Shown here piece by piece: positions 1 through 64,000 of a stretch of DNA of 64,000 bases. The stretch is taken from assembly GCF_963676685.1 (NCBI RefSeq), contig NC_092347.1, positions 6,262,001-6,326,000 of the forward strand, in the 5' to 3' direction. Position numbers and translations under genes: made by a program. The notes below the pieces were generated by a model. That model worked only from the letters and a program-made list of their open reading frames with translations. It did not search any database and had not been told where the DNA came from. Position 1 is the first letter of the stretch; every line of letters begins with the position of its first letter. The stretch comes from Mytilus edulis. Its lineage: Eukaryota.

Positions 1-96
1 ATAACTTTTCAACAGATATAAACAAAATGGCATGTATACACTATAAAGACAAAGTAGTACAGCAAAAAGTAATAATTATGTGTCCTTTGATTTCAG

Positions 97-594
97 GATG
101 ATGATACTGACAGTAGTTCTAAGTCTGGTCCTACAAACAAATTCCAATCTCGACGTGAAGTTACAAAAGGATTATACGATGTTGCTTTACTGATGGCAAA
201 TGTATCTCAGCTGAAATCAATCTTAGACTCAAAGGATAATACATACTATACGGCCCTTGTTTGTCTGCTTAGTTTCTCGATATCACTGCACCTGATTAGT
301 GCCATGTTACTCTACGTTTTGCTCATTATAGAGAAACAAACTAAGAACAAACAACAGCAGAACAGTGAGGGGATAAACAAGAAAGAAGGAAATCAAACGC
401 AGCAATCAACCCCGAAACAAACACCAGCTACTGAAAGTGTAAAAACTGCAGTATGTACAAACTGTTTTGCAGTAACACCGTCCTGTCGATGTTGGCAAAT
501 TTACAAAATTGACATAATTGCAACTTTGTGTGTATTTGGAGTAACAGTTATTAATATTTTTATTACAGCGTTTTACAGCAGTGTTAAAACGTAA
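97..594 (+). CDS. Ninjurin-family protein, paralogue 1, terminal coding exon (upstream exons lie outside the window)
   Basis: Acceptor tttcag at 91-96, phase 0. Reads DDDTDSSSKSGPTNKFQSRREVTKGLYDVALLMANVSQLKSIL...TM...IATLCVFGVTVINIFITAFY. DxALLMANxSQL and NIFITAF are ninjurin signature motifs. Confidence 0.88.
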   Translation, partial: DDDTDSSSKSGPTNKFQSRREVTKGLYDVALLMANVSQLKSILDSKDNTYYTALVCLLSFSISLHLISAMLLYVLLIIEKQTKNKQQQNSEGINKKEGNQTQQSTPKQTPATESVKTAVCTNCFAVTPSCRCWQIYKIDIIATLCVFGVTVINIFITAFYSSVKT

Positions 595-1964
595 TTCACA
601 ATATAACAAAAGAAAAGGAGGTTAATGGTAGTCCACAGAAAATACAATTCCAAAATAGTTGTTTACAGAGAAAAGAACATGTGTTTTTTCTCTCAATCTG
701 AATGTTGTATTTCTGAAATCTTTTATCATCGCCTCCGGTTTTGTGTATTTTTCTTTTCCGTAGTTATGTTTAACTCTAGAACAGGCTCTTTATCGCTTCT
801 AGTGAAATATGTGTACCCAGGGAAACCATTAACTCTGTGGACAGATAATAAGTACTGACATTATGTAGTACATACTTTGCTAAAGTACTTTTTTCAAATT
901 CAGAAATTAATAAGAAACTAAGGTTCCAGCACCCTCATTTAAAGTTGACTTAAGATGAATCTGGCTCTTCTTTTAAGGTACATTTTGTTTATAAAGCTTC
1001 CTCAGTTTTATTATTATTTTTTTAATTTGGAGTTCACGAACAATGCAAATCCTAAAAAGCGTCAAGGGCGTACAAAATGTATAAAGTGTTATTTTCTTCT
1101 GCAATTCTCCTCCTACTTTTCTAATTTGTTTTTGATTATCGTCTTATAGACTACGTACTAAAACGCTTATTTTTGTGGAGTTTAGTGTTCTCAGATTTAA
1201 TTTTGATTTGCAGAGGTGCACAGAAAGGGGAATCATTTAATGTACCGATGCACCTCTCATCGTGAATATTGAGCTTATCTGTTTTGTGCTTGCTAGGGTT
1301 AGTTATGTCGTTGTTTATTTTTATTTCTTCAGTCCTTAATCTTTACTAGTTTCAGAGTCGCTAATTTTCATATATTTTTATAAGTTGGTAACTTCCAACT
1401 TTGACGACACCGAATGATGTTCTATTATATCTTATAGCTCAAAAAGAATATATATAATCGTCTGCTTGCTGTTTATAAAAACTTATAAGCAATGACCCCA
1501 ATTTCTTAAAACTATGTGACATAGATAAAAACGAGTGGTACGCGCGTACTATTATGAAAAACTCAACGGCTCATCGTCCCCTTTTCCCTGCGAAAAAAAA
1601 TCATAAGCTATATTGGTTCATTTAATGAATAGTGCATAAAATCTGAAAATTTTAATTTAGCACAAAATACATGTTTCTCGGCACCCAAATTCGCTCTACT
1701 GATTTATTATATCTCTTTCCCATTAAATACTCCACAGCGCTGCATAAAAAAGACGAGAGATATTAGCTTAAATTAAATGCTTTGTAGTTCAATATATGAT
1801 TTGCTGTTGAAGTCATATATATTTTCAGTACTTCAAAGTTTCAAAAAAAAGAATAAATATAATATAAATCTAAGAGACAGAAGTTACGTTTGTAGACCGA
1901 ACGCGCGTCTGGTGGTAAATACAAAACTTCAATCCTGGTATCTGTGCTGAGTTTATTTGCAGAT

Positions 1965-2745
1965 GCTAAATAAAATTGAGAATGGAAATGGGGAATGTGT
2001 CAAAGAGACAATAACCCGAACATTGAGCAGACAACAGCCGAAGTCCACAAATTGGTCTTCAATGTAGCGAGAAACTCTCGCACCCGTATGCGTCCTTCAG
2101 CTGACCCCTTAAAAATATATTCATACTGGCACACTGAATTAATGGACGTCATACTAAACTCCATACTAAACTCCGAATTATACACAAGAAACTAAAATTA
2201 AAAATCATACAAGACTAATAAAGGCCAGAGGCGTCTGACTTTTGACAGGCGCAAAATTGCAGCGGGGTTAAACATGTTTATGAGATCTCTCAACCCTCCC
2301 CCTATACCTCTAGCCAAGGTAGAAAAGTAAACGCATAACAATACGCACATTAAATTTAGCTCAAGAGAAGTCAGAGTCCGATGACAGAAGATGTAACAAA
2401 AAATATAAATAAAATGACAATAATACATGAATAACAACAGACTACTAGCAGTTAACTGACATGTCAGCTCCAGACTTCAATTAAACTGATTGAAAGATTA
2501 TGTCACCATCATATAAATATCAGGGACAATCCTTCTTTTAGGGGTTTAGTATCATACTATCATAAAATGTATGAGAAGAACATAACCCGTGTAATGTCAA
2601 CAACTGTTTTTTAAATAAATGTGTTTAGTTCCGATGCAAAGACCCTATAAGTGAATTAATATTAAAGCCGAAATATGCAATCTTTAATGAACTGACAACA
2701 GTATCGTAACTATATATGTCTTAATAAGTCTGTTTAAAGGTTTTG
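1965..2745. repeat. Interspersed repeat (abundant mollusc-type non-autonomous element)
   Basis: Starts aaataaaattgagaatggaaatggggaatgtgtcaaagagac, recognised as a common bivalve repeat. No coding potential; boundaries approximate. Confidence 0.5.
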
Positions 2746-3688
2746 TAAGACAGGATCGATCATGTCTTGTATAAAGATGGCAATTCATTGTTTTTAGTGT
2801 TTCAAAAAAAAAAAATCCTCTTCAATATAAATAGCAATTGAGCGTAACTTATTGATACAATGTACCTTGTGTTTTACTATTTAATTATATCAGAATGTGT
2901 TGTTTTTTTTGTTGTTTAACCATGTCTTCGATGACTTGAACAGCTATTGAATGAACACTTCAATATATGTGTTTCTCATATAATCTTCATATACATGAAC
3001 AATGAAGATATACGTAATTTTAGTACAGCAGTAAGGCAACGTTAGTATACAGCTGTTCAAAAGTCATAAATCGATTGAAAGATAACAAATCTGGGTTACA
3101 AACTTAAACCGAGGGGACACATCAACTATAAACTAGTATCAAGACCTATATCAAACAAAATGTTTTAGAGGAAGAAAATATCAGTGAATCGTAACATCAC
3201 AAATTTGTGAATCCACATTTATGAAAGGTACATGATTCAAAGATACGTTGGTACTAATTACAAACATTGAAAGAAAATACAAAATCGGGAGAAGTAAAAA
3301 ATATTGGGGATGCATCTATTGGACTGACAATTATAAGCTTTGAAGAAAACTATAGACAGTTGGTGTTTGTAAGTCAAAGCAGTAGAGATACGTTTAAAGG
3401 TAAGAAATAATTCGCTATTAAGTCTGTTCTATGAAACTGAAATAAATGCAACTGAAATTTGTATAAAGAAGTCAGAATCATTTGAGTTTCGAAAAAACGA
3501 ATTATTAACCCACGCACTCTAAAAATATTAAATTTTCCAAGTACTAAGGAAATTAGTGAATATATTTGGGTCAAGTAGAATTTTTATTTTTATGAATGGA
3601 AAATTGGAAAATATAGTACAAAGGGAAATTATTAGAATGTATTTAAGCGAATGAGCTCTCACATATTCTTTAGTTTATACATTTAGGA

Positions 3689-6600
3689 ATGCAAGGAATG
3701 GCTTCTTCTAAAACTGAAAGTGATCCTTTGGTAAGACATATGTTGATTATCTGTATGTTTTAATCAATAGTAAATATGGGCTTCATCATACGTTAGGTAG
3801 AAGCAATAATTTTACGTAAAACAATGGTTGTTTAAAGAAGACGAATTATTATCATATTGAAGAAAACGTAACATTCATCAATTTTTATCATTGTAAGCAT
3901 TTTGTTAAACCAAGTATGAGGGCTCCGAATTTAAAAAATATAAATCATGCATTCGTTAATTTAATCATACCAAATCTTTATTTGAATATTTTTTATCAGT
4001 TGATGTAATTCTTTGTTACAGAAACATGCACATGATGGCGGTTATGACAGCGATCAAAATACTTTACGCTCCCGAAATGTAAGTTTCATACTTGATTTAA
4101 TGTCGGCTAGTTATTAGCAATTTAGTCTGCAAAGTTGAAATCTTAAGAAAATCTAAAACAACATTTTTTTACATACTTATGGAGACAGGGAAATAATTTA
4201 TATTTGATTGATATATTTGTTTAATCCCACAGTTTTATAGGACGATAACAATTTTGATATGCATTAACTTTGGTCCCTTATATATATATGGTTGCAAGCT
4301 TTGGATAAAGAGGGATTACATGTAAACCTTGAAGGACGATGTGAACCATGGAGTAGCAACCATGTTTTATTGTACTCCTTGCGTAAGGTGTATGTAAGGA
4401 GTTATGTTATCTCTTGTTAGTTATAGAACTTGATAAAGTACAATCAAAATTCTGAAAATGTCCGCATCTTGTTTATATCTCTATTAGATTTTTTAGTAAG
4501 GAAACAAAGCATGAGTATCAAAAGTATGTAATTTATTTTTTACAATTAGTTGTTTATTCACTTTTCTCCTTTTAATAAATCAACAATAGAAGATCTGTTT
4601 TGTTTTTCAGTCGTCATTTGATAACAGTTCTACAAAAGTTGAAATGGTGAGTTTTTATTTTTATTCTCTAAAATCATTCAATCCTATCGATGTTTAGTGA
4701 AATAAACATTTTTTATCCATTCCAAAAAATGCATACTACAGACCTGAAGCATTTTATTAGTTGATGTATGATCAATATCGATACACTTTACCGTCGTCTT
4801 CCCGATTCATCGGGAAATGTGACGAATACAAAAATCAGAAAGCAACCTAAGGCCACCAATGGATCTTCGACGTAGAGCTAAACTAGAATCAGAGGCAGAA
4901 GAAAAAGACAAATAACGCATTTGATTGATTGTGCAAAATAGAAAAAACTACATGAATACCCATAAAATCAAACTTAAGAAGTGAGGCATTTTGTTTTATT
5001 TTCGGTTCAAATTCAATATCAGTACATGGCTGATTATATAGTGTTATAATAGTTTTTAACGCGTGACAGATACGTTATTAACTCTTTTTTAGTTCACGCA
5101 TGCTTACATTATGTTATACTATTGAATATTGATAGTTTTGCACTTTGAAAATGTAAAGATCTTTATTAGCTTACTTCCAATAACACGATAGCTTAAAATA
5201 TGAACAAATATCATTGAATTAAAAATTGTGTATTTAAAAAAAAATTCCTACATTTTAATGATAGAACTTTAGCAAAAATCAATAAGATAGATATGAAGTT
5301 AACTACAAGATAAAGTTAATTAAAGTTGTTATATGGATGATTGACTTTGATGGTCCTAAATACATGATATATGTGTCTTCCAAATCATTTGGTATCGAGA
5401 GTTTTTATACGCCCGTCAAAATTTTGACGGGGCGTATTATGGTATACAAATGTCCGGTGTCCGTCTGTCCGTCTGTCTGTCCGGCGTAAACATGTCGCAC
5501 CGTAACTTGAGAACGACTTATCTAAATTTCATGAAACTTAATATAGTTGTTTTTTATGATGGTCATATGATCTGTATACTTTTTGGTGAAAATAAGATTT
5601 AAACTTTTTGAGTTACGGCACTTTGTAACTAAAACAGGGGTGTGTTTTTTTTTCACTTGTTGCACCGTATCTCAAAAACGATTCTTGATTATTGCTTAAA
5701 ACTTTACACACTTCTTAGTTATATTAATTTTAATATCTGTATACTTTTTGGTGATGATTCAAAATTTCATTTTTGAGTTATTGAGTATTTTGTAAAAAAG
5801 GGGGAGGGTTTTTTTACATGCCGCGCCGTATCTCAAAAAGGATTTATGATTATTGCTTAAAACTTTACACACTTCTTTGTTATATTAATCGTAAGATCTG
5901 TATACTTTTTGGTTATGATTCAAAATTTCATTTTTGAGTTATTGAGTATTTTGTAAAAAAGGGGGAGTTTTTTTTTACACGTGCTGTATCTCAAAAACGA
6001 TTTATGATTATTGCGTAAAACTTTACACACTTCTTTGTTATATTAATCTAAAGATCTGTATACTTTTTGGTGATGACACAAATTTTATTTTTGTGTTATT
6101 GAGTATTTTGTAAAAAAAGGGGAGGGTTATTTTTACATGTCGCGCCGTATCTCAAAAACAATTTATGATTATTGCTTGAAACTGTTCACACTTCTTTGTT
6201 CTATTAATCTAAAGATCTGTATATTTTTTTGTTTGATTCAAAATTTTATTTTAGTTATATTTGTAATAAAAAAAAACAGGGTTTGGGGGGGGGGGGGGGG
6301 AAGGGGTTGGTTCACATGTCCCGCCGTGTCTCAAAAACAATAAATGGTTATTGCTTAAAACTTTCGCAGAAACTGTTTATGATTATTGCATAAAACTTCC
6401 ACTCAAGACGTCGGGCGTATCATGCGCTCATGGCGCAGCTGTTTATTAGAATATGTATCCAACATATTACAGATGGTGACACTAAAAACAAATCGTTTGT
6501 TATGCATATAACTCTTTCATTGCAATATGTTAAAACTATCGTTCAAAAATGAAACTTAAGAATCATTTATCTCTATTGTATTATAAATGTATCGTGAAGT

Positions 6601-8657
6601 ACAGTGGCATAAGGTCTCTTAGTTTGTAAGGATGATATTTTGAAACTCTGCTGCACCAGAGTGCTATGTTTTTATATACTTTATATAATTTTAGGAGCCA
6701 CCTCCTGCAGGCAATGATGAAGTAGAGGGAAGAACTCTCAATGTAAGTTTCAGTCCTTAAATCGTATAATTGATTAAATGATATATGCTATTATGATGTA
6801 TGCTATATCGTCTACCTATGCAACATGTCAGTCCAAAATGGAAGATTCTGATTTGTTTTTTTGCTATTTTGTTCTGAAATGTAACATACGATATTAAAAT
6901 AGCCATGAATTCATATTGGTGTCATTCACCAAAGAACCAGATAATCGACTTGTCGGGTTGAATTCGTATATTTTACATGATAGAAACAAATTTTTTCTTT
7001 GTTTCACCAGCACACTGGAAGATGACTTGGTAAGTTCGGGTTAAACTTATCTACGTCGGTTCATACATTATGAAGTCGCTTATATATATGTCTGAGTCAA
7101 AGTAATTAAGGCCGGATCAACGTTTTTGAGGTCCAAAACCTATGATAATAGGCAATTGTATTATAAGCTGAGCAGAGTGTTATAGACAGTGGGACGACGT
7201 ATGAGGCTAACGCCTCTTGTTGATATAAAGAGCCTCGAGGTGATACCTGGGCCTGTATAAAAATTTCCATTAATTGATATGTATAATATATCATACATGC
7301 TTTGGAATATATTTTACATATCCCAGAGGACATGTATTCCTTGTTACGCTCTACAGTACGGTTATACCTGAATATTTGTAAAGTGGCATAAGCTGTTAAA
7401 TAACCTACATTTGTACTAAAACGTATATTTAAATTGCATAAGTAAAAAAACCAACAATGAACAGTGCATGGATTAGTAGTTATAATGTATTAACATTTCG
7501 TGCGTATTTCAGAGTAGACGCTATTCAATTGTCCATTATGAAATCATAAATGTTAGATCTTGTATTCCATATGGTACGATTTTAAAATAAGAAATTGAAT
7601 GAAAATGTTAATGCTCATGATACGAAATGGCAAAATCATGATACGAAATTGTCATGTTTGGTACGAAATGGCAGTGGTACGAAATGGTTATGGTATGAAA
7701 TGAATAGCTACATATCTTAACGGTATCTAGCCATTTCGTACCATGCATTTACGATGAGAACATAATATTTCAATCAGTTTAATAAAGGTCTGGAGCTTGC
7801 AGTAGTGCCTTGTTTTTTAATCACAATACAAGATGTTTTATTTTCAAATTAAAAAAAATGGCATACAATGGTACGAAATGAGTAACATTTTAATCTTATA
7901 TATGGTACGAAATGATGTAGATTATAATCTCCCATATGACACAAATTGTTAACATTATAATATTCCACATGGTTCGAAATAGTATACATTACAATCTTCT
8001 ATATAGTACGAAATAGTCACGGTCCGAAATGATTTTTATTATGGTACCACATAGGTGTAACAAAATGGTTATGGTACGAAATGACGATGATTCATCTTAA
8101 CATACGTTTGAAGAAAGGCAACAGTAGTATACCGCTGTAATACTTTTCCGTAACAGTAATAGTATATTCTTTTTATTTAGGAAGATGAAACTGACAGTAG
8201 TTCTAAGTCTGGTGCTGTAAACATGTTCCAATCTCGATGTGAGATTACAAAAGGATTATACGACGTTGCCTTACTGATGGCAAATGCATCTCAACTGAGA
8301 TCAGTCATAGATTCTACAGATAATAAATACAAAACGGTCCTTATTGTGCTCCTTATTGCATCTATATCGTTACACCTAATAAGTGCTGTTTTTTTATATG
8401 TTCTATTCATTAAAGAAAAACAAGCTAAGAATAAACAGCAAGCAAATGAGAACAATAACATGTTACAGCCAACCGTGAATCGAAAATCATCTAAACGCAG
8501 AAAACAATCTGCAGTATGTCCAAAATGTTTTGTAGAAATCACATGCTGTCACTGTTGGAGAATATACATAACTGACATTATAGCAACATTGTGTGTCATT
8601 GCAGTAACAGTTCTCAATGTTTTTATTACAGCGTTTGGACACAACACAAAATCATAA
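3689..8657 (+). CDS. Ninjurin-family protein, paralogue 2 (about 219 aa, 5 coding exons)
   Basis: Exons 3689-3730 (MQGMASSKTESDPL), 4022-4078, 4611-4646, 6695-6742 and 8181-8657, all with AG/GT ends, all phase 0, frame open. Last exon has DVALLMANASQL and NVFITAFG and is a clear paralogue of 97-594. Micro-exon assignment is less certain than the last exon. Confidence 0.8.
5402..6445 (+). mobile_element. HINE/pearl-like non-autonomous Helentron element with internal ~160-bp tandem repeats, in a ninjurin-2 intron
   Basis: 5' hairpin atacgcccgtcaaaattttgacggggcgtat, (GTCY)n microsatellite at ~5455-5482, four to five ~160-bp units, subterminal gggcgtat inverted repeat and terminal palindrome tgcgctcatggcgca, T-rich flanks. 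Confidence 0.75.
7570..8090. repeat. Degenerate array of ggtacgaaatg motifs, probably a non-autonomous DNA transposon relic
   Basis: About a dozen (g)gtacgaaat(g)-like copies, one inverted near 7732. Confidence 0.55.
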
Positions 8658-11600
8658 TTCACAAATGATCATATATGCTGAATTGTTAAAGGGGCATTAG
8701 CTAAGATGTAAAAAACGAAAATAATGTAATATGTGTGTGTGATTGTTTTGTTCAAACTTTTAAATTGGTGAAGGTGAAAAAGTGAAATGATAATTCGCTT
8801 TGAGCATTCAGTTTGGCTTAATTTTGTCAAAATAAACTAAGAAACATTGATGTTGAATTGGTTATTTTCAAGTGAATAATTCGACTTCATTGTATAATCT
8901 TGTTTACTTATTCATGTGACCTTCAATTAAACCTCGCTTCCGTTTATCAAGGCTATTATTAATATATTGTCATCGTCCTCTTTTATGATAATAACAAAGG
9001 TGAAAAGGACTGTTTATATTTTGGTGATTTTCTAAGAAACAAAAATTTCAGTCTGGTTTAACTATTTGCATGTCTTAGTACCTTTTTCATAGGGTTACCT
9101 GTGATATATAGATAGGGTAAAATGGGATTTTAAAAACTAGCATTAAAACCTCAAGCTTAAAAGAACTGTCCTTTCGGCTATTGAGATGTATAAAAAGGCA
9201 GCCATGTAGTCGATACAATTGCTGTCTATTTTCCAACATAAGGAATAAATTATCTTAGCTGTATTTGGCAAAACCTTTTGGACTTTTGGAATTCGCAATG
9301 CTCTTCAACTTTGAAATTCATTTTGGCCTACATTTTGATTTTTTTTTCGAACGTCATTGGTGAGTCTTTTGTGGACGAAACGAGGGTTTAGCGTACAAAA
9401 TGTTAATCCTGAAATCTATGGTGAGTTTATTTCTTCATTTTCCAGTAAACGTTGAAATTTCAAGAACTTCATCCATCCGGTCTACCAACTTAGCAGAAAT
9501 TTACTATTGTGTGTATTCCTGTTCCTGTCAGTGTCTAACTATTATAGTTTTCGTGAAAATTGACAAACATTGCTAATGAAATGTCATGTGTAGTCTATTG
9601 ACAGTTTCAATAATAACTTTTTTTATAAATATTGTGTTACTTGTGTTTTCTGTCTATTTACTATGATTTTAGGATTAATGAACGAAAATATTAACATATT
9701 GTAAAACATTTATATCTTTGTGGAAATAACTCCTGGTCGATGTCATGATAATTTTGAGATGAAATATGGATTTGATATTCTGACCATTTTTGTCCCAACA
9801 AAATCATTCCATCTCGATTTATCGACGACAAGGTATCTAACATTAAAACCTTTTTTTTTGGGCCAAGTCGGTTATGTTGGTTGGTTGCCTGGAACTAAGC
9901 CGGGACAAAAGAAAACTACTGAAAGTTGAAATTGGTCACTAGTTTCAGCAGAAAAAATATTTTGAATAAAGTTTCCATGACAAAAGTTTATGTATTATTT
10001 CTATTATCAAAATTATTATATTTTGTAAAAACTATAGGGTTGAAAAAAATGACTCTCAACGACTTTGTCTGTTTTATCTTAGACACACTGGTTTTTTTTA
10101 CACTCTTACACGATTTCTAAATTTTTTTGAGTTATGGATATATTTGATGATGTTTTTTTCAAGCGTTAAATGCTTTGCTATGGGAAACTATAATGTTATT
10201 TGTTTTAAAAATTCAACAAGGAAGTTGCAAAGGAACAAGCAATTATGGTTCAAGTATTATAGCTTATATATATTTCCCCGGATCTCCTCTTTAATGCATA
10301 TTTCCTATAACCATCAAATGGATATCCTTGTAACAAATTGTAAAGGTCGTACGTTTATTCTTTTATATAAAAGGTTAATAAGTAAAACCTCTTAATATAC
10401 CTTTTGTTTAACCTCCATATTAGAAGAGTATGATGAGGTTGTAAATAACTGTCTATATTCATAAGAATAGCCCACCATTTGAATCAAAACACCTTATAAT
10501 CAGTTCATAAGTTTCCATGGACGATAATCTAGAATAATTGATCTTTTGACATATTGATATTATCCCCCGTTAATACTTCAAGAGAAAACATTTAAGCCTC
10601 AAGCATATTTTACAAAGTTATTTAGTGATTAATTCAAAGACAGCTTTGTAGCATGCATAGAAAAACACAATTGCATTAGAAATAATTCAAATAGTTATCA
10701 AAGGTACCAGGATTATAATTTTGAAAAACTTAAATTTCGACATTTTTTTAATAATTTCAAAGTCACTTCCTATCACCTTTTGCCTGATGATTATAGTAAG
10801 ATTTGTAGACTGAAAATTTTATAATATCATTAAAGTGGAATGAAAGTCTTATATAGGATTGTATCTATGTCTTATTCTATCACCTTGCGCTTTCACCACT
10901 TGACTTTGTGTTTCTACAGAACTTATTAAAAGTCCTACCAGCTGATTCGGAACTGTTTTGTTTGATCAAACAAATTGCAATTTGATCAGAATTTTTAATA
11001 ACTGCAACAGGTCAGGATTAACACGTACACTCAACTCACAGTAATTGTTCATCGAATGAATAAAACGGAAAATCAATCAGTATGTTGGGTGTCAGTGTGG
11101 TCAATTGGAAGAATAAGTAACAAGTTCCCCCAAGTATGATGTATTAAACATTTCATTCAATACATCATTGAATCTTGTAATATCAGTGAATAAAAGCATT
11201 GCTAGTAATAAATATAAATCATTAAAAGACTGAAAATCAAATTTAAAATGCTTAGCTTAATCAAATAAATCTTAAAAAGTTTTTAAATCAAGGCAACAGT
11301 AGTATACCGCTGTTCGAAAGTCATTAATCGACTGAGAGAAAACAAATACGGGTAACAAAAAAAAACCTGAGGTAAACACATCAAATATAAGAGGAAAACA
11401 ACGAAACAACAGAAGCACTGAAGTGCAATAAAAAAAACGCAACACACACAGAAGCGAACAATTTCTGTTGCAATTAGTTTGAGGTTCAAACTCAGTTTGA
11501 CTGGACTATATCTGACTTTGTAAAAAAACCAACCCTATATTTTGGTTTAACTTTTATATATAAATAAATTTTAAAAAAAATATGGGTCTCCTTATATAAG

Positions 11601-13009
11601 GAAGAGTTCATTTTCTGCCCCATGGAAACAAATCATTATATTTGTGAACGAATACTTTTAATTGTTAAGATTTAATCATGTTATATATCCCTATTACATT
11701 TGTCATATGTTTATTTCATTATATGACACCTTTAATAGAAAATTAATAACCTATATGAATTGTTTATTAAAAAAATACAACTCTGGTACAATACTGGATC
11801 AAATTGTGCACAATACTGGTATACCAGTATTGCGAGCACAAACTACGGGAGAAAAAAAATAACATTATTTAGGTTGTCTACATAAAAAATCTTCGAACTA
11901 ACAGCTAAACTTCGAGCCCCTAAATCCCTTTCAAAAGATGACATCAACATCCATCTGACTAATTCGGCTCTAATAACTTAAAAATCGGAGTATGAAAGTG
12001 TTACTTCTTTATATTAGACTCCAACATCACCACAAAATCCTTAGAAATAATATATTGTTAGCTGGTCTCGATGTTCTACTTAACGTCATTCTAAGATTAT
12101 TTCTATTATATTTCTACAGACAAATAATGGTCTTCAACAATATTGTAATGAAGTTAATCAATCAGTGGTGTATACCAAATATGGATGCCTAACAATTCCG
12201 AAGACCAAATCCAAAATACTTGTATTTGCATTCATATGAGGCAGAATCGATACACTATATTTGCAAGGCCAAACAAAAACCAAGCTTGAATCTTGTCACT
12301 CAATAAGAAACATGTAAGTAACTGTTGGCACCTCATATAGCATAGTTAAAATGATGTGAAGGATGCTTCCAATACTAGCATTTCAGCCTCGCCCAGGCAT
12401 CTTTTTTTATAATATTGACACAGAAGAAAATCAAACAAGGACCAATCATATCATAATACCCAGTTTTTGAAGATTGGGGGCATATCTAGGTCAGACAGAT
12501 AAATGCACACAAAACACAATGAAGAGAAGAAATATCCCATCAAAGGTCAGTTTGTCTTATAATCACCAGCCCAGCAGTCAGCACAAATGTGTTGACATGA
12601 AGTATCATTGATATGGTCATAATTATAAATTAGTTTTTAACAGAGCCTTGAACTTTTCGCAATCACGTGATTAGAAAGAATATGAAGTGTTGTTACTCTC
12701 TCAACAAAAATATGGATTTCGGTTAGTTAAACAGGAGATTTTGGAGTAATATTTCGACAATTGTAAATACTTTTTGAGCTTATTGTCTGAATTTCGGAGA
12801 TCTTGAACTCATATTTGAAGTTTTTGATAACAACGAAACTATTATTTTCACTGAGACCTGTCCTGTATACCCTGGGGGAAAACAGTGTATATATTGAAAA
12901 CTGTTTATTAAACATTGAATGAAAGTGGACTTTGGACGATAGTAAAATCAACTGTTTTATAGTAAATTTGACCTTTTCACTTATAAGAACAACCAATCAT
13001 ATCAAAAGA

Positions 13010-13969
13010 ATGTCGATGAGCGATACGTCGAGGTTGATTAAAGAGAGCCAAAGAATATTTGACGCTTCCAATGATGTAAATCTGAACCCCGGCACATTGC
13101 TTAACATGATTTTTGAAATAGTTACGGGTATCGACTCTACAATGAGACGAATGGAAACAAGTATGGAGAAGCGCCTTGATGATTTGAAACAAGATTTCTT
13201 AACGGTGTCAGCTAGGGTTAGAACATTAAAAAACCAGGCGAGCGATGTCAACAAAAAGCTGTCAGACTGCGAGACTAGCTGCCAAGGTGTGAGCAATCTT
13301 TTCGATCAGGTATCTGGACAAGTAAAAACCAACAGACGTAATATAAACAATCATGATACGAGAATTAAGAAACTCGAAGACAACACCATCGTCCGACCGG
13401 GTGCTCCACCAGTCATCAATTCAAAGGAAATTGAGGCCTTAAAGGCAGCCATTCTTGACTTGCAATGCAGGTCAATGAAAAACAATCTTATCTTTACGGG
13501 ATTGCATAGAGTCCCGGGTGAAGATACGGAAGAGCTGTTGCGAGCTTTTCTATACGATGAGCTGAGGATCGACTACAATATCGAATTCGGTAATGTCCAT
13601 CGATTCAGAACAAAGGGGGAAAACAGAAGAGCACCAATAGTTGCAAGATTCCTATATCACCGTGATCTGGAATATGTTTCAGCAAATGCTACCAGACTAA
13701 AATGTAGACCATATGGAATACGGGAACAATTTCCTCATGAAATTGAACAAAAGCGGAAGGAACTGTATCCGGTGTTAAAACAGGCTAAACAGCAATATAG
13801 ACAAGCCTCTCTTGTGCGTGATAGGCTATACATAGACAATCAGCTCTACATTCCTGACACGGTATTAGAGGACAATAGAACGGAGCATACTGGCTCTTCA
13901 TCAGCAAACCATGACACGAGCCCAAAAGGGTCTTATTCTAGTGATACCCCTCCTAGCAAAAGACAGTGA
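13010..13969 (+). CDS. LINE ORF1p (coiled coil plus L1/Transposase_22-like RRM region)
   Basis: Heptad-rich N-terminus followed by DLQCRSMKNNLIFTGL, NVHRF, PIVARF, GIREQFP and RDRLYIDNQLY. Confidence 0.75.
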   Translation: MSMSDTSRLIKESQRIFDASNDVNLNPGTLLNMIFEIVTGIDSTMRRMETSMEKRLDDLKQDFLTVSARVRTLKNQASDVNKKLSDCETSCQGVSNLFDQVSGQVKTNRRNINNHDTRIKKLEDNTIVRPGAPPVINSKEIEALKAAILDLQCRSMKNNLIFTGLHRVPGEDTEELLRAFLYDELRIDYNIEFGNVHRFRTKGENRRAPIVARFLYHRDLEYVSANATRLKCRPYGIREQFPHEIEQKRKELYPVLKQAKQQYRQASLVRDRLYIDNQLYIPDTVLEDNRTEHTGSSSANHDTSPKGSYSSDTPPSKRQ

Positions 13970-14059
13970 CAGGGGCCGTCTCCTCGCCCACCGCACACAG
14001 ATAATTCACCAAATTCTGGCAGATAGGGGAATGGTGCAAGAGGACAACCTCAAAAGAAA

Positions 14060-17000
14060 TTGAAAAGTTATGAAACTGTGAATAAGAAATATACAATTAA
14101 CAATGATAGTTTAAATATTTGTTTCTTAAATGTTTGCGGACTTAAGAAAAGGCTATTGTCTCCTGATTTCATTGACATTTTGCTTGAACATGATATCTGT
14201 ATTTTTGTTGAAACGATATTAACTGATTTAGATAATTTAAACTTACCAGACGCTTATATTTATGTCACAAAAAATAGAAAAAATTTAAATAGTTGTTATT
14301 TATAGAAAGAGTTTAGAAAAAGAGTTGAATTTTTATAATACTGAGAGTCAATTTGTTTTATGGTTTCAAATTTCGAAATCAATTTTGTCACTTAATTAGA
14401 TGTAATTTTTGGTTGTGTTTATGTACCACCTGAAAATTCTAAGTATTCTACTATAGAAGCTTTTGAAGAAATGGAAAATGAATTGAATATCCTAACAAAC
14501 ACTGAAAATTGTTATGTTGCCCTAGTTGGCGATTTTAACTCAAAAACTGGTGAGTCAGTTGTTAGTATGTTTGGTTTAGAATATGATGCTGATATATTAG
14601 ATTATTTGTATGATTATGAAAATCTGACTCGAAACAAAATCACCTTACAAAGAGTGTCTCAGTGTACGTGTAGACCTAATCAGTATGGTCATAGACTGTT
14701 AGAGTTGTGCAGAAAAAATAATTTATATATTGCGAATTCAAGAGTTGGATCAGATAAAGATATTGGGGAGAAAACATGTAACGATTCAAGTGTTGTTGAT
14801 TATTTAATTATTTCATCAATGCTCTTCCCTTTGATTTTTTATTTTGAAATTGCTGACTTTATACCGTTATATTCTGATTGTCATTCTTTTATAAATTTTA
14901 GACTTCAGGCCAAATTTAGTAAATCAGATTCAATTGTTATCAACAATAGAAATGATAAAACATTTGTCAGGTGGAAAAGTGAACAGAAATCTGAATACGT
15001 TGATCGAATTCACAATGATCCCGAAGGTATTTTGACCACTGTTATGAATAAACTGGACGAATTGTCCGTAAATAATGATGCAACTCAAAATGATATAAAC
15101 AATATAGTTTTAGATATCAGCAAAAATTTTAAAGATGCGGCGGCAGAAACGTTTGGTAAAATAAATGAACATAAACATGTTTACAAACATGAAAATTCAA
15201 AACCTTGGTTTAATAGAAAATGCTCGATGAGTAGAATTTTTTTTCATAAAGCTCGAAAGAGATATAGTATTTTGAAAAATGCTGAAAACAGAAGTAAAAT
15301 GAGACAAGCTAGTAAAGAACATAAAATAACATTAAATAAAGCTTTTGCAAACTATCAACAGAGGGCTGCTGATGAGTTGCGGAACATTTCTAAAAAGGAT
15401 ACAAAAGCTCTAAGGAAAATCCTCAATAATCTTAATGATAGTAAAAAAAAAGATAACAATGACGATATATCTCTAAAAGCATTGTATGATCATTTTAAAA
15501 TACTAAATGAAACTGTTGAAACAGAAAATGATTTCGAACAAGATTTGGAGTTTGATACTCTATCAGACGATGTTGAGTTATTTTTAAACAGTCCAGTAAT
15601 AGAAGATGAAATTAAAAAAGTTGTTTCAAATTTTAAAAATGGCAAAGCTTCAGGTAGTGATATAATTTTAAATGAGTATATGAAATACAATTGACGATTT
15701 AATGCCAATTTACATTAAGCTATTCAATTTGATTTTAGATACTGGAATTGTCCCAGACAGTTGGTCTAATAGAATCATGATTACAATATTTAAAAATAAA
15801 GGATCAAGATTTGATCACGAAATGTAGAGGAATCACTTTGAATTCATGCTTTAGTACAACTTTTTCTGCTATGTTGAATTACAGGTTAAATAATTATGCA
15901 GATTACGTAGACCTGATTTCAAAGTCCCAAGCAGGTTTTCGTAGAGGATTCTCTACTGTTGATAATATATTTGTATTGTATTCTTTAATTACTGTATATT
16001 TTTCATTTGGTAAGAAGCTATTTTGCACTTTTCTAGACTTTAAAAGCGCTTTTGACACTGTATGGAGGTCAGGATTGTGGCAAAAAATGCAAAAATCAAA
16101 CATTAAAGGTAAACTATTTAATGTTATCTATAATATGTATCAAAATATAAAAACATGTGTCAAGAAAGGAAATGAATTTTCTGAATTTTTTATATCTCAT
16201 ACAGGAGTAAAACAAGGTGAAAATCTATCACCTTTTTTATTTTCTTTGTTTCTAAATGATTTAGAAAGTTACTTTGTGGAAAATAATATAGAAAGTCTAG
16301 ATAATATTTCAAAGCTGTGCTTGGAATCATTAGAAATATATGTTAAATTGTTTATTATACTGTACGCAGATGATACTGCGCTATTGTCTGAAAGTGCAGA
16401 AGGATTACAAAAAACCCTTGTATGTTTTGAAGAATATTGTAAAAAATGGAAACTTAAGATTAACACAAGCAAAACCAAAGCAGTGATTTTTAGTAAAAGG
16501 AAAGTAAAAAGAAATCAGAATTTTATGATATATGGAGAAAAAATTGAAATAGTTGATTTCTACTGCTACCTTGGTGTACTTTTCAATTACAACGGTAGCT
16601 TTTGTACTGCACGAAAAAACTTCTTGATCAGGCACAGAAGTCTTTGTATGCTCTATACCGAAAAATAAAAAATATATGTATTCCCGTCGATTTGCAGCTA
16701 AAACTTTTTGACTCATTGGTTAGTCCTGTTTTATTATATGCTTCAGAGGTATGGGGATTTGAAAATAAAGAAAGCATTGAGAAAATACACCTTCAATTTT
16801 GCAAAAAAACATTTTGAAATTAAGAAGCAGTACACCAAATTATATGGTGTATGGGGAACTCGGAAGGTTCCCTTTGGAAACCATTGTTAAACGTAAAATG
16901 GTGTTGTTTTGGAATAACTTATTATCAGAAAATAACAAGTTATCTTCCATTATGCACAAATTAATGCTTAAATTACATTTTCAAAACCCCACAAAATTTA

Positions 17001-17538
17001 AATGAATTATGTACGTTAAATCCATCTTTGACGAAAATGGAATTAGTTTTATTTGGCAAAATCAACTTCCATTGGATAAACTGGGTTTAAAGAACATTAT
17101 TTCACAAAAACTGAATGACCAATTCATCCAACATTGGTTTTCACAAATGAATAACTCTTCAAGAGGTGCATTTTATTCATTTTATAAAGAGGAATTTCGT
17201 TTGGAAACCTATTTGATAAAGTAGAAGCTGTGTGACAGGATTTATATGGCAAAACTCAGATGTTCAAATTTAAAAATTCCTGTAGAAACGGGAAGATGGT
17301 CCGGCATTCCAAAAAATGCACGAATTTGTCATCTCTGTGGAAATGGAATAGGAGATGAATTTCATTATCTTTTTAAATGTCAAAAACAGGAAATAAAACT
17401 GCTTAGAAATAAATATATACCACAATATTATATTGCAAATCAACGGAGTACAAATTGAAACAGCTTTTACCATTTTGTCATGTAGAACTTTACAAAAACT
17501 TCGCAATATTTAAAAAAATTCTTACACGATACTTGTGA
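14060..17538 (+). pseudogene. LINE ORF2 (endonuclease-reverse transcriptase), disrupted by several stops and frameshifts
   Basis: ORF fragments 14060-14305, 14471-15694, 15811-16668, 16602-16817, 16799-17005, 17009-17224 and 17246-17458 tile a single ORF2. Confidence 0.88.
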
Positions 17539-19477
17539 TTTTTTGAGTTGAATGTTATGGTAGTTTGTAAATTGACATTTTGCTATATTTTACCATGCAT
17601 GCATGCATTATTCTGTTTAGTGTAAATGTATTGAGTATAAACATGTGTATACGTGTATATATGATGTCCTCTTGTACACCTATGTGTCTGAGGTTTATTA
17701 ATAAAGTATTGTCTATTGTAATACCAAGGATTTCTACCCCCTACTTTAGATTATCTAAGCTGTAATTGGAAAACCCTTTCCCAATTTTGGGTCCTCAATG
17801 CTCTTGAACTTAGTACCTTAGTTTGCCTTCAGTACTTGTTTTATTTTAGCATCACTGATTATTCTATTGTAGACAAAACAGATGCATGGTGTGCAAATTT
17901 TTAATCTAGGTATCTATGATGAGTACACTAAACCCCTCCCCCCAATAATCTTATCAAGCTGAAATTTCTCTATTTAATCAATTGATCTCCTTTCTATTGA
18001 GTTTTTTGTGTTATAATCGTTACAATTTCTCTTCAAACTTATTGGAGAGCCATAGAAATAATTAGAAAATTAAAGATTTGGTCGATAAAATTTATGTTCG
18101 TTTTTTGAGATAAGGTATACTTTCATATACTTGGTCCAATTGACATCACATGACACATATTTTCAACAAGGATTTCTAAACCATCAGTTAACACATACTA
18201 CTAACTTCTTCTTTCTGTAGTTTTAAGAATAATAAGATCTATAAACACAACAATGAATAACAACTAAAGAAAGTACATTCCTGTAGCAAACTTTAATGGT
18301 TTAGTCATAATTTATAAAAACATATTCAATTACAATGAAAACCCTCAAAAGGATAACCATATAAAAAATGTAATGAATGGATTAAAGCTTTCAAAATTTT
18401 AAATATTATGCGAATGTATGATCAACTACTGATATTTTTATGAATTAAATGGTCCTAAAATATGTATTTGGCACATATTGCTAAAAAAATGTACATAACA
18501 AACCCATTTTTTCTCCTTTTGATTGCATAGGGATATGTCTTGCATTCTATAATTGAGCAATAATCTAGACCATTAATGTATCTATAATCAAATATATTGT
18601 GATTTTAAATAGGCTAACATTTAGACAAAAAATTAAAATACGATATTTTTTATTGTATTGGTCAAAATAAGATAAAACACCTTCAAAATGTATAATTGAC
18701 TTGTTGCAAGTTGAAAACATATTCATGTAACACTAAATTGACATTTAGCAGAAGATGGGTTACACATGCTCTATGTGTGTTCAGTGATCAAAACATAAAG
18801 GATGTCAACATTTCAAAAAGAAACAAGGGATCCACCATAAAACACTGACATTTATTTGACCAATTGATCACACAAATCATTCATATCCATGTAAAACAAT
18901 GATTTACTTTTTTGAAATCCATGACATGAAATCAAACAGACCTGGACAAATCATAGTTACACAACTTCAAGTAATAAACTATCCATATATTTTGACACAT
19001 ATTTTTTTTCTTTCATTCAACATTTTCAAAAAATAATATTGCTTTTTTCCTTTCATTTCAAATTCCTTGTTGTCATATGCTAAATGAAATTTGGAAATTG
19101 TAAATGTTAACTATTTTTGTTTTGTTTTTTAAATAAAACTTAAAAAGAAAATACAAAATACAAAACATCATTTATCACCTGCATTTATTTTGAAAAGGAG
19201 AAATGTATCAGTCACTAATATTTTTTTTGACGTCACTGCTTCCTAATAAAAAAATAATGTCAACTAATTCAAAATAAAACAAATGAACTCTTACTTCATA
19301 AGTATAGACCAGTCCCATGCTAAAAATTACTACAACTAAAGAAAACAACTAACTATAATATAAAAAGAATTCAAAGTCAAAACACTTGTTATGCTAAGAT
19401 AACAAAATAATCTGGAAAAAATTACACTATAAAACCTGATAAAAAAAACTACAATATATGATATAAGTCATTTGTGT

Positions 19478-22400
19478 TCACCGTTTTCTATTTCTAAGAT
19501 TGTATGAATCCCTTGAAGAGTTATCTTCCTTGACTGGTTCATCTGTAATTTTCTCTGTTCTCTTAGGTCCTGATATACACCTGTAGGCAAACAGTTGTGG
19601 TACAATAAGTAAAGCAATGTTGATAATCCAGAAACAATACTGGGCTGCTGGTGTAGATGGAATACGATAATTGGCTGCTGTCCTGCTGTGTTGGGCTGTT
19701 GTCAGGTACACAAATTGGGCCTACAAAAAAAACAAAAGTTTTTCTTTTTAATTTTTATCATAAACTTATTATAGATACCTGGATTTAAAATTTGACAGCT
19801 GCCATTTTGTCTACATAAAGAATCATCAGTGATTATTTAATTTTAATATCAGCTAGTTTTGTCAGTATTCCTTAAAAAATATCAAAGATTTAGAACAAAT
19901 AATAGTTCCAATGTTACATGTGTAAACTATACAGAATATTTCCTAAAACACAGTAAGAAATACTCACTACTGTATATAAAATTTGGTATGATTGCCAATG
20001 AGACAACTCTCCGCAAGAGACCAAATGACACAAAAATCAACAACTATAGGTCACAGTACGGCCTTCTATAATGAGCAAGGCCCATACCACATAGTCAGCT
20101 ATTTATAAGCCCAGAAATGACAATGATACATTTTTATGATTATTTATATTTCTTTTTTAACGCTGTATCAATGGCATGATATGCACTTCATAATTCTTCA
20201 TCATAAAAATACATCAATGTGTATCATATCAATAACTTGTCTCACTTCAAATTAAATGCAAAATGTTTCGACAATTGTTTTAAGGTGCAGGAAAATATGG
20301 AATACAAATTTCAAGTATTCAAATAAATAAAATAAACATTTTTTTCTCTCTACATAATTTATGTAAATTTTATTCATTTATTGTGACTGTATTGCACAAT
20401 ATCAATAAACATTCAATCATCAAAATAATGTTTAATTATTCATCAAATCTGTTGTATTGTTAATGATTACCTTTTTGTTTCATTTTTTTCTGATAAAATA
20501 TGGCTTGCAGGCAGGTAAGGGCTGTTCTCAAAAATACCATGTCCCCCAGGGAAAGCAATTTTTAAAAACTTTTATGTGGGTGGTTGTATTTGAAATGCCA
20601 AACACAAAGGGAGTGTTGTTCTAATCTATTTTTATTTCTGTGGGTGGAAGGAGTTTAAAAAAAGGGCTGTCCCTTGGGGGAAATAGTATTTTCTGGAACA
20701 CGCCTTAGAATGTGTTGCCTTATCGTAATATAAATACTAGACATTAAGAAATTAATGTAATGTTTTTATATAAATGTGAAAAATGCAACAGCATCTGATT
20801 TGCAAAAATAAAAACACAATGTATGATGTTAATACATGCTTGTTTTAAGTTTTATAAGTATTGAAAAATCATGTGCATTAATTTTTATGTATCATTGCAA
20901 ATCCTTCCATATCTGGCCAAGTGAAAAATGTAAACTCAATAGGAAGGAGCCAACCAATTATTACAATCAAAAAAAGGAAATAAGCAATAGGATTTTAATC
21001 CATGTCCTGTTTGTCATAAAGGATGTTGAATCTATTTTGATCCAGAACTGCTTCAATTGATATTTGTAAAGTGAATATTAGCAATGAACTTTCATTCATG
21101 AAAGTGAAACTTTGATAAGAAGGTCATATTTAGTTAAAATGGAAATACCAATCATACAACAGTTTTCTTTTTCTCAGAAACAAACTTAAACATACTAAAA
21201 TAATTACATTAGATGTATGTTTCATTACAATATGTTATTCTGATTGGCTAACTGCACATCATGTGTTATTCCGTAAGCAGTTGTTTCACTCAATAAAACT
21301 TCTCATTCATGATGACACGAGGTCCCACAATAAAGTGCACAGGTAAATGAAATAAAAACTTGATAAAAGGCGTGTTTTCATAATCCTATAGGTAAAAATG
21401 TAATTATAAGTATTGAATGCTTTTTTTTGTAACTTTATAGGGTTGTAAAAGCGTTGACCGTGCGCACATTTTAAGTATGAAGCGCTTCCGCGCTTCATAC
21501 AAAATGTACTTCGGTCAACGCTTTTACACCCCAATAAATTTACAAAAAAGAGCATTCAATTCTTAAATATATAATTTATATAAATCCAATAGGGACCCAT
21601 TGTGGACATGATAAAAATGTCTTGTCTCACCTGTGCAGCAGCCCCAGCATGAAATACAGCCAAATCTTTCATCAAACCATTAGTTGGTCCAGGATACAAT
21701 AATCTATAGATGGCATACACATAATAAGGCAAGAAGTAAAACAGGTATACCAACATCTGAAATAAAATACCAAACTTCTTTTCATCACTCATAATTAATT
21801 TATGGCATTTTCAATCTTAACACTTAAATAGGTCCTCCAATATATAATTGGGTGACTTAATTCAAACCATGATATTAAAGTTAATGCTAAATGAATGCTT
21901 TCAATCATTTAGGAGAGGATTATTCTGCAATTTTACCTGAATTAAGTTTTTTATCCTCAACGGATTATAGTTCTTAGCACGCCTTATCCTTGCGTGTAAG
22001 AATATAGTCCGTTGCCGGTCAAGGTTAAATGTTATTATTAAAGTTATCGAGAATGTAAACATAGAATTATATTGAAGGAATGGACAATTTCATCCGACTT
22101 TACAGCGATTTAGGAATATAAAGCAGGTAAAATGCAGTTACTAATGAAATGTAGTATTAATAACAACTGAAAAACAAATGATGTTTCCCGAATGCCACAT
22201 GTTGGCGGAATTTCATAATACAAAATAGGAAACTGTCAATTTTGCCGTGAACAATATTTTCGGCTAAACAAAACTATAAAAATATTATTAAACGTTCATA
22301 ACACCTGTCATAACATTTATGGTATTATAGTTACTTACAAGGGTGAAGAATCATTTTAGTAGATCTGAAATGTGAGCTGTCAAGTTTTAAATTAAAAAGA

Positions 22401-25400
22401 ATGTCAATTCATACTGATTGATTGATTGTTGGTATTTTAATGCCACTTTTGGACTATTTCATAGTGGTCAAGTTTTTATTTGGTGGTGGAAGCCAGAGTG
22501 CCCAGAGGAAACCACTGACCTTCGATAGGATATCTGACAATGCCAATTCATACTAAAAACATTTAAGTTTAGGTAAAGAAACTTGATTTTTAGTTCAATT
22601 TTTAACAATTGTATTACCTGCATCTTTGGAAAAGATGTATCTTCAGCTAAGAAGGGTTCAAAGTCTTTGAGGTAGTTCTTTGCCATATCATGTTTACAGT
22701 CTAAGGTTACCTGCAGATAAAACAGAAAGAATTTAAATAATTCTATTTTTTAAGTAGTTAAATATTATAGATTCATTTAATTTTATGTGTTTCTCTCAAA
22801 CCCAAACAAATTGTAAGAAATTCATATCTTTTCCATATTGATATTATACATATGAGGAGATTTAAAGTAAGCAGACAGGAATATCATTTTGTTGTCACTA
22901 TTATGCATCCCATTAGGCTATAAACCAAAATAATAAAAACATAATGATTTCTTTTAAATTTCTCACTACAATTACTTACAGCAGCTCTGAATGCATTAAC
23001 CACAATGCAAGTGGCAAAGAAAAGAATAAACAACATTTCTACTGGTCCTTTTTTCACTCTGGTCCCTATGGATGTCAATACATTTCTCCTGCTCGCCTAA
23101 AAAATAATTGTAGTTTATTTCAACACTTTGCATATTATACATTTGTATGCCTTTTTTCAAAACTTGTGCTAAATAATAGTAGCAAACGTTTATGTGTGAA
23201 ATGATGATATTCACTTCCCCTAGAAAAATGTCACAGGGTACATGTTGACAAAAACCATTTTCGAAATTAAAATGTGAACAAATCTTTATTTTCAAAATAA
23301 AATAACATTTTTCCAATGTCCAACAACAATGAACATATTTCATCTGTCCAAGGGCAATAATTCAAATATATATTTATCTGCAATTCATAAATTTTTCGTT
23401 TGGTCTTACTGGCAAATATTTTAAATATCATTGATAGGACCTTTTACTCAAAAATATTAGTCAATTACCAGTGCAACACAAGGCATTTTCATGTCCACCA
23501 GCATTAATTTATTAATTAAATGCATGCTACTTCATTCATACAACCAAACAATTGCCATGTTTTTCTTGTAAAAGTAGTTGCAAAACTCCAGTAAAAGTAG
23601 TTGAAAATATCTGCAAAACTGATTATAAAACATTGACTTAGACATAAAATTGCTAACATACACCTTTGATTAAAATTTGTTAAAATCTGACAAGAAATAT
23701 AGATTTAGAATTGCTTCCATTGCCATTTTCCATAGAATGTTTTTATTTACACAGTAAACTTACCGAATGAGAACTCAATACTTTGAATAGGATGTATAAT
23801 GGTATAACTACATAAGGCACATTCAGGAGAATAGACCATTTTGGACCATATTTCCCTGCAAGAATAAAAAAAAAAAATCAGTATTTAATTAAGAATCTTG
23901 TGAGATTCCAACAAGTTCTACACACAATGACACAAATGTGTTTTCAAATCAAGCATAATGAGACAATGACAAAAAATACCAGACAACTAGAGGTCAACGT
24001 TCAGTCTTCAGTTGTCTTACACAACAAAGAAACTGTTTCAATTTCACTTTATAGATGTTGATAGTAAACCTTTAGAACTTAAACTGTTAAACTGTGTTTA
24101 ATCAACACTGTAGAAAAGTACCATCATAATAATTGTTTGTGAAATGTTTTGTACTAGTAGAAACAGCAATGATTTCATTCAAAGCAATTATATCATAACT
24201 GAAAGTATTAAATACAGACTTTGTACAAAGTGAACAGTTTAAACATGACACTAAATACAATGCTTGAAACCTGAACTTAATGAACATAAGACATAAATAA
24301 TAACATATACAGTAACCATTCAGTGGTTGTCATTTGATGCCGAATTTCGTAGTTGTTTTTTGCTTATTGTTCGGTACATAATTAATAACACCATTTGTTT
24401 TCTGATTTGAATTGTTTTAAATTTGCAATTTTAGGACTATTTATAGCTAGCTAACTATTTACTCATTCTTTAAATTCAAAATTCCCAATTACTCTATTTA
24501 ACATGTTTAAGTCCCCAACCTTTAATATTCATAAGTTAACCTTCATTTAATGTATCCCTAATATTTCAAAACATTTTTAAGAAAAACACCAGGAAAACAT
24601 TATTTTCAATTTAAATCTAAATAATTTCAAAATACCTATGGCTCCTCCAGGTACCAGTACAGCTACACTGTTTATGATAGAACCACACCAGTACAAACAT
24701 GCAAGTCTGTATTCTTCACTGAAATTAAAATCAATAGTAGAGTAAAATCATTCTATACATTTGGTACAAAAATAAATAGAATACCTGTAATATCAATGTC
24801 ATTGCATGCAATGTAGAATTCATTTGTCATCTTTCATGTCTTTGATCATTGTTGATGAAGATGAAGACAGCAATGTAACAATATAGGTAATCTATCAAAT
24901 TATAGTTGCTTCATTCTAATAGATATAAGAAGGTGTGGTATGTGACCTCAGATAAGGTGAGCGCACACCTCGTCATATTGCATGTATTATAGACATTTAA
25001 ACTGTAGGGTCGCCAAAGGATCTAAATACCTTTATCAAATAATATGAATTACTAGCAGAGGACTAAACAGGTACCTTGTGTGTTGATTTAAATGTTGAAT
25101 GCATAATGTGGATTCATTATTATTGGTTGGATACCAATTTTCGTGGGTTTTGTGGGAACAGGTGAACCACAAATTCAAATGTTCCAACGAATTTCAAATT
25201 TTCTAAAAGTCTTTGTATGCAGAGATTTGCAAAACCACGAAATCAAATATCCACGAAAATGCAAGTTGTCCACAATCCACGAAAATTGGTACCCACGTAA
25301 AATAAATGAATCCACAGTAAATACTTTTTTTCTTCATGGCACCTGCATGTACTTTACTCGATGACTTTATTAAAGGTACATGATTCAGTATTATTACCAA

Positions 25401-28400
25401 CATAAGTATTGCAGTTGCCCACGCTGTTATGAAAATGATTCTATTTGATAAAATACTAAAAAACAAATCTACATTATGATCAGTAAAATATGAATGATAT
25501 CATTAGTTAGGAAATGTATAAATAGTTGTGTTGCAGTGTTTTATTCAAGCAATTTTACTACCAAGACATTTCAACATGTTCAACAATAGTTTGTTAAAGG
25601 GTTTATTTTCATTCACTGTAAATTCAGGAATTATTGAAATGTTTTTATTATTGAAAAAAAGCGACAGGGTTATTCATCGTACATTGTAATCGTAATAATT
25701 TTAACTTGCATTTTGAAAATTTTTGTATGATTTAAATGGATTTTTCTCAATATTGCAAAAATTAAAATCAGTCTAAAATGACAAAATCGCAATAATAAAT
25801 GCACACAAGAATTTCTAAATTTACAGTACCATGCTTGAAAGTTTTATTCCATTTTTTTTCATGCTGTAACATTAGTACACATGTAATCAGCTTTTTTTCA
25901 TGCACACAGTCATAATCCCAAATCTTTTAAACAATTCCTGTGCATCTTAAAATCATTTTGAATTTCATGTTTTTCATGTTTTTCATGCATATCTATGCCT
26001 TTTCCATGTGTAACATTTTTTATCACACAACTATATTTACAACATGCAAAATGTCTGCTTATGAAGAAGTTTAATTCATCATCCACAAAACTGTATTTTT
26101 CCTATCAGAATACCAGTACAATGTATTTGGTCATAAACAAATCCTGTTCTAGTTTATCAACATGTATTCAGAATTTAAAGATCTAACATGATGAAAGAGT
26201 CCAAAACAGAAAAATAAAATGGACATAGAAGTCTCCAGTCACAACTGTTTAGGAATGAAAGGGACTTTATTGCTGAAAAACTTTTAACAAGAATTCAAAG
26301 TTTTTGCAACCAATGGACTTCCAAATACAAAATGAAATACAATGAAATAGGCAGATACCCTTCAAAATAAACTAAGGAAAGAGTTTCCAAAAGCCCAGTT
26401 TAATCTGTATTGAGGTAAAATGCGGTTCAACAGAAATATCAATTATCAGTCAGAGCTCAGACATAAACAAGTCGATTTTTGTTTTTGACTTAAAGAAGTC
26501 AAAACATGTATTTATCATAAAAATGTGTTTTCAATTTTAGACTTATCTAGGTCATAAAATGACAGACTTGTATAGGTCCATTTATGTTGATGAAAAAACT
26601 TAATTTCACTTGGTGGCCAAACTACACAACCTATGACAGCAAAAACCTGTCTGAGAGTTCACAAGGACTTGAGCTATCTATATGTAATTGTCTAATTGAA
26701 CATCCTTACTAAACACAGATGTTTTTCCTCATTAAGTGTAGTTCCAGGTGGTTGCATTGTAAGGTTAATTAACATTATCTCCGATTTTTCAGACTCTCAT
26801 TCATATTTTTCTTTACAAGACAAAGCATTGTCTTTCAATGTTGTCATTATTTGATTTAGATGCATGACCTCCTTATAAATATGCGTGGGTCTTGAAGTTA
26901 ATCAATTTTGATCACTTATCGACTTGTAGGAGTCGATATTTGCAACTTTTTGATTCTGGTCAATTATTTCTTGCTTAACAATATTTGACTTATTAAAGTC
27001 GTATTTTGTCTTGCATTAAAGGGGGACAAATCCTAAATCTTACAAATTTAGACCTCTATGAGTCAAAAGCAGATTCAGACTTATTTATGTCTGAGCTCTG
27101 ACTGATTATAACATGTATAAAGGATTCGTAGCTTTTTATGAAAAAATTTCAGAACTGAAATAATTCCTCTCATAAAACATTTGTGTAAAAGGTACATCTG
27201 GTTTTGTATGTTGTACACTTTAATATACATGTATATACTTACTTATATCTACTTCTTGACATGATAAACATGTACAATGCAAAATGTACTGAACCATCCC
27301 AATAACAAATGGAGGTCCCATGTGGGGTTTTCAGGTAAGGTTCCCCTTGCAAGAGGTAGAAATGTAGATATCTACCGAGATAGCCATCATTCTCAAGGGC
27401 AATAACTACATCAACCATGGAGGAAAACAAAAGAATGCTCCATGCTACAAAAAATATTGAGTTTGGATTTAATATGTTCAAGCTCATATATAATTCTACT
27501 CAAGACAAAGAAATTTTCTTTTTATGCACAATACATGTACATGTATGTAAAAAACTAAACATGCTGTGAGGGTACAGACCATATACAGACAAAGATCAGG
27601 CATGAAGATCACCCATGAAGATCACACATGAAGAAAAGATCATGCATGAAGATCACCCATGAAGATCACACATAAAGAAAAGATCATGCATGAAGATCAC
27701 CCATCATGCCCATGAAGAGGCATTTTTCTTTTAACCAAATCTGCTCCTAGAACAACCAGAAGTAAAAATGTACATGCAATTTTCATATAAAACTGTTAAC
27801 CCAATTTTCATGCATAATTTAACTTTTCAGCATGTAAACATAGAAACAACTGATGTTAATTCCAATGTAGATGCACAGATTTCAAAATGTGAAGGTTTAT
27901 GCTTCTTTTGAGTTGGACATGTTGGATATACAACTTCAAAACTGGAATGCAGTTGCATAAGTCATATGTACCTATAGTTCACATTTTATCAAATTGTAAT
28001 TAAAAACATTTGATAGACAACTTTTAGGCAAAGTTATTGTGTAGACGTACTTAACAATGGAAAAGAGGAGTTTATTGTAAGTGACCATGGTAACTAGAGA
28101 ACCCCAATCTCAACTATAAGAAATAATTTCCAAATCAACAATAGCCAGTAGAAAAAAATATTTGATGATCTCATTCTGAAATACATGACCATGATGAGTA
28201 GTTAAAGAAGAGATACAGAACTAAATGTTACAAGCAGATACAGTCTGTGATATTGATAAGTACAACCACATCAAAGGTTAGGTAATATGAAATTCACAAT
28301 ACATGCAAACACAACATATACAGGATATATATGGAGTACAGTGAGGCCTCTCTTGAATGAAATTCTATTTTACATTGTTAATGTTATTGCATATTGGTCT

Positions 28401-30000
28401 CATATAGCATGTATAACAATAATACTATGAGCATGATGAATCAGGGAGAAGTTGGAAATTTCAAAGAACCATGCAGTTACACAGCAAAACAAAACATCTA
28501 CAAGCCAACATCTGGTATCAGACACATAATTGTCAAGATCTGAATCGCCCTTTGCTTGACTCTATTGATTATAGTAATGAACTGAAAGCATGTACAATGT
28601 ACCTGTCTAAATGTATTTAAATAGAGGGTAAATCTATAATCTCCTTTTCAAAGAATTCCAAGATATTGCTGAAAGAATTTATGAGAAATGAAAAAAAATA
28701 ATTACTTTAAAAATTTACTCTTACTAAACTGAGTTGATGCAGACATGATAAAGTGATACTGGATGATAGGCCAAGCTTAGACTTACTCATAAATTTTCCT
28801 TGACAGAATAAATAAAACCAAAGCAAAGTGTATGGTACCATCCCAGTAGTTGATCATAGTTCCAAAAGGAGTTTTCAGATAAGGTTCTCCCTGCAGAAGG
28901 TAGAAATGCATGTATTTCCCAATGTAACCATCATTCTCTAAGGCAACAGTTGTATCCACTAAAGAAGCAAAAAGGAAAATACTCCAAACTGAAATGTATA
29001 AATAAACAAACATGAGGTGCATTGTTCTTCATGTACATGTAGTAATGATATACAACTTTTAAGCATAGCCAAAAATCCATGGAGCTTACAACATGTACAA
29101 TTTCAAAATTCAAATAGTTATAAGATGTCATAATAAAAAATTCTGCGCCCTGAAAAAGTTATCAACATTTCAAATTTAAGTGACAAAACTGATTTGAAAT
29201 AAAGAGCACTAGAAAAAATAGTCATGTCCGTTAAGTCTGTCGGTCTGGTAACTCCATCCATCCCATAACTCTGCCCCTTTACTCTCTTGTGCCTTTCTTC
29301 CAAAATTATTTCGTCTGCTATATTATTTTAACTTTAGACATGTTAGAGAAGAAACCCGTTTGTTTACATCAGATCAAAGGGAGACAATGCAAGTAGATAC
29401 CCATGAAAAAGAAAAGTGCAAAACACTACATTTTCCAACTTTAAATTAGGTCATTATATGGTTTTCAAAAGTCATTTTCGGCTACCATTAGCGTCAAATT
29501 GGTTAAAATTTTACTGTGATGTACTTAAAAATATCCTTATCGTTATTCAACAGAGGTCTTAAATAAATATCGTTAGAGTCATTTAGGTGTTAAAATCATT
29601 CATTTTTTTTTATCATCTAAACGAAAGTGTACATTTTATTGTCATGCACCAAAAATAATTAGTTAACGTCATTTGACAAGAATTTTTTTACCATTATTTG
29701 TCATGAAGGTACCCCCAAAAATTATTTACTACCCTCAAGATGGCATAACAACATGAAACCATTAAGTGAAAAAATCTCATTTAGAGAGCAGGAATATTTA
29801 CCGTTGTAAAAAGGGTCATGTTTTGGTGGACCGTCACTGAAATACAACCGAGGTACCAGGAAAACGACAAGCAGAGACACGACGCCTACTGCAAATATTG
29901 CTGCTGCATTGTCTACTCCACCAATCACTTTCATCAACAGTAGAATGGGAAATGCTAAACATGCTGAAAGGACTGACACCTGAAATCTTGTTAATACCAT
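19478..30000 (-). CDS. TM6SF1: Transmembrane 6 superfamily (TM6SF1/2-like, two EXPERA domains), about 384 aa
   Basis: Exons 30000-29802, [28988-28787 or 27444-27243], 24718-24636, 23855-23764, 23096-22980, 22710-22618, 21756-21631 and 19720-19478 total 1155 nt in frame with GT/AG ends. Motifs LENDG, GEPYLKT, YWDG, LYWCGSI, LLNVPY, FPKMQMLVYLFY, FHAGAAAQAQF, HSRT. Symbol is nominal (likely co-orthologue of TM6SF1 and TM6SF2). Confidence 0.9.
21412..21560. repeat. Long imperfect palindrome (~70-bp arms), terminal hairpin of a non-autonomous element, in the last TM6SF intron
   Basis: attgaatgc...tgtaaaagcgttgaccg...gtatgaagcgcttccgcgcttcatac...cggtcaacgcttttaca...gcattcaat. Confidence 0.7.
26447..27104. 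mobile_element. MITE with ~25-bp TIRs and 5-bp TSD (ATTAT)
   Basis: cagtcagagctcagacataaacaagtc ... gacttatttatgtctgagctctgactg, with ATTAT on both sides (26442-26446, 27105-27109). Confidence 0.8.
27243..27444 (-). CDS. TM6SF alternative exon 2B (202 nt, mutually exclusive)
   Basis: ttgtag acceptor, gtaagt donor, phase 1 to 2. WSILLFSSMVDVVIALENDG...ICYWDGSVHF. Confidence 0.85.
28787..28988 (-). CDS. TM6SF alternative exon 2A (202 nt, mutually exclusive)
   Basis: tttcag acceptor, gtaagt donor, phase 1 to 2. WSIFLFASLVDTTVALENDG...INYWDGTIHF. Confidence 0.85.
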
Positions 30001-30474
30001 TGCGCTTTATATTTTATCTTCATACGAGGCGATGTTATCGTATGATATCAATTTCTGACCGCGTCCTACTTTTTTGAATATATATCTAATTACTTCTTAA
30101 TTTTTAATGTGTATTTGGCTATTTATAAACGCATACTTGATTAAATGGGTATAAAGTAAACTTGTGTCAATGACGGGTATGGAATTCCTTTCCGGAATGA
30201 ATTCCGTATTTTACTAAAATAACTATACTTTACATTTCTCTAGCTCTTCCTACTTTAAAGTAAAAAATTGTTGCCAGTTTAATGACTATAAAAATAAAAG
30301 TGCATATCATTCACATTTAAAAGTGGTTAGTTAGAAAAAGAAAACTTTTGAAAACTTAATAAACTTTTAAAAGTTTCTTATTAGCACATTTAAGGTAATC
30401 TTGATAAGTAAAGGTATAGTTTACTATGTAATTAAGTTATTATTATAACCAGCTGGTGTAAGTCAGATATCATA
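30001..30474. promoter_or_regulatory. Putative bidirectional promoter and 5' UTRs of TM6SF (-) and SWEET (+)
   Basis: Divergent ATGs 474 bp apart (30000 and 30475). ETS-like ttccgga near 30190, candidate UTR donor gtatgg at 30177, acceptor ccag at 30452. Confidence 0.55.
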
Positions 30475-33400
30475 ATGGACACGTTTGTTATTGTTGAGAA
30501 ACTAACACAAGGTCTAACTGTAATAGCATTAGCAAGTGGCATGTAAGTTCAAGACAAAGTTTTAATATGTCATTGTGAATGTGTATACATGTATTTATAT
30601 CAATGACAGTTGATTACATTTGTGTGTGGCTTTATCATTTATTGAGATGCAGTCTTTCTGAAATAAGGTCAAAAGCTACATGCTCTACTTATACCTTTGA
30701 AACATCCTCTTACTGTAGAGATTTACTTTATGTTACTAACATACTAAAAGTTTCGAGTTGTGATTTAGAAAATAATTGAGTTCTGAGTTACAAAAGTTGA
30801 TTGGCAAGTAATTTGAGACTAAGCATGCTTAGGTTGCAAGTTGTAAAAGTAAAATTATGAGTTACAACAGACTAACAGTTGAGTTACTGGTTGAAAGTTA
30901 TAGAAATTATGGTGCAAGTTAATTACCTAAGTCAAGGACGTATAACATATACGTCCTTGCCTAAGTCAAGTTGCAAGTTTAGAAAACGAGTTGTTCTAAA
31001 GTCAAAACATAGTCTAGTAAGGCAGCAACCATTTGATTTTCGGGGGGGGGGGGGACAAAAATTGTTTGTTTCACCCTCAGCTGCCACTATATGTAATCAG
31101 GGGCGGATTTAGGCGGGGGCGTGGCGGGCGTGCGCCCCCCCTAAAATTTGCAAAGCATGGGTTGTCCTCAGCTCAATAAAATATCTGAACAGACAACGAA
31201 TATTAATGTCGTCGCATTGCATCTGTTTTAACATTCAAAGAAGTATATAAAACAGTAAGTTTAACAGAATCAACGTGATTACTAATAAACTGACCTACGG
31301 TTTATTTACAAGTTCTATAAATATATTATACTTCATCGCGGTACTGCGTTTGTGTACAATTGTGACATGGCATTCATGCTAGTTGCGGATTTTATAAACA
31401 ATTTCTTTGATAATTGAAGTTCAAAAACAACCCTACCTCACTTTCCCACGAAGTAGGCGAAAGTGCCCTACCCGCGGTTGGGTTGGTTATTTCATTATGG
31501 CACGGCCAAGAAAACAGTCCTGTTTAAATTATTTCTTGATGAAAGATAGCCTAGGAATACTGGTTCAAGCGAAAGGTTCGTTTATTAATTTGTATCATTG
31601 TTTAATATCTCTGTATGATATCAATATATGTTTCTCACTTTCAACCTGTAAAGTTTGCCGAAGCATGCATAAATGGTCAAGGCCCCAACCCGTACTACCG
31701 TATTACATAGGATCCCACGAAAATAAACATATCTTCGCAATGACCTCATTCTGATTTTACTGGTTTGCGGTAGAAATGTATATAAAAAGTTTGACACGAC
31801 CTCCGGAAATAGAAGAAAAGAAAAATTAAGAAAAGACAATTAAAAATCGCTGGCAAAAGTAGAAATTCTTGTTTTCAAAATCTTATATTGGTCGGTGAGC
31901 TATTATTGAGTCAATGAATAGAAGCTCGCAGATTTCTTGTTAATTATGGTGATTGCAGATTGTCAGGGGTGGATTTATGCGGGTTTAGCTTGAACTTAAA
32001 TTCCTCGCTGATTTTACCACAGAATATTTATTTCTCGCCACGCTTGGCAAGATATCTACATTGCACCCTCTCTAGAAGAATATTTCAATACTTTCCATAA
32101 TAATACCTCAAAAAAAAATTATCCTCGCTCCGCTTGGCAGAAATTTAAGCTTGCGCCCCCCATAACCGAAAATCCTGGATCCGCCCCTGGTAATGCTAAA
32201 ATTGAAAGAAAATGTTTTTTCTGACTTGTCGCCAAAAAAATATATTGTCTTTCGCCAAAGGCGAAAAAAAAAGTTTGTCCAGAAACCCCCCCCCCCCCCC
32301 CCCCTCTTTTTTTTGGACGATCAATGCATTTGAATGGGGACATGTAATTGGAACCCCCCTTTGTCCTGGGTTAGGACCCCCCCCCCCTTTTTAAAATGGC
32401 TGGATCCGCCCCTGATCTGAGATAACAGTTAACAACAACTTGAAAAGGGCCAAAACAGGTTAACCATGTTAACATAAAAAGGTGAGAAAAAAATGTTTGT
32501 CCAGAAAAAAAATCCATAGCCCCCCCCCCCCCCCCCCAGAAAATCAAATGGTTGCTGCCTAATGTGACCAAGTTTAAGAAAGTTGAGTTTGGAGTAATAA
32601 AAGCTATCTTTAGAAAGTTTAAAACATTTTAAAATATAAATGATTGATATATTATATGAGGAGGGGCAATAGGGGGTCCGTTACCATGTTAACAACACCT
32701 AGATCTAGGCAAAAACAGTTAACAAAAATGCAAAAATGCTGATAACAGTTACCAAAGTGGGTTAAAAACAGTTAACAGCTTTAATTTATCTGAGATAACA
32801 GTTAACAACACCTTGAAAAGGGCCAAAACAGGTTAACATAAAAAGGTATTGCCCCCCCCCCCCCCCCCCCCCCCTCTCTTATATATATCACTCATGTATG
32901 TAAGCAGATTGACATGATCGATATGGTCTAATAAATTTTGAATGAGAAATTAACCCATTTTCTGGAGGAAAACTGGCCTTTTAGGACAATCAAGATTGTT
33001 AGCTGAGCAACATTGCAGTGAAGAGGTTCTAACTCCAAACAAGGGAAATAACCTGCTTCAAATTATAATTTTAGAGTAAAATTTAATGATTCTGAAAATG
33101 AGTTTCTGTAAAGGGCAATGAGAACTCCCTAATTATTATAATAATGATAATGACACCTTAGAGGTTAACCTGTATATTGAATGTATTTTATATAAAGTTC
33201 AAGCTCTAAAATACTTCAAAAATAAAAAAGGCTGTTACAGTAATATTAAATCTATCAGAGACTTCTAAAATCTCTCTTCAAATGATTATTCATTAATGTA
33301 TACAACTGAACATCTTAAATATGAATATATTTTATTTCTAATTTCAGACCACCATGTATTCACATGATAAAGACTGGTATCACAAAAAATGTTCCTTTTA

Positions 33401-36400
33401 TTTTCTTTTTTCTCGGAATGATGAAGTAAGTATACGAGTAAGGAGACATGGTATGATTGCAATTAAGTGAGACAACTATCCACTAGAAGAGTGATTGTTT
33501 GTGGAAAATAAAGGAAACGTACTGTACGTACACTTTGGCCTTCAAAATGAGCAAATCATTATATTCAATATTATTGCAGTTATTACTAGAATATAAACTT
33601 AGAATATAAGTTCAGTTTTGTTTACTGTTGCTAAAGTTAATAAACAGTTTTAAACTTCTTTTATTTCTAATTTTAGATGTTTGTGTTTAATTGTTTCTAT
33701 TGGTAAAAGTTTTGTGTATTCTCGTTCTAAAATAACATTGTTTTAATTCAAAATTTTACATTCTTTCAAAATTTAAACATCTATCACCTTCAAAAATGAG
33801 CAAAATTCATATCAAGTCAAATAGCTATACAAGGTCCTGAAATGACAAATATAAATCATTTCAAACATTTGTCAAACATGTCAAGTGAGAAAACTTAAAT
33901 GGCTTGATTTATGTGCATATACAAAACAATGTACAAACAAACGACAACCACTGATTGCAATACAGGCTCCTGGATTGAGACAGGCACATACAGAAATTGG
34001 GGTGTGGTTGAACATGTTTGTTCAGGTGCCAAACTCTCCCCCTTATATGGGACATAGGAACAAACTGTAGAATTAGTTGAAAAGGTTTAACCCATGAGAT
34101 CCATACAAAGGATGTAAAAACCTTAAAAAAACTGAAAAACTATAAAAGTTATAAAAATCATGTACTAGTAATTTGCTCTGATAAGCAAAGGACATACATA
34201 CTTATATTACATGTAAGTTCCTTGATCATGTTGTTTGACTTTTAGCCAAGAAATCTAACCATAAAGATATAGATATCCTTGTAAATCACATGGGAGTTAA
34301 CTCTTTTTAAAACAAAAAAAATCTCATGTTGTTTGACTTTTAGCCAAGAAATCTAACCATAAAGATATAGATATCCTTGTAAATCACATGGGAGTTAACT
34401 CTTTTTAAAACAAAAAAAATCTCATGTTGTTCGAATCTTAGCCAAGAAACCCTAACCATAAAGATATAGATATCCTTGTAAATCACATTGGAGTTAACTC
34501 TATTTAAAACAAAAAAAAATCTCATGTTGTTTGACTCTTAGCCAAGAAACCTTAACCATAAAGATATAGATATCCTTGTAAATCACATGGGAGTTAACTC
34601 TATTTAAAACAAAAAAAATCTCATGTTGTTTGACTTTAGCCAAGAAACCCTAACCATAAAGATATAGATATCCTTGTAATTCACATGGGAGTTAACTCTA
34701 TTTAAAACAAAAAAAATCTCATGTTGTTTGACTTTTAGCCAAGAAACCCTAACCATAAAGATATAGATATCCTTGTAAATCACATGGGAGTTAACTCTAT
34801 TTAAAACAAAAAAAATTTCATGTTGTTCGAATCTCAGCCAAGAAACCCTAACCATAAAGATATAGATATCCTTGTAAATCACATGGGAGTTAACTCTATT
34901 TAAAACAAAAAAAATCTCATGTTGTTTGACTTTTAGCCAAGAAACCCTAACCATAAAGATATAGATATCCTTGTAAATCACATGGGAGTTAACTCTATTT
35001 AAAACAAAAAAAATTTCATGTTGTTCGATTCTTAGCCAAGAAACCCTAACCATAAAGATATAGATATCCTTGTAAATCACATGGGAGTTAACTCTATTTA
35101 AAACAAAAAAAATCTCATGTTGTTTGACTTTTAGCCAAGAAACCCTAACCATAAAGATATAGATATCCTTGTAAATCACATGGGAGTTAACTCTATTTAA
35201 AACAAAAAAAATCTCATGTTGTTCGAATCTTAGCCAAGAAACCCTAACCATAAAGATATAGATATCCTTGTAATTCACATGGGAGTTAACTCTATTTAAA
35301 ACAAAAAAAATCTCATGTTGTTTGACTTTTAGCCAAGAAACCCTTACCATAAAGATATAGATATCCTTGTAAATCACATGGGAGTTAACTCTATTTAAAA
35401 CAAAAAAAATCTCATGTTGTTCGAATCTTAGCCAAGAAACCCTAACCATAAAGATATAGATATCCTTGTAAATCACATGGGAGTTAACTCTATTTAAAAC
35501 AAAAAAAATCTCATGTTGTTTGACTTTTAGCCAAGAAACCCTAACCATAAAGATATAGATATCCTTGTAAATCACATGGGAGTTAACTCTATTTAAAACA
35601 AAATCTGCTGATACCCATGCAAAATTGTAATTCATCATTTATTTTACATGATTAGAATACCTCAGACTCCATGGAAGAGAAGCAGTATATAATAAAAACT
35701 GTTTTATTTGAACCAGTAGGGAATTGAAATCATTACCACCTGCAATCTACCATGAGATTGAGCACACACACTATTCAATTATTAATCTCTATAGATTCAT
35801 TTATTTTCATGGGTACCAATTTTCCCCACTATTGTGGAAAACAATCTGTGAACAATTTATATAACAGTCAGTATAACAGTGAGTTATATGCTATCCAATG
35901 CTACCTTACTGTACTATACACTTAACACCAACTTTAATATTGATGTTTTGTGAACAATTTATGGGTTTATATATTCAATGCTATTTACTGTACCATATAC
36001 TTAACATCAACTTATTGATTTATTTTCAGTGGTGTGGTGGGAACTATTTATGGTTTAATGATATCCAATGTCACCTTATTGTACAATACACTTAACATCA
36101 ACTAATTGATATATTTACAGTGGTGTGGTAGGAACAATTTATGGTTTAATGATATCCAATGCTATATTACTGTACCATACACTTAACATCAACTGATTGA
36201 TTTATTTTCAGTGGTGTGGTGGGAACTATTTATGGTTTAATGATATCCAATGCTACATTATTGTACATCAACCTTTTAGCCATGATCATGAGTGCTGTAG
36301 GTGTGGTCTCGTACATTGCCATGACAAAATCAAAGGTAATTTGAAGTTAAATAAACTTCATATATTTTATACATGTACAATGGTATTATACTAGCTTGTT

Positions 36401-38790
36401 TACTACAGAGATTGTAATTTTGTGCAACATAAAATGTTCAAATATCCTGACTGACTACAGTTCCCATCAACCTCTAGATCTGTACTGAGCTCATGATAAC
36501 TTGTATATATCTTGTTCCAACCTAAATAAAATTGACTACATACATTCTAAGAATTTACTTACAAATCAAAACACATCTGTGGAAACAATAAAGAATCAAA
36601 CAAGTTATTTATTTGGCAACAATGTTTTCACTATCCTGTAATTAACTAGGACTGGAATTCAATTTGTCCTAGAAAAAAATAATCATTTTCAATGGACACA
36701 TTTTTCAAGAAAGTCACAGAGTATAAAGCATGAGCATCAATTAACTTCAATTTAAAAAAAAATGGATTATATGTATAGCTTAAGATTATTGGAATATTCA
36801 GAACTTTGTGAGTTTATCTTGTGTCCAATTACTATTTCAGAGTAAACCAATGCTTCAGGTGTTATTTGGATCAATATTTTTATTACTAAACCACTGGTAT
36901 TGTGTGCGTATTGTGGTGCATGAAGGACAAGTTACAGAACAGTATGGACTTATGATGTTCTTCATCAGTTTAGTACTCCTAGCATCACCTGCTTTAGAAG
37001 TGGTATGACTTAAAAGTTTGCTTTCTACCTATAGAAAAGTGTGAGCTATGATAATCTGTTTGTTAACTTTTCTCTATTTAATCTTCATCATTGTAAACTA
37101 CGGTATAAAGTCAATCTCATTCTTCTAAGACCTTTTAAATATCAGCTTTTTCTTAAAAAAAATGACTAGAAATGAAAGTGTTAGTGTATTAATTTCATTT
37201 CAAGAGACATAATTCCAGTAACTTGTGTAAAAACAAATTGATCAGATCTGAAACATTGTCCAAAACAATTGCTGATATGTAAGTTTCATAAATACCAAGC
37301 AAGAATTGTACAATATTGAGTCTTACAGCGTAATATTCTACAGAATTAACATTTATAACTCCAGTAAAAATAATTGATCAGTACTTATATTAAAACTCAT
37401 GTTAGACATTGATCATATTTAAACCTTTGATATAAATTGGATAAAAAATTGACTCAAGAAAGTTATTTGAAGTAAGAATTGTAAATAAACTTTTTTACCT
37501 ACAGATAGAATGCATGAAAGATAAAAGTGCAGAGGGTATGTCTGTAGCAATGATTGTTGGAAACCTCAGTTGTTCTTTAGCCTGGTTGTTTTATGGAATT
37601 CTACTCAAAGATTTCTTTGTCTATGTAAGTCACAAGTTATATCAATATACTCAGTATTCATGCTGTATGACAAAGACATCTATTCACCATTTACACATTT
37701 ACAGTATGGAATAGGACATGATTTCAGTTTAAGCCATCAAGTTAAAGGTTGTTAAAATGTGCCCATGCTAAAACAATCTTGAAAACCCTATTTTTCAATA
37801 TTGTGGATTCATTAATTTTTATGGATTGTGTAAATATTCATGGGTCACTTGTCCCAAGAAAAAAATCCATGAAAATTGGTATCCCATGAATTATAACAAA
37901 TACACAGTACATCTTAATTTAGAATAATGATCTGGTATATTGTACACAACTTTAAAGTATTTTTATTAATATTTGTACAATTACCTTAGACCTTTTATAT
38001 AATAAGAAAATCATGATTTAGAAATACTTCCCTTTCAACCACAACTATATTACCATATAGAATAAGGATATACTTATAATTTCCAACGGTTTGATAGTAT
38101 AGTGGGAAAGTACTGTAATAACAGTACCAGTGAATACTATATTGATACAGGTACTTCTTATGCACACGTATATATACATATCACATGATACTGATATTAA
38201 GCAGGAATATTTTCACTTGTTGGTCACTTCCAGCCAAGCATCAGACTGGACAACAGTGAAATAAATTTCATTTTCAATTGAATTGTTATTCTAATTTGTA
38301 TTTAGTAGGGATTAGATATTTTACTAAAAAGTAACTTGATTTATTACTTATTCCATATAGTATATTTAATTCAGTTATACACAGTCCAAGTGTAACTCTC
38401 GAGGTGGTCTTCTGAGCATTTGGGTTTGGACACAGGTTTCCCACATTTTCCACTTTATTTAAAATGTAGTCTTTTGATAGTTTTTCTATTGAATTCTTTA
38501 ATGAAAGTTTATTTTATTGTGCATTGATATTTATGCTTCATGTATATTGTGTATATCAATTATATTTATATTAATAAAATATGGGGTCCACCAGTATTGC
38601 TGGTCTATTGGCTATATAAATAGTATTGAGTATTTATTAGTATGCCTAGAAATAGTAATTAGTACAGTTGATACCATTATAGATCCTAATGTTATTATTG
38701 CAGGCACCAAACATAGTTGGAGTAGCTACAAACCTTGGAAAAGCTGTTGTAAAGGTCATTTATGGTGGAAAGAAAGATAAAACAGCTTAA
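30475..38790 (+). CDS. SLC50A1: SWEET sugar transporter (SLC50A1-like, two MtN3/saliva repeats), 212 aa
   Basis: Exons 30475-30542, 33348-33425, 36212-36335, 36841-37002, 37505-37624 and 38704-38790 total 639 nt in frame. Motifs NVPF, IYG, YIN, LASP, KSAEGMS, AWLFYGILLKDFFVYAPNIVG. Six-exon layout matches vertebrate SLC50A1 as recalled. Confidence 0.88.
31021..32559. mobile_element. PIF/Harbinger-type MITE (TAA TSD) carrying nested insertions, SWEET intron 1
   Basis: TIRs ggcagcaaccatttgattt / aaatcaaatggttgctgcc flanked by TAA on both sides. Confidence 0.8.
31098..32189. mobile_element. Nested non-autonomous DNA transposon (caggggcggat TIRs, GTAAT TSD)
   Basis: gtaat|caggggcggatt ... ggatccgcccctg|gtaat. 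Confidence 0.8.
34226..35602. repeat. Tandem minisatellite, ~99-bp unit x ~14, with alternating A/B variants
   Basis: tagccaag recurs at 34243, 34341, 34439, 34539, 34637, 34736 and onward. Variants tttgactttt and ttcgaatctt mostly alternate. Confidence 0.95.
35885..36272 (+). repeat. 91-bp tandem repeat spanning the SWEET exon-3 acceptor
   Basis: cag|TGGTGTGGT..GGAAC at 36030, 36121 and 36212 (91-bp spacing), plus two degenerate partial copies at 35885-36000. Confidence 0.9.
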
Positions 38791-39134
38791 TGTTATTTGC
38801 TATTAACAATAACTGTTATAGAAATCATAATGGGTAATGCTTCTATAACGGAAATCAAATATAACATTTACTTGTTGAAATATATTTTAAGTTTGTTTTA
38901 TATGATCAGAAACATGTTTGTCAAGTAAATAACAATGAGACCATCTGAAATAGCCAATAAATAAATTTAAGGAATCTTTTTTGCACTTACATGACTATAA
39001 AATACCATGGTATAAAATAATTATCTAACAACACTAATAACATAACTACACTATTGGTAAAATGGCAAATTCAAATTATTAATATATATAACTGACAAGG
39101 AAATGTCTTTAATTCTGAGTGATTTTATTTGGTA

Positions 39135-39705
39135 AAGGAGTAGGTCCGGTAAGGACCAATTTTGGCCTCAAATTTCAGGTTCATCTTACGAAAGATTTTG
39201 ACCACTTTTTAAACACTTAAGTGTCTATTTCATTTGAATCAATTAATTTATGTGAAAGATTTTAACTGATTTAGTCATTATAAACGATCCGATTCAAGAT
39301 CAAATATGAAAAATCTACCAAATATGCCAAAAAATGTCACTTTTTAGATGATTTTTGTCAAAAATGAAAGTGGCCACATCCGTGTTCATCCTCAACCTTT
39401 ATATATTTTATGTATTATCATAAAATACAACTTACATTTCAATATTAAGGATGAACAAGAATGCGGCCACTTTCGTTTCACACGAAAACTGTCTAAAATT
39501 TAACTAAAATGCTAGAATTGTGAAGATTTCAGTAATTAATGGTGCTAGTACCCGATATATGTGCATTGTATTGTCAAAAACAGCCCATATTTATGTAGCA
39601 GAAGCATTCTACTGTCCAATAAATAACTAAAAGTTTACATTTTAACAATTTTGTAAAACTGCTATATTTTGGGGCCAAAAAGGGGTCTTACTGGACCTAC
39701 TCCTT
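39135..39705. mobile_element. Non-autonomous DNA element with terminal inverted repeats (related termini at 42128-42708)
   Basis: aaggagtaggtccggtaag ... cttactggacctactcctt, plus an internal inverted repeat at ~39365-39475. Confidence 0.75.
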
Positions 39706-40704
39706 TAAAATTTAAAATCTTATTATACCTCCTGCTTTTTGTATGTCTAAGGAAAGCACACATAATTATTAGAATACAAAGCCGCTTTTTTTAAATATCT
39801 TATTGATCTTTTCAGTTAGATAATTTCATCAAAATGTTAAAGTGCCTTAACCCATGTAAAAAATGGCAGGTTTTTTCGTATGACATCCAGTTTTGTGATT
39901 TTGTTTTCTTTAATATTTAAAAGACAAAGAAACTATTTTGTATTTATTACAGGTTACAGTGAAGGAAACTATTGTTCATTTTATTTATTAACTGGTGTTG
40001 AAAAGAATATTACAACTATTTACTGTGATACTTGAAATAATGTTTTTTTTGCTTAACAAATTTATCTTTACAAAATAGTCTAGTCACAAATTGTATAGAT
40101 TTACCATTTTATTCTACTTACACCATATAAATTTTATAGTTTTAACTTGGACAGAAATCAGATTTGCAGACATAAAATGAAGGCTGATTTTATAAATGTA
40201 GGTGCTATTCAGGTGCTAAAAATTTTTTTAACAATATATTTTTATAGGAAATGTTTTGTATCCTCAACATGTTATATGTAAACGAGTAATGTAACACTTG
40301 AAGGAGAAACATATAACGGTGCTTTAATTGAGATATTCTTATTCATCCTCATATACAACTATTTACCTTAATAATATACAGTTGTTACAAAATTCATTTA
40401 GAATTTGATTTGACACTTGCATTTAAATCACATATATTTTAATGATTTTAACTATTTAGAATCAGTAGATATTATAAGACAGTATCAGAGAAGTTGTTAC
40501 ATTTGTTATGTTATGAATAAAATTACTGCCGTTAAATTGTGTATTAAAAATAGGTTGTTATATACATGTACATGATATACAATGTAATTTTTTTTAATAA
40601 ATAAATATTGAATAAAATGTGTTTTACCATTACATTCTATATTTTTAATTACTTGGTTGGGCATCGTAAGTTCGAAAGTATAAATACCATTTTATTTAAT
40701 TTAA

Positions 40705-41286
40705 GGTTCATGTGGACCCTATGGCTAAAATGGCCGTATTTTCACCTCAAAATTTACTCTGAGTACAGGCAAACCTGTGCATCTGGAAAAGTTTTAAGGC
40801 ATAGCATGCCCTAGATAAATAGAATTCAAATGCATTTTATGATTTAGAAATTTCATAACTGAACTGGATTTTGCCGTACACTTTTTTTCGTCCCTGCAGA
40901 AGATGAATAAATTAACAAACAGTTGAGTTTACCTTGATATGGTCCACTCAGGTACACAGTTTAAATACCCAATTATTGTCAGGTATCTATTGTCCATCTA
41001 TTGTCCATGTCATTTAATACAGCTCACTTCAATTATTACCTGTGGGGAAGTTCTCAAACATGTTTCCCAACTTACTTTATTTTGGCACCTTCTGGAGGAA
41101 TGAAAAAAAGTGCACGGCAAAATCCTGGTAAGTTTTTATTTTTCTTAAACATAAAACATGCTTGAAATTTATTTATCTAGGGCATGCTATGCCTGAAATT
41201 TTTTATAGATGCGCAGGTTTGTCTGTACTCAGAGTAAATTTTGAGGTGAAAATACAGCCATTTTAGCCATTGGGTCCACATGAACC
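40705..41286. mobile_element. Fold-back MITE with long (~180-bp) TIRs and TTAA TSD (Kolobok-like)
   Basis: ttaa|ggttcatgtggaccc ... gggtccacatgaacc|ttaa; arms stay complementary through ttttgccgt/acggcaaaa. Confidence 0.85.
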
Positions 41287-41620
41287 TTAAAGAAGATAAA
41301 GGGTTTTTGTCAATGAGCCTGCAACCCAAGAACACTACAAAGCAAAGAAGACACCAACAATCTGCCAGTTAATTTTCTAATACCATCTTAAAAATTTAAA
41401 TATTTTATGAATCCTGCTTTGAACTAGTGAAACAAATACTGTATTTTAGTTTAAAAATCGTGGTTATCATCATATTAGCAATCAAACCAAATCTACAATT
41501 TTCTATGAAGTAGGGCACCTGCTGTTTTATTGTTGTACCAACAGATTTGTACTTTAGACAATTTGCAATTATTTTGAGTCCAAAAATGCAATAAAAGGAC
41601 CTTTAGAAATATAATCCAGA

Positions 41621-44600
41621 AACTAGAGGCTCTCAAGAGCCAGTGTTGCTCACCTTGGTCTATGTGCATATTAAACAATGGACACAGATAAATTCATGAC
41701 AAAATTGTGTTTTGGTGATCATGATGTGTTTGTAGATCTTACTTTACTGGACATTCTTCTTGCTACAATTATCTCTATCTATAATGAACTTGGCCCAGTA
41801 ATTACAGTGGAAAATATATTCTAAAAATTTACAAAAATTTATTGAAATTGTTAAAAAATGACTATAAAGGGCAATAACTCCTTAAGGAATAAACTGACAA
41901 TTTTGGTCGGTCATGTTGACTTAATTGTAGATCTTACTTTGCTGAACATTATTGCTGTTTACAGTTTATCTCTATCTATTATAATATTCAAGATAATAAC
42001 CAAAAACTGCAAAATTTCCTTAAAATTACTAATTCTGGGGCAGCAACCCAACAACAGGTTGTCTGTTTTGTCTGAAAATTTCAGGACAGATAGATCTTGA
42101 CCTAATAGATTATTTTATCCCATGTCAAAGGAGTATGTTCAGTAAGGTCCTAAAATGGCCCCCTTTTTTAGCGTAAATTTCAAATTCGGATTTATTGACC
42201 AATATCACAATAAATTAAAACTAATATAGTGACTAGATAGGAAATAAGCTATTTTGTTGAAAACTTTACGTTTCTACGTTACATTATGACGTCACAAGTT
42301 GCACTCATATTGATTTTCACGAAAAAATCAATGAAAATAGGTAAATTTCAATAGATTATTGGACAGGAAACATAGAGCGCATACGTCGACAACAAAGATC
42401 TTTTAAAATAATGTTTGTGAAGACATTTCACATGTCTTATTTGAATATTAAGTTTGTCGACACCTGCGCTCTATGTTTCCTGGTCCTTAATTTGGTTGAA
42501 ATCGTGTTCATTTTGTCAAATTTCACCAATATCCCTTTTCTTGACCTTTTTCGGATGTAAAAATCAACGTCTTAGACTTAAACTTTGAAAAACACAGTTC
42601 TGTTTAACTTTCTCACATGTATTTAATGCAACTTAAAACCTTTATTGGCTTGTAACTATGAACTTTATAATTGGGGCCAAATATGGCACTTACCGAACTT
42701 AGTCCTTTGCTATAAATACTTTGGTTTTAGAGTTATAAGCAAAAATCTACATTTTACCCCTATATTCTATTTTTAGCCATGCGTCTATCTTGGTTAGTTG
42801 GCAGGGTCACGCCACACATTTTTAAAACTAGATACCCAAATGATGATAATGGCCAAGTTTGGTTAAAATTGGCCCAGAAGTTTCAGAGGAGATTTTTTTA
42901 AAAGAATACTAAAATTTTAGAACTAGAGGCTCTAAAGAGCCTGTGTCGCTTACCTTGGTATATGTGAATATTAAACAAAGGACGCAGATAGATTCATGAA
43001 AAATTGTGTTTTGGTGATGGTGAAGTGTTTGTACATCTTACTTTACTGAACATTCTTGCTGCTTACAATTATCTTTATCTATAATGAACTTGGCCAAGTA
43101 GTTTCAGTGGAAAATGTTAGTAAAAATTTACAAATTTTATGAAAATTTTAAAAAATTGACTATAAAGGACAATAACTCCTTAGGGGGTCAATTGACCATT
43201 TCAGTCACGTTGACTTATTTGTAAATCTTACTTTTCTGAACATTATTGCTGTTTACAGATTATCTCTATCTATAATAGTATTCAAGATAATAACAAAAAA
43301 CAGCAAAATTTCCTTAAAATTACCAATTCAGGGGCAGCAACCTAACAACCAGTTGTCCAATTCATCTGAAAATTTTAGAGCAGATAGATCTGGACTTGAT
43401 AAACAATTTTTTCTATTGTCAGATTTGCTCTTAATGCTTTGGTTTTTGAGTTATAAACCAAAAACTGCATTTTACCCCTATGCTCTATTTTTAGCCATGG
43501 CGGCCATCTTGGTTGGACAGCCGGGTCACCGGACACATTTTTTAAACTAGATACCCCAAAGATGATTGTGGCCAAGTTTGGATTAATTTGGCCCAGTAGT
43601 TTCAGAGGAGAGGATTTTTGTAAAAGATTACTAAGATTTACGAAAAATGGTTAAAAATTGACTATAAAGGACAATAACTCCTAAAGGGGTCAACTGACCA
43701 TTTTGGACCTGTTGACTTATTTGTAAATCTTACTTTGCTAAACATTTTTTCTATATACAGTTTATCTCTATCTATAATAATATTCAAGAAAATAACCAAA
43801 AATAGCAAAAATTTCCTTAAAATTACCAATTCAGGGGCAGCAACCTAACAAAGGGTTGTCCGATTCATCTGAAAATTGCAGGGCAGATAGATCTTGACCT
43901 GATTAACAATTTTACCTTGTCAGATTTGCTCTAAATGCTTTTGTTTTTGAGTTATAAGCCAAAAACTGCATTTTACCCCTATGTTCTATTTTTAGCCATG
44001 GCGGCCATCTTGGTTTGTTGTGCGGGTCACCGGACACAATTTTTAAACTAAATACCCTAATTATGATTTTGGCCATATTTGGTTAAATTTGGCCCAGTAG
44101 TTTCAGAGGAGAAGATTTTTGTAAAAGATAACTAAGATTTACGAAAAATGGTTAAAAATTGACTATAAAGGGCAATAACTCCTAAAGGGGTCAACTGACC
44201 ATTTTGGACCTGTTGACTTATTTGTAAATCTTACTTTGTTTAACATTTTTTCTATTTACAGTTAATCTCTATCTATAATAATATTCAAGATAATAACCAA
44301 AAACAGCAAAAATTTTCTTAAAATTACCAATTCAGGGGCAGCAACCTAACAACGGGTTGTCCGATTCATCTGAAAATTTCAGGGCAGTTAGATTTTGACC
44401 TGATAAACAATTTTACCCCGTCAGATTTGCTCTAAATGCTTTGGTTTTTGAGTTATAAGCCAAAAACTGCATTTTACCCCCATGTTCTATTTTTAGCCAT
44501 GGCGGCCATCTTGGTTGGTTGGCGGGGTCACCGAACACAATTTTTAAACTAGATACCCCAATGATGATTGTAACCAAGTTTGGTTGAAATTAGCCCAGTA

Positions 44601-45728
44601 GTTTCAGAGGAGATTTTTGTAAAAGTTAACGACGGACGACGACGACGACGGACGCCGGACGCCAAGTGATGAGAAAAGCTCACTTGGCCCTTCGGGCCAG
44701 GTGAGCTAAAAATGGTTTAAAATTGACTATAAAGGGCAATAACTCCTTAATGGGTTAACTGACAATTCTGGTCATGTTGACTTATTTGTAGATCTTACTT
44801 TGCTGAACATTATTGCTGTTTACAGTTTATCTCTATCTATAATAATATTCAAGAAAATAACCAAAAACAGCAAAATTTCCTTAAAAAAATTACCAATTTA
44901 GGGGCAGATAGATCTTGACCTGATTAACAATTTTACCCCCATATCAGATTTGCTCTAAATGCTTTGGTTTTTGAGTTATAAGCCAAAAACTGCATTTGAC
45001 CCCTATGTTCTATTTTTAGCCATGGCGGCCATCTTGGTTGGTTTGGAGGGTCACTGGACACAATTTTTAAACTAAATACCCCAATGATGATTGTGGCCAA
45101 GTTTGGTTAAATTTGGCCCAGTAGTTTCAGAGAAGATTTTCGTAAAAGAATACTAAAATTTACGAAAAATGGTTAAAAATTGACTATAAGGGCAATAACT
45201 CTTAAAGGGGTTAACTGACCATTTCGGTCATGTTGACTTATTTGTAAATCTTACGCTGCTGAACATTATTGCTGTTTACAGTTTATCTCTATCTATAATA
45301 ATATTCAAGAAAGTAACCAAAAACAGTAAAATTTCCTTAAAATTACCAATTAAGGGGCAGCAACCCAACAACGTGTTGTCCAATGCATCTGAAAATTTCA
45401 GGGCAAATAGATCTTGACCTAATAAACAATTTTAACCATGCCAGATTTGCTCTAAATGCTTTGGTTTTTGAGTTATAAGCCAAAAACTGCATTTGACCCC
45501 TATGTTCTATTTTTAGCCATGGCAGCCATCTTGGTTGGTTTGGCAGGTCACCGGACACAATTTATAAACTAGATACCCCAATGATGATTGTGGCCAAGTT
45601 TGGTTAAATTTGGCCCAGTAGTTTCAGAGAAGAAGATTTTTGTAAAAGTTAACGACGACGGACGACGACGACGGACGCCAAGTGTTGAGAAAAGCTCACT
45701 TGGCCCTTTGGGCCAGGTGAGCTAAAAA
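41621..45728 (-). mobile_element. Two nested HINE/Helentron-type elements of one family with ~500-bp internal tandem repeats (inner copy 42921-44710)
   Basis: aactagaggctct..aagagcc at 41621 and 42921. (gacg)n microsatellite and agctcacttggcccttYgggccaggtgagct hairpin at ~44630-44706 and ~45652-45724. Unit marker tgactataaagg at 41859, 43157, 43659, 44160, 44724 and 45181. Confidence 0.85.
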
Positions 45729-47059
45729 AAGGAAATGACAACATACTATATATTGGCAAAGATCAACTACACTAAAGCTAACATGACTATGTTAATTTGA
45801 CAATTCTGTTTAAGCGCTAAAAAAGAATTGATGTAGTCACTTCAAATCAATTATTTCTATCAAAGTTGTAAACAAAATTCTGTAGGTAACCTTCGACTCA
45901 ATTTAACCACACATTTCATTTAACATATGTCCATTGTCACCAATAGCTATAAAATGAAATTGTAATTGATTTTTTATCAAAGTCCATAAAGCGTGACAAG
46001 TTCACTGTGAAATCACAGTATTTATATCTGAATAAGGAAAAATCTGAAGTATAAACCCGAAAATTGACGAAATACAAGAACAAGACAACTAAATTTCTTT
46101 CCTAAAAGTCTTTCACCAATAATGAATATTAATCCCCATAATTTTTATTTTTTTTGCAAAATGCAAAAATGGCAACAACCAGCGAAAACCCAAACAAAGA
46201 GTTTAACTTGATACTGGAATTGCAGAAAAATCATAAAAGATAATTATTTAGCCTGCTTTTTCTTAACCAAATTACAGAAAGTTTAGAAATTATTGCATTC
46301 CTTTATTATTGCAGATGAACCTGTAAGCCTAAACATAGCAGCACAAAACAAACATCAAATTATTTCCATGGGTTCAGTTGGAACATATGTGTGGGCAAAA
46401 GTAGCCTTACACAACTTACAAAATCAGCCATATTGAATCTTTGAAACTTTATTCTCATTAAGTTGATAAAATGACATGTAGCTTCAGACAAATCAATCAA
46501 CATTTATCACATAAGAGGTTTAGAAAGAGAACTTAATATACTAAATCAATAGAATAGACCTATCTTTACAATACTGTAAAGACAAATCAAATTGTACCTT
46601 CATAAACATATAATTATTACTTTAACAAAAGGCATAACTTAAAAAAACACATTCAATTTATTAACATTACATGTATATATTTCATTTGATAAAATACAAC
46701 TTTTTAAAATTCCCACAGAAAATAAAAAGAATTGATTTTTACAAATAAATTATCAAGATAAATTCATTTTATACTGTTCTAAATTGTTTGAAATATTCTG
46801 TTGTTCAATGTGTTGTAAAAAAAAAACCTGAATTGTTGACTGATGATTTCAAAATGATATCAGATACAAATACAATGAATCATTCCTCCATTCATGACAT
46901 TCCTTCATAGTTCAAGGTCACTGGTACATACAAATGTTTGTTTGATTATTGACATCCCTGTCTTTGCAGTACATGCTGGTTTGTACAAACAAAATAACAG
47001 ATACGACAAAATAAGTAATGACGGACAATATGAGATGTTGTTTAGAAAGTCCCCATATG

Positions 47060-50000
47060 TTATCTTGCTGAGTCTTGTTCTGTAGAGGTATACCGCTGAC
47101 GTTTTCTTTGATTCTGTCCCTGAAAAAAATAGAAAAACAGTTCTATTAAATGTGGCTTATGATATTTTACATGTGCCATACTAAAATAATTGTCTAATCC
47201 TAGATCAATGAGGGGCAGCAGAAAAATAGTAGTTGTTAATTCTGCATTGTCAATCAACATTATTCTTTAACACTGACAGCATGAATAGCAGGCTTGCAAG
47301 ACAAAGAGTTCATGGGCACATTAATTTTTTTCTAAATTTAAGGTGGTATCTAACACTACAGGGAGATAACTCTGTAAAATCAGCTAAATGTTTTAAGCTT
47401 CTCAATGATCTGTATGTCAAACTGCTATATATATCCAATGAAATTTTTCAGTGAAAGTGATTTGTTCAAGTTTGTTGAAATTTTTATATTTTTTACAAAG
47501 GGTCAAGGTAAATATTTTGTCAAAATTTTATGAAAATTAAACAAGCCAAATTAGTTTTAGTCAAGGTGTTGGGTACCACCTTAATATTATTAATAAATTT
47601 TTATAAACTTGACAGTTTGAAAAATAACTTAAAAAATGACCAAAACATGTGAAAAATTCCTGATCTTTGATGATATCTACAGAACTTTCAACATACCTGG
47701 TAAAATCCTGTGTGATAGCCACTCATATACCAAGACATCAGCATACTACATAAGGCTTCATTATCACAGTTCATTAACTCAACATACCTGGTAAAATCCT
47801 GTGTGATAGCCACTCATATACCAAGACATCAGCATACTACATAAGGCTTCATTATCACTGTTCATTAACTCAACATACCTGGTAAAATCCTGTGTGATAG
47901 CCATTCATATACCAAGACATCAGCATACTACATAAGGCTTCATTATCACTATTCATTAACTCAACATACCTGGTAAAATCCTATGTGATAGCCACTCATA
48001 TACCAAGACATCAGCATACTACATAAGGCTTCATTATCACTGTTCATTAACTCAACATACCTGGTAAAATCCTGTGTGATAGCCACTCATATACCAAGAC
48101 ATCAGCATACTACATAAGGCTTCATTATCACCGTTCATTAACTCATCATTGATTGGTGGTGGTGGTGGAGGCACAAATGGGAGGCCCTGAAAAATAAGTA
48201 ATAAAACAATTATATACAGATGTAGCTTCAATCTTTTACAATAACTATGATACAGTTTTAGGAACCATGCTTACCCGTGTGACATTATAAGTTCTAATAG
48301 TGTGTGGTTGCACCATTGTTCCTGTACTCCTTGATAAGGGGAGGGTTGTGTGCTCACAACTATGCTAAAACCCACCAAGCCAGGAGCCTGTTATTCAGTA
48401 ATTGTCATTGGTTTTTCCTTGATTGTTTTGCCTCTTATAGCTGACTAAATATGGTATGGGTTTTGCACATTATTGGAGGCATAACAGTAACTTCGTGTTG
48501 CCTCAAAGTCTGTACCAAGTCAGGAAATTGAGAGTTGTTTTTTTCACTTGTAAGTTGATAACATTTGATTTCCTCAGTTTTTGTATACGGACTTCAAGTT
48601 TTTATGTATTACAATTTATATGTAAACGCAAATATCAAATGCCTTTCATACTTGTGAATAATTTTCATTCAGTCCTTTTAATTGTAACAACTGTTTTATC
48701 AAATCATTGCTTTGTTTTATTATGAAAGAGATTTTGTACACTTTCAAAGGTGTTATTCAATTAATAGTATAAAAGGGAGATAATTACAAAATCAACGATG
48801 TAAAATATGACAAACGACAAAGGTTATCTCCCACTATATAGCATGTATTTCATTCATTTAGAAAAAAACTCTTAGATTTTCTTTTACAATAACTGATTAA
48901 ATAATATTTTTTTCAGGGGCCCAGTTGAAATCTTCGGGCCCAACCAATTTTTAAATTAACAAGATAAAACTTAAATATACTTTTCATATACCAATTAAGC
49001 CTTTTTATGTAATGCTATATGTAATGTTTGAGTCTGGAAAAGATAATGTATGATTACTTCATAATATTTGAATTATTGCCACCAGAAATATATCATAAGA
49101 TTTGAGTCAATGACTGTACTGATTTTTGAAGATTTCCCGCCAAAATTGTCTCCCTTCAATTAGAACTTCCTGTTGACAATAGGGCTGTTTCCATAAAGAA
49201 TTAGATGATATTTCAAATCCAAGCCATCCTCTAATAAGTGTTGATCAAAAATATTATTCAATTACTTTTCATTGAAGATTGGTTCCCATACTAGATATTA
49301 TGATATTTATTTATGAGATTTTACCTCTCGTTTTTTTATTGAAGAACAAGTTTTGTTTGCAAGTTTTTGTCATAAATGCACTTGTAATAACTCCCCAAAC
49401 AACTGGGATTTATTTTTGAAGCAATTCAGATTCAAAAGCGTAATGAAAACACTTTAAAATGATAAATTAATCGTAGAAACTTTCAAAAAGAACGTTTAGA
49501 GAAGGTGATTACATGTGTCAAATCCTGATTTCGCATCAAAAACTTAGTTGTACGACTGGATTTTGGTTTTTAAATTAATGACCTAACTGGTTACCGGAAA
49601 TCTGCCTTTCTATTTTCCCTCTTTCATTAGACTATCAGATTTCCATTTGGGAACAGTTTTTATACGCCCGTTTTTTAGCGGGGGAAAGGATAGACATGGG
49701 ATTAAATGCAAAATATTATTTGTCGCCAGCTGGGCGATCAGGATGATAAATATATTCGCCCAGCTGAAAATCTGGTCGCATTGGGCAACTGGCCGACCGT
49801 TAAGTTCAGTCCCTGCACAGTATTTTCTGGAACAGCCCAAAGCAGCTATATCAACTATACTATTGTGATAAGGCTGTTAGTTTTCACTTTTGAATTGTTT
49901 TAAATTGTCATATCGGGGCCTTTTATAGCTGACTATGCGGTATGAGATTTGATCATTGTTGAAGGCTGTACAGTGACATATAGTTGTTAATGTCTGTATC

Positions 50001-53000
50001 ATTTTGGTCTCTTGTGGACAGTTGTCTCATTGGCAATCATACCATACTTCTTTTTTTTTTATAGCTACTGAATCATTATCTGCTTACCCCTGATGGTGGT
50101 CCCATAAATCCTTGGGGGAAAGATGGAAATGAAGGAAACTGTGGCTGTGAAAAAACAAACATTCATTTATTGTAATTTCTATAAAAAAATATTGACATGA
50201 ATAATATATAGGGTTTTTGCATAAATGTTTGGTAAATATATGTCTTAAAGGCATTGTCAACTTAAGTGACCTGTGGTTTTTAATATTTTACTTCCTCAAG
50301 TGAAGAAGGTCATGGGTTTAAATAGATAGATCACCTGATCAAACTAAAATTTAAATAAAAATAATAATTTCTGCTTCAGACCGCATTTTGAGGTATTCCA
50401 GAGTAAACTGATTTAATCTGAAATCACAATAAAGTGTCTGTGTCCTGACATTTGAGTTTTTAGTTAAAAATAAACATTGTGTGTATCAGTCTTGTACAAA
50501 TCTTAGTGTGCTAAATATTGACTAAATCAATGCTACTTGAGGTTAATGTTGATGTCATTGCCATTATCATCATCTTCTTGAATTGCACATGACATGATTT
50601 TCATTAACATTTGTGTTTTTCTATTGATTAAAACATGCACATTATTTACCATTGAAACACCAGGAAATGGAGGCATAAATGGCATTCCTGGCATAAATGG
50701 AGGATTAGTACTACTACTGGCTGAATGTTTCTTCTTTCTATCAGGTGCTGGACTCTGCCTTGCACTCCAATCCATACTATCTGACTGTACAAATATAAAT
50801 CATGCATTTATAAAATAAATTTAAGTAGACAGTTTAAACATATATTTAAATACTTATCAATAGTGAGTTATCAACAGTATATGTATATTTAAATTTGAGA
50901 TAACAGTTTATGATAATTTTTAATTTAAGTAGACAAAGTTTTAACCTTTATCTGAATGGTAGCTTTTTAAACTTGTTATATCATATTACAATATAAGGCT
51001 TTTTTATACGAATTTAATTTAAAAGTAGATATTTGTATTTACTTCTGACTTCTGTCTTTGTTTCTGTTTTCTGGTTGGCTGGAGTAGTTCTGTAAATTCT
51101 TTCTCTTCCTCATTACCATATCCTCTGTATCGTATGATACATGTCTCTGCTTCCTCGTCTATGTCTATAATCTCAGCATCATATGTCAGGTCATCTTCTG
51201 TAAACACAGCTCTACACTGATCACCTACTTTCCAAGGACACTAAAAATAAGGTAACATATTCAGGTATCAAACAATTACTGTATTTATGTAAGTTTAGAA
51301 ATTATTGCGTGCTTTAGTATTGCGATAACTAAAGAATAGACAAAAATGCAAGATTAAGTAATGCTATTTCAAGAAAATCTGTATACAGTTGTGAGGGCCC
51401 TCATGGGGTTTTTGATTATGTGATTACTTGGCCGTTTTTTTAATGATTATTTGATTATTAAGCCAAATATTTCATGATTATTTGATTACCTAGGACTGTA
51501 TTTTTAGTTTATGATTATTTGATTACTAAAGATAAGCAAATATTTAATGATTATGTGATTATATTGGCCAAAAAATGGTGATTATGTGATTACTAGGACC
51601 CCCCATGAGGGGCCTCAGTTGTATATCAGTATGTATCAAATATCAGAATGCGAGTTCATTTTATCCCTATACTCACTAATAATTGCATTATTCACAATAA
51701 CAAAAAACTCACAATAATTTCTACACTTACAGTAATCTATATATTCTGTAACTCTAATTTTGGCCAGTAATTTATTTTCACAACTTCTGCAAATTGGAAA
51801 ATAATGTGAATATTTATCAGCACAATTACCTAAAACTTGGACCTTCCCTCATCTGAAAACTTTTAAGTTAGTTTGAAAATCACAAAATTATATTGCAGCA
51901 AACTAAGATAGACATGATAGAAAGGGCTAAATGTGATATAAAGTACCCGTAAAAATAAGTACTTTTTTTTACTGTATATATAAGACACCTTTTTTTTCTG
52001 ATTTTTTTTCTCTGAAAATGTATAACTTGAAATCAAATATAATGTACAGTAAAGATATCTTATATAATAAAGGGATGCACATTTTTCTGGATTGGCATAC
52101 CATCAAAAAATAAATACTCTGGGCTATTTCAGAAAAAAAAACCAAAATGGGGTGTAGGTTTGAAAGGCACTTTATTGTTTACTTGGTGACCTCTTACAAG
52201 CCATACAAAGATAATTAAAGGGCCTTCCAACCCCCACCCATATATCTGATAGTTTAGTTTATTTCAAACCAAAAGCAATACAGCTTATAGGTATATCATA
52301 AATGTGTACATGTATAACATAACAGAACATTTTAAATACAATAGGAGGCAAGACTACATAGTATAAATCATTCAGAAGATTGTCATGAAAATTTTATATC
52401 TGTGGCGTATTTCAGATATTTTCCTAAATTAGATAATTCCGAAACATTCTTTGTTGACAATAATTGAACTAATTTAAAAACAGATGCATTTGTATAATAA
52501 TACCTTTTTATATACATTTTTCTAATATTGTCATATTTTGGACATTTTAAAATAAAATGAAACTCATCCTCGATGTCACCCTGGTTACATAAGATACATA
52601 ATCTTTAATTTTTTGCTTTTTTAATGAATCTACCATATTCAATATTCAATTTGTGTGAACACAGTCTATACTTTGTTAAAAATCTAATACATTGTGGACT
52701 TAAATTTTTTGTCAAATAAAACTGCAATTGAACATTATCCACAAGGTGTTTATAGATAGTACATTTTGATGATGAATCGAAAAACATATTTCTTTCTTGA
52801 AGAAAATGGTCAATAAGCCTTTGTTTGAATAAAATAATAAATGCTTCTTCGCATACAACATTCTGTGCATACCACACATGTCCAAAACCTAGGCTAAGTA
52901 ACATACATTTAACATTATTAACCCATGATGACTTATTTCCTGATTCACACTCATCATACATATCATTATATATAGCATTAAGAATACAATTTCTCGTCCG

Positions 53001-56000
53001 TAATAGACGAATCCAATATTTTAATATTTTTACTTTCCGAGATATCAATAAAGGAAATCTTCCCAACTCAGAATAAACCATTGCAGTAGCAGTGGATTTT
53101 TTAACAGTCAAAATATTTTTACAAAATTCTATATGAAGTTTTTCTATATCAGATGCATTATGAAAACCCCATATTTCACTTCCATATAATAAAACAGGTG
53201 ATACATAGACATCAAATAAATACAATTTTGTTTGTACATTTAAACACATATGTTTTATTTTACCATACAACATTGATAAACATTTTCTGCCTTTGGCAGC
53301 AATATTTAACTGAGTTTGATTAAACTTTGCATTGTAATATAACATAACACCCAGATACAAATAATGATCAGCAACTTCAATAATTTCGCCATTATAAAAC
53401 CATTTTTCATCGCTTCGTAATTTACCACCGTTTCTGAAAACAACCACCTTAGTTTTGCTTGTGTTTACAATAAGTTTCCACTTTTTACAATAATTATGTA
53501 GTGAATTCAACATATTTTGCAACCCATCAATAGTTTCGGAAAATATAACAGTGTCATCTGCATACATCAATAAAAACAACGAAAGTTCTTTTATGTCTAC
53601 TGGTAGACATAAGCTATTAATAAACTCATTTTCAAAATCATTTAAAAACATTGAAAATAGTATAGGTGATAATGGTTCCCCTTGCAATACTCCTTTTTCT
53701 ACAGAAAATATGTCAGAAAATTCACCTTTAAATTTTACACAGCTCATAGAATTATCATATAAAGACTTAATAATTGAAAAAAGTTTACCACTAATACCAC
53801 ATTTTGCAAGCTTATAATATAAAAAAGCACTTTTATAATCTATAAAACAACGATAAAGTTTTTTCTTCAATCCCAAATATTTAGTAATAATTGATTGTAA
53901 GGCAAAAATAGCATCAGTTGTGCCATGACCGGGTCGAAACCCAAACTGAGCATCAGTTAAAATGTCATTTTCGTTAGCCCACAATGTAAGCCTTTCATTA
54001 ATAATAGTAGTAAAAAGTTTGCAGAAACAACTGCTCAGTGTTATACCTCTATAATTATCAGTAACATTTACATTATTTTTTTTATGCACAGGAATAAGTA
54101 TTCCTTTACACCACTGTTTCGGCATATATCCAGTTTCAAAAATTACATTAAACAATTGCACAATAAAAGGTACGAGAATGTCTTTAAAATGTATAAAATA
54201 CTCATTTAACAAATTGTCAGCACCTGGCGATTTGTTACATTTTAACTTCAACAAAATTTTACATACTTCTTCTTGAGTAATAGACGCATCAAAGTTCGTT
54301 ATACACACATTTTTGGTTATCAGCTTCAACATCATCGGTTATATTAGAAGTGGTTTCAGCAGTTAGGTTTTTGAAATGATTATAAAAATCTGACGACTTT
54401 AAATTACAATTAGTGTTCTTCTTTCCTTTTTTAAATACATCAAAAAACTGTTTCGGATTATGTTTTCGCCAATAGTCAATTTGGTTTCCTTCATATCTCA
54501 AGTAGTTTCGTTTAACGCGATTTTCATACGATTTGTAGTTCTTTTTTGACTCAATTAGAATTTGGCGATTCAAATTATTTCTGTTCCTATTGAAACGCCT
54601 AATATTACAATGATATATATAATACAGTTCTTTGCATCTATCGTCGAACCATGGTTTATTTGGCAGTGAGTTTTTATTGCTTTTAATGTTCGTAGCATTC
54701 CTTTTAATACAATAACGTTTTTCACAAAATGGTTTGAAGACAGTATTCAATGTTTCAGTATGTTTTATAACAGTATTCTCAATACTTTGTTCTGTACACA
54801 CCATTTGCTCAACGTTACTGCTCATTGTGTCCATATGACTAATCAAACTAGTTTTCATTTCCGTAATTTTGTCCGGATCCCATCTGTATGTGCTGTGAAA
54901 AATATTATCATCACTTAAATTGAATGTTTTTATACCAGTATCGGCTATTTCAAGCGTTAAAATAGCGATAGAATGTTATCTTTTGAAAGTCTAAATGATG
55001 GTCCAATATACAGATAGATAAAAAAAAATCTTTTTTTGTATTTAGAAATTTCAAGGGCCCAAAAAAAGACCTTGTCAAGTCTTCTGCTTTATTCATCAAC
55101 TACAACCATAAAGTATGCCAATTTTCAAAATACCTTTTTCTTGTTTTTATGTTTCTTTTTCCTCTTCCTTTTCCTTTTCTTATTTATATCTTGTTTGTTT
55201 GATGTCTGTGATTCGTTATCATTAATAACAGAACCATTTACTTTGGCCTGTAAAGAAAACATTTTAATAAATGGAATACATTAAATAACAGATCAACAAA
55301 AAATTATATCCCTATTTCTATAATGAAATTTAAGTAATCCTTCAACCACTAAAGTTCAACAGTACAAATGGCCTCTAAAATCACTTATAAAAACAAACGT
55401 TCAATCAAGGTTTACTTTCATCATTATTATAGTGTTTAACTATGAAATTAGAAATATAGAGTGTGTCACATTGTGTTATTATGCTATGGTAAATTTTTGT
55501 AATCTTGTCTTTCTTGTTCAGTCAGGGTATTTACTTAAACAAGTGATTTTCTAAATCACTGATTCAAGTAACATTATTTCCATAAAGGTTGGAAGTTAGA
55601 GTTGTCTTTCTTTAATAATCACCTATTTAAGTAGTACAAATTAATCACTAGACGAAGTGATTTAATATTAGTGTAGCTTTAAATATAGAATACTAATGAT
55701 CCAGGGACTAATTATGTTTCTAAACTTATCAGAACCAACATCTGTGTTGTCTGGGATGACCAGGTCATTTCAGACAACATCTGTGTTGTCTGGGATGACC
55801 AGGTCATTTCAGGTGATGACCTTGTACTGAATCTAGGATAATGACATAAAAATCACTTGTATAAATATCAGACCTCAATTTCCTTCCCAAAAATTACTTT
55901 TTTAAGTATCATTCTTTTAATAACCCCCACTAATTTCAACACCCCCAAACAGTGAAATTTTTATCGCGAACAGTAGAATTTTATTACATAATCTGAAAGA

Positions 56001-58955
56001 TGAAACCTTGAACTTCACAGGAAAAATACTCCCACTGCTGTGAAAAATCTTTTAAGAAAGTATCAGTTCATTATGTAAAGCCATTATTATAGCATTTTTT
56101 CAACTAAAATAGAATTTTCAGGTAAATGATAACATCAAAGGCATAAACCTTGCTACTTAAAAGAAGCAAAAGGTTCATATTTTTAAATTTTACTAACTAA
56201 AAGATGTTATTTAAATCTATGTGTTTAAAATTTTGAAAAAACTATAAAATTCCAATTTGTGACAAAACCTCAAATTTGCTACTTAAATAAGTGATTTAAA
56301 AATCACATATTTCAGTAAGTTCCCTGACTGTTGTTTGATTGTGTGCTTTTTGTCGTTTTTTGGTCTCTTGTGGAGAGTTATCTCATTGGCAATCATACCA
56401 CATCTTCTTTTTAGATATTTGTCTGTATGCCTTTTTGTTTTTCTTTGTTTGCTTTAACAGTGATTAAGATTATAACAGAATGTTGACAGCTACACCCTTA
56501 TTACTTTTTTACCTATTATGTCTGATAGTTTTGTTCACATATTGTTGTCAATATAATGAAATTTTATGTGACTGTCATACAAGTGAGAGGTTTAGCTACA
56601 TGTACATAGAAAAATGCCTGTACCAAGTCAGGAATATGACAGTTGTCATCCATTCCTTTGATGTGTTTTTGATTTTTGCCAATCGATTAGACTTTCTGAT
56701 TTTATTTTCCTCTGAGTTCAGTATGTTTGTTAATTTACTTTAAATTTTCACATTAAAACTTTATCGTGTTTTGCAGCACGGGGAATGAAATGTGAAAGTA
56801 ACTGAAAATTAAAGCCAGCAAAGTGATGGCTATTTATAACTGATTCATTTTCAGTGTCTGTCATTACATGTGTATACTGTGGTTTCATTATCTTTCATAC
56901 AAGATTGAAAAATATGGTGGTTTAGAGTCTTGTTTTAACCTTTGATAAGTAATAGTATGAAAATTATCAAAACAAAACTTGTTTGAAACATAAATAGCTT
57001 AATTGTTACAAAAAAATGTAGGCCATATATATTTATAATCTAAAATGAATTCTCTATAAGAAAAAAATTGTAAAAAGGCTTACTTTCACTAGGTTCACAG
57101 CATTGTCATAAGCTTTTATTAATGCTGTATCATCCCACAGATCACTGTCACTCTCTGCAGCCTGAAACACAAAAGTAGGAATCATATTATTAATGTAATA
57201 TCAAGTATAAATATATAGTACAAATACATTAACCTTATTACCAAAATCATCTAAAATCTATTCTTACACTAACGAAGGAAAACCTAAAAAAAAAATTAAT
57301 AACATATTGGGAGTTCAGTGGTGTTCTGTTCCAAAGTTGACACATTAATAGCCTTTCAAGACATTATAATTATTTAGACTAAGAATGGATGTGAAATTGC
57401 TTTGAAAATTACGGGAAAACATGATCATGGTTTTCTGTAACTGAAGAAGAAATTCCTTAATTGACTAATTAAATGCCAAAATAACTTTACTAGATAAAAA
57501 AGATGCCCATTTCATTAAATGCTTATACACCTTATGGCTTTTGTCCGCCATTACCAGACATAACAAAAGTTCCCGTAAATTTTGACGTCATATGATAATA
57601 GACAATATGTAATAATACCATGAATACTTTAATAAACATTCTAATATGACGTGCTTCTTTCGCTTTGTAAACAACACTGTGTGAAAATTCTCGATATATC
57701 TATACTTAGCGCAGAATCAGAATGAATGTTATTGTTAAAATATACCTCCCACGTAAATCTACATGCATTTGAATCTATTTGCAAACGCTTTGCCGATTTT
57801 ATTGTATTAGAAATTGTAATAAAACACAAGACAAAAGAACTTTTATTCTTATTCGGATGCATAATAAAAAGAATTAATATACTGCAACTAGTTGTGTTTA
57901 TTTCAGTTACATTTTGTGCAATGTCAATTTCATCATGAAACACTCTCACCACAATCAGGGGTTCCTTAAGGGATGAAAATAAGCTCATATTTATGTTACG
58001 GTTTTTTAGTCTGTCAAAAATATAAACTTTTTGGTAACCATTGAAGTTCGTATAATATTGTATTAAAATGGAATTCTGAGGTAGGTTTTGTTTTATTTTC
58101 TATTCTATTAAATTATTCGCATATTAATTGATTTCAGCGAGTCAACTAAGCTCCTTCGTTTCGAAATTTACACATGGCCTGGGCTGTGATATTCGCTAAT
58201 TTTATCCCTCGCTAACGCTCAGGATAAAATTCTAATATCGCGGACCAGGCCATGTGTAAATTTCCAACAAATCTATGGCTTTCATGAATTATTTCTTAAA
58301 TATCTGATGCCACAATGAAAAAGTGATTGTTGTATGGCGTCAAAAGTTCAAGCAGGACATATTTCCCAATAGCGACAGATGTATTGTCACTGATAAGGGG
58401 CAAAATTATTTGACTTTTTCCAATACACCTTATCACTAATCCCGGATGACCTGGCCGCTTAAACTTTTGAGGCATACATTACAACAATCACCTTTCCATT
58501 TTGGCCTCAGATATTCAGTTTTATGACGTCAAAATTTTACTGGAACCTGTGTGATATCCAGTAATGGCGGACAAATAGCGATAAGGTGCATAGGTGCTGA
58601 AGTGACCAATTGCCAATTTGACTTGTTCCCTGGACCTCAGCAAGTAGCACCTGCCACAAAAAGCGCTTTGATGTAAACTATTAATTTCATTGGAGATAAC
58701 CATCTGGGAACTATCCACAAAGTGGCATTGCATATAATTTATTTGTTGACTTTTTGAGGCAAGGCCCAGGGGAACGTACTTACAACGTCTCTCCCGTAAT
58801 GTTTTAAGGGTCATCTAGTTAGTTTTACAGAAAAATGTACACCATTTTGAAGAAACTTATTGGTTTTCCTAATTTATAAGATTCATTCTTTTTTAATTTA
58901 ATCAAAATGTCACCTGGCCTCGTTGAAAAAGTACAGTTCCAGCTACTGAGGCCAT
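47060..58955 (-). CDS. SMN1: Survival motor neuron protein, 269 aa, 8 coding exons
   Basis: Exons 58955-58914 ([14 protein letters not shown]), 57161-57084 ([17 protein letters not shown], Gemin2-binding), 55247-55134 (Lys-rich), 51240-51043 (Tudor [14 protein letters not shown]...YRGYGNEEE), 50784-50650, 50144-50088 (Pro-rich), 48186-48061 (YG box [17 protein letters not shown]) and 47119-47060. 810 nt, all phase 0, GT/AG ends. Confidence 0.95.
47342..47580. mobile_element. Small MITE with TTAA TSD (Kolobok-like) in the last SMN intron
   Basis: ttaa|ggtggtatctaacac ... gtgttgggtaccacc|ttaa. Confidence 0.8.
47688..48145 (-). repeat. 91-bp tandem repeat x5 of the SMN YG-box exon 3' end plus 5' splice site
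   Basis: CAG|gtatgttga with exon-end G at 48061, 47970, 47879, 47788 and 47697. Copies are nearly identical. Confidence 0.95.
49860..50060. repeat. SINE-like interspersed repeat (related copies ~19980-20125 reverse, ~56340-56412)
   Basis: Shared block tggtctcttg.gga.agtt.tctcattggcaatcatacca at several positions in this window. Confidence 0.6.
51393..51616. mobile_element. MITE with 6-bp TSD (AGTTGT) and internal tgatta repeats
   Basis: agttgt|gagggccctcatgggg ... ccccatgaggggcctc|agttgt. Confidence 0.8.
52253..54966 (-). mobile_element. 5'-truncated CR1/L2-group LINE (RT fragment) in an SMN intron, sense to SMN
   Basis: Frameshifted ORFs 54289-54858 and 52605-54335 with [29 protein letters not shown] and YADD. 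3' tail aaataaactaaac. Candidate TSD GATAG at 52248-52252 and 54967-54971. Confidence 0.9.
55736..55812. repeat. Direct tandem duplication (~39 bp x2)
   Basis: caacatctgtgttgtctgggatgaccaggtcatttcag occurs twice in a row. Confidence 0.9.
57528..58588. mobile_element. Non-autonomous DNA transposon with CACC termini and nested hairpin element, SMN intron 1
   Basis: caccttatggcttttgtccgccattac ... gtaatggcggacaaatagcgataaggtg. Internal palindrome aaatttacacatggcctgg...ccaggccatgtgtaaattt at ~58164-58263. Confidence 0.7.
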
Positions 58956-59200
58956 TTTTGGCAGAGAACCTATCGTCAGATGAAACGACAAATTTAATTG
59001 GTTAAACTTAATATTTCAACCAATGAGAAACTGTGTTACATAAACGTAGCACGTGTTTTGCTCTTTTGCTGGAAAGTAGAAAAAGTGTACATTTCCGGTT
59101 AAAGATCTAAAACACCTTACACCAAAAAAATTGTTATTGTAAGTAATAACTGCTAAAATCTACTGTGTAACAACGTTCAGAATTGTAACCCAGGTTAAAA
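58956..59200. promoter_or_regulatory. Putative bidirectional promoter of SMN (-) and SUGP1-like gene (+)
   Basis: Opposed CCAAT boxes (attgg ~58998, ccaat ~59020), E-box cacgtg at 59050, ETS-like ttccgg ~59093, candidate + strand UTR-exon donor gtaagt at 59139. Confidence 0.55.
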
Positions 59201-59329
59201 GTTGCGTAAATTAACACCAGTCTGATTGCTCACTTTATTTTACAGTGTATATATACATTAGTCATTATTACCAAAATGAATATAATTTGCCGACGACTAA
59301 AAAAAAATTATATTCTAAAGGTCCATCAA

Positions 59330-61680
59330 CTATCTATCTATCTTCCCGTGAAGGAGTGGACTCATTTTTGAGTGTATATACTCCAGGGTGAGTGAACAGC
59401 AAAAAGTATTTACAGTTAAAATGAGATCTGTATGTACAGTTTAAATCAGTGCTGTAGTTTGCTTCTCTCTACGAGAGAAGCTCTACTGTGATAGTCGAGT
59501 TGACATATTTATAGACCCTCATTGATAGGATTTCAACCTCCTGTGTTTAGATGTGGAGTAGTGTCAACACGCTGACGTCTTGGATAGCATGTCGAAAATG
59601 TTTTACAGACGGGGAAGCTTGGATGTCTGGAGGTATGTTGCATACCTGTCAACCTGTGACGATGAAAATGCAGGTCATGACCTGCATTGAAGAATCAAAT
59701 CTCAGGTCATAATGCGTACAAACTTTTTCAAGCTGAATTTCAGGATTTATGGTACATTTTCTTATAATGTATATCCCAAAACATCAATGCATGTTCACTT
59801 GGTTAAGTCATTTTAAATCTTATTTATTATTATTTCATTACACTTTTAAAGATTTTTATTAACTTGTGGATCACAGTCTTATGTCCTTTACTTTTTGTCA
59901 TCATCTAAATTTTATTTTTAAATACTACTAGCCTTTATCATACCATGTAGAGGTATTACATGTATGAACATTCATCTCTCAAATGACAGGGAAATTAGAC
60001 TATGATAAAATATAGTAACACAGTTAAAGGAAGTATAAATGTAAAAAATAATTTTCAACTTTTTTTAAAAAATTGTATAAAGGTATAAAAATAATGAAAA
60101 GTTATTTTTCAATATGTATTTGAATTTTATATTATTATGATTTAATCTTTTTCACCCATAAAATGTAAATATAAGGAATAGTTTTGAATGGTGACAAATA
60201 AGGGGAAGTAACTCTTAGTTGAAATATCTTTGTAAAACAACAGGGCAATTTATTTACGACCTATTAAAGCTAAGGTAATTGGTGTTAATCAACAGTGTGT
60301 TTGACACCAAAGCTGTCAAGTGAAGCCATGCACTTAATGGGTCACTTAATTTGACAGTTTACATAGCTAGATGAACTGCATGTTTATGGAAGAATTACGA
60401 ATTTGCCGGTATTTCAAAGGAATATTACTTATGAAAATCAATCTCAAGGCTAAGAAATACGGGTGAAATCGGGTCATTTTCGGAATTTCAGGGTTATTTC
60501 AATGACCCGGCGGGTGATCCCTCAGAATTGTGAAAATCTCGGGTCACACCCGCAGAATCCGGGTCAGTTGACAGGTATGATGTTGTTCCAGGATATGATG
60601 GTGGAAGGAATGAATGAGTATTTGAAGCAATCCAGTTTGGCCCTGATCTGTCTGATGTTATTAGACTTGGAACCACAGGTTCTGGTGTTATGGTGAATGA
60701 GCAGGTGGTGAACAGGTACTTCTACGACATGATTTATAATTTTGTAGAACATGATAACTCTGTTCCTGACTCTTCTGTGTTCCAGTGGTTCTCAACCTAG
60801 TTGCTGAGTAATTTTGGTTACGCAACCAGGTTCACTTGAGAAGTAGTCCCCCATTGCAAATCTGGCAGCTTGGCGTTGTACATTTTCGAGTTGTTAGATT
60901 TGCTGTTGACGGTAGGGATCCCATACAGCACTGGCATATTTGAGGACAGGCCTCACTAAAGTTGTGTAGGCTTGGCTTTTAACTTCCTGAGGAAAACTCC
61001 TGGGGTTCCTACATAGGAATCCAACAGATCTGGTGGCTTTTGCTGTGGTCTGGTTTACATGCTCGTTAATGTACATGATGTATAACCGAAGGTATTTCCC
61101 ACCTAGGACACTTTCACGGGTGTGGCCATGCAGATGGTAATCGCATATGATGGGTTGGCGTTTCTTACTAATGTGGATAGTGGTACATTTCTGTGGATGG
61201 GATGACATTTGCCAGTCATTTTCCCATTTTCTAGCTTATCTAGGTCGTCTTGCAGCTTGGTGGAATTGCTGGTGGATCTAATAGGACGATACAACAGGAA
61301 GTCATCAGCAAAAAGTTTCACACTAGAATTAACAGATTCTGGGAGGTCGTTTATGAAGACGAGAAAGAGCAGGGGTCCCATTACTGTATCCTGTGATTAG
61401 CCAGAAACTACCTTTGCTTCATCTGACATTGTTCCCTCCACTAGGACATGTTGTTTCCTACTGTTCAGGAAGCTCTCCACCCATTTGAGAGTAGAGTCAC
61501 TAACTCCGTAGAATTTGAGCTTATGGAGAAGTCACTTGTGTGGCACCTTATCAAAGGCTTTTGCAAACAGGCAAAGTCTAATAATATTGCGTCAATTTGT
61601 TGGCCATTTGATAGTTCATTTGCCAGTTCATGAATTGTGGCAATCAGCTGTGTCTTGCAAGAGCGTTGAGCTAATGAACA
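59330..61680 (-). mobile_element. 5'-truncated, decayed RTEX-like LINE
   Basis: Fragments RSCKTQL..DAILLDFA, GPLLFLVFINDLP..FADD, RPVLKYASAVWDPY, FKYSFIPSTIISWNN. 3' (GATA)n tail at ~59330-59342. Clade assignment from recall. Confidence 0.8.
59641..60579. mobile_element. Non-autonomous DNA transposon, 13-bp TIRs, 6-bp TSD, inserted in the RTEX-like LINE
   Basis: atgttg|catacctgtcaac ... gttgacaggtatg|atgttg. Removing it restores the LINE frame WNNIPPDIQASPSVKHFR. Confidence 0.9.
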
Positions 61681-62150
61681 GTAGTACTTTATTTTCATAT
61701 GCGGCTTAACCTGTGTTTACTTATTTGGTATTTCAAGCAAAGATGTGGTGGGATTTGCTGAGAACTGAGGCTAATATATCACCCACTGGTGCACATAGTG
61801 CCAATGCAGGACATCTTGCCCTAAAGATCAGTCTGTTTGAGTCCAACACACCTTATTACTGTTTGTCTGCCATTGATGGACATCACAAAGGTCCTTGTAA
61901 AATTTTACGCCACAATGTATAAGTGATTGTTTCAAAAGTTCAAGCAGCGCCTATTCTTGGATAAACCAGCACATATATCAAAAGAGTGATAAGGGTGTTA
62001 TTACAGCTTATCTTTATCACTTCAAACCCTTTTGCTCAGAGATACATGTACATCATGCTTAATCTCAATGTATTTTAATTTAATGAAAGATATAAGGATC
62101 TGGATAATTTCTTTTATTTTTTTTTCAGCACTTGACTACCTTCAATCACC

Positions 62151-62347
62151 ATGGCAAATAAACCAAAACTAACCCCAAACACACTGGGTTACACTAACAC
62201 AACTTATAGAGAAAAAATGACACAGATGAGTGAACAGGAAAAGATAATTGAAGAAAAGAAGAGAAAAATTCTTGAAAAAATGAAGGCAGATGAAATAGCT
62301 GCAGTGACAAAAAATTCAGCAGCAACACCTACTTCTACACCACCAGT
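62151..62347 (+). CDS. SUGP1: First coding exon of a probable SURP and G-patch domain protein 1 (gene continues beyond the window)
   Basis: Strong acceptor ttttttcag at 62128, good Kozak (caccATGG), donor gtaagt at 62348. KMTQMSEQEKIIEEKKRKILEKMK resembles the recalled SUGP1 N-terminal helix (ILHQEELIAQKKREIEAKM). Exon is well supported; identity is tentative. Confidence 0.55.
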
Positions 62348-64000
62348 GTAAGTTATATGTTAGCCCTACTTCTACACCACCAGTGTAAGTTATATGTTAG
62401 CCCTACATCTACACCTCCCGTGTAAGTTATATGTTAGCCCTACTTCTACACCACCAGTGTAAGTTATATGTTAGCCCTACTTCTACACCTTCCGTGTAAG
62501 TTATATGTTAGCCCTACTTCTACACCTCCTGTGTAAGTTATATGTTAGCCCTACTTCTACACCACCAGTGTAAGTTATATGTTAGCCCTACTTCTACACC
62601 GCCAGTGTAAGTTATATGTTAGCCCTACTTCTACACCACCAGTGTAAGTTATATGTTAGCCCTACTTCTACACCACCAGTGTAAGTTATATGTTAGTCCT
62701 ACTTCTACACTGCCAGTGTAAGTTATATGTTAGCCCTACTTCTACACCCCATATGTTAGCCCTACTTCTACACCACCAGTGTAAGTTAAATGTTAGCCCT
62801 ACTTCTACACCACCAGTGTAAGTTATATGTTAGCCCTACTTATACACCGCCAGTGTAAGTTATATGTTAGCCCTACTTCTACACCGCCAGTGTAAGTTAT
62901 ATGTTAGTCCTACTTCTACACCGCCAGTGTAAGTTATATGTTAGCCCTACTTCTACACCGCCAGTGTAAGTTATATGTTAGCCCTACTTCTACACCGCCA
63001 GTGTAAGTTAAATGTTAGCCCTACTTCTACACCTCCTGTGTAAGTTATATGTTAGCCCTACTTCTACACCTCCCGTGTAAGTTATATGTTAGCCCTACTT
63101 CTACACCACCAGTGTAAGTTATATGTTAGCCCTACTTCTACACCGCCAGTGTAAGTTATATTATATGTTAGCCCTACTTCTACACCTCCCGTGTAAGTTA
63201 TATTATATGTTAGCCCTACTTCTACACCTCCCGTGTAAGTTATATGTTAATACATCCTTTAACACCTCCTGTGTAAGTTAGATGAAATAGCTGCAGTGAC
63301 AAAAAATTCAGCAGCAACACCTACTTCTACACCGCCAGTGTAAGTTATATGTTAGCCCTACTTCTACACCACCAGTGTAAGTTATATGTTAGCCCTACTT
63401 CTACACCGCCAGTGTAAGTTATATGTTAGCCCTACTTCTACACCGCCAGTGTAAGTTATATGTTAGTCCTACTTCTACACCGCCAGTGTAAGTTATATGT
63501 TAGCCCTACTTCTACACCACCAGTGTAAGTTATATGTTAGCCCTACTTCTACACCGCCAGTGTAAGTTAAATGTTAGCCCTACTTCTACACCGCCAGTGT
63601 AAGTTATATGTTAGTCCTACTTCTACACCGCCAGTGTAAGTTATATGTTAGCCCTACTTCTACACCACCAGTGTAAGTTATATGTTAGCCCTACTTCTAC
63701 ACCGCCAGTGTAAGTTAAATGTTAGCCCTACTTCTACACCACCAGTGTAAGTTATATGTTAGCCCTACTTCTACACCGCCAGTGTAAGTTATATGTTAGC
63801 CCTACTTCTACACCACCAGTGTAAGTTAAATGTTAGCCCTACTTCTACACCACCAGTGTAAGTTATATGTTAGCCCTACTTCTACACCGCCAGTGTAAGT
63901 TATATGTTAGCCCTACTTCTACACCACCAGTGTAAGTTATATGTTAGCCCTACTTCTACACCGCCAGTGTAAGTTATATGTTAGCCCTACTTCTACACCA
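62330..64000 (+). repeat. 37-bp tandem array (40+ copies, runs off the window) spanning the exon end and 5' splice site
   Basis: Unit cctacttctacaccRccaGT|gtaagttatatgttagc. The first unit is the real exon end. Confidence 0.97.

Follow-up and report, generated by a model that had tools for sequence, protein, structure and literature searches.

In the accessible parts of the articles on NINJ1, mouse NINJ1 is described as a resting dimer in which a pocket of S46, E49, D116, N119, and N120 takes up Y41, K44, and residue 45 (PMC11711097), and the trigger that converts the resting dimer into a membrane-cutting filament is considered still open (PMC12547243). Killing by the mouse protein is lowered by K45Q and raised by K45R, a gain-of-function mutation (PMC11711097); the accessible parts of two further articles report that K45Q abolishes lysis by NINJ1 and that NINJ2 is non-lytic (PMC10307626, PMC12547243). 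A nanobody that recognizes the resting state binds residues 33-38 of mouse NINJ1 together with the cytoplasmic loop at residues 105-112 (PMC11711097). The corresponding loop of turbot ninjurin is reported, in the accessible text, to be poorly conserved (PMC12799870), and bivalve ninjurins are mentioned in transcript lists, once as an entry in a table (PMC6281612) and once in a single sentence (PMC7578350). In the literature covered (main texts rather than supplements, few of the subscription papers, and the 20 best-ranked papers of broad searches), no description was found of a mollusc ninjurin loop or of a Cys or metal module in any ninjurin. The accessible parts of PMC13144334, PMC13217791, PMC11121540, and PMC9950082 describe no such loop or module, and those of PMC13591262 make no mention of palmitoyl, zinc, cysteine, invertebrate, evolution, or Drosophila.

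Two tandem ninjurin genes, both on the forward strand, are present in the window, i.e., the entire 64-kb stretch of Mytilus edulis DNA that was analysed (Table 1). Paralogue 1 (P1) is represented by its last exon, with the upstream exons lying to the left of the window edge, and its 165 residues are 100% identical to M. edulis ninjurin-2-like X1 (P0001). Paralogue 2 (P2) has five coding exons with GT..AG borders throughout and a 216-aa CDS, which matches M. galloprovincialis P0015 in 208 of 216 residues. The mollusc origin supposed in the initial annotation is supported. The ninjurin identity proposed there for both was borne out by scores for PF04923 (Ninjurin) above the gathering cut-off of 26 bits (P1, 62.7 bits, E 3.3e-17; P2, 53.0 bits, E 3.4e-14) and, for P1, by a predicted TM1 followed by a two-helix hairpin. 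No third copy was found in the window among the listed tblastn matches of nine homologue queries. In M. trossulus (P0007, P0009-P0011, P0014), a single annotated locus carries P2-type 5' exons and a last exon of either the P1 or the P2 type, representing either alternative terminal exons or merged gene models; an annotated isoform of M. californianus (P0013) ends in the linker, ahead of the Cys cluster and alpha4.

Table 1. Features of the ninjurin locus and of the remainder of the window
Feature	Positions	Strand	Basis and remarks
P1 terminal coding exon	97..594	+	Entire ninjurin domain, 165 aa + stop; AG acceptor 95-96; RNA contigs begin at 97
P1 amphipathic TM1 (alpha1/alpha2), residues 15-43	139..225	+	AF2 helix, residue mapping; Arg at K45 position (154-156), Asp at D53, Asn at N60
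P1 alpha3 membrane helix with polar cytosolic extension (predicted), residues 51-96	247..384	+	AF2; hydropathy peak 55-79
P1 polar linker, disordered, of varying length and composition	385..453	+	pLDDT <50 over 101-117; six anchor spacings in clade
P1 CxxC-x6-CxC-W cluster, Cys120/123/130/132 and Trp133, capping the alpha4 N-terminus	454..495	+	Translation, AF2, homologues
P1 alpha4 membrane helix, residues 131-164	487..588	+	AF2; aligns with NINJ2 122-151
P2 coding exon 1	3698..3730	+	Junction 3729/3730-4022 in 3/4 runs; translation
P2 exon 2	4022..4078	+	GT..AG junctions
P2 exon 3	4611..4646	+	GT..AG junctions
P2 exon 4	6695..6742	+	Junction 6742-8181 in 4/4 runs
P2 terminal exon	8181..8657	+	Ninjurin domain, 158 aa + stop; Cys at K45 position (8238-8240)
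P2 CxxC-x5-C-C-x-C-W cluster, four conserved Cys and one extra	8517..8558	+	Translation
LINE-like element, broken	12923..16668	+	Reverse-transcriptase domain (PF00078); 348-aa coiled-coil ORF upstream
Several hydrophobic exon-like ORFs	21556..30006	-	Two alike (27239-27499, 28783-29028); no Pfam match on fragments
Tandem array, 99 bp	34226..35603		344-aa ORF 34604-35638 is a by-product of the array
Exon of SWEET/MtN3 (PQ-loop) sugar-transporter-like gene	37445..37714		PF03083, E 4.7e-07
Tandem array, 91 bp	47688..48149		
LINE-like element, broken	52605..54975	-	Reverse-transcriptase domain (PF00078)
Tandem array, 37 bp	62328..63999		

The hydrophobic ORFs on the reverse strand suggest a duplicated membrane-protein gene, presumably reminiscent of TM6SF/EXPERA proteins. 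Between and inside the ninjurin genes, the contig depth summed over two stretches, 1765-3234 and 5293-6468, is very high in each of the four sequencing runs, marking abundant dispersed repeats.

The loop is present in the mRNA of both paralogues. Four of 20 runs containing the stretch (X1, X2, X4, and X7, of which X2 and X7 are presumed to be RNA) were compared with the window. The P1 loop is spanned without a skip by contigs of three runs (97-1143 in X1, 97-1499 in X4, and 97-628 in X7), with only fragments of the exon in X2, and the P2 loop by contigs covering 8181-8800 in X1, X2, and X4, with overlapping pieces in X7. Spliced junctions of the upstream P2 exons occur in the same runs (three or four of the four). 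The combination of contigs unbroken across the loop with spliced P2 junctions in the same runs identifies them as transcripts and the loop as coding; the contigs carry no information on expression level, tissue, or induction. A retained intron or mis-annotation was ruled out, because contigs cross the loop and the P1 exon has one donor-like site (365) but no acceptor-like site, that of P2 having neither. Contigs of X1 and X7 contain an allele with an in-frame 9-base deletion at 8445 in the P2 linker, and those of X7 a slightly longer end of P2 exon 4 (6739-6742); among the indels listed (all but 18), none falls within the motif.

The length of the insert was determined with two anchors, human Q91 (P1 H65) and N119 (P1 D139), which agree with the residue names in PMC10307626 and PMC11711097; in the following, plus positions count residues after the Q91 position and minus positions residues before the N119 position. 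The anchors are 28 residues apart in the human protein, which is typical of short ninjurins, but 74 apart in P1 and 67 in P2. This spacing and the human loop at residues 105-112, cytoplasmic according to the accessible text of PMC11711097, agree with the short human loop of the initial annotation. Its mussel loops of ~60 and ~55 aa are indeed long (positions 331-510 encode 60 aa in P1, and the equivalent in P2 has 53 aa), but the stretch is partly helical in the model, so that the true insert, judged by the anchored spacing, amounts to 46 aa in P1 and 39 aa in P2. The ranges initially assigned to the cluster (454-495 and 8517-8558) do begin with the first Cys and end with the Trp, whereas the motif strings quoted with them cover 448-504 and 8511-8567. 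The Cys codons start at 454, 463, 484, and 490 in P1 (Trp at 493) and at 8517, 8526, 8547, and 8553 in P2, where a fifth Cys at 8544 had gone uncounted.

The AlphaFold2 (AF2) model of P1, built on a 144-row alignment, has helices at residues 15-43, 51-96, and 131-164 (mean pLDDT 72), with residues 101-117 disordered and a pLDDT of ~59 in the Cys block. As modelled, P1 is in the unkinked three-helix resting fold, with the amphipathic TM1 followed by the two-helix membrane hairpin. The top five Foldseek rows are NINJ1 or NINJ2 (best match, 9BIA; E 0.016, probability 1.00, TM 0.72 on target), and the sequence match to the solved NINJ1 and NINJ2 splits in two around the loop. The Cys module had no match in Foldseek searches with the P1 model, where ninjurins alone appeared at E < 1, or in VIA-align, which returned generic helical bundles for the module within the whole model; an ESM Atlas search with residues 75-165 yielded ninjurin clusters only, with scores under 0.8.

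Word-based searches and a full HMM search (best 150 of 1056 listed) yielded 363 proteins, of which 50 were assigned to the clade of P1 and P2 (the window clade) by their alpha3 signature. Four Cys and the Trp are invariant in all 44 members anchored by script (28 distinct loop strings), and the motif is also present in three members read by eye (P0255-57) and one found by its motif pattern (P0258). Overall, CxxC-x6-CxC-W is kept in 48 of the 48 clade relatives that reach alpha4, down to 43% identity; P0013, P0021, and P0044 end before alpha4. In a set of 22 distinct loops, 2-5 residue types occur at each of the six spacer positions and the linker comes in six lengths, while the four Cys, the Trp, and an Asp at position 0 are invariant; the fifth Cys is present in eight. 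The initial observation in two paralogues, that the Cys and their spacing persist while the linker diverges, thus extends to the relatives in the clade. A chance motif was ruled out, because only 21 of 200,000 shuffles of the 60-aa stretch give the spacing and the motif recurs in homologues. For the 16 codons of the motif, comparison of P1 with P2 yields a dN/dS of 0.27/0.30; apart from the Cys, strong constraint is not apparent, the codons being too few to decide.

Taxonomically, the exact spacing is narrow. All named carriers belong to five Mytilus species. The clade as a whole, whose most distant members have 43-57% identity, resolves as a single branch (SH-aLRT 95; 18 of 18 rows) when a quick tree is computed from cores without the loop, with 93 columns and 113 of 144 rows (every second short-loop row dropped). 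A pan-mollusc or pan-metazoan distribution was ruled out for the exact spacing, as Cys is absent from -20 to -5 in all 83 rows of P0259-P0342 that lie outside the clade and could be anchored (69 short, 14 long; one further row unanchored; best 120 of 630 matches; mainly fish, also clams, unionids, and gastropods). The narrow clade belongs to a wider set of bivalve ninjurins with long loops, in which Cys and His are arranged differently.

Like P1 and P2, ninjurins of oysters, of a second Mytilus family, and of Pinctada (e.g., P0031, P0050, P0228, P0023) combine a long loop with a Cys cluster before alpha4; they are annotated at their source as ninjurin-like or uncharacterised. Oyster type A (Magallana, Crassostrea, Ostrea, Saccostrea) has CxCxxC at -12/-10/-7 and oyster type B has C-x4-C-x-H-C, whereas the second Mytilus family adds to the type-A CxCxxC a separate run of 2-4 Cys at -27 to -30, and Pinctada has two CC pairs. 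The CxxC of the oyster and second Mytilus types straddles the alpha4 N-terminus and often reads C-P-H-C, presumably reminiscent of thiol-oxidoreductase motifs. Members of the second Mytilus family (P0228-P0236, P0240, P0242-P0244, P0247, P0251) share invariant His at +12 and +17; one is labelled TMEM55 at its source yet carries a Ninjurin domain. Cys-7 and a His at the Q91 position are common to the oyster type and both Mytilus types. Oyster types A and B and the second Mytilus family form their own branch (support 92), separate from the window clade, so that Cys clusters may have arisen more than once. Long loops without a Cys cluster occur in land and freshwater snails and a sea slug (P0024, P0027, P0029) and in clams and unionids (P0034, P0261, P0266, P0268, P0273), and short-loop ninjurins are also kept in molluscs (e.g., Haliotis and Mactra rows). 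In alignment A4, at least three Cys at -20 to -5 are present in 56 of 81 long-loop vs 0 of 63 short-loop rows, a contrast inflated by searches seeded with Cys-bearing queries.

Evidence bearing on the nature of the cluster comes from alignment A5, which comprises 52 relatives outside the window clade, many of them alleles, isoforms, or near-copies. Where oyster-type A/B rows contain three Cys (-7, -10, and either -12 or -15), a His follows at +21 in 31 of 33 cases; the other two rows carry an additional Cys instead (at +22 and +16), and all three rows without Cys-7 are also without the His. Rows of the second Mytilus family, with the same three Cys, have His at +17 (13/13), and those of the Pinctada type have Cys at +21 (3/3); the background frequency of His in A5 loops is 1.4%. 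In P0248, a degenerate second-Mytilus row outside A5, the loss of two Cys coincides with that of both His. By contrast, none of the 28 distinct loops of the window clade has Cys or His at +17 or +21. A set of four candidate Cys/His ligands is thus reached either way, by three Cys and a His of the alpha3 extension in the oyster and second Mytilus types and by four Cys in the window clade, on separate branches of the core tree.

A four-ligand count reached by different routes fits, on general grounds, a tetrahedral metal site and not palmitoylation; His cannot be S-acylated. Positions +17 and +21 share one helical stripe (260 and 300 degrees), and hairpin symmetry about human loop 105-112 is estimated to place +17 to +21 level with -10 to -14. 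For oyster P0055, AF2 puts His164 inside the alpha3 helix (129-170) and the beginning of alpha4 at 190, between Cys189 and Cys192; the Cys block is modelled with low confidence (pLDDT ~55). The cytoplasmic location of the NINJ1 loop (PMC11711097) disfavours stable disulfides. A predicted dimer with two Zn (score 0.01, alignment unused, no contacts given) bears neither way on Zn. Many rows are near-copies, and the independent gains or losses number only about three to five. The His/Cys pattern stems from a separate branch of the core tree, so that convergence is possible and the pattern would not necessarily hold for the window clade. The ligand spacing differs from group to group, and a metal site leaves the invariant His at +12 of the second Mytilus type, on the opposite helix face, unexplained. 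A His at +23 was ruled out as a ligand in the window clade, being missing from 12 of 28 distinct loops, including P1 and P2, and located on the opposite helix face. Taken together, the comparisons make a putative metal site more plausible than palmitoylation or redox chemistry, the other two options of the initial annotation.

On balance, P1 and P2 are ninjurins with an ordinary core and, somewhat more likely than not, a Zn-capped cytosolic extension of the hairpin. Helix alpha3 would run on into the cytosol and give way to a floppy linker, and the four Cys ahead of alpha4 would coordinate a single metal ion tetrahedrally, in all likelihood Zn2+; the resulting knuckle would cap the N-terminal end of alpha4 where it meets the membrane surface. 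In the oyster and second Mytilus relatives, three Cys and the His of the alpha3 extension may do the same job; with ligands from both the Cys block and the alpha3 extension, the metal would clamp both ends of the hairpin. The cytosolic side of the module is presumed from the topology of NINJ1, and metal binding and the identity of the metal from sequence patterns. The insert replaces loop 105-112, which in the mouse resting dimer contacts the beginning of TM1 of the other subunit; from this position, the insert could act on the dimer and might stiffen the hairpin and bias the switch between resting dimer and filament. An effect on oligomerisation or lysis is speculative, as is the role in innate immunity proposed in the initial annotation, and there is only a slim chance that the module gates rupture.

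Compatible with the putative metal site, which it would not replace, is the rather doubtful alternative that the module is an add-on without a role in rupture, the Cys cluster of adhesion, signalling, or non-lytic paralogues binding a cytosolic partner. It is favoured by the remodelling of the resting-dimer pocket and of filament residues in the window clade (D116 to Tyr, N120 mostly to Ile, Q91 to His, G95 to Ala) and by the retention of short-loop ninjurins in molluscs such as Haliotis and Mactra. The K45 position, where Gln abolishes lysis by NINJ1, is Gln in 9 of 14 oyster-type (type-A) rows. In the window clade, however, this position is Arg in 14, Cys in 2, and Ser in 1 of 18 rows, Arg being the gain-of-function residue of mouse NINJ1, and all 18 rows retain D53, A59, N60, T123, N133, F135, and A138, with K44 and K65 remaining basic. 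Of the K45-D53 salt-bridge pair, D53 is thus preserved; at the filament interface, I134 is Ile or Val. P1 has Arg at K45 and P2 has Cys, as do P0015 and at least five cluster members (P0014 has Ser); because residues 45 touch in the mouse resting dimer, the Cys of P2 could cross-link or weaken a filament bridge. To consider P1 active and P2 non-lytic would be an extrapolation from single mutants in a different background.

Membrane-edge Cys beside Trp or Tyr are a usual position of acylation. A further, unlikely reading is that the cluster is mainly an S-acylation (palmitoylation) patch by which the long loop is held to the inner leaflet, with effects on trafficking, stability, or the choice of lipid domain. 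Cys-7, -9, and -10 directly precede alpha4 at the membrane edge, and Cys-7 and -9 lie within ~10 residues of a membrane helix, presumably on the cytosolic side as in NINJ1 (PMC11711097, accessible part). Acylation would also agree with the free gain and loss of the fifth Cys, with the CC, CCC, and CCCC runs of varying size in the second Mytilus family and the Cys pairs of Pinctada, and with the absence of a Cys spacing common to all groups. It leaves unexplained, however, the His beside the three-Cys clusters, the swap of His for Cys, and a CxxC-x6-CxC spacing that remains fixed at 43% identity while the spacer diverges fully. In a mixed case, four ligand Cys could be accompanied by an optional, acylated fifth. 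A thiol redox switch, in which a CxxC at a helix N-terminus would sense the oxidative burst, with or without release of Zn, and alter the hairpin or dimer, is very improbable: it is favoured by the CxxC straddling alpha4 in the oyster and second Mytilus types and by the disulfide control of a pore-former, the Trichoplax gasdermin (PMC12547243, accessible part), but the window clade has CxC nearest the helix and CxxC nine residues upstream, the residues within CxxC vary freely, and there is no thioredoxin-like fold.

The bivalve ninjurin variant with a presumably cytosolic Cys or Cys/His module is real, expressed (as judged by contigs), conserved, and undescribed within the scope of the literature covered. 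It points to an expanded, unstudied family of cell-death or adhesion genes in farmed mussels and oysters, and the gain in annotation would be modest if acylation or lineage-specific stabilisation were all that the module provides. The mussel and oyster versions of the module offer a testable clue to how ninjurins might be restrained; with a natural Cys/His loop module beside the resting-state epitope and Arg, Cys, Ser, or Gln at K45, they are ready variants for the coupling of loop and dimer. In its boldest and quite improbable form, the Zn-capped extension would be a pteriomorph latch, clamped by Zn through several ligand sets at the surface of the resting dimer, whose loss of metal by oxidation or by Zn flux during infection or stress releases or locks the hairpin, making it the first ligand-gated ninjurin; P1 would then be a latched hair-trigger executioner and P2 non-lytic or dominant-negative.

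The solved ninjurins among the structure matches returned are all short-loop proteins with no built-in regulatory module. Human and mouse NINJ1 (filaments 8CQR, 8SZA, and 8UIP; resting dimer 9BIA) share with P1 and P2 the PF04923 domain, the order of helices, and D53, A59, N60, T123, N133, F135, and A138, whereas the mussel proteins differ from them in the wider anchor spacing, the predicted cytosolic extension of alpha3, the four-Cys cluster, and the changes at K45, D116, N120, Q91, and G95. Human NINJ2 (8SZB), the best PDB sequence match (E 7.3e-12), shares a Trp six residues before the N119 position; in VIA-align, it matches the P1 model with Z 10.9 and an rmsd of 4.4 over 101 residues, tied with unrelated helical bundles. 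Unlike those of P1 and P2, the loop of NINJ2 is short and lacks a Cys cluster. The residue in contact with cholesterol is F117 in NINJ1 and Q103 in NINJ2 (PMC12547243); this position is occupied by Lys in P1 and by Ile in P2.

Follow-up and report, generated by a model that had tools for sequence, protein, structure and literature searches.

Minisatellites spanning exon-intron junctions of the neighbouring SWEET1, SMN and SUGP1 genes in Mytilus edulis

Three neighbouring genes with tandem arrays at their junctions

The stretch of Mytilus edulis DNA analysed here (the window: positions 6,262,001-6,326,000 of contig NC_092347.1, 64,000 nucleotides) contains the neighbouring genes SWEET1, SMN and SUGP1, each of which has a tandem array straddling one of its true exon-intron junctions. 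Arrays were detected with TRF and junctions were placed with exon models matching the proteins P0080, P0005 and P0022, respectively, and on both counts the arrangement put forward in a preliminary description of the window is borne out. The SUGP1 array was followed past the end of the window in 200 kb of added downstream DNA (‘extended coordinates’). The features are:

30475..38790, plus strand: SWEET1 sugar transporter gene; 209 of 212 residues agree with P0080 (Mytilus SWEET1), with MtN3_slv matches
30475-30542, 33348-33425, 36212-36335, 36841-37002, 37505-37624, 38704-38790, plus strand: SWEET1 coding exons
34226..35603, no strand assigned: second array of the SWEET intron, purely intronic, 99 bp x14, contacting no junction
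35885..36267, plus strand: SWEET acceptor array, 91-bp unit of ~35 nt of intron end and ~56 nt of exon 3 (TRF: 35952-36267, 3.5 copies); the intron part holds a branch-point-like CTTAAC, a pyrimidine tract and AG
36030, 36121, 36212, plus strand: exon starts at the SWEET acceptors; the copy upstream of these is decayed and has no AG
47060..58955, minus strand: SMN gene; 269 of 269 residues agree with P0005, with SMN Tudor and YG-box
58914-58955, 57084-57161, 55134-55247, 51043-51240, 50650-50784, 50088-50144, 48061-48186, 47060-47119, minus strand: SMN coding exons
47688..48149, minus strand: SMN donor array (TRF: 91 bp x5.1), 82-89 nt of the YG-box exon and the first intron bases with an in-frame TGA
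48061 (used), 47970, 47879, 47788, 47697, minus strand: positions after which the SMN donors lie
58956..62128, no strand assigned: SMN/SUGP1 head-to-head interval, from the SMN start codon to the first SUGP1 coding exon (ATGs at 58955, minus, and 62151, plus)
62129..62347, plus strand: first coding exon of SUGP1, ATG at 62151, spliced to extended coordinate 71912; P0022 reads across the join
62328..64000 and on past the window, plus strand: SUGP1 donor array (TRF: 37-bp unit, 45 copies in the window), 20 nt of exon end and 17 nt of intron start, with TAA directly after the junction
63272..63347, plus strand: within the SUGP1 array, a longer second copy (~76 nt) of the exon end, the sign of a higher-order duplication of ~1 kb

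In its full extent the SUGP1 array has ~207 copies and measures 7.7 kb, ending at extended coordinate 70014. The gene itself is identified by its Surp and G-patch domains and by exon-by-exon agreement with the protein P0022, which derives from a contig assembled from a sequencing run. Two further donor arrays occur in SUGP1, with units of 70 bp (x17) and 53 bp (x33), and another, of 46 bp (x10), occurs in the following gene, which Pfam identifies as XPA. SMN and SUGP1 may share a promoter, judging by their head-to-head layout. The SWEET intron also holds the 99-bp array of 14 copies, which the preliminary description omitted; it is bigger than the junction array beside it and is a counter-example within the locus.

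All three unit sizes (91, 91 and 37 bp) are in the minisatellite range and TRF finds the units head to tail. Each unit holds a real exon edge together with its splice signal, the copy at one end being the gene’s own junction, and a short matching sequence is common to both array ends. The three arrays have mutually unrelated units, and copies of one array share 86-97% identity, a pattern indicative of a recent and local origin. A dispersed-repeat identity was considered for the SWEET unit and rejected, the unit having one genome match only in a search that skipped common words.

Splice sites and stop codons

The expected numbers of three SWEET acceptors, five SMN donors and more than 40 SUGP1 donors hold, the last amounting to 206 donor motifs, of which 43 lie within the window. 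It had also been claimed that every distal site leads to an in-frame stop, and translation agrees for both distal sites of SWEET, all four of SMN and the first two of ~205 in SUGP1. In SUGP1 the stop is a TAA two bases past the donor, in the first intron bases, and therefore precedes every later donor; in SMN it is a TGA, the third codon past the donor, and in SWEET a TAA after the exon part of the unit. The SMN distal stops lie 82-355 nt upstream of the last junction, where nonsense-mediated decay (NMD) could act.

These stops belong to the intronic portion of whichever unit is translated first, so unit length modulo 3 is irrelevant to them. The remark that all three units have length 3n+1 is correct for 91, 91 and 37 bp, but this length does not cause the stops and is rejected as a design feature: the third SUGP1 array, at 53 bp, is 3n+2, and 39 arrays divide 10/12/17 among the mod-3 classes (P=0.37), with no frame bias. 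Likewise, 17 of 20 donor arrays have a stop ahead of the second donor, and these occur in all three mod-3 classes and all gene classes.

The arrays in other DNA and in RNA

That the arrays are assembly artefacts, or real with an inflated copy number, has next to no likelihood in our judgement. Copy counts, chiefly that of the 7.7-kb SUGP1 array, come from the assembly alone and the other sequencing runs cover the SMN array only, which leaves the artefact reading some room. Against it, the SMN array is present in three independent DNA runs (X6, X11 and X1; organisms A, B and D; three studies): X6 and X11 each yield a 121-nt circular unitig with the SMN unit-to-unit join, at 3.8x and 2.2x flank depth, respectively, and X1 has collapsed pieces of high depth at both ends of the array. 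The annotated M. edulis SMN protein P0012 also appears to read through this join, and the units carry patterned variants. Across the three runs the loop-to-flank depth is ~2 to 4, contig depth not being equivalent to copy number. One unit found in paralogous myosins has 2 copies in one gene and 17 in the other.

The main mRNA is spliced normally at the exon-proximal copy, as seen directly for SMN, less directly for SWEET and by protein match for SUGP1. The RNA evidence consists of assembled contigs from three runs of three studies, in which rare isoforms drop out and whose animals are ungenotyped for the arrays. SMN contigs measure exactly 318 nt from the Tudor exon to the last exon in all three runs, the length predicted for the proximal donor, compared with 409 for the second one, and SWEET contig pieces start at ~36211 in all three, which corresponds to the last acceptor; the proximal SUGP1 joins are supported by P0022. 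No distal-site use was seen in the contigs checked for SMN and SWEET, which represent main isoforms.

Frequency of junction arrays

An independent sample was drawn from loci around Pfam matches to myosin, RRM, kinase, chaperonin, DEAD, P450, LSM, PRP8, Sec63 and SF3b1, and from ten pre-chosen 40-kb blocks. Exons were called with our own predictor, whose splice-site and coding models were trained on 281 Pfam-matched segments; it recovers 382 of 399 homology-anchored junctions, an optimistic figure as the same junctions were used in training, and it called 68 exons on antisense strands. Before the final counts, four automatic junction calls were removed by eye (two coding repeats and two false exons), whereas five arrays at exons missed by the predictor were added solely to separately labelled manual rows, to the mod-3 count and, for four of them, to the column-variation analysis described below. 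A single event is represented twice among the myosin rows, in paralogous copies.

After removal of the four rows, junction arrays are found at 34 of 1,438 predicted junctions (2.4%); among the homology-anchored junctions, 8 of 399 are spanned by an array. They are spread over myosin (10/372), kinase (4/142), P450 (2/98), chaperonin (2/230), Sec63-helicase (4/54), RRM (2/188), DEAD (2/130) and core spliceosome genes (8/224). Spliceosome specificity of the arrays was considered and is not upheld: in this small sample the core spliceosome genes do not differ significantly from the myosin, kinase, chaperonin, P450 and Sec63-helicase genes (22/896, P=0.36), nor do they after the RRM and DEAD genes are added (12/542, P=0.86). 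By-eye counts for whole genes, which include the five arrays at missed exons, are 7 for PRP8, 4 for SNRNP200, 6 for a helicase that we take to be ASCC3-like and 0 for SF3B1; this search was limited to whole-gene fetches, and its counts are not comparable between classes. At 2.4% per junction, genes sized like the three studied here would have at least one array with a chance of ~21%, 28% and 46%, so three array-bearing genes in a row are not rare genome-wide. There is a mild local excess, with three further arrays among ~34 neighbouring junctions (P=0.046).

Are junctions favoured over other DNA?

Overall, the excess of arrays at junctions is modest and the evidence for it is mixed. In a model test on collapsed, non-edge, locally unique arrays, 30 of 136 span a junction, more than twice the 14.0 expected (P=3.5e-5). 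The expectation rises to 17.7 once multi-copy DNA is masked (P=0.002) and to 20.7 with masking and GC weighting (P=0.019), and the ratio of observed to expected arrays thus shrank with every correction, from 2.15 to 1.69 to 1.45, under a repeat mask that is incomplete (20% of non-coding DNA). GC content bears on such comparisons, purely intronic arrays being GC-richer than the background (34.8% versus 30.3%, P=6e-7). Counting dispersed satellites gives 30 of 188 against 22.7 (P=0.066). Among arrays of at least four copies, masked and GC-weighted, 15 of 50 span a junction (8.0 expected, P=0.008), and the non-splicing genes alone yield 19 of 82 (10.7 expected, P=0.007). Across the variants of the test, locally unique arrays show an excess of 1.45- to 2.2-fold, and arrays of at least four copies one of 1.9- to 2.9-fold. 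Earlier versions of the model test (ratios 1.6-4.3) had included coding repeats and are superseded.

Two cruder tests give no excess. A junction-centred histogram of array edges has no peak, counting 7 edges over the first 100 bases on the exon side of 398 junctions versus 3-11 per 100-base flank bin, and a junction score is passed by arrays (17/138) as often as by random control intervals (85/690); exons missing from the annotation and dispersed satellites reduce the sharpness of both tests. In the ten pre-chosen blocks the score is passed by 1 of 92 arrays versus 6 of 460 controls, which indicates that most genomic arrays are not of the junction type. Expanded donor units consist mostly of exon with a short intron part in 11 of 14 cases (P=0.03, post hoc and with one row mis-set), and expanded acceptor units are mostly exon in 3 of 8 only.

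Origin and significance of the arrays

The arrays belong to a known kind, referred to as mirages or junction-spanning minisatellites. We consider it likely that they arose as junction duplications, expanded and are tolerated as near-neutral passengers, since the copy nearest the exon leaves it intact; this had been offered as the neutral alternative in the preliminary description and it fits best among the readings proposed there. In the suggested model, slippage or break repair between short look-alike motifs, one exonic and one intronic, would duplicate 30-130 bp over a junction. The resulting doublet would then grow and homogenise via unequal exchange or slippage, as known from minisatellites, and growth may be favoured in GC-richer units, which at a genome GC of 30% would often be exon-derived. 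When splicing takes the first donor or the last acceptor, the other copies would leave with the intron and a normal mRNA would result, the nearest site probably being picked by exon definition or 5'-to-3' scanning. Selection would finally purge wholly exonic duplications and spare those that span a junction. The stops behind distal copies would simply be stop codons of the kind normally present in introns, and any role of NMD would be confined to the removal of rare errors. The near-neutral reading is favoured by the spread over many gene classes, the absence of a mod-3 bias, the proximal SMN donor in RNA, the GC-richness that purely intronic arrays also show, the amphioxus and F7 precedents and decoy sites that, as described next, are no better conserved than other unit positions. 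Points against it are the junction excess left after masking and GC weighting, the exon-rich donor units, the numbers of arrays in PRP8 and SNRNP200, the loss of rare isoforms from the RNA contigs and the pseudo-donors used in human IFI6 and CBS.

A regulatory role had been proposed, in which the number of decoy sites and the snRNP level divert pre-mRNA to NMD and thereby tune the output of SMN and SUGP1 in a copy-number-dependent manner. All distal sites tested do give stops placed for possible NMD, decoy GT and AG are mostly intact, and arrays occur in PRP8, SNRNP200, SUGP1 and SMN. In humans, the junction VNTR of CBS is listed with a copy-number effect and associated with lower activity in the available text of one source (PMC1395315), so small quantitative effects are possible. 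We nevertheless regard such a dial in the mussel genes as very improbable: there is no significant bias towards splicing genes in the sample, with or without the RRM and DEAD genes, and none towards 3n+1 units among the 39 arrays, and the main RNA contigs take the proximal site. The decoys are also conserved no better than the rest of the unit, as variable columns within arrays make up 21 of 156 splice-core positions versus 238 of 1,494 others (P=0.49); this within-array comparison gives no sign that decoy sites are kept or removed by selection, in a data set where one row is off by one base, one mis-set row was excluded from the column count and two have no aligned copies. Regulatory elements of the USSE type are, moreover, deeply conserved, whereas the units here are unrelated between genes and, at 86-97% identity, homogeneous within arrays.

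The second proposal of the preliminary description, that a mutational process generates repeats at junctions, finds weak and mixed support: the model tests give an excess, but the two cruder tests give none. A junction-biased process could seed or preserve arrays that are themselves near-neutral, either because breaks or R-loops tied to transcription or splicing raise the duplication rate close to 5' splice sites, or through an exon-anchored founder copy that is under selection and re-seeds the array repeatedly. Beyond the excess, which is also present in the non-splicing genes alone, this would be consistent with the exon-rich expanded donor units, with the second duplication that began anew in the SUGP1 exon, and with clustering by gene (three arrays in SUGP1, seven in PRP8 and six in the ASCC3-like helicase versus none in SF3B1). 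We hold it to be a doubtful explanation, given the flat edge histogram, the lack of excess over random intervals, the loss of significance once dispersed satellites count, the ratio that falls with each correction, the incomplete mask and exons that come from our own predictor. Only tentatively, therefore, would we propose that mussels have thousands of junction minisatellites produced by such a process, present at ~2% of junctions. They would then be truly enriched, by 1.5- to 3-fold, relative to matched DNA of introns, and their expanded donor units would end no more than ~20 bases from the 5' splice site.

Returning to the near-neutral passengers, a single locus of this kind is ordinary, and the value of the analysis lies in the rate and the enrichment test. 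Arrays at ~2.4% of predicted junctions matter for annotation, as illustrated by the public SMN model that appears to run through its array, and for short-read assembly. With ~207 donors, the SUGP1 array offers an extreme case in nature for testing how the first donor is selected. If the junction excess holds genome-wide, it would bear on the origin of mirages and on their possible part in intron gain or sliding. A junction-biased process, if true, would connect the birth of repeats in the germline with transcription coupled to splicing, and would provide a natural allelic series, with up to 200 identical donors, for the study of splice-site choice.

Comparison with known systems

The U11 USSE in SNRNP48 and RNPC3 and the poison exons of U1-70K and SR genes are deeply conserved, fixed autoregulatory elements, and we know of no such unproductive-splicing elements outside splicing factors. 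The mussel arrays resemble them in that extra sites yield an NMD target on use and in that some lie in splicing-related genes; they differ in having units that are unrelated, locally homogeneous and distributed across many gene classes.

Amphioxus mirages, whose original description is reportedly that of Canestro et al. in 2002, are of the same kind as the mussel arrays. They are tandem duplications of exon-intron boundaries in Adh3, the globins BflGb6 and BflGb9, troponin C and PGBD5 that leave splicing undisturbed, and their origin is called unclear in the accessible portions of the two reports (PMC3087553, PMC3902484). As far as those portions go, the likeness extends to boundary copies on the donor or acceptor side, units of tens to ~160 bp, many intact GT and AG and normal mRNA. 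What sets the mussel case apart is that it concerns a mollusc, with up to ~207 copies, and that a rate from a sample (~2.4% of predicted junctions) and a test for enrichment are available; variation in array length, which the amphioxus text shows, is only hinted at in mussel. The literature searched, mostly outside subscription journals, yielded no genome-scale survey of such arrays for molluscs.

Donor-spanning minisatellites have also been described in humans, in F7 intron 7 (37 bp, 5-9 copies), CBS intron 13, IFI6 (6-16, interferon-inducible), LMNB2 and PDGF; according to the available part of this source, the authentic first donor alone is used in F7, LMNB2 and PDGF, and two pseudo-donors are used in IFI6 and CBS (PMC1557585). 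As in mussel, the first unit spans the donor and the repeats run down the intron. The accessible text describes them for a handful of genes, whereas the mussel arrays are common and include acceptor arrays, and in contrast to the pseudo-donor use of CBS and 6-16, the mussel contigs show proximal sites, distal use not being seen. Variable internal tandem repeats at exon-intron boundaries of human segmental duplications (PMC2812944, as excerpted) likewise reflect minisatellite expansion at such boundaries; there, the outcome is often a new intron or an alternative transcript in a young paralog, whereas the tested mussel genes splice normally.

Junction arrays in SUGP1, XPA and SMN

Junction arrays, that is, tandem repeats whose unit spans an exon edge and its splice signal, continue beyond the window into the downstream DNA, where SUGP1 carries two further donor arrays and the next gene, XPA, carries one (extended coordinates carry on the window numbering):

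extended 82039-83235 (L006:8039-9235), SUGP1 further donor array, 70 bp x17
extended 88826-90588 (L007:4826-6588), SUGP1 further donor array, 53 bp x33
extended 106359-106823 (L009:2359-2823), minus strand, XPA donor array, 46 bp x10

With XPA, the run of consecutive genes bearing junction arrays comes to four, and the three donor arrays of SUGP1 together account for approximately 10.6 kb of that gene. The first SUGP1 array also contains a higher-order duplication of approximately 1 kb, in which about 76 nt of exon are recopied at window 63272-63347; this duplication is a second event that started in the same exon as the first. A public M. edulis SMN model (protein P0012) seems to contain an array unit together with frame changes, oddities that are likely an annotation error due to the SMN array.

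Other elements in the window

The following were also recorded:

91-591, plus strand, at the window start, presumably a ninjurin-like ORF
19471-30006, minus strand, upstream of SWEET1, presumably a TM6SF-like gene
27583-27704, 44-bp intronic array in the TM6SF-like gene, away from any junction
43090-45728, between the SWEET1 and SMN 3' ends, satellite-like dispersed element of approximately 500 bp in five copies, with very high depth in DNA runs
53000-54900 (SMN intron) and 60500-61700 (between SMN and SUGP1), which we take to be broken reverse-transcriptase-like (LINE-like) fragments

Junction arrays elsewhere in the genome

Four loci of the M. edulis assembly (G000), C6:30175001-30235000, C4:15140001-15200000, C10:1445001-1465000 and C10:1628001-1648000, cover the following genes, the first three of which are rich in junction arrays:

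PRP8, seven junction arrays
SNRNP200, four
ASCC3-like helicase, six, one being 82 bp x76 (6 kb)
SF3B1, zero within the predicted part of the gene

A chaperonin subunit gene (G000:C12:3402883-3436000) is crowded with arrays: it holds more than ten purely intronic local arrays, one of 5.8 kb, and only one array at a junction. Kinase-like ORFs, which lie in tandem with a period of approximately 1.8 kb in at least ten and at least five copies on contigs C1 and C3 (L103-L111 and L097-L101), were excluded from the junction sample.

Myosin genes carry acceptor and donor arrays:

L227:1218-1534, acceptor array, 62 bp x5
L047:141-1123, 60-bp donor duplication, 17 copies
L048:992-1111, 60-bp donor duplication, 2 copies

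All but one base of the L227 unit is exon (61 nt), and thus the acceptor at the last copy appears to be built from pyrimidine-rich, exon-derived sequence; judged from its sequence, this acceptor is possibly a new 3' splice site created by duplication. The 60-bp donor duplication is common to two paralogous genes, which differ in copy number, with 17 copies in one versus 2 in the other.

Follow-up and report, generated by a model that had tools for sequence, protein, structure and literature searches.

The 64,000-nucleotide stretch of Mytilus edulis DNA analyzed here (hereafter, the window) ends inside an array of more than 40 copies of the 5' splice site GTAAGT that adjoins the first coding exon of a putative splicing factor gene, and the question that this locus raises is which of these donors is used and whether the surplus copies have any function. 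A sequence-only reading had proposed that the array serves as a landing platform for the U1 snRNP, acting as a sponge, a sink for nonsense-mediated decay (NMD), or a telescripting or directionality element. The evidence described below favors, with a probability of roughly 0.8, a different answer: the array appears to be an exon-intron-boundary minisatellite of the same kind as the human F7 repeat and the 'mirages' of amphioxus, with the first donor used and the rest of the array nearly neutral.

The host gene

The 66-residue peptide encoded by the exon in front of the array has no match in Pfam, and its exact sequence is absent from the protein collection. When used as a query, it retrieved two protein clusters, the closer of which includes 24 members from several Mytilus species, with names such as SF4 and splicing factor 4; residues 1-130, used as a second query, led to these two clusters again. 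By inspection, the first 66 residues of P0004, a named M. edulis protein of 911 amino acids, are the same as the exon peptide, and in Pfam searches this protein shows the combination by which SUGP1/SF4 is recognized, namely, a Surp module (PF01805, E = 6e-11) and a C-terminal G-patch (PF01585, E = 5e-13). Taken together, the cluster names, the match to P0004 and the two domains identify the gene as the SUGP1/SF4 gene of Mytilus, as the sequence-only reading had tentatively suggested.

Nine of the 15 cluster members listed cover the region of interest, and all nine contain a single copy of the peptide that is repeated in the array; eight of these run past it in frame whereas one (P0014, represented by 4 Logan contigs) stops at 66 residues. 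Such a truncated product is what reading through the first donor yields, with GTG TAA following immediately and the stop falling at codon 67. Because this stop precedes all 43 donors in the window (8 of the 43 were translated), any distal donor carries it into the message, so that the truncation at 66 residues that had been predicted for distal donors holds and a premature stop gained through an alternative site, the mark of alternative splicing coupled to NMD, is indeed encoded ahead of every distal donor.

Table 1. Coordinates of the SUGP1 array, its host gene and the related features in the window
Feature	Position	Strand	Basis
SUGP1 non-coding exon 1; donor at 59139, followed by the 2990-nt intron 1	59086..59138	+	contig joint
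SUGP1/SF4 exon 2, which opens the coding sequence (ATG at 62151); its end falls in phase 2 of codon 66	62129..62347	+	RNA contigs, translation
Authentic donor, the first GTAAGT; read-through stop at 62349-62351	62348..62353	+	long contigs
37-nt minisatellite, open at the window end	62328..64000	+	Tandem Repeats Finder and donor counts
Further donor copies (pseudo-sites), n = 42	62385..63974	+	
Repeated 3' end of exon 2 (~60 nt), within the array and behind a degenerate unit	63280..63339	+	
SMN exon 1, ATG at 58955, divergent from SUGP1	58914..58960	-	joint 57160/58913 in run X2
SMN sister array, 91-nt unit x5.1, end of YG-box exon and donor	47688..48149	-	sequence only
SWEET/MtN3-type gene sister array, 91-nt unit x3.5, acceptor and exon start	35952..36267	+	DNA sequence alone

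Anatomy of the array

Tandem Repeats Finder reports a minisatellite at 62328-63999 with a period of 37, 45.4 copies, 90% matches and a score of 2622. Each unit combines the first 17 nt of SUGP1 intron 2 with 20 nt from the end of exon 2; the earlier description of an exonic part repeated together with a donor therefore stands, except that the exonic part is 20 nt long and not about 18. The hexamer GTAAGT occurs 43 times between 62348 and 63969, compared to 19 times on the plus strand of the other 62 kb, so the original count of more than 40 tandem donors in 37-nt units starting near 62330 is confirmed; both 45.4 copies and 43 donors are lower bounds given that the 3' end of the array lies beyond the window. 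The 17-nt intronic part has 43 matches in the window at no more than 3 mismatches, 42 in the array and one at 35879, against a chance mean of 0.44 (0 of 100 shuffles reach 43).

The array has the features expected of a boundary minisatellite: the first unit spans the real exon-intron boundary, with the array starting at 62328 and the exon ending at 62347 as defined by RNA contigs, and the splice signal is repeated in the downstream units. The 42 donor-to-donor intervals comprise 16 unit types, and the three bases in front of the donor GT are AGT in 35, CGT in 5 and TGT in 3 of the 43 cases. In one interval, of 63 nt, a donor was lost by deletion, two units carry a 5-nt duplication, and one further unit is degenerate. 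The second copy of the exon end separates a varied block, with 14 unit types among 24, from a uniform one, with 5 among 17. Within the first block, in purely descriptive terms, the divergent units are found at positions 2, 4, 5 and 18-24, that is, towards both ends. Together with the degenerate last unit and the uniformity of the second block, this distribution fits the concerted turnover with divergent edge units that is typical of such minisatellites.

A coding repeat is ruled out, as each of the six frames contains stops within the first three units. The array contains no AATAAA or ATTAAA, and its first 300 nt show no unusual RNA fold compared to shuffles (z = -0.51), which lends no support to masking of the distal donors by RNA structure. 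Searches for the exon-end pattern in metagenome contigs and for the unit pattern in viral contigs gave 0 matches each, and none of the 593 pattern matches obtained with the exon peptide was confirmed by alignment to metagenome contigs. Assembled contigs break at the array.

Donor choice in RNA contigs

Four of the 24 runs listed were compared, as assembled contigs, with the segment 56900-62421, which covers 2 of the 43 donors; the word shares of the runs are too coarse for this purpose, with array words accounting for 30% of the distinct words of the query. Three of the runs (X1, X2 and X7, from three studies under two organism labels) are probable RNA as guessed by the tool, and each of them contains a joint between 59138 and 62129 that bridges a GT..AG intron of 2990 nt. 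Because this joint is present in all three probable RNA runs, the coding exon is exon 2: the array does follow the first coding exon, as originally described, but this exon is preceded by a non-coding exon 1 that ends at 59138 and whose start in Table 1 is the furthest contig reach, not a defined start.

The long contigs of X1, X2 and X7 (1333, 3489 and 1693 nt, at depths of 78.2, 27.1 and 38.4, respectively) stop matching at 62347. Thus, with 2 of the 43 donors covered, the first donor is the one used by the dominant contigs in all three probable RNA runs, and the message is derived mainly from the most upstream donor, as is the rule for boundary minisatellites, to the extent that the dominant contigs represent it. 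The contig letters beyond 62347 probably correspond to exon 3, judging by the full-length proteins that continue in frame at this point. No joint at a distal donor was found among the 15 joints listed, where contigs drop rare forms and decay would deplete them further. The second donor likewise has neither a joint nor a loose end in this listing, which is of low sensitivity for the same reason and beyond which there are 18 more joints, 437 loose ends and 1936 pieces. A 662-nt contig of run X16 (61692-62353) ends 2 nt after the read-through stop and neither shows nor excludes the array.

A short contig of X1 (138 nt, depth 2.7) runs unspliced through 62328-62412 and might derive from intron RNA or from DNA; in either case, it indicates that the array is present in another sample. 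This observation bears on the possibility that two alleles were joined in the assembly at the re-copied exon end, inflating the length of the array, a concern that would affect the copy number only. Such a join would leave the configuration that is seen: a degenerate, edge-like unit, then another exon end that differs at one base, then a fresh array. However, in addition to the array being seen elsewhere, the exon copy is partial and its junction shows an overlap of 2 bases, AG, as in a true duplication, and we regard the artefact as unlikely.

The SMN neighbour and two sister arrays

Upstream of SUGP1, in the opposite orientation, lies an SMN gene, with Pfam hits to the Tudor domain and the YG box downstream of its first exon. 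The SMN and SUGP1 contigs approach to within ~130 bases of each other, so that, together with the joint of SMN exon 1 to exon 2 in X2, the proposed head-to-head layout is borne out; the array starts ~3.2 kb from the SUGP1 promoter. The short promoter shared by the two genes, at 58960-59110, contains a CCAAT near 59020 and a CCGGAA-type motif near 59090 that we take to be ETS-like.

Apart from the SUGP1 array, the window contains six arrays with a period of at least 30 and at least 3 copies, and two of the six span splice sites (Table 1). The array at the end of the SMN YG-box exon includes 5 donors, its copies differ at 1-2 bases, and reading through gives Val-Cys-stop. Use of a distal SMN donor would end the protein just past the YG box, with 82 nt left to the last junction, and the short last coding exon, judging by position, comes next. 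The other array is on the acceptor side of an exon in a SWEET/MtN3-type gene, with 86% matches and 3 acceptor-like copies, the last of which precedes the full exon. The MtN3_slv hit in this exon scores 21.7 bits, below the curated cut-off, and that in a later exon 30.2 bits, above it. The same intron also holds a 99-nt x13.9 array (34226-35603) in which no splice site was recognised.

The chance of observing two splice-site arrays among six is 0.04-0.10 for a hand-estimated 45-70 splice sites, which makes a mild excess of arrays at splice sites possible. U1 plays no part on the acceptor side. The acceptor-side array in an unrelated gene is thus better explained by some general process of duplication than by a U1 device, and the occurrence of three arrays in three neighbouring genes suggests that arrays of the 'mirage' type are common in mussel genes.

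Remains of retroelements lie inside introns of the divergent gene pair at two places: one, in an SMN intron (52605-54975, minus strand), has a 577-aa frame with an RVT_1 hit (E = 4e-31), and the other, in SUGP1 intron 1 (60494-61716, minus strand), consists of fragmented reverse-transcriptase remains with a weak hit below the cut-off.

Comparison with known boundary arrays and a scenario of origin

The array looks like a large case of a repeat type that is known from human and lancelet genes. For the 37-bp VNTR in intron 7 of human F7, the use of only the upstream donor is described for repeat numbers from 1 to 12 (PMC1557585, Borensztajn et al. 2006). As far as that account extends, the SUGP1 array resembles the F7 repeat in the position of the first unit over the exon-intron boundary, the identical donor copies behind it, the 37-bp unit and the use of the upstream donor. 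Unlike the F7 repeat, with its 5-9 copies and 4 exonic nt, the SUGP1 array has at least 43 copies, 20 exonic nt and an immediate read-through stop; furthermore, donor choice was determined with minigenes for F7 but comes from assembled contigs only for SUGP1. The same source lists other boundary minisatellites, namely, those of human 6-16 (25 pseudo-sites, two used), CBS (15-20, two used), lamin B2 and PDGF (PMC1557585), which share with SUGP1 the reiterated donors (10-25 in these genes) behind the authentic one; in contrast to 6-16 and CBS, where two further sites are used, no such use was seen in SUGP1, at low sensitivity.

The VNTR in intron 18 of human ABCA7 is described as ~12-427 units of 25 bp, each beginning with a donor, with retention of one unit (PMC5954066). 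As in SUGP1, the units carry the donor, and second-donor use results in an out-of-frame message; in ABCA7, length polymorphism and an effect on splicing have been demonstrated (PMC5954066). That the ABCA7 array matters counts against a neutral view of the mussel array, as does the unevenness of substitutions among the units (see below). The amphioxus 'mirages' are presented as tandem duplications of either boundary type in several genes, with splicing apparently undisturbed (PMC3087553), and the mussel array resembles these as an invertebrate boundary array with divergent edges, which match the edges of mirages that are excluded from homogenisation. The amphioxus globin mirages consist of 3-6 units of ~150-160 bp, whereas the mussel array is built of no fewer than 45 units, each 37 bp long. 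A literature search by title and beginning of abstract found no bivalve case of such arrays, in a coverage that omits most subscription journals, so that one may be published.

In the scenario that we favor, a nearly neutral boundary minisatellite would have arisen by a 37-nt tandem duplication across the boundary of exon 2 (20 nt) and intron 2 (17 nt), followed by growth to at least 45 copies via unequal exchange or slippage and one larger re-copying of the exon end within the array. The spliceosome would pick the most upstream donor, closing a 219-nt exon, as seen in the dominant contigs; this preference could result from exon definition combined with the order of synthesis. With the first donor used, splicing removes the other copies as part of the intron, the product is the protein of 911 residues, and the array would be tolerated because it is nearly silent. 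By analogy with human 6-16, CBS and ABCA7, at most a slight leak into stop-containing message via the second or third donor would be expected, and a small loss to decay is accordingly among the possibilities. The locus provides a large, naturally occurring case of first-donor choice in a mollusc. It could conveniently serve to test whether leakage into decay occurs when dozens of donors are identical, and it is a trap for gene annotation.

Variation between units

Comparison of 39 units, with 3 irregular intervals left out, revealed 10 distinct substitutions, of which 0 are in the donor hexamer, 1 is in the rest of the intronic part, and 9 are in the 21 nt after ttag. The lack of substitutions in the 6 donor bases (0 of 10) is not significant evidence of donor protection (P = 0.17), and one unit has no donor at all. 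The excess in the 21 nt after ttag yields P = 0.03, or 0.16 when two indel events are counted. Six of the nine substitutions in this part, including all the recurrent ones, are synonymous in the SUGP1 frame, and the three non-synonymous ones are singletons; this bias is post hoc and borderline (P = 0.042 by alleles, 0.13 by sites). The uneven substitutions and the synonymous bias are, at a borderline level, not predicted by pure drift. A simpler reading of the synonymous bias is that exon alleles could have been copied into the array; one of the synonymous variants is present in the re-copied exon end.

Functional alternatives

The most plausible functional alternative is unproductive splicing that depends on repeat length or conditions, whereby distal donors would send a measurable share of SUGP1 message to NMD and so tune the dose; with the 5-donor SMN array, this could extend to an snRNP-sensitive feedback on the shared promoter. 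The inclusion of the stop at 62349-62351 by every distal donor, the stop-generating donor array in SMN, the two extra sites used in human 6-16 and CBS (PMC1557585), and the retention of one unit and the VNTR length effects on splicing in ABCA7 (PMC5954066) are all compatible with this possibility, and self-regulation of this kind is described as frequent among splicing factors. The 66-residue P0014 fits a truncated message but equally fits a genomic contig, such as that of X16, which ends 2 nt past the stop. Against regulated decay, there is no distal joint among the 15 listed, the copies are young and near-identical with no apparent conservation of the donors, the neighbouring sugar-transporter gene has a similar array on the acceptor side, and, in the account of F7, donor choice is unaffected by the repeat number (PMC1557585). 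The NMD sink of the sequence-only reading thus does not agree with the dominant contigs, which take the first donor in all three probable RNA runs; rare or degraded forms are invisible in contigs, and a leak is possible. On balance, we consider regulated decay improbable; if a leak were regulated, the array would gain in importance because both genes on the promoter serve the spliceosome.

More speculative still, and very unlikely, is a scheme in which the paired arrays of SMN (5 donors) and SUGP1 (at least 43) form a rheostat of splicing homeostasis: changes in U1 supply or elongation rate would shift splicing to distal donors, both messages would be degraded, the gain would be set by the repeat length, and in-frame 21-nt micro-exons, to which the synonymous bias of the unit variants would point, would be a second output.

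The units end in ttag, which had been proposed to be a weak acceptor that might allow recursive-like events. A recursive splice site consists of an acceptor AG followed directly by a donor GT, with a pyrimidine tract. In the array, AG is followed by CC, which rules out ttag as a recursive site; only 7 of the 15 bases upstream are pyrimidines, and another AG lies in front. By comparison, all 17 hand-picked acceptors in the window, most of them without an RNA check, have 9-14 pyrimidines among 15 and no upstream AG. Accordingly, ttag qualifies as a weak, indeed poor, acceptor, and the recursive-like events can be dismissed.

The same element would be essential if the array were a bank of micro-exons, with the 21 nt between ttag and the next GT spliced as a cassette exon encoding an in-frame Pro/Thr/Ser-rich heptad. 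The length is divisible by 3, the segment is stop-free in all 13 regular-length unit types with ttag, and, as noted, the common substitutions are all synonymous with the three non-synonymous ones being singletons. Nevertheless, no pyrimidine tract precedes the acceptor, an AG lies upstream of it, no joint with a 16-nt skip is present among those listed, a second heptad is found in 0 of the 9 proteins covering the region, and the synonymous bias, being post hoc and borderline, is explicable by copying of exon alleles. Such micro-exons are therefore very unlikely.

The least likely alternative is the U1 landing array itself. Donors were scored by the ViennaRNA duplex energy with the U1 5' end. 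The array donors come out at -6.4 (n = 35), -5.5 (n = 5) and -5.4 (n = 3) kcal/mol, compared to -7.0 for the exon 1 donor, -8.1 and -8.3 for two SMN donors and -14.0 for a perfect site, and 221 of the 6661 other GT sites in the window (3.3%) score at least as well as the first donor, a proportion that applies to the 35 commonest donors. These are ordinary, moderately good sites but mediocre matches to U1. In favor of a U1 platform are the 43 GUAAGU in 1.6 kb, of which the 35 commonest are within the best 3.3% of GT sites, the head-to-head SMN gene, and the description of a 5' splice site that, without being spliced, can protect elongation at an early stage (PMC12211998). The numbers argue against a sponge, with at most tens of weak sites of 6-7 base pairs per nascent transcript facing approximately one million U1 per mammalian cell, the figure given in PMC10870369. 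With respect to telescripting or directionality, the donor that has been linked to directionality is one in the initially transcribed region (PMC12211998), where the exon 1 donor at 59139 is located but the array, ~3.2 kb past the promoter and behind this real donor, is not; moreover, intron 1 is nearly without poly(A) signals (0 AATAAA, 1 ATTAAA), and coding genes extend in both directions, each with an early donor of its own, so that neither role proposed by the sequence-only reading is supported.

Other features of the window

Several additional features were observed in the remainder of the window. On the minus strand, 27239-27499 and 28783-29028 are two similar copies of an apparent single coding exon of a membrane-protein gene, presumably TM6SF-like, with no Pfam hit; the pair could be a duplicated or a mutually exclusive exon. 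Further retroelement remains are located at about 12900-17460, and a transposon-like unit at 41600-45730 occurs in several tandem copies that are long and degenerate and that, with a period above 500, are not reported by Tandem Repeats Finder. Finally, on the plus strand, 91-594 and 8181-8657 are the last exons of two tandem ninjurin-domain genes, the second of which is preceded by several very short exons.
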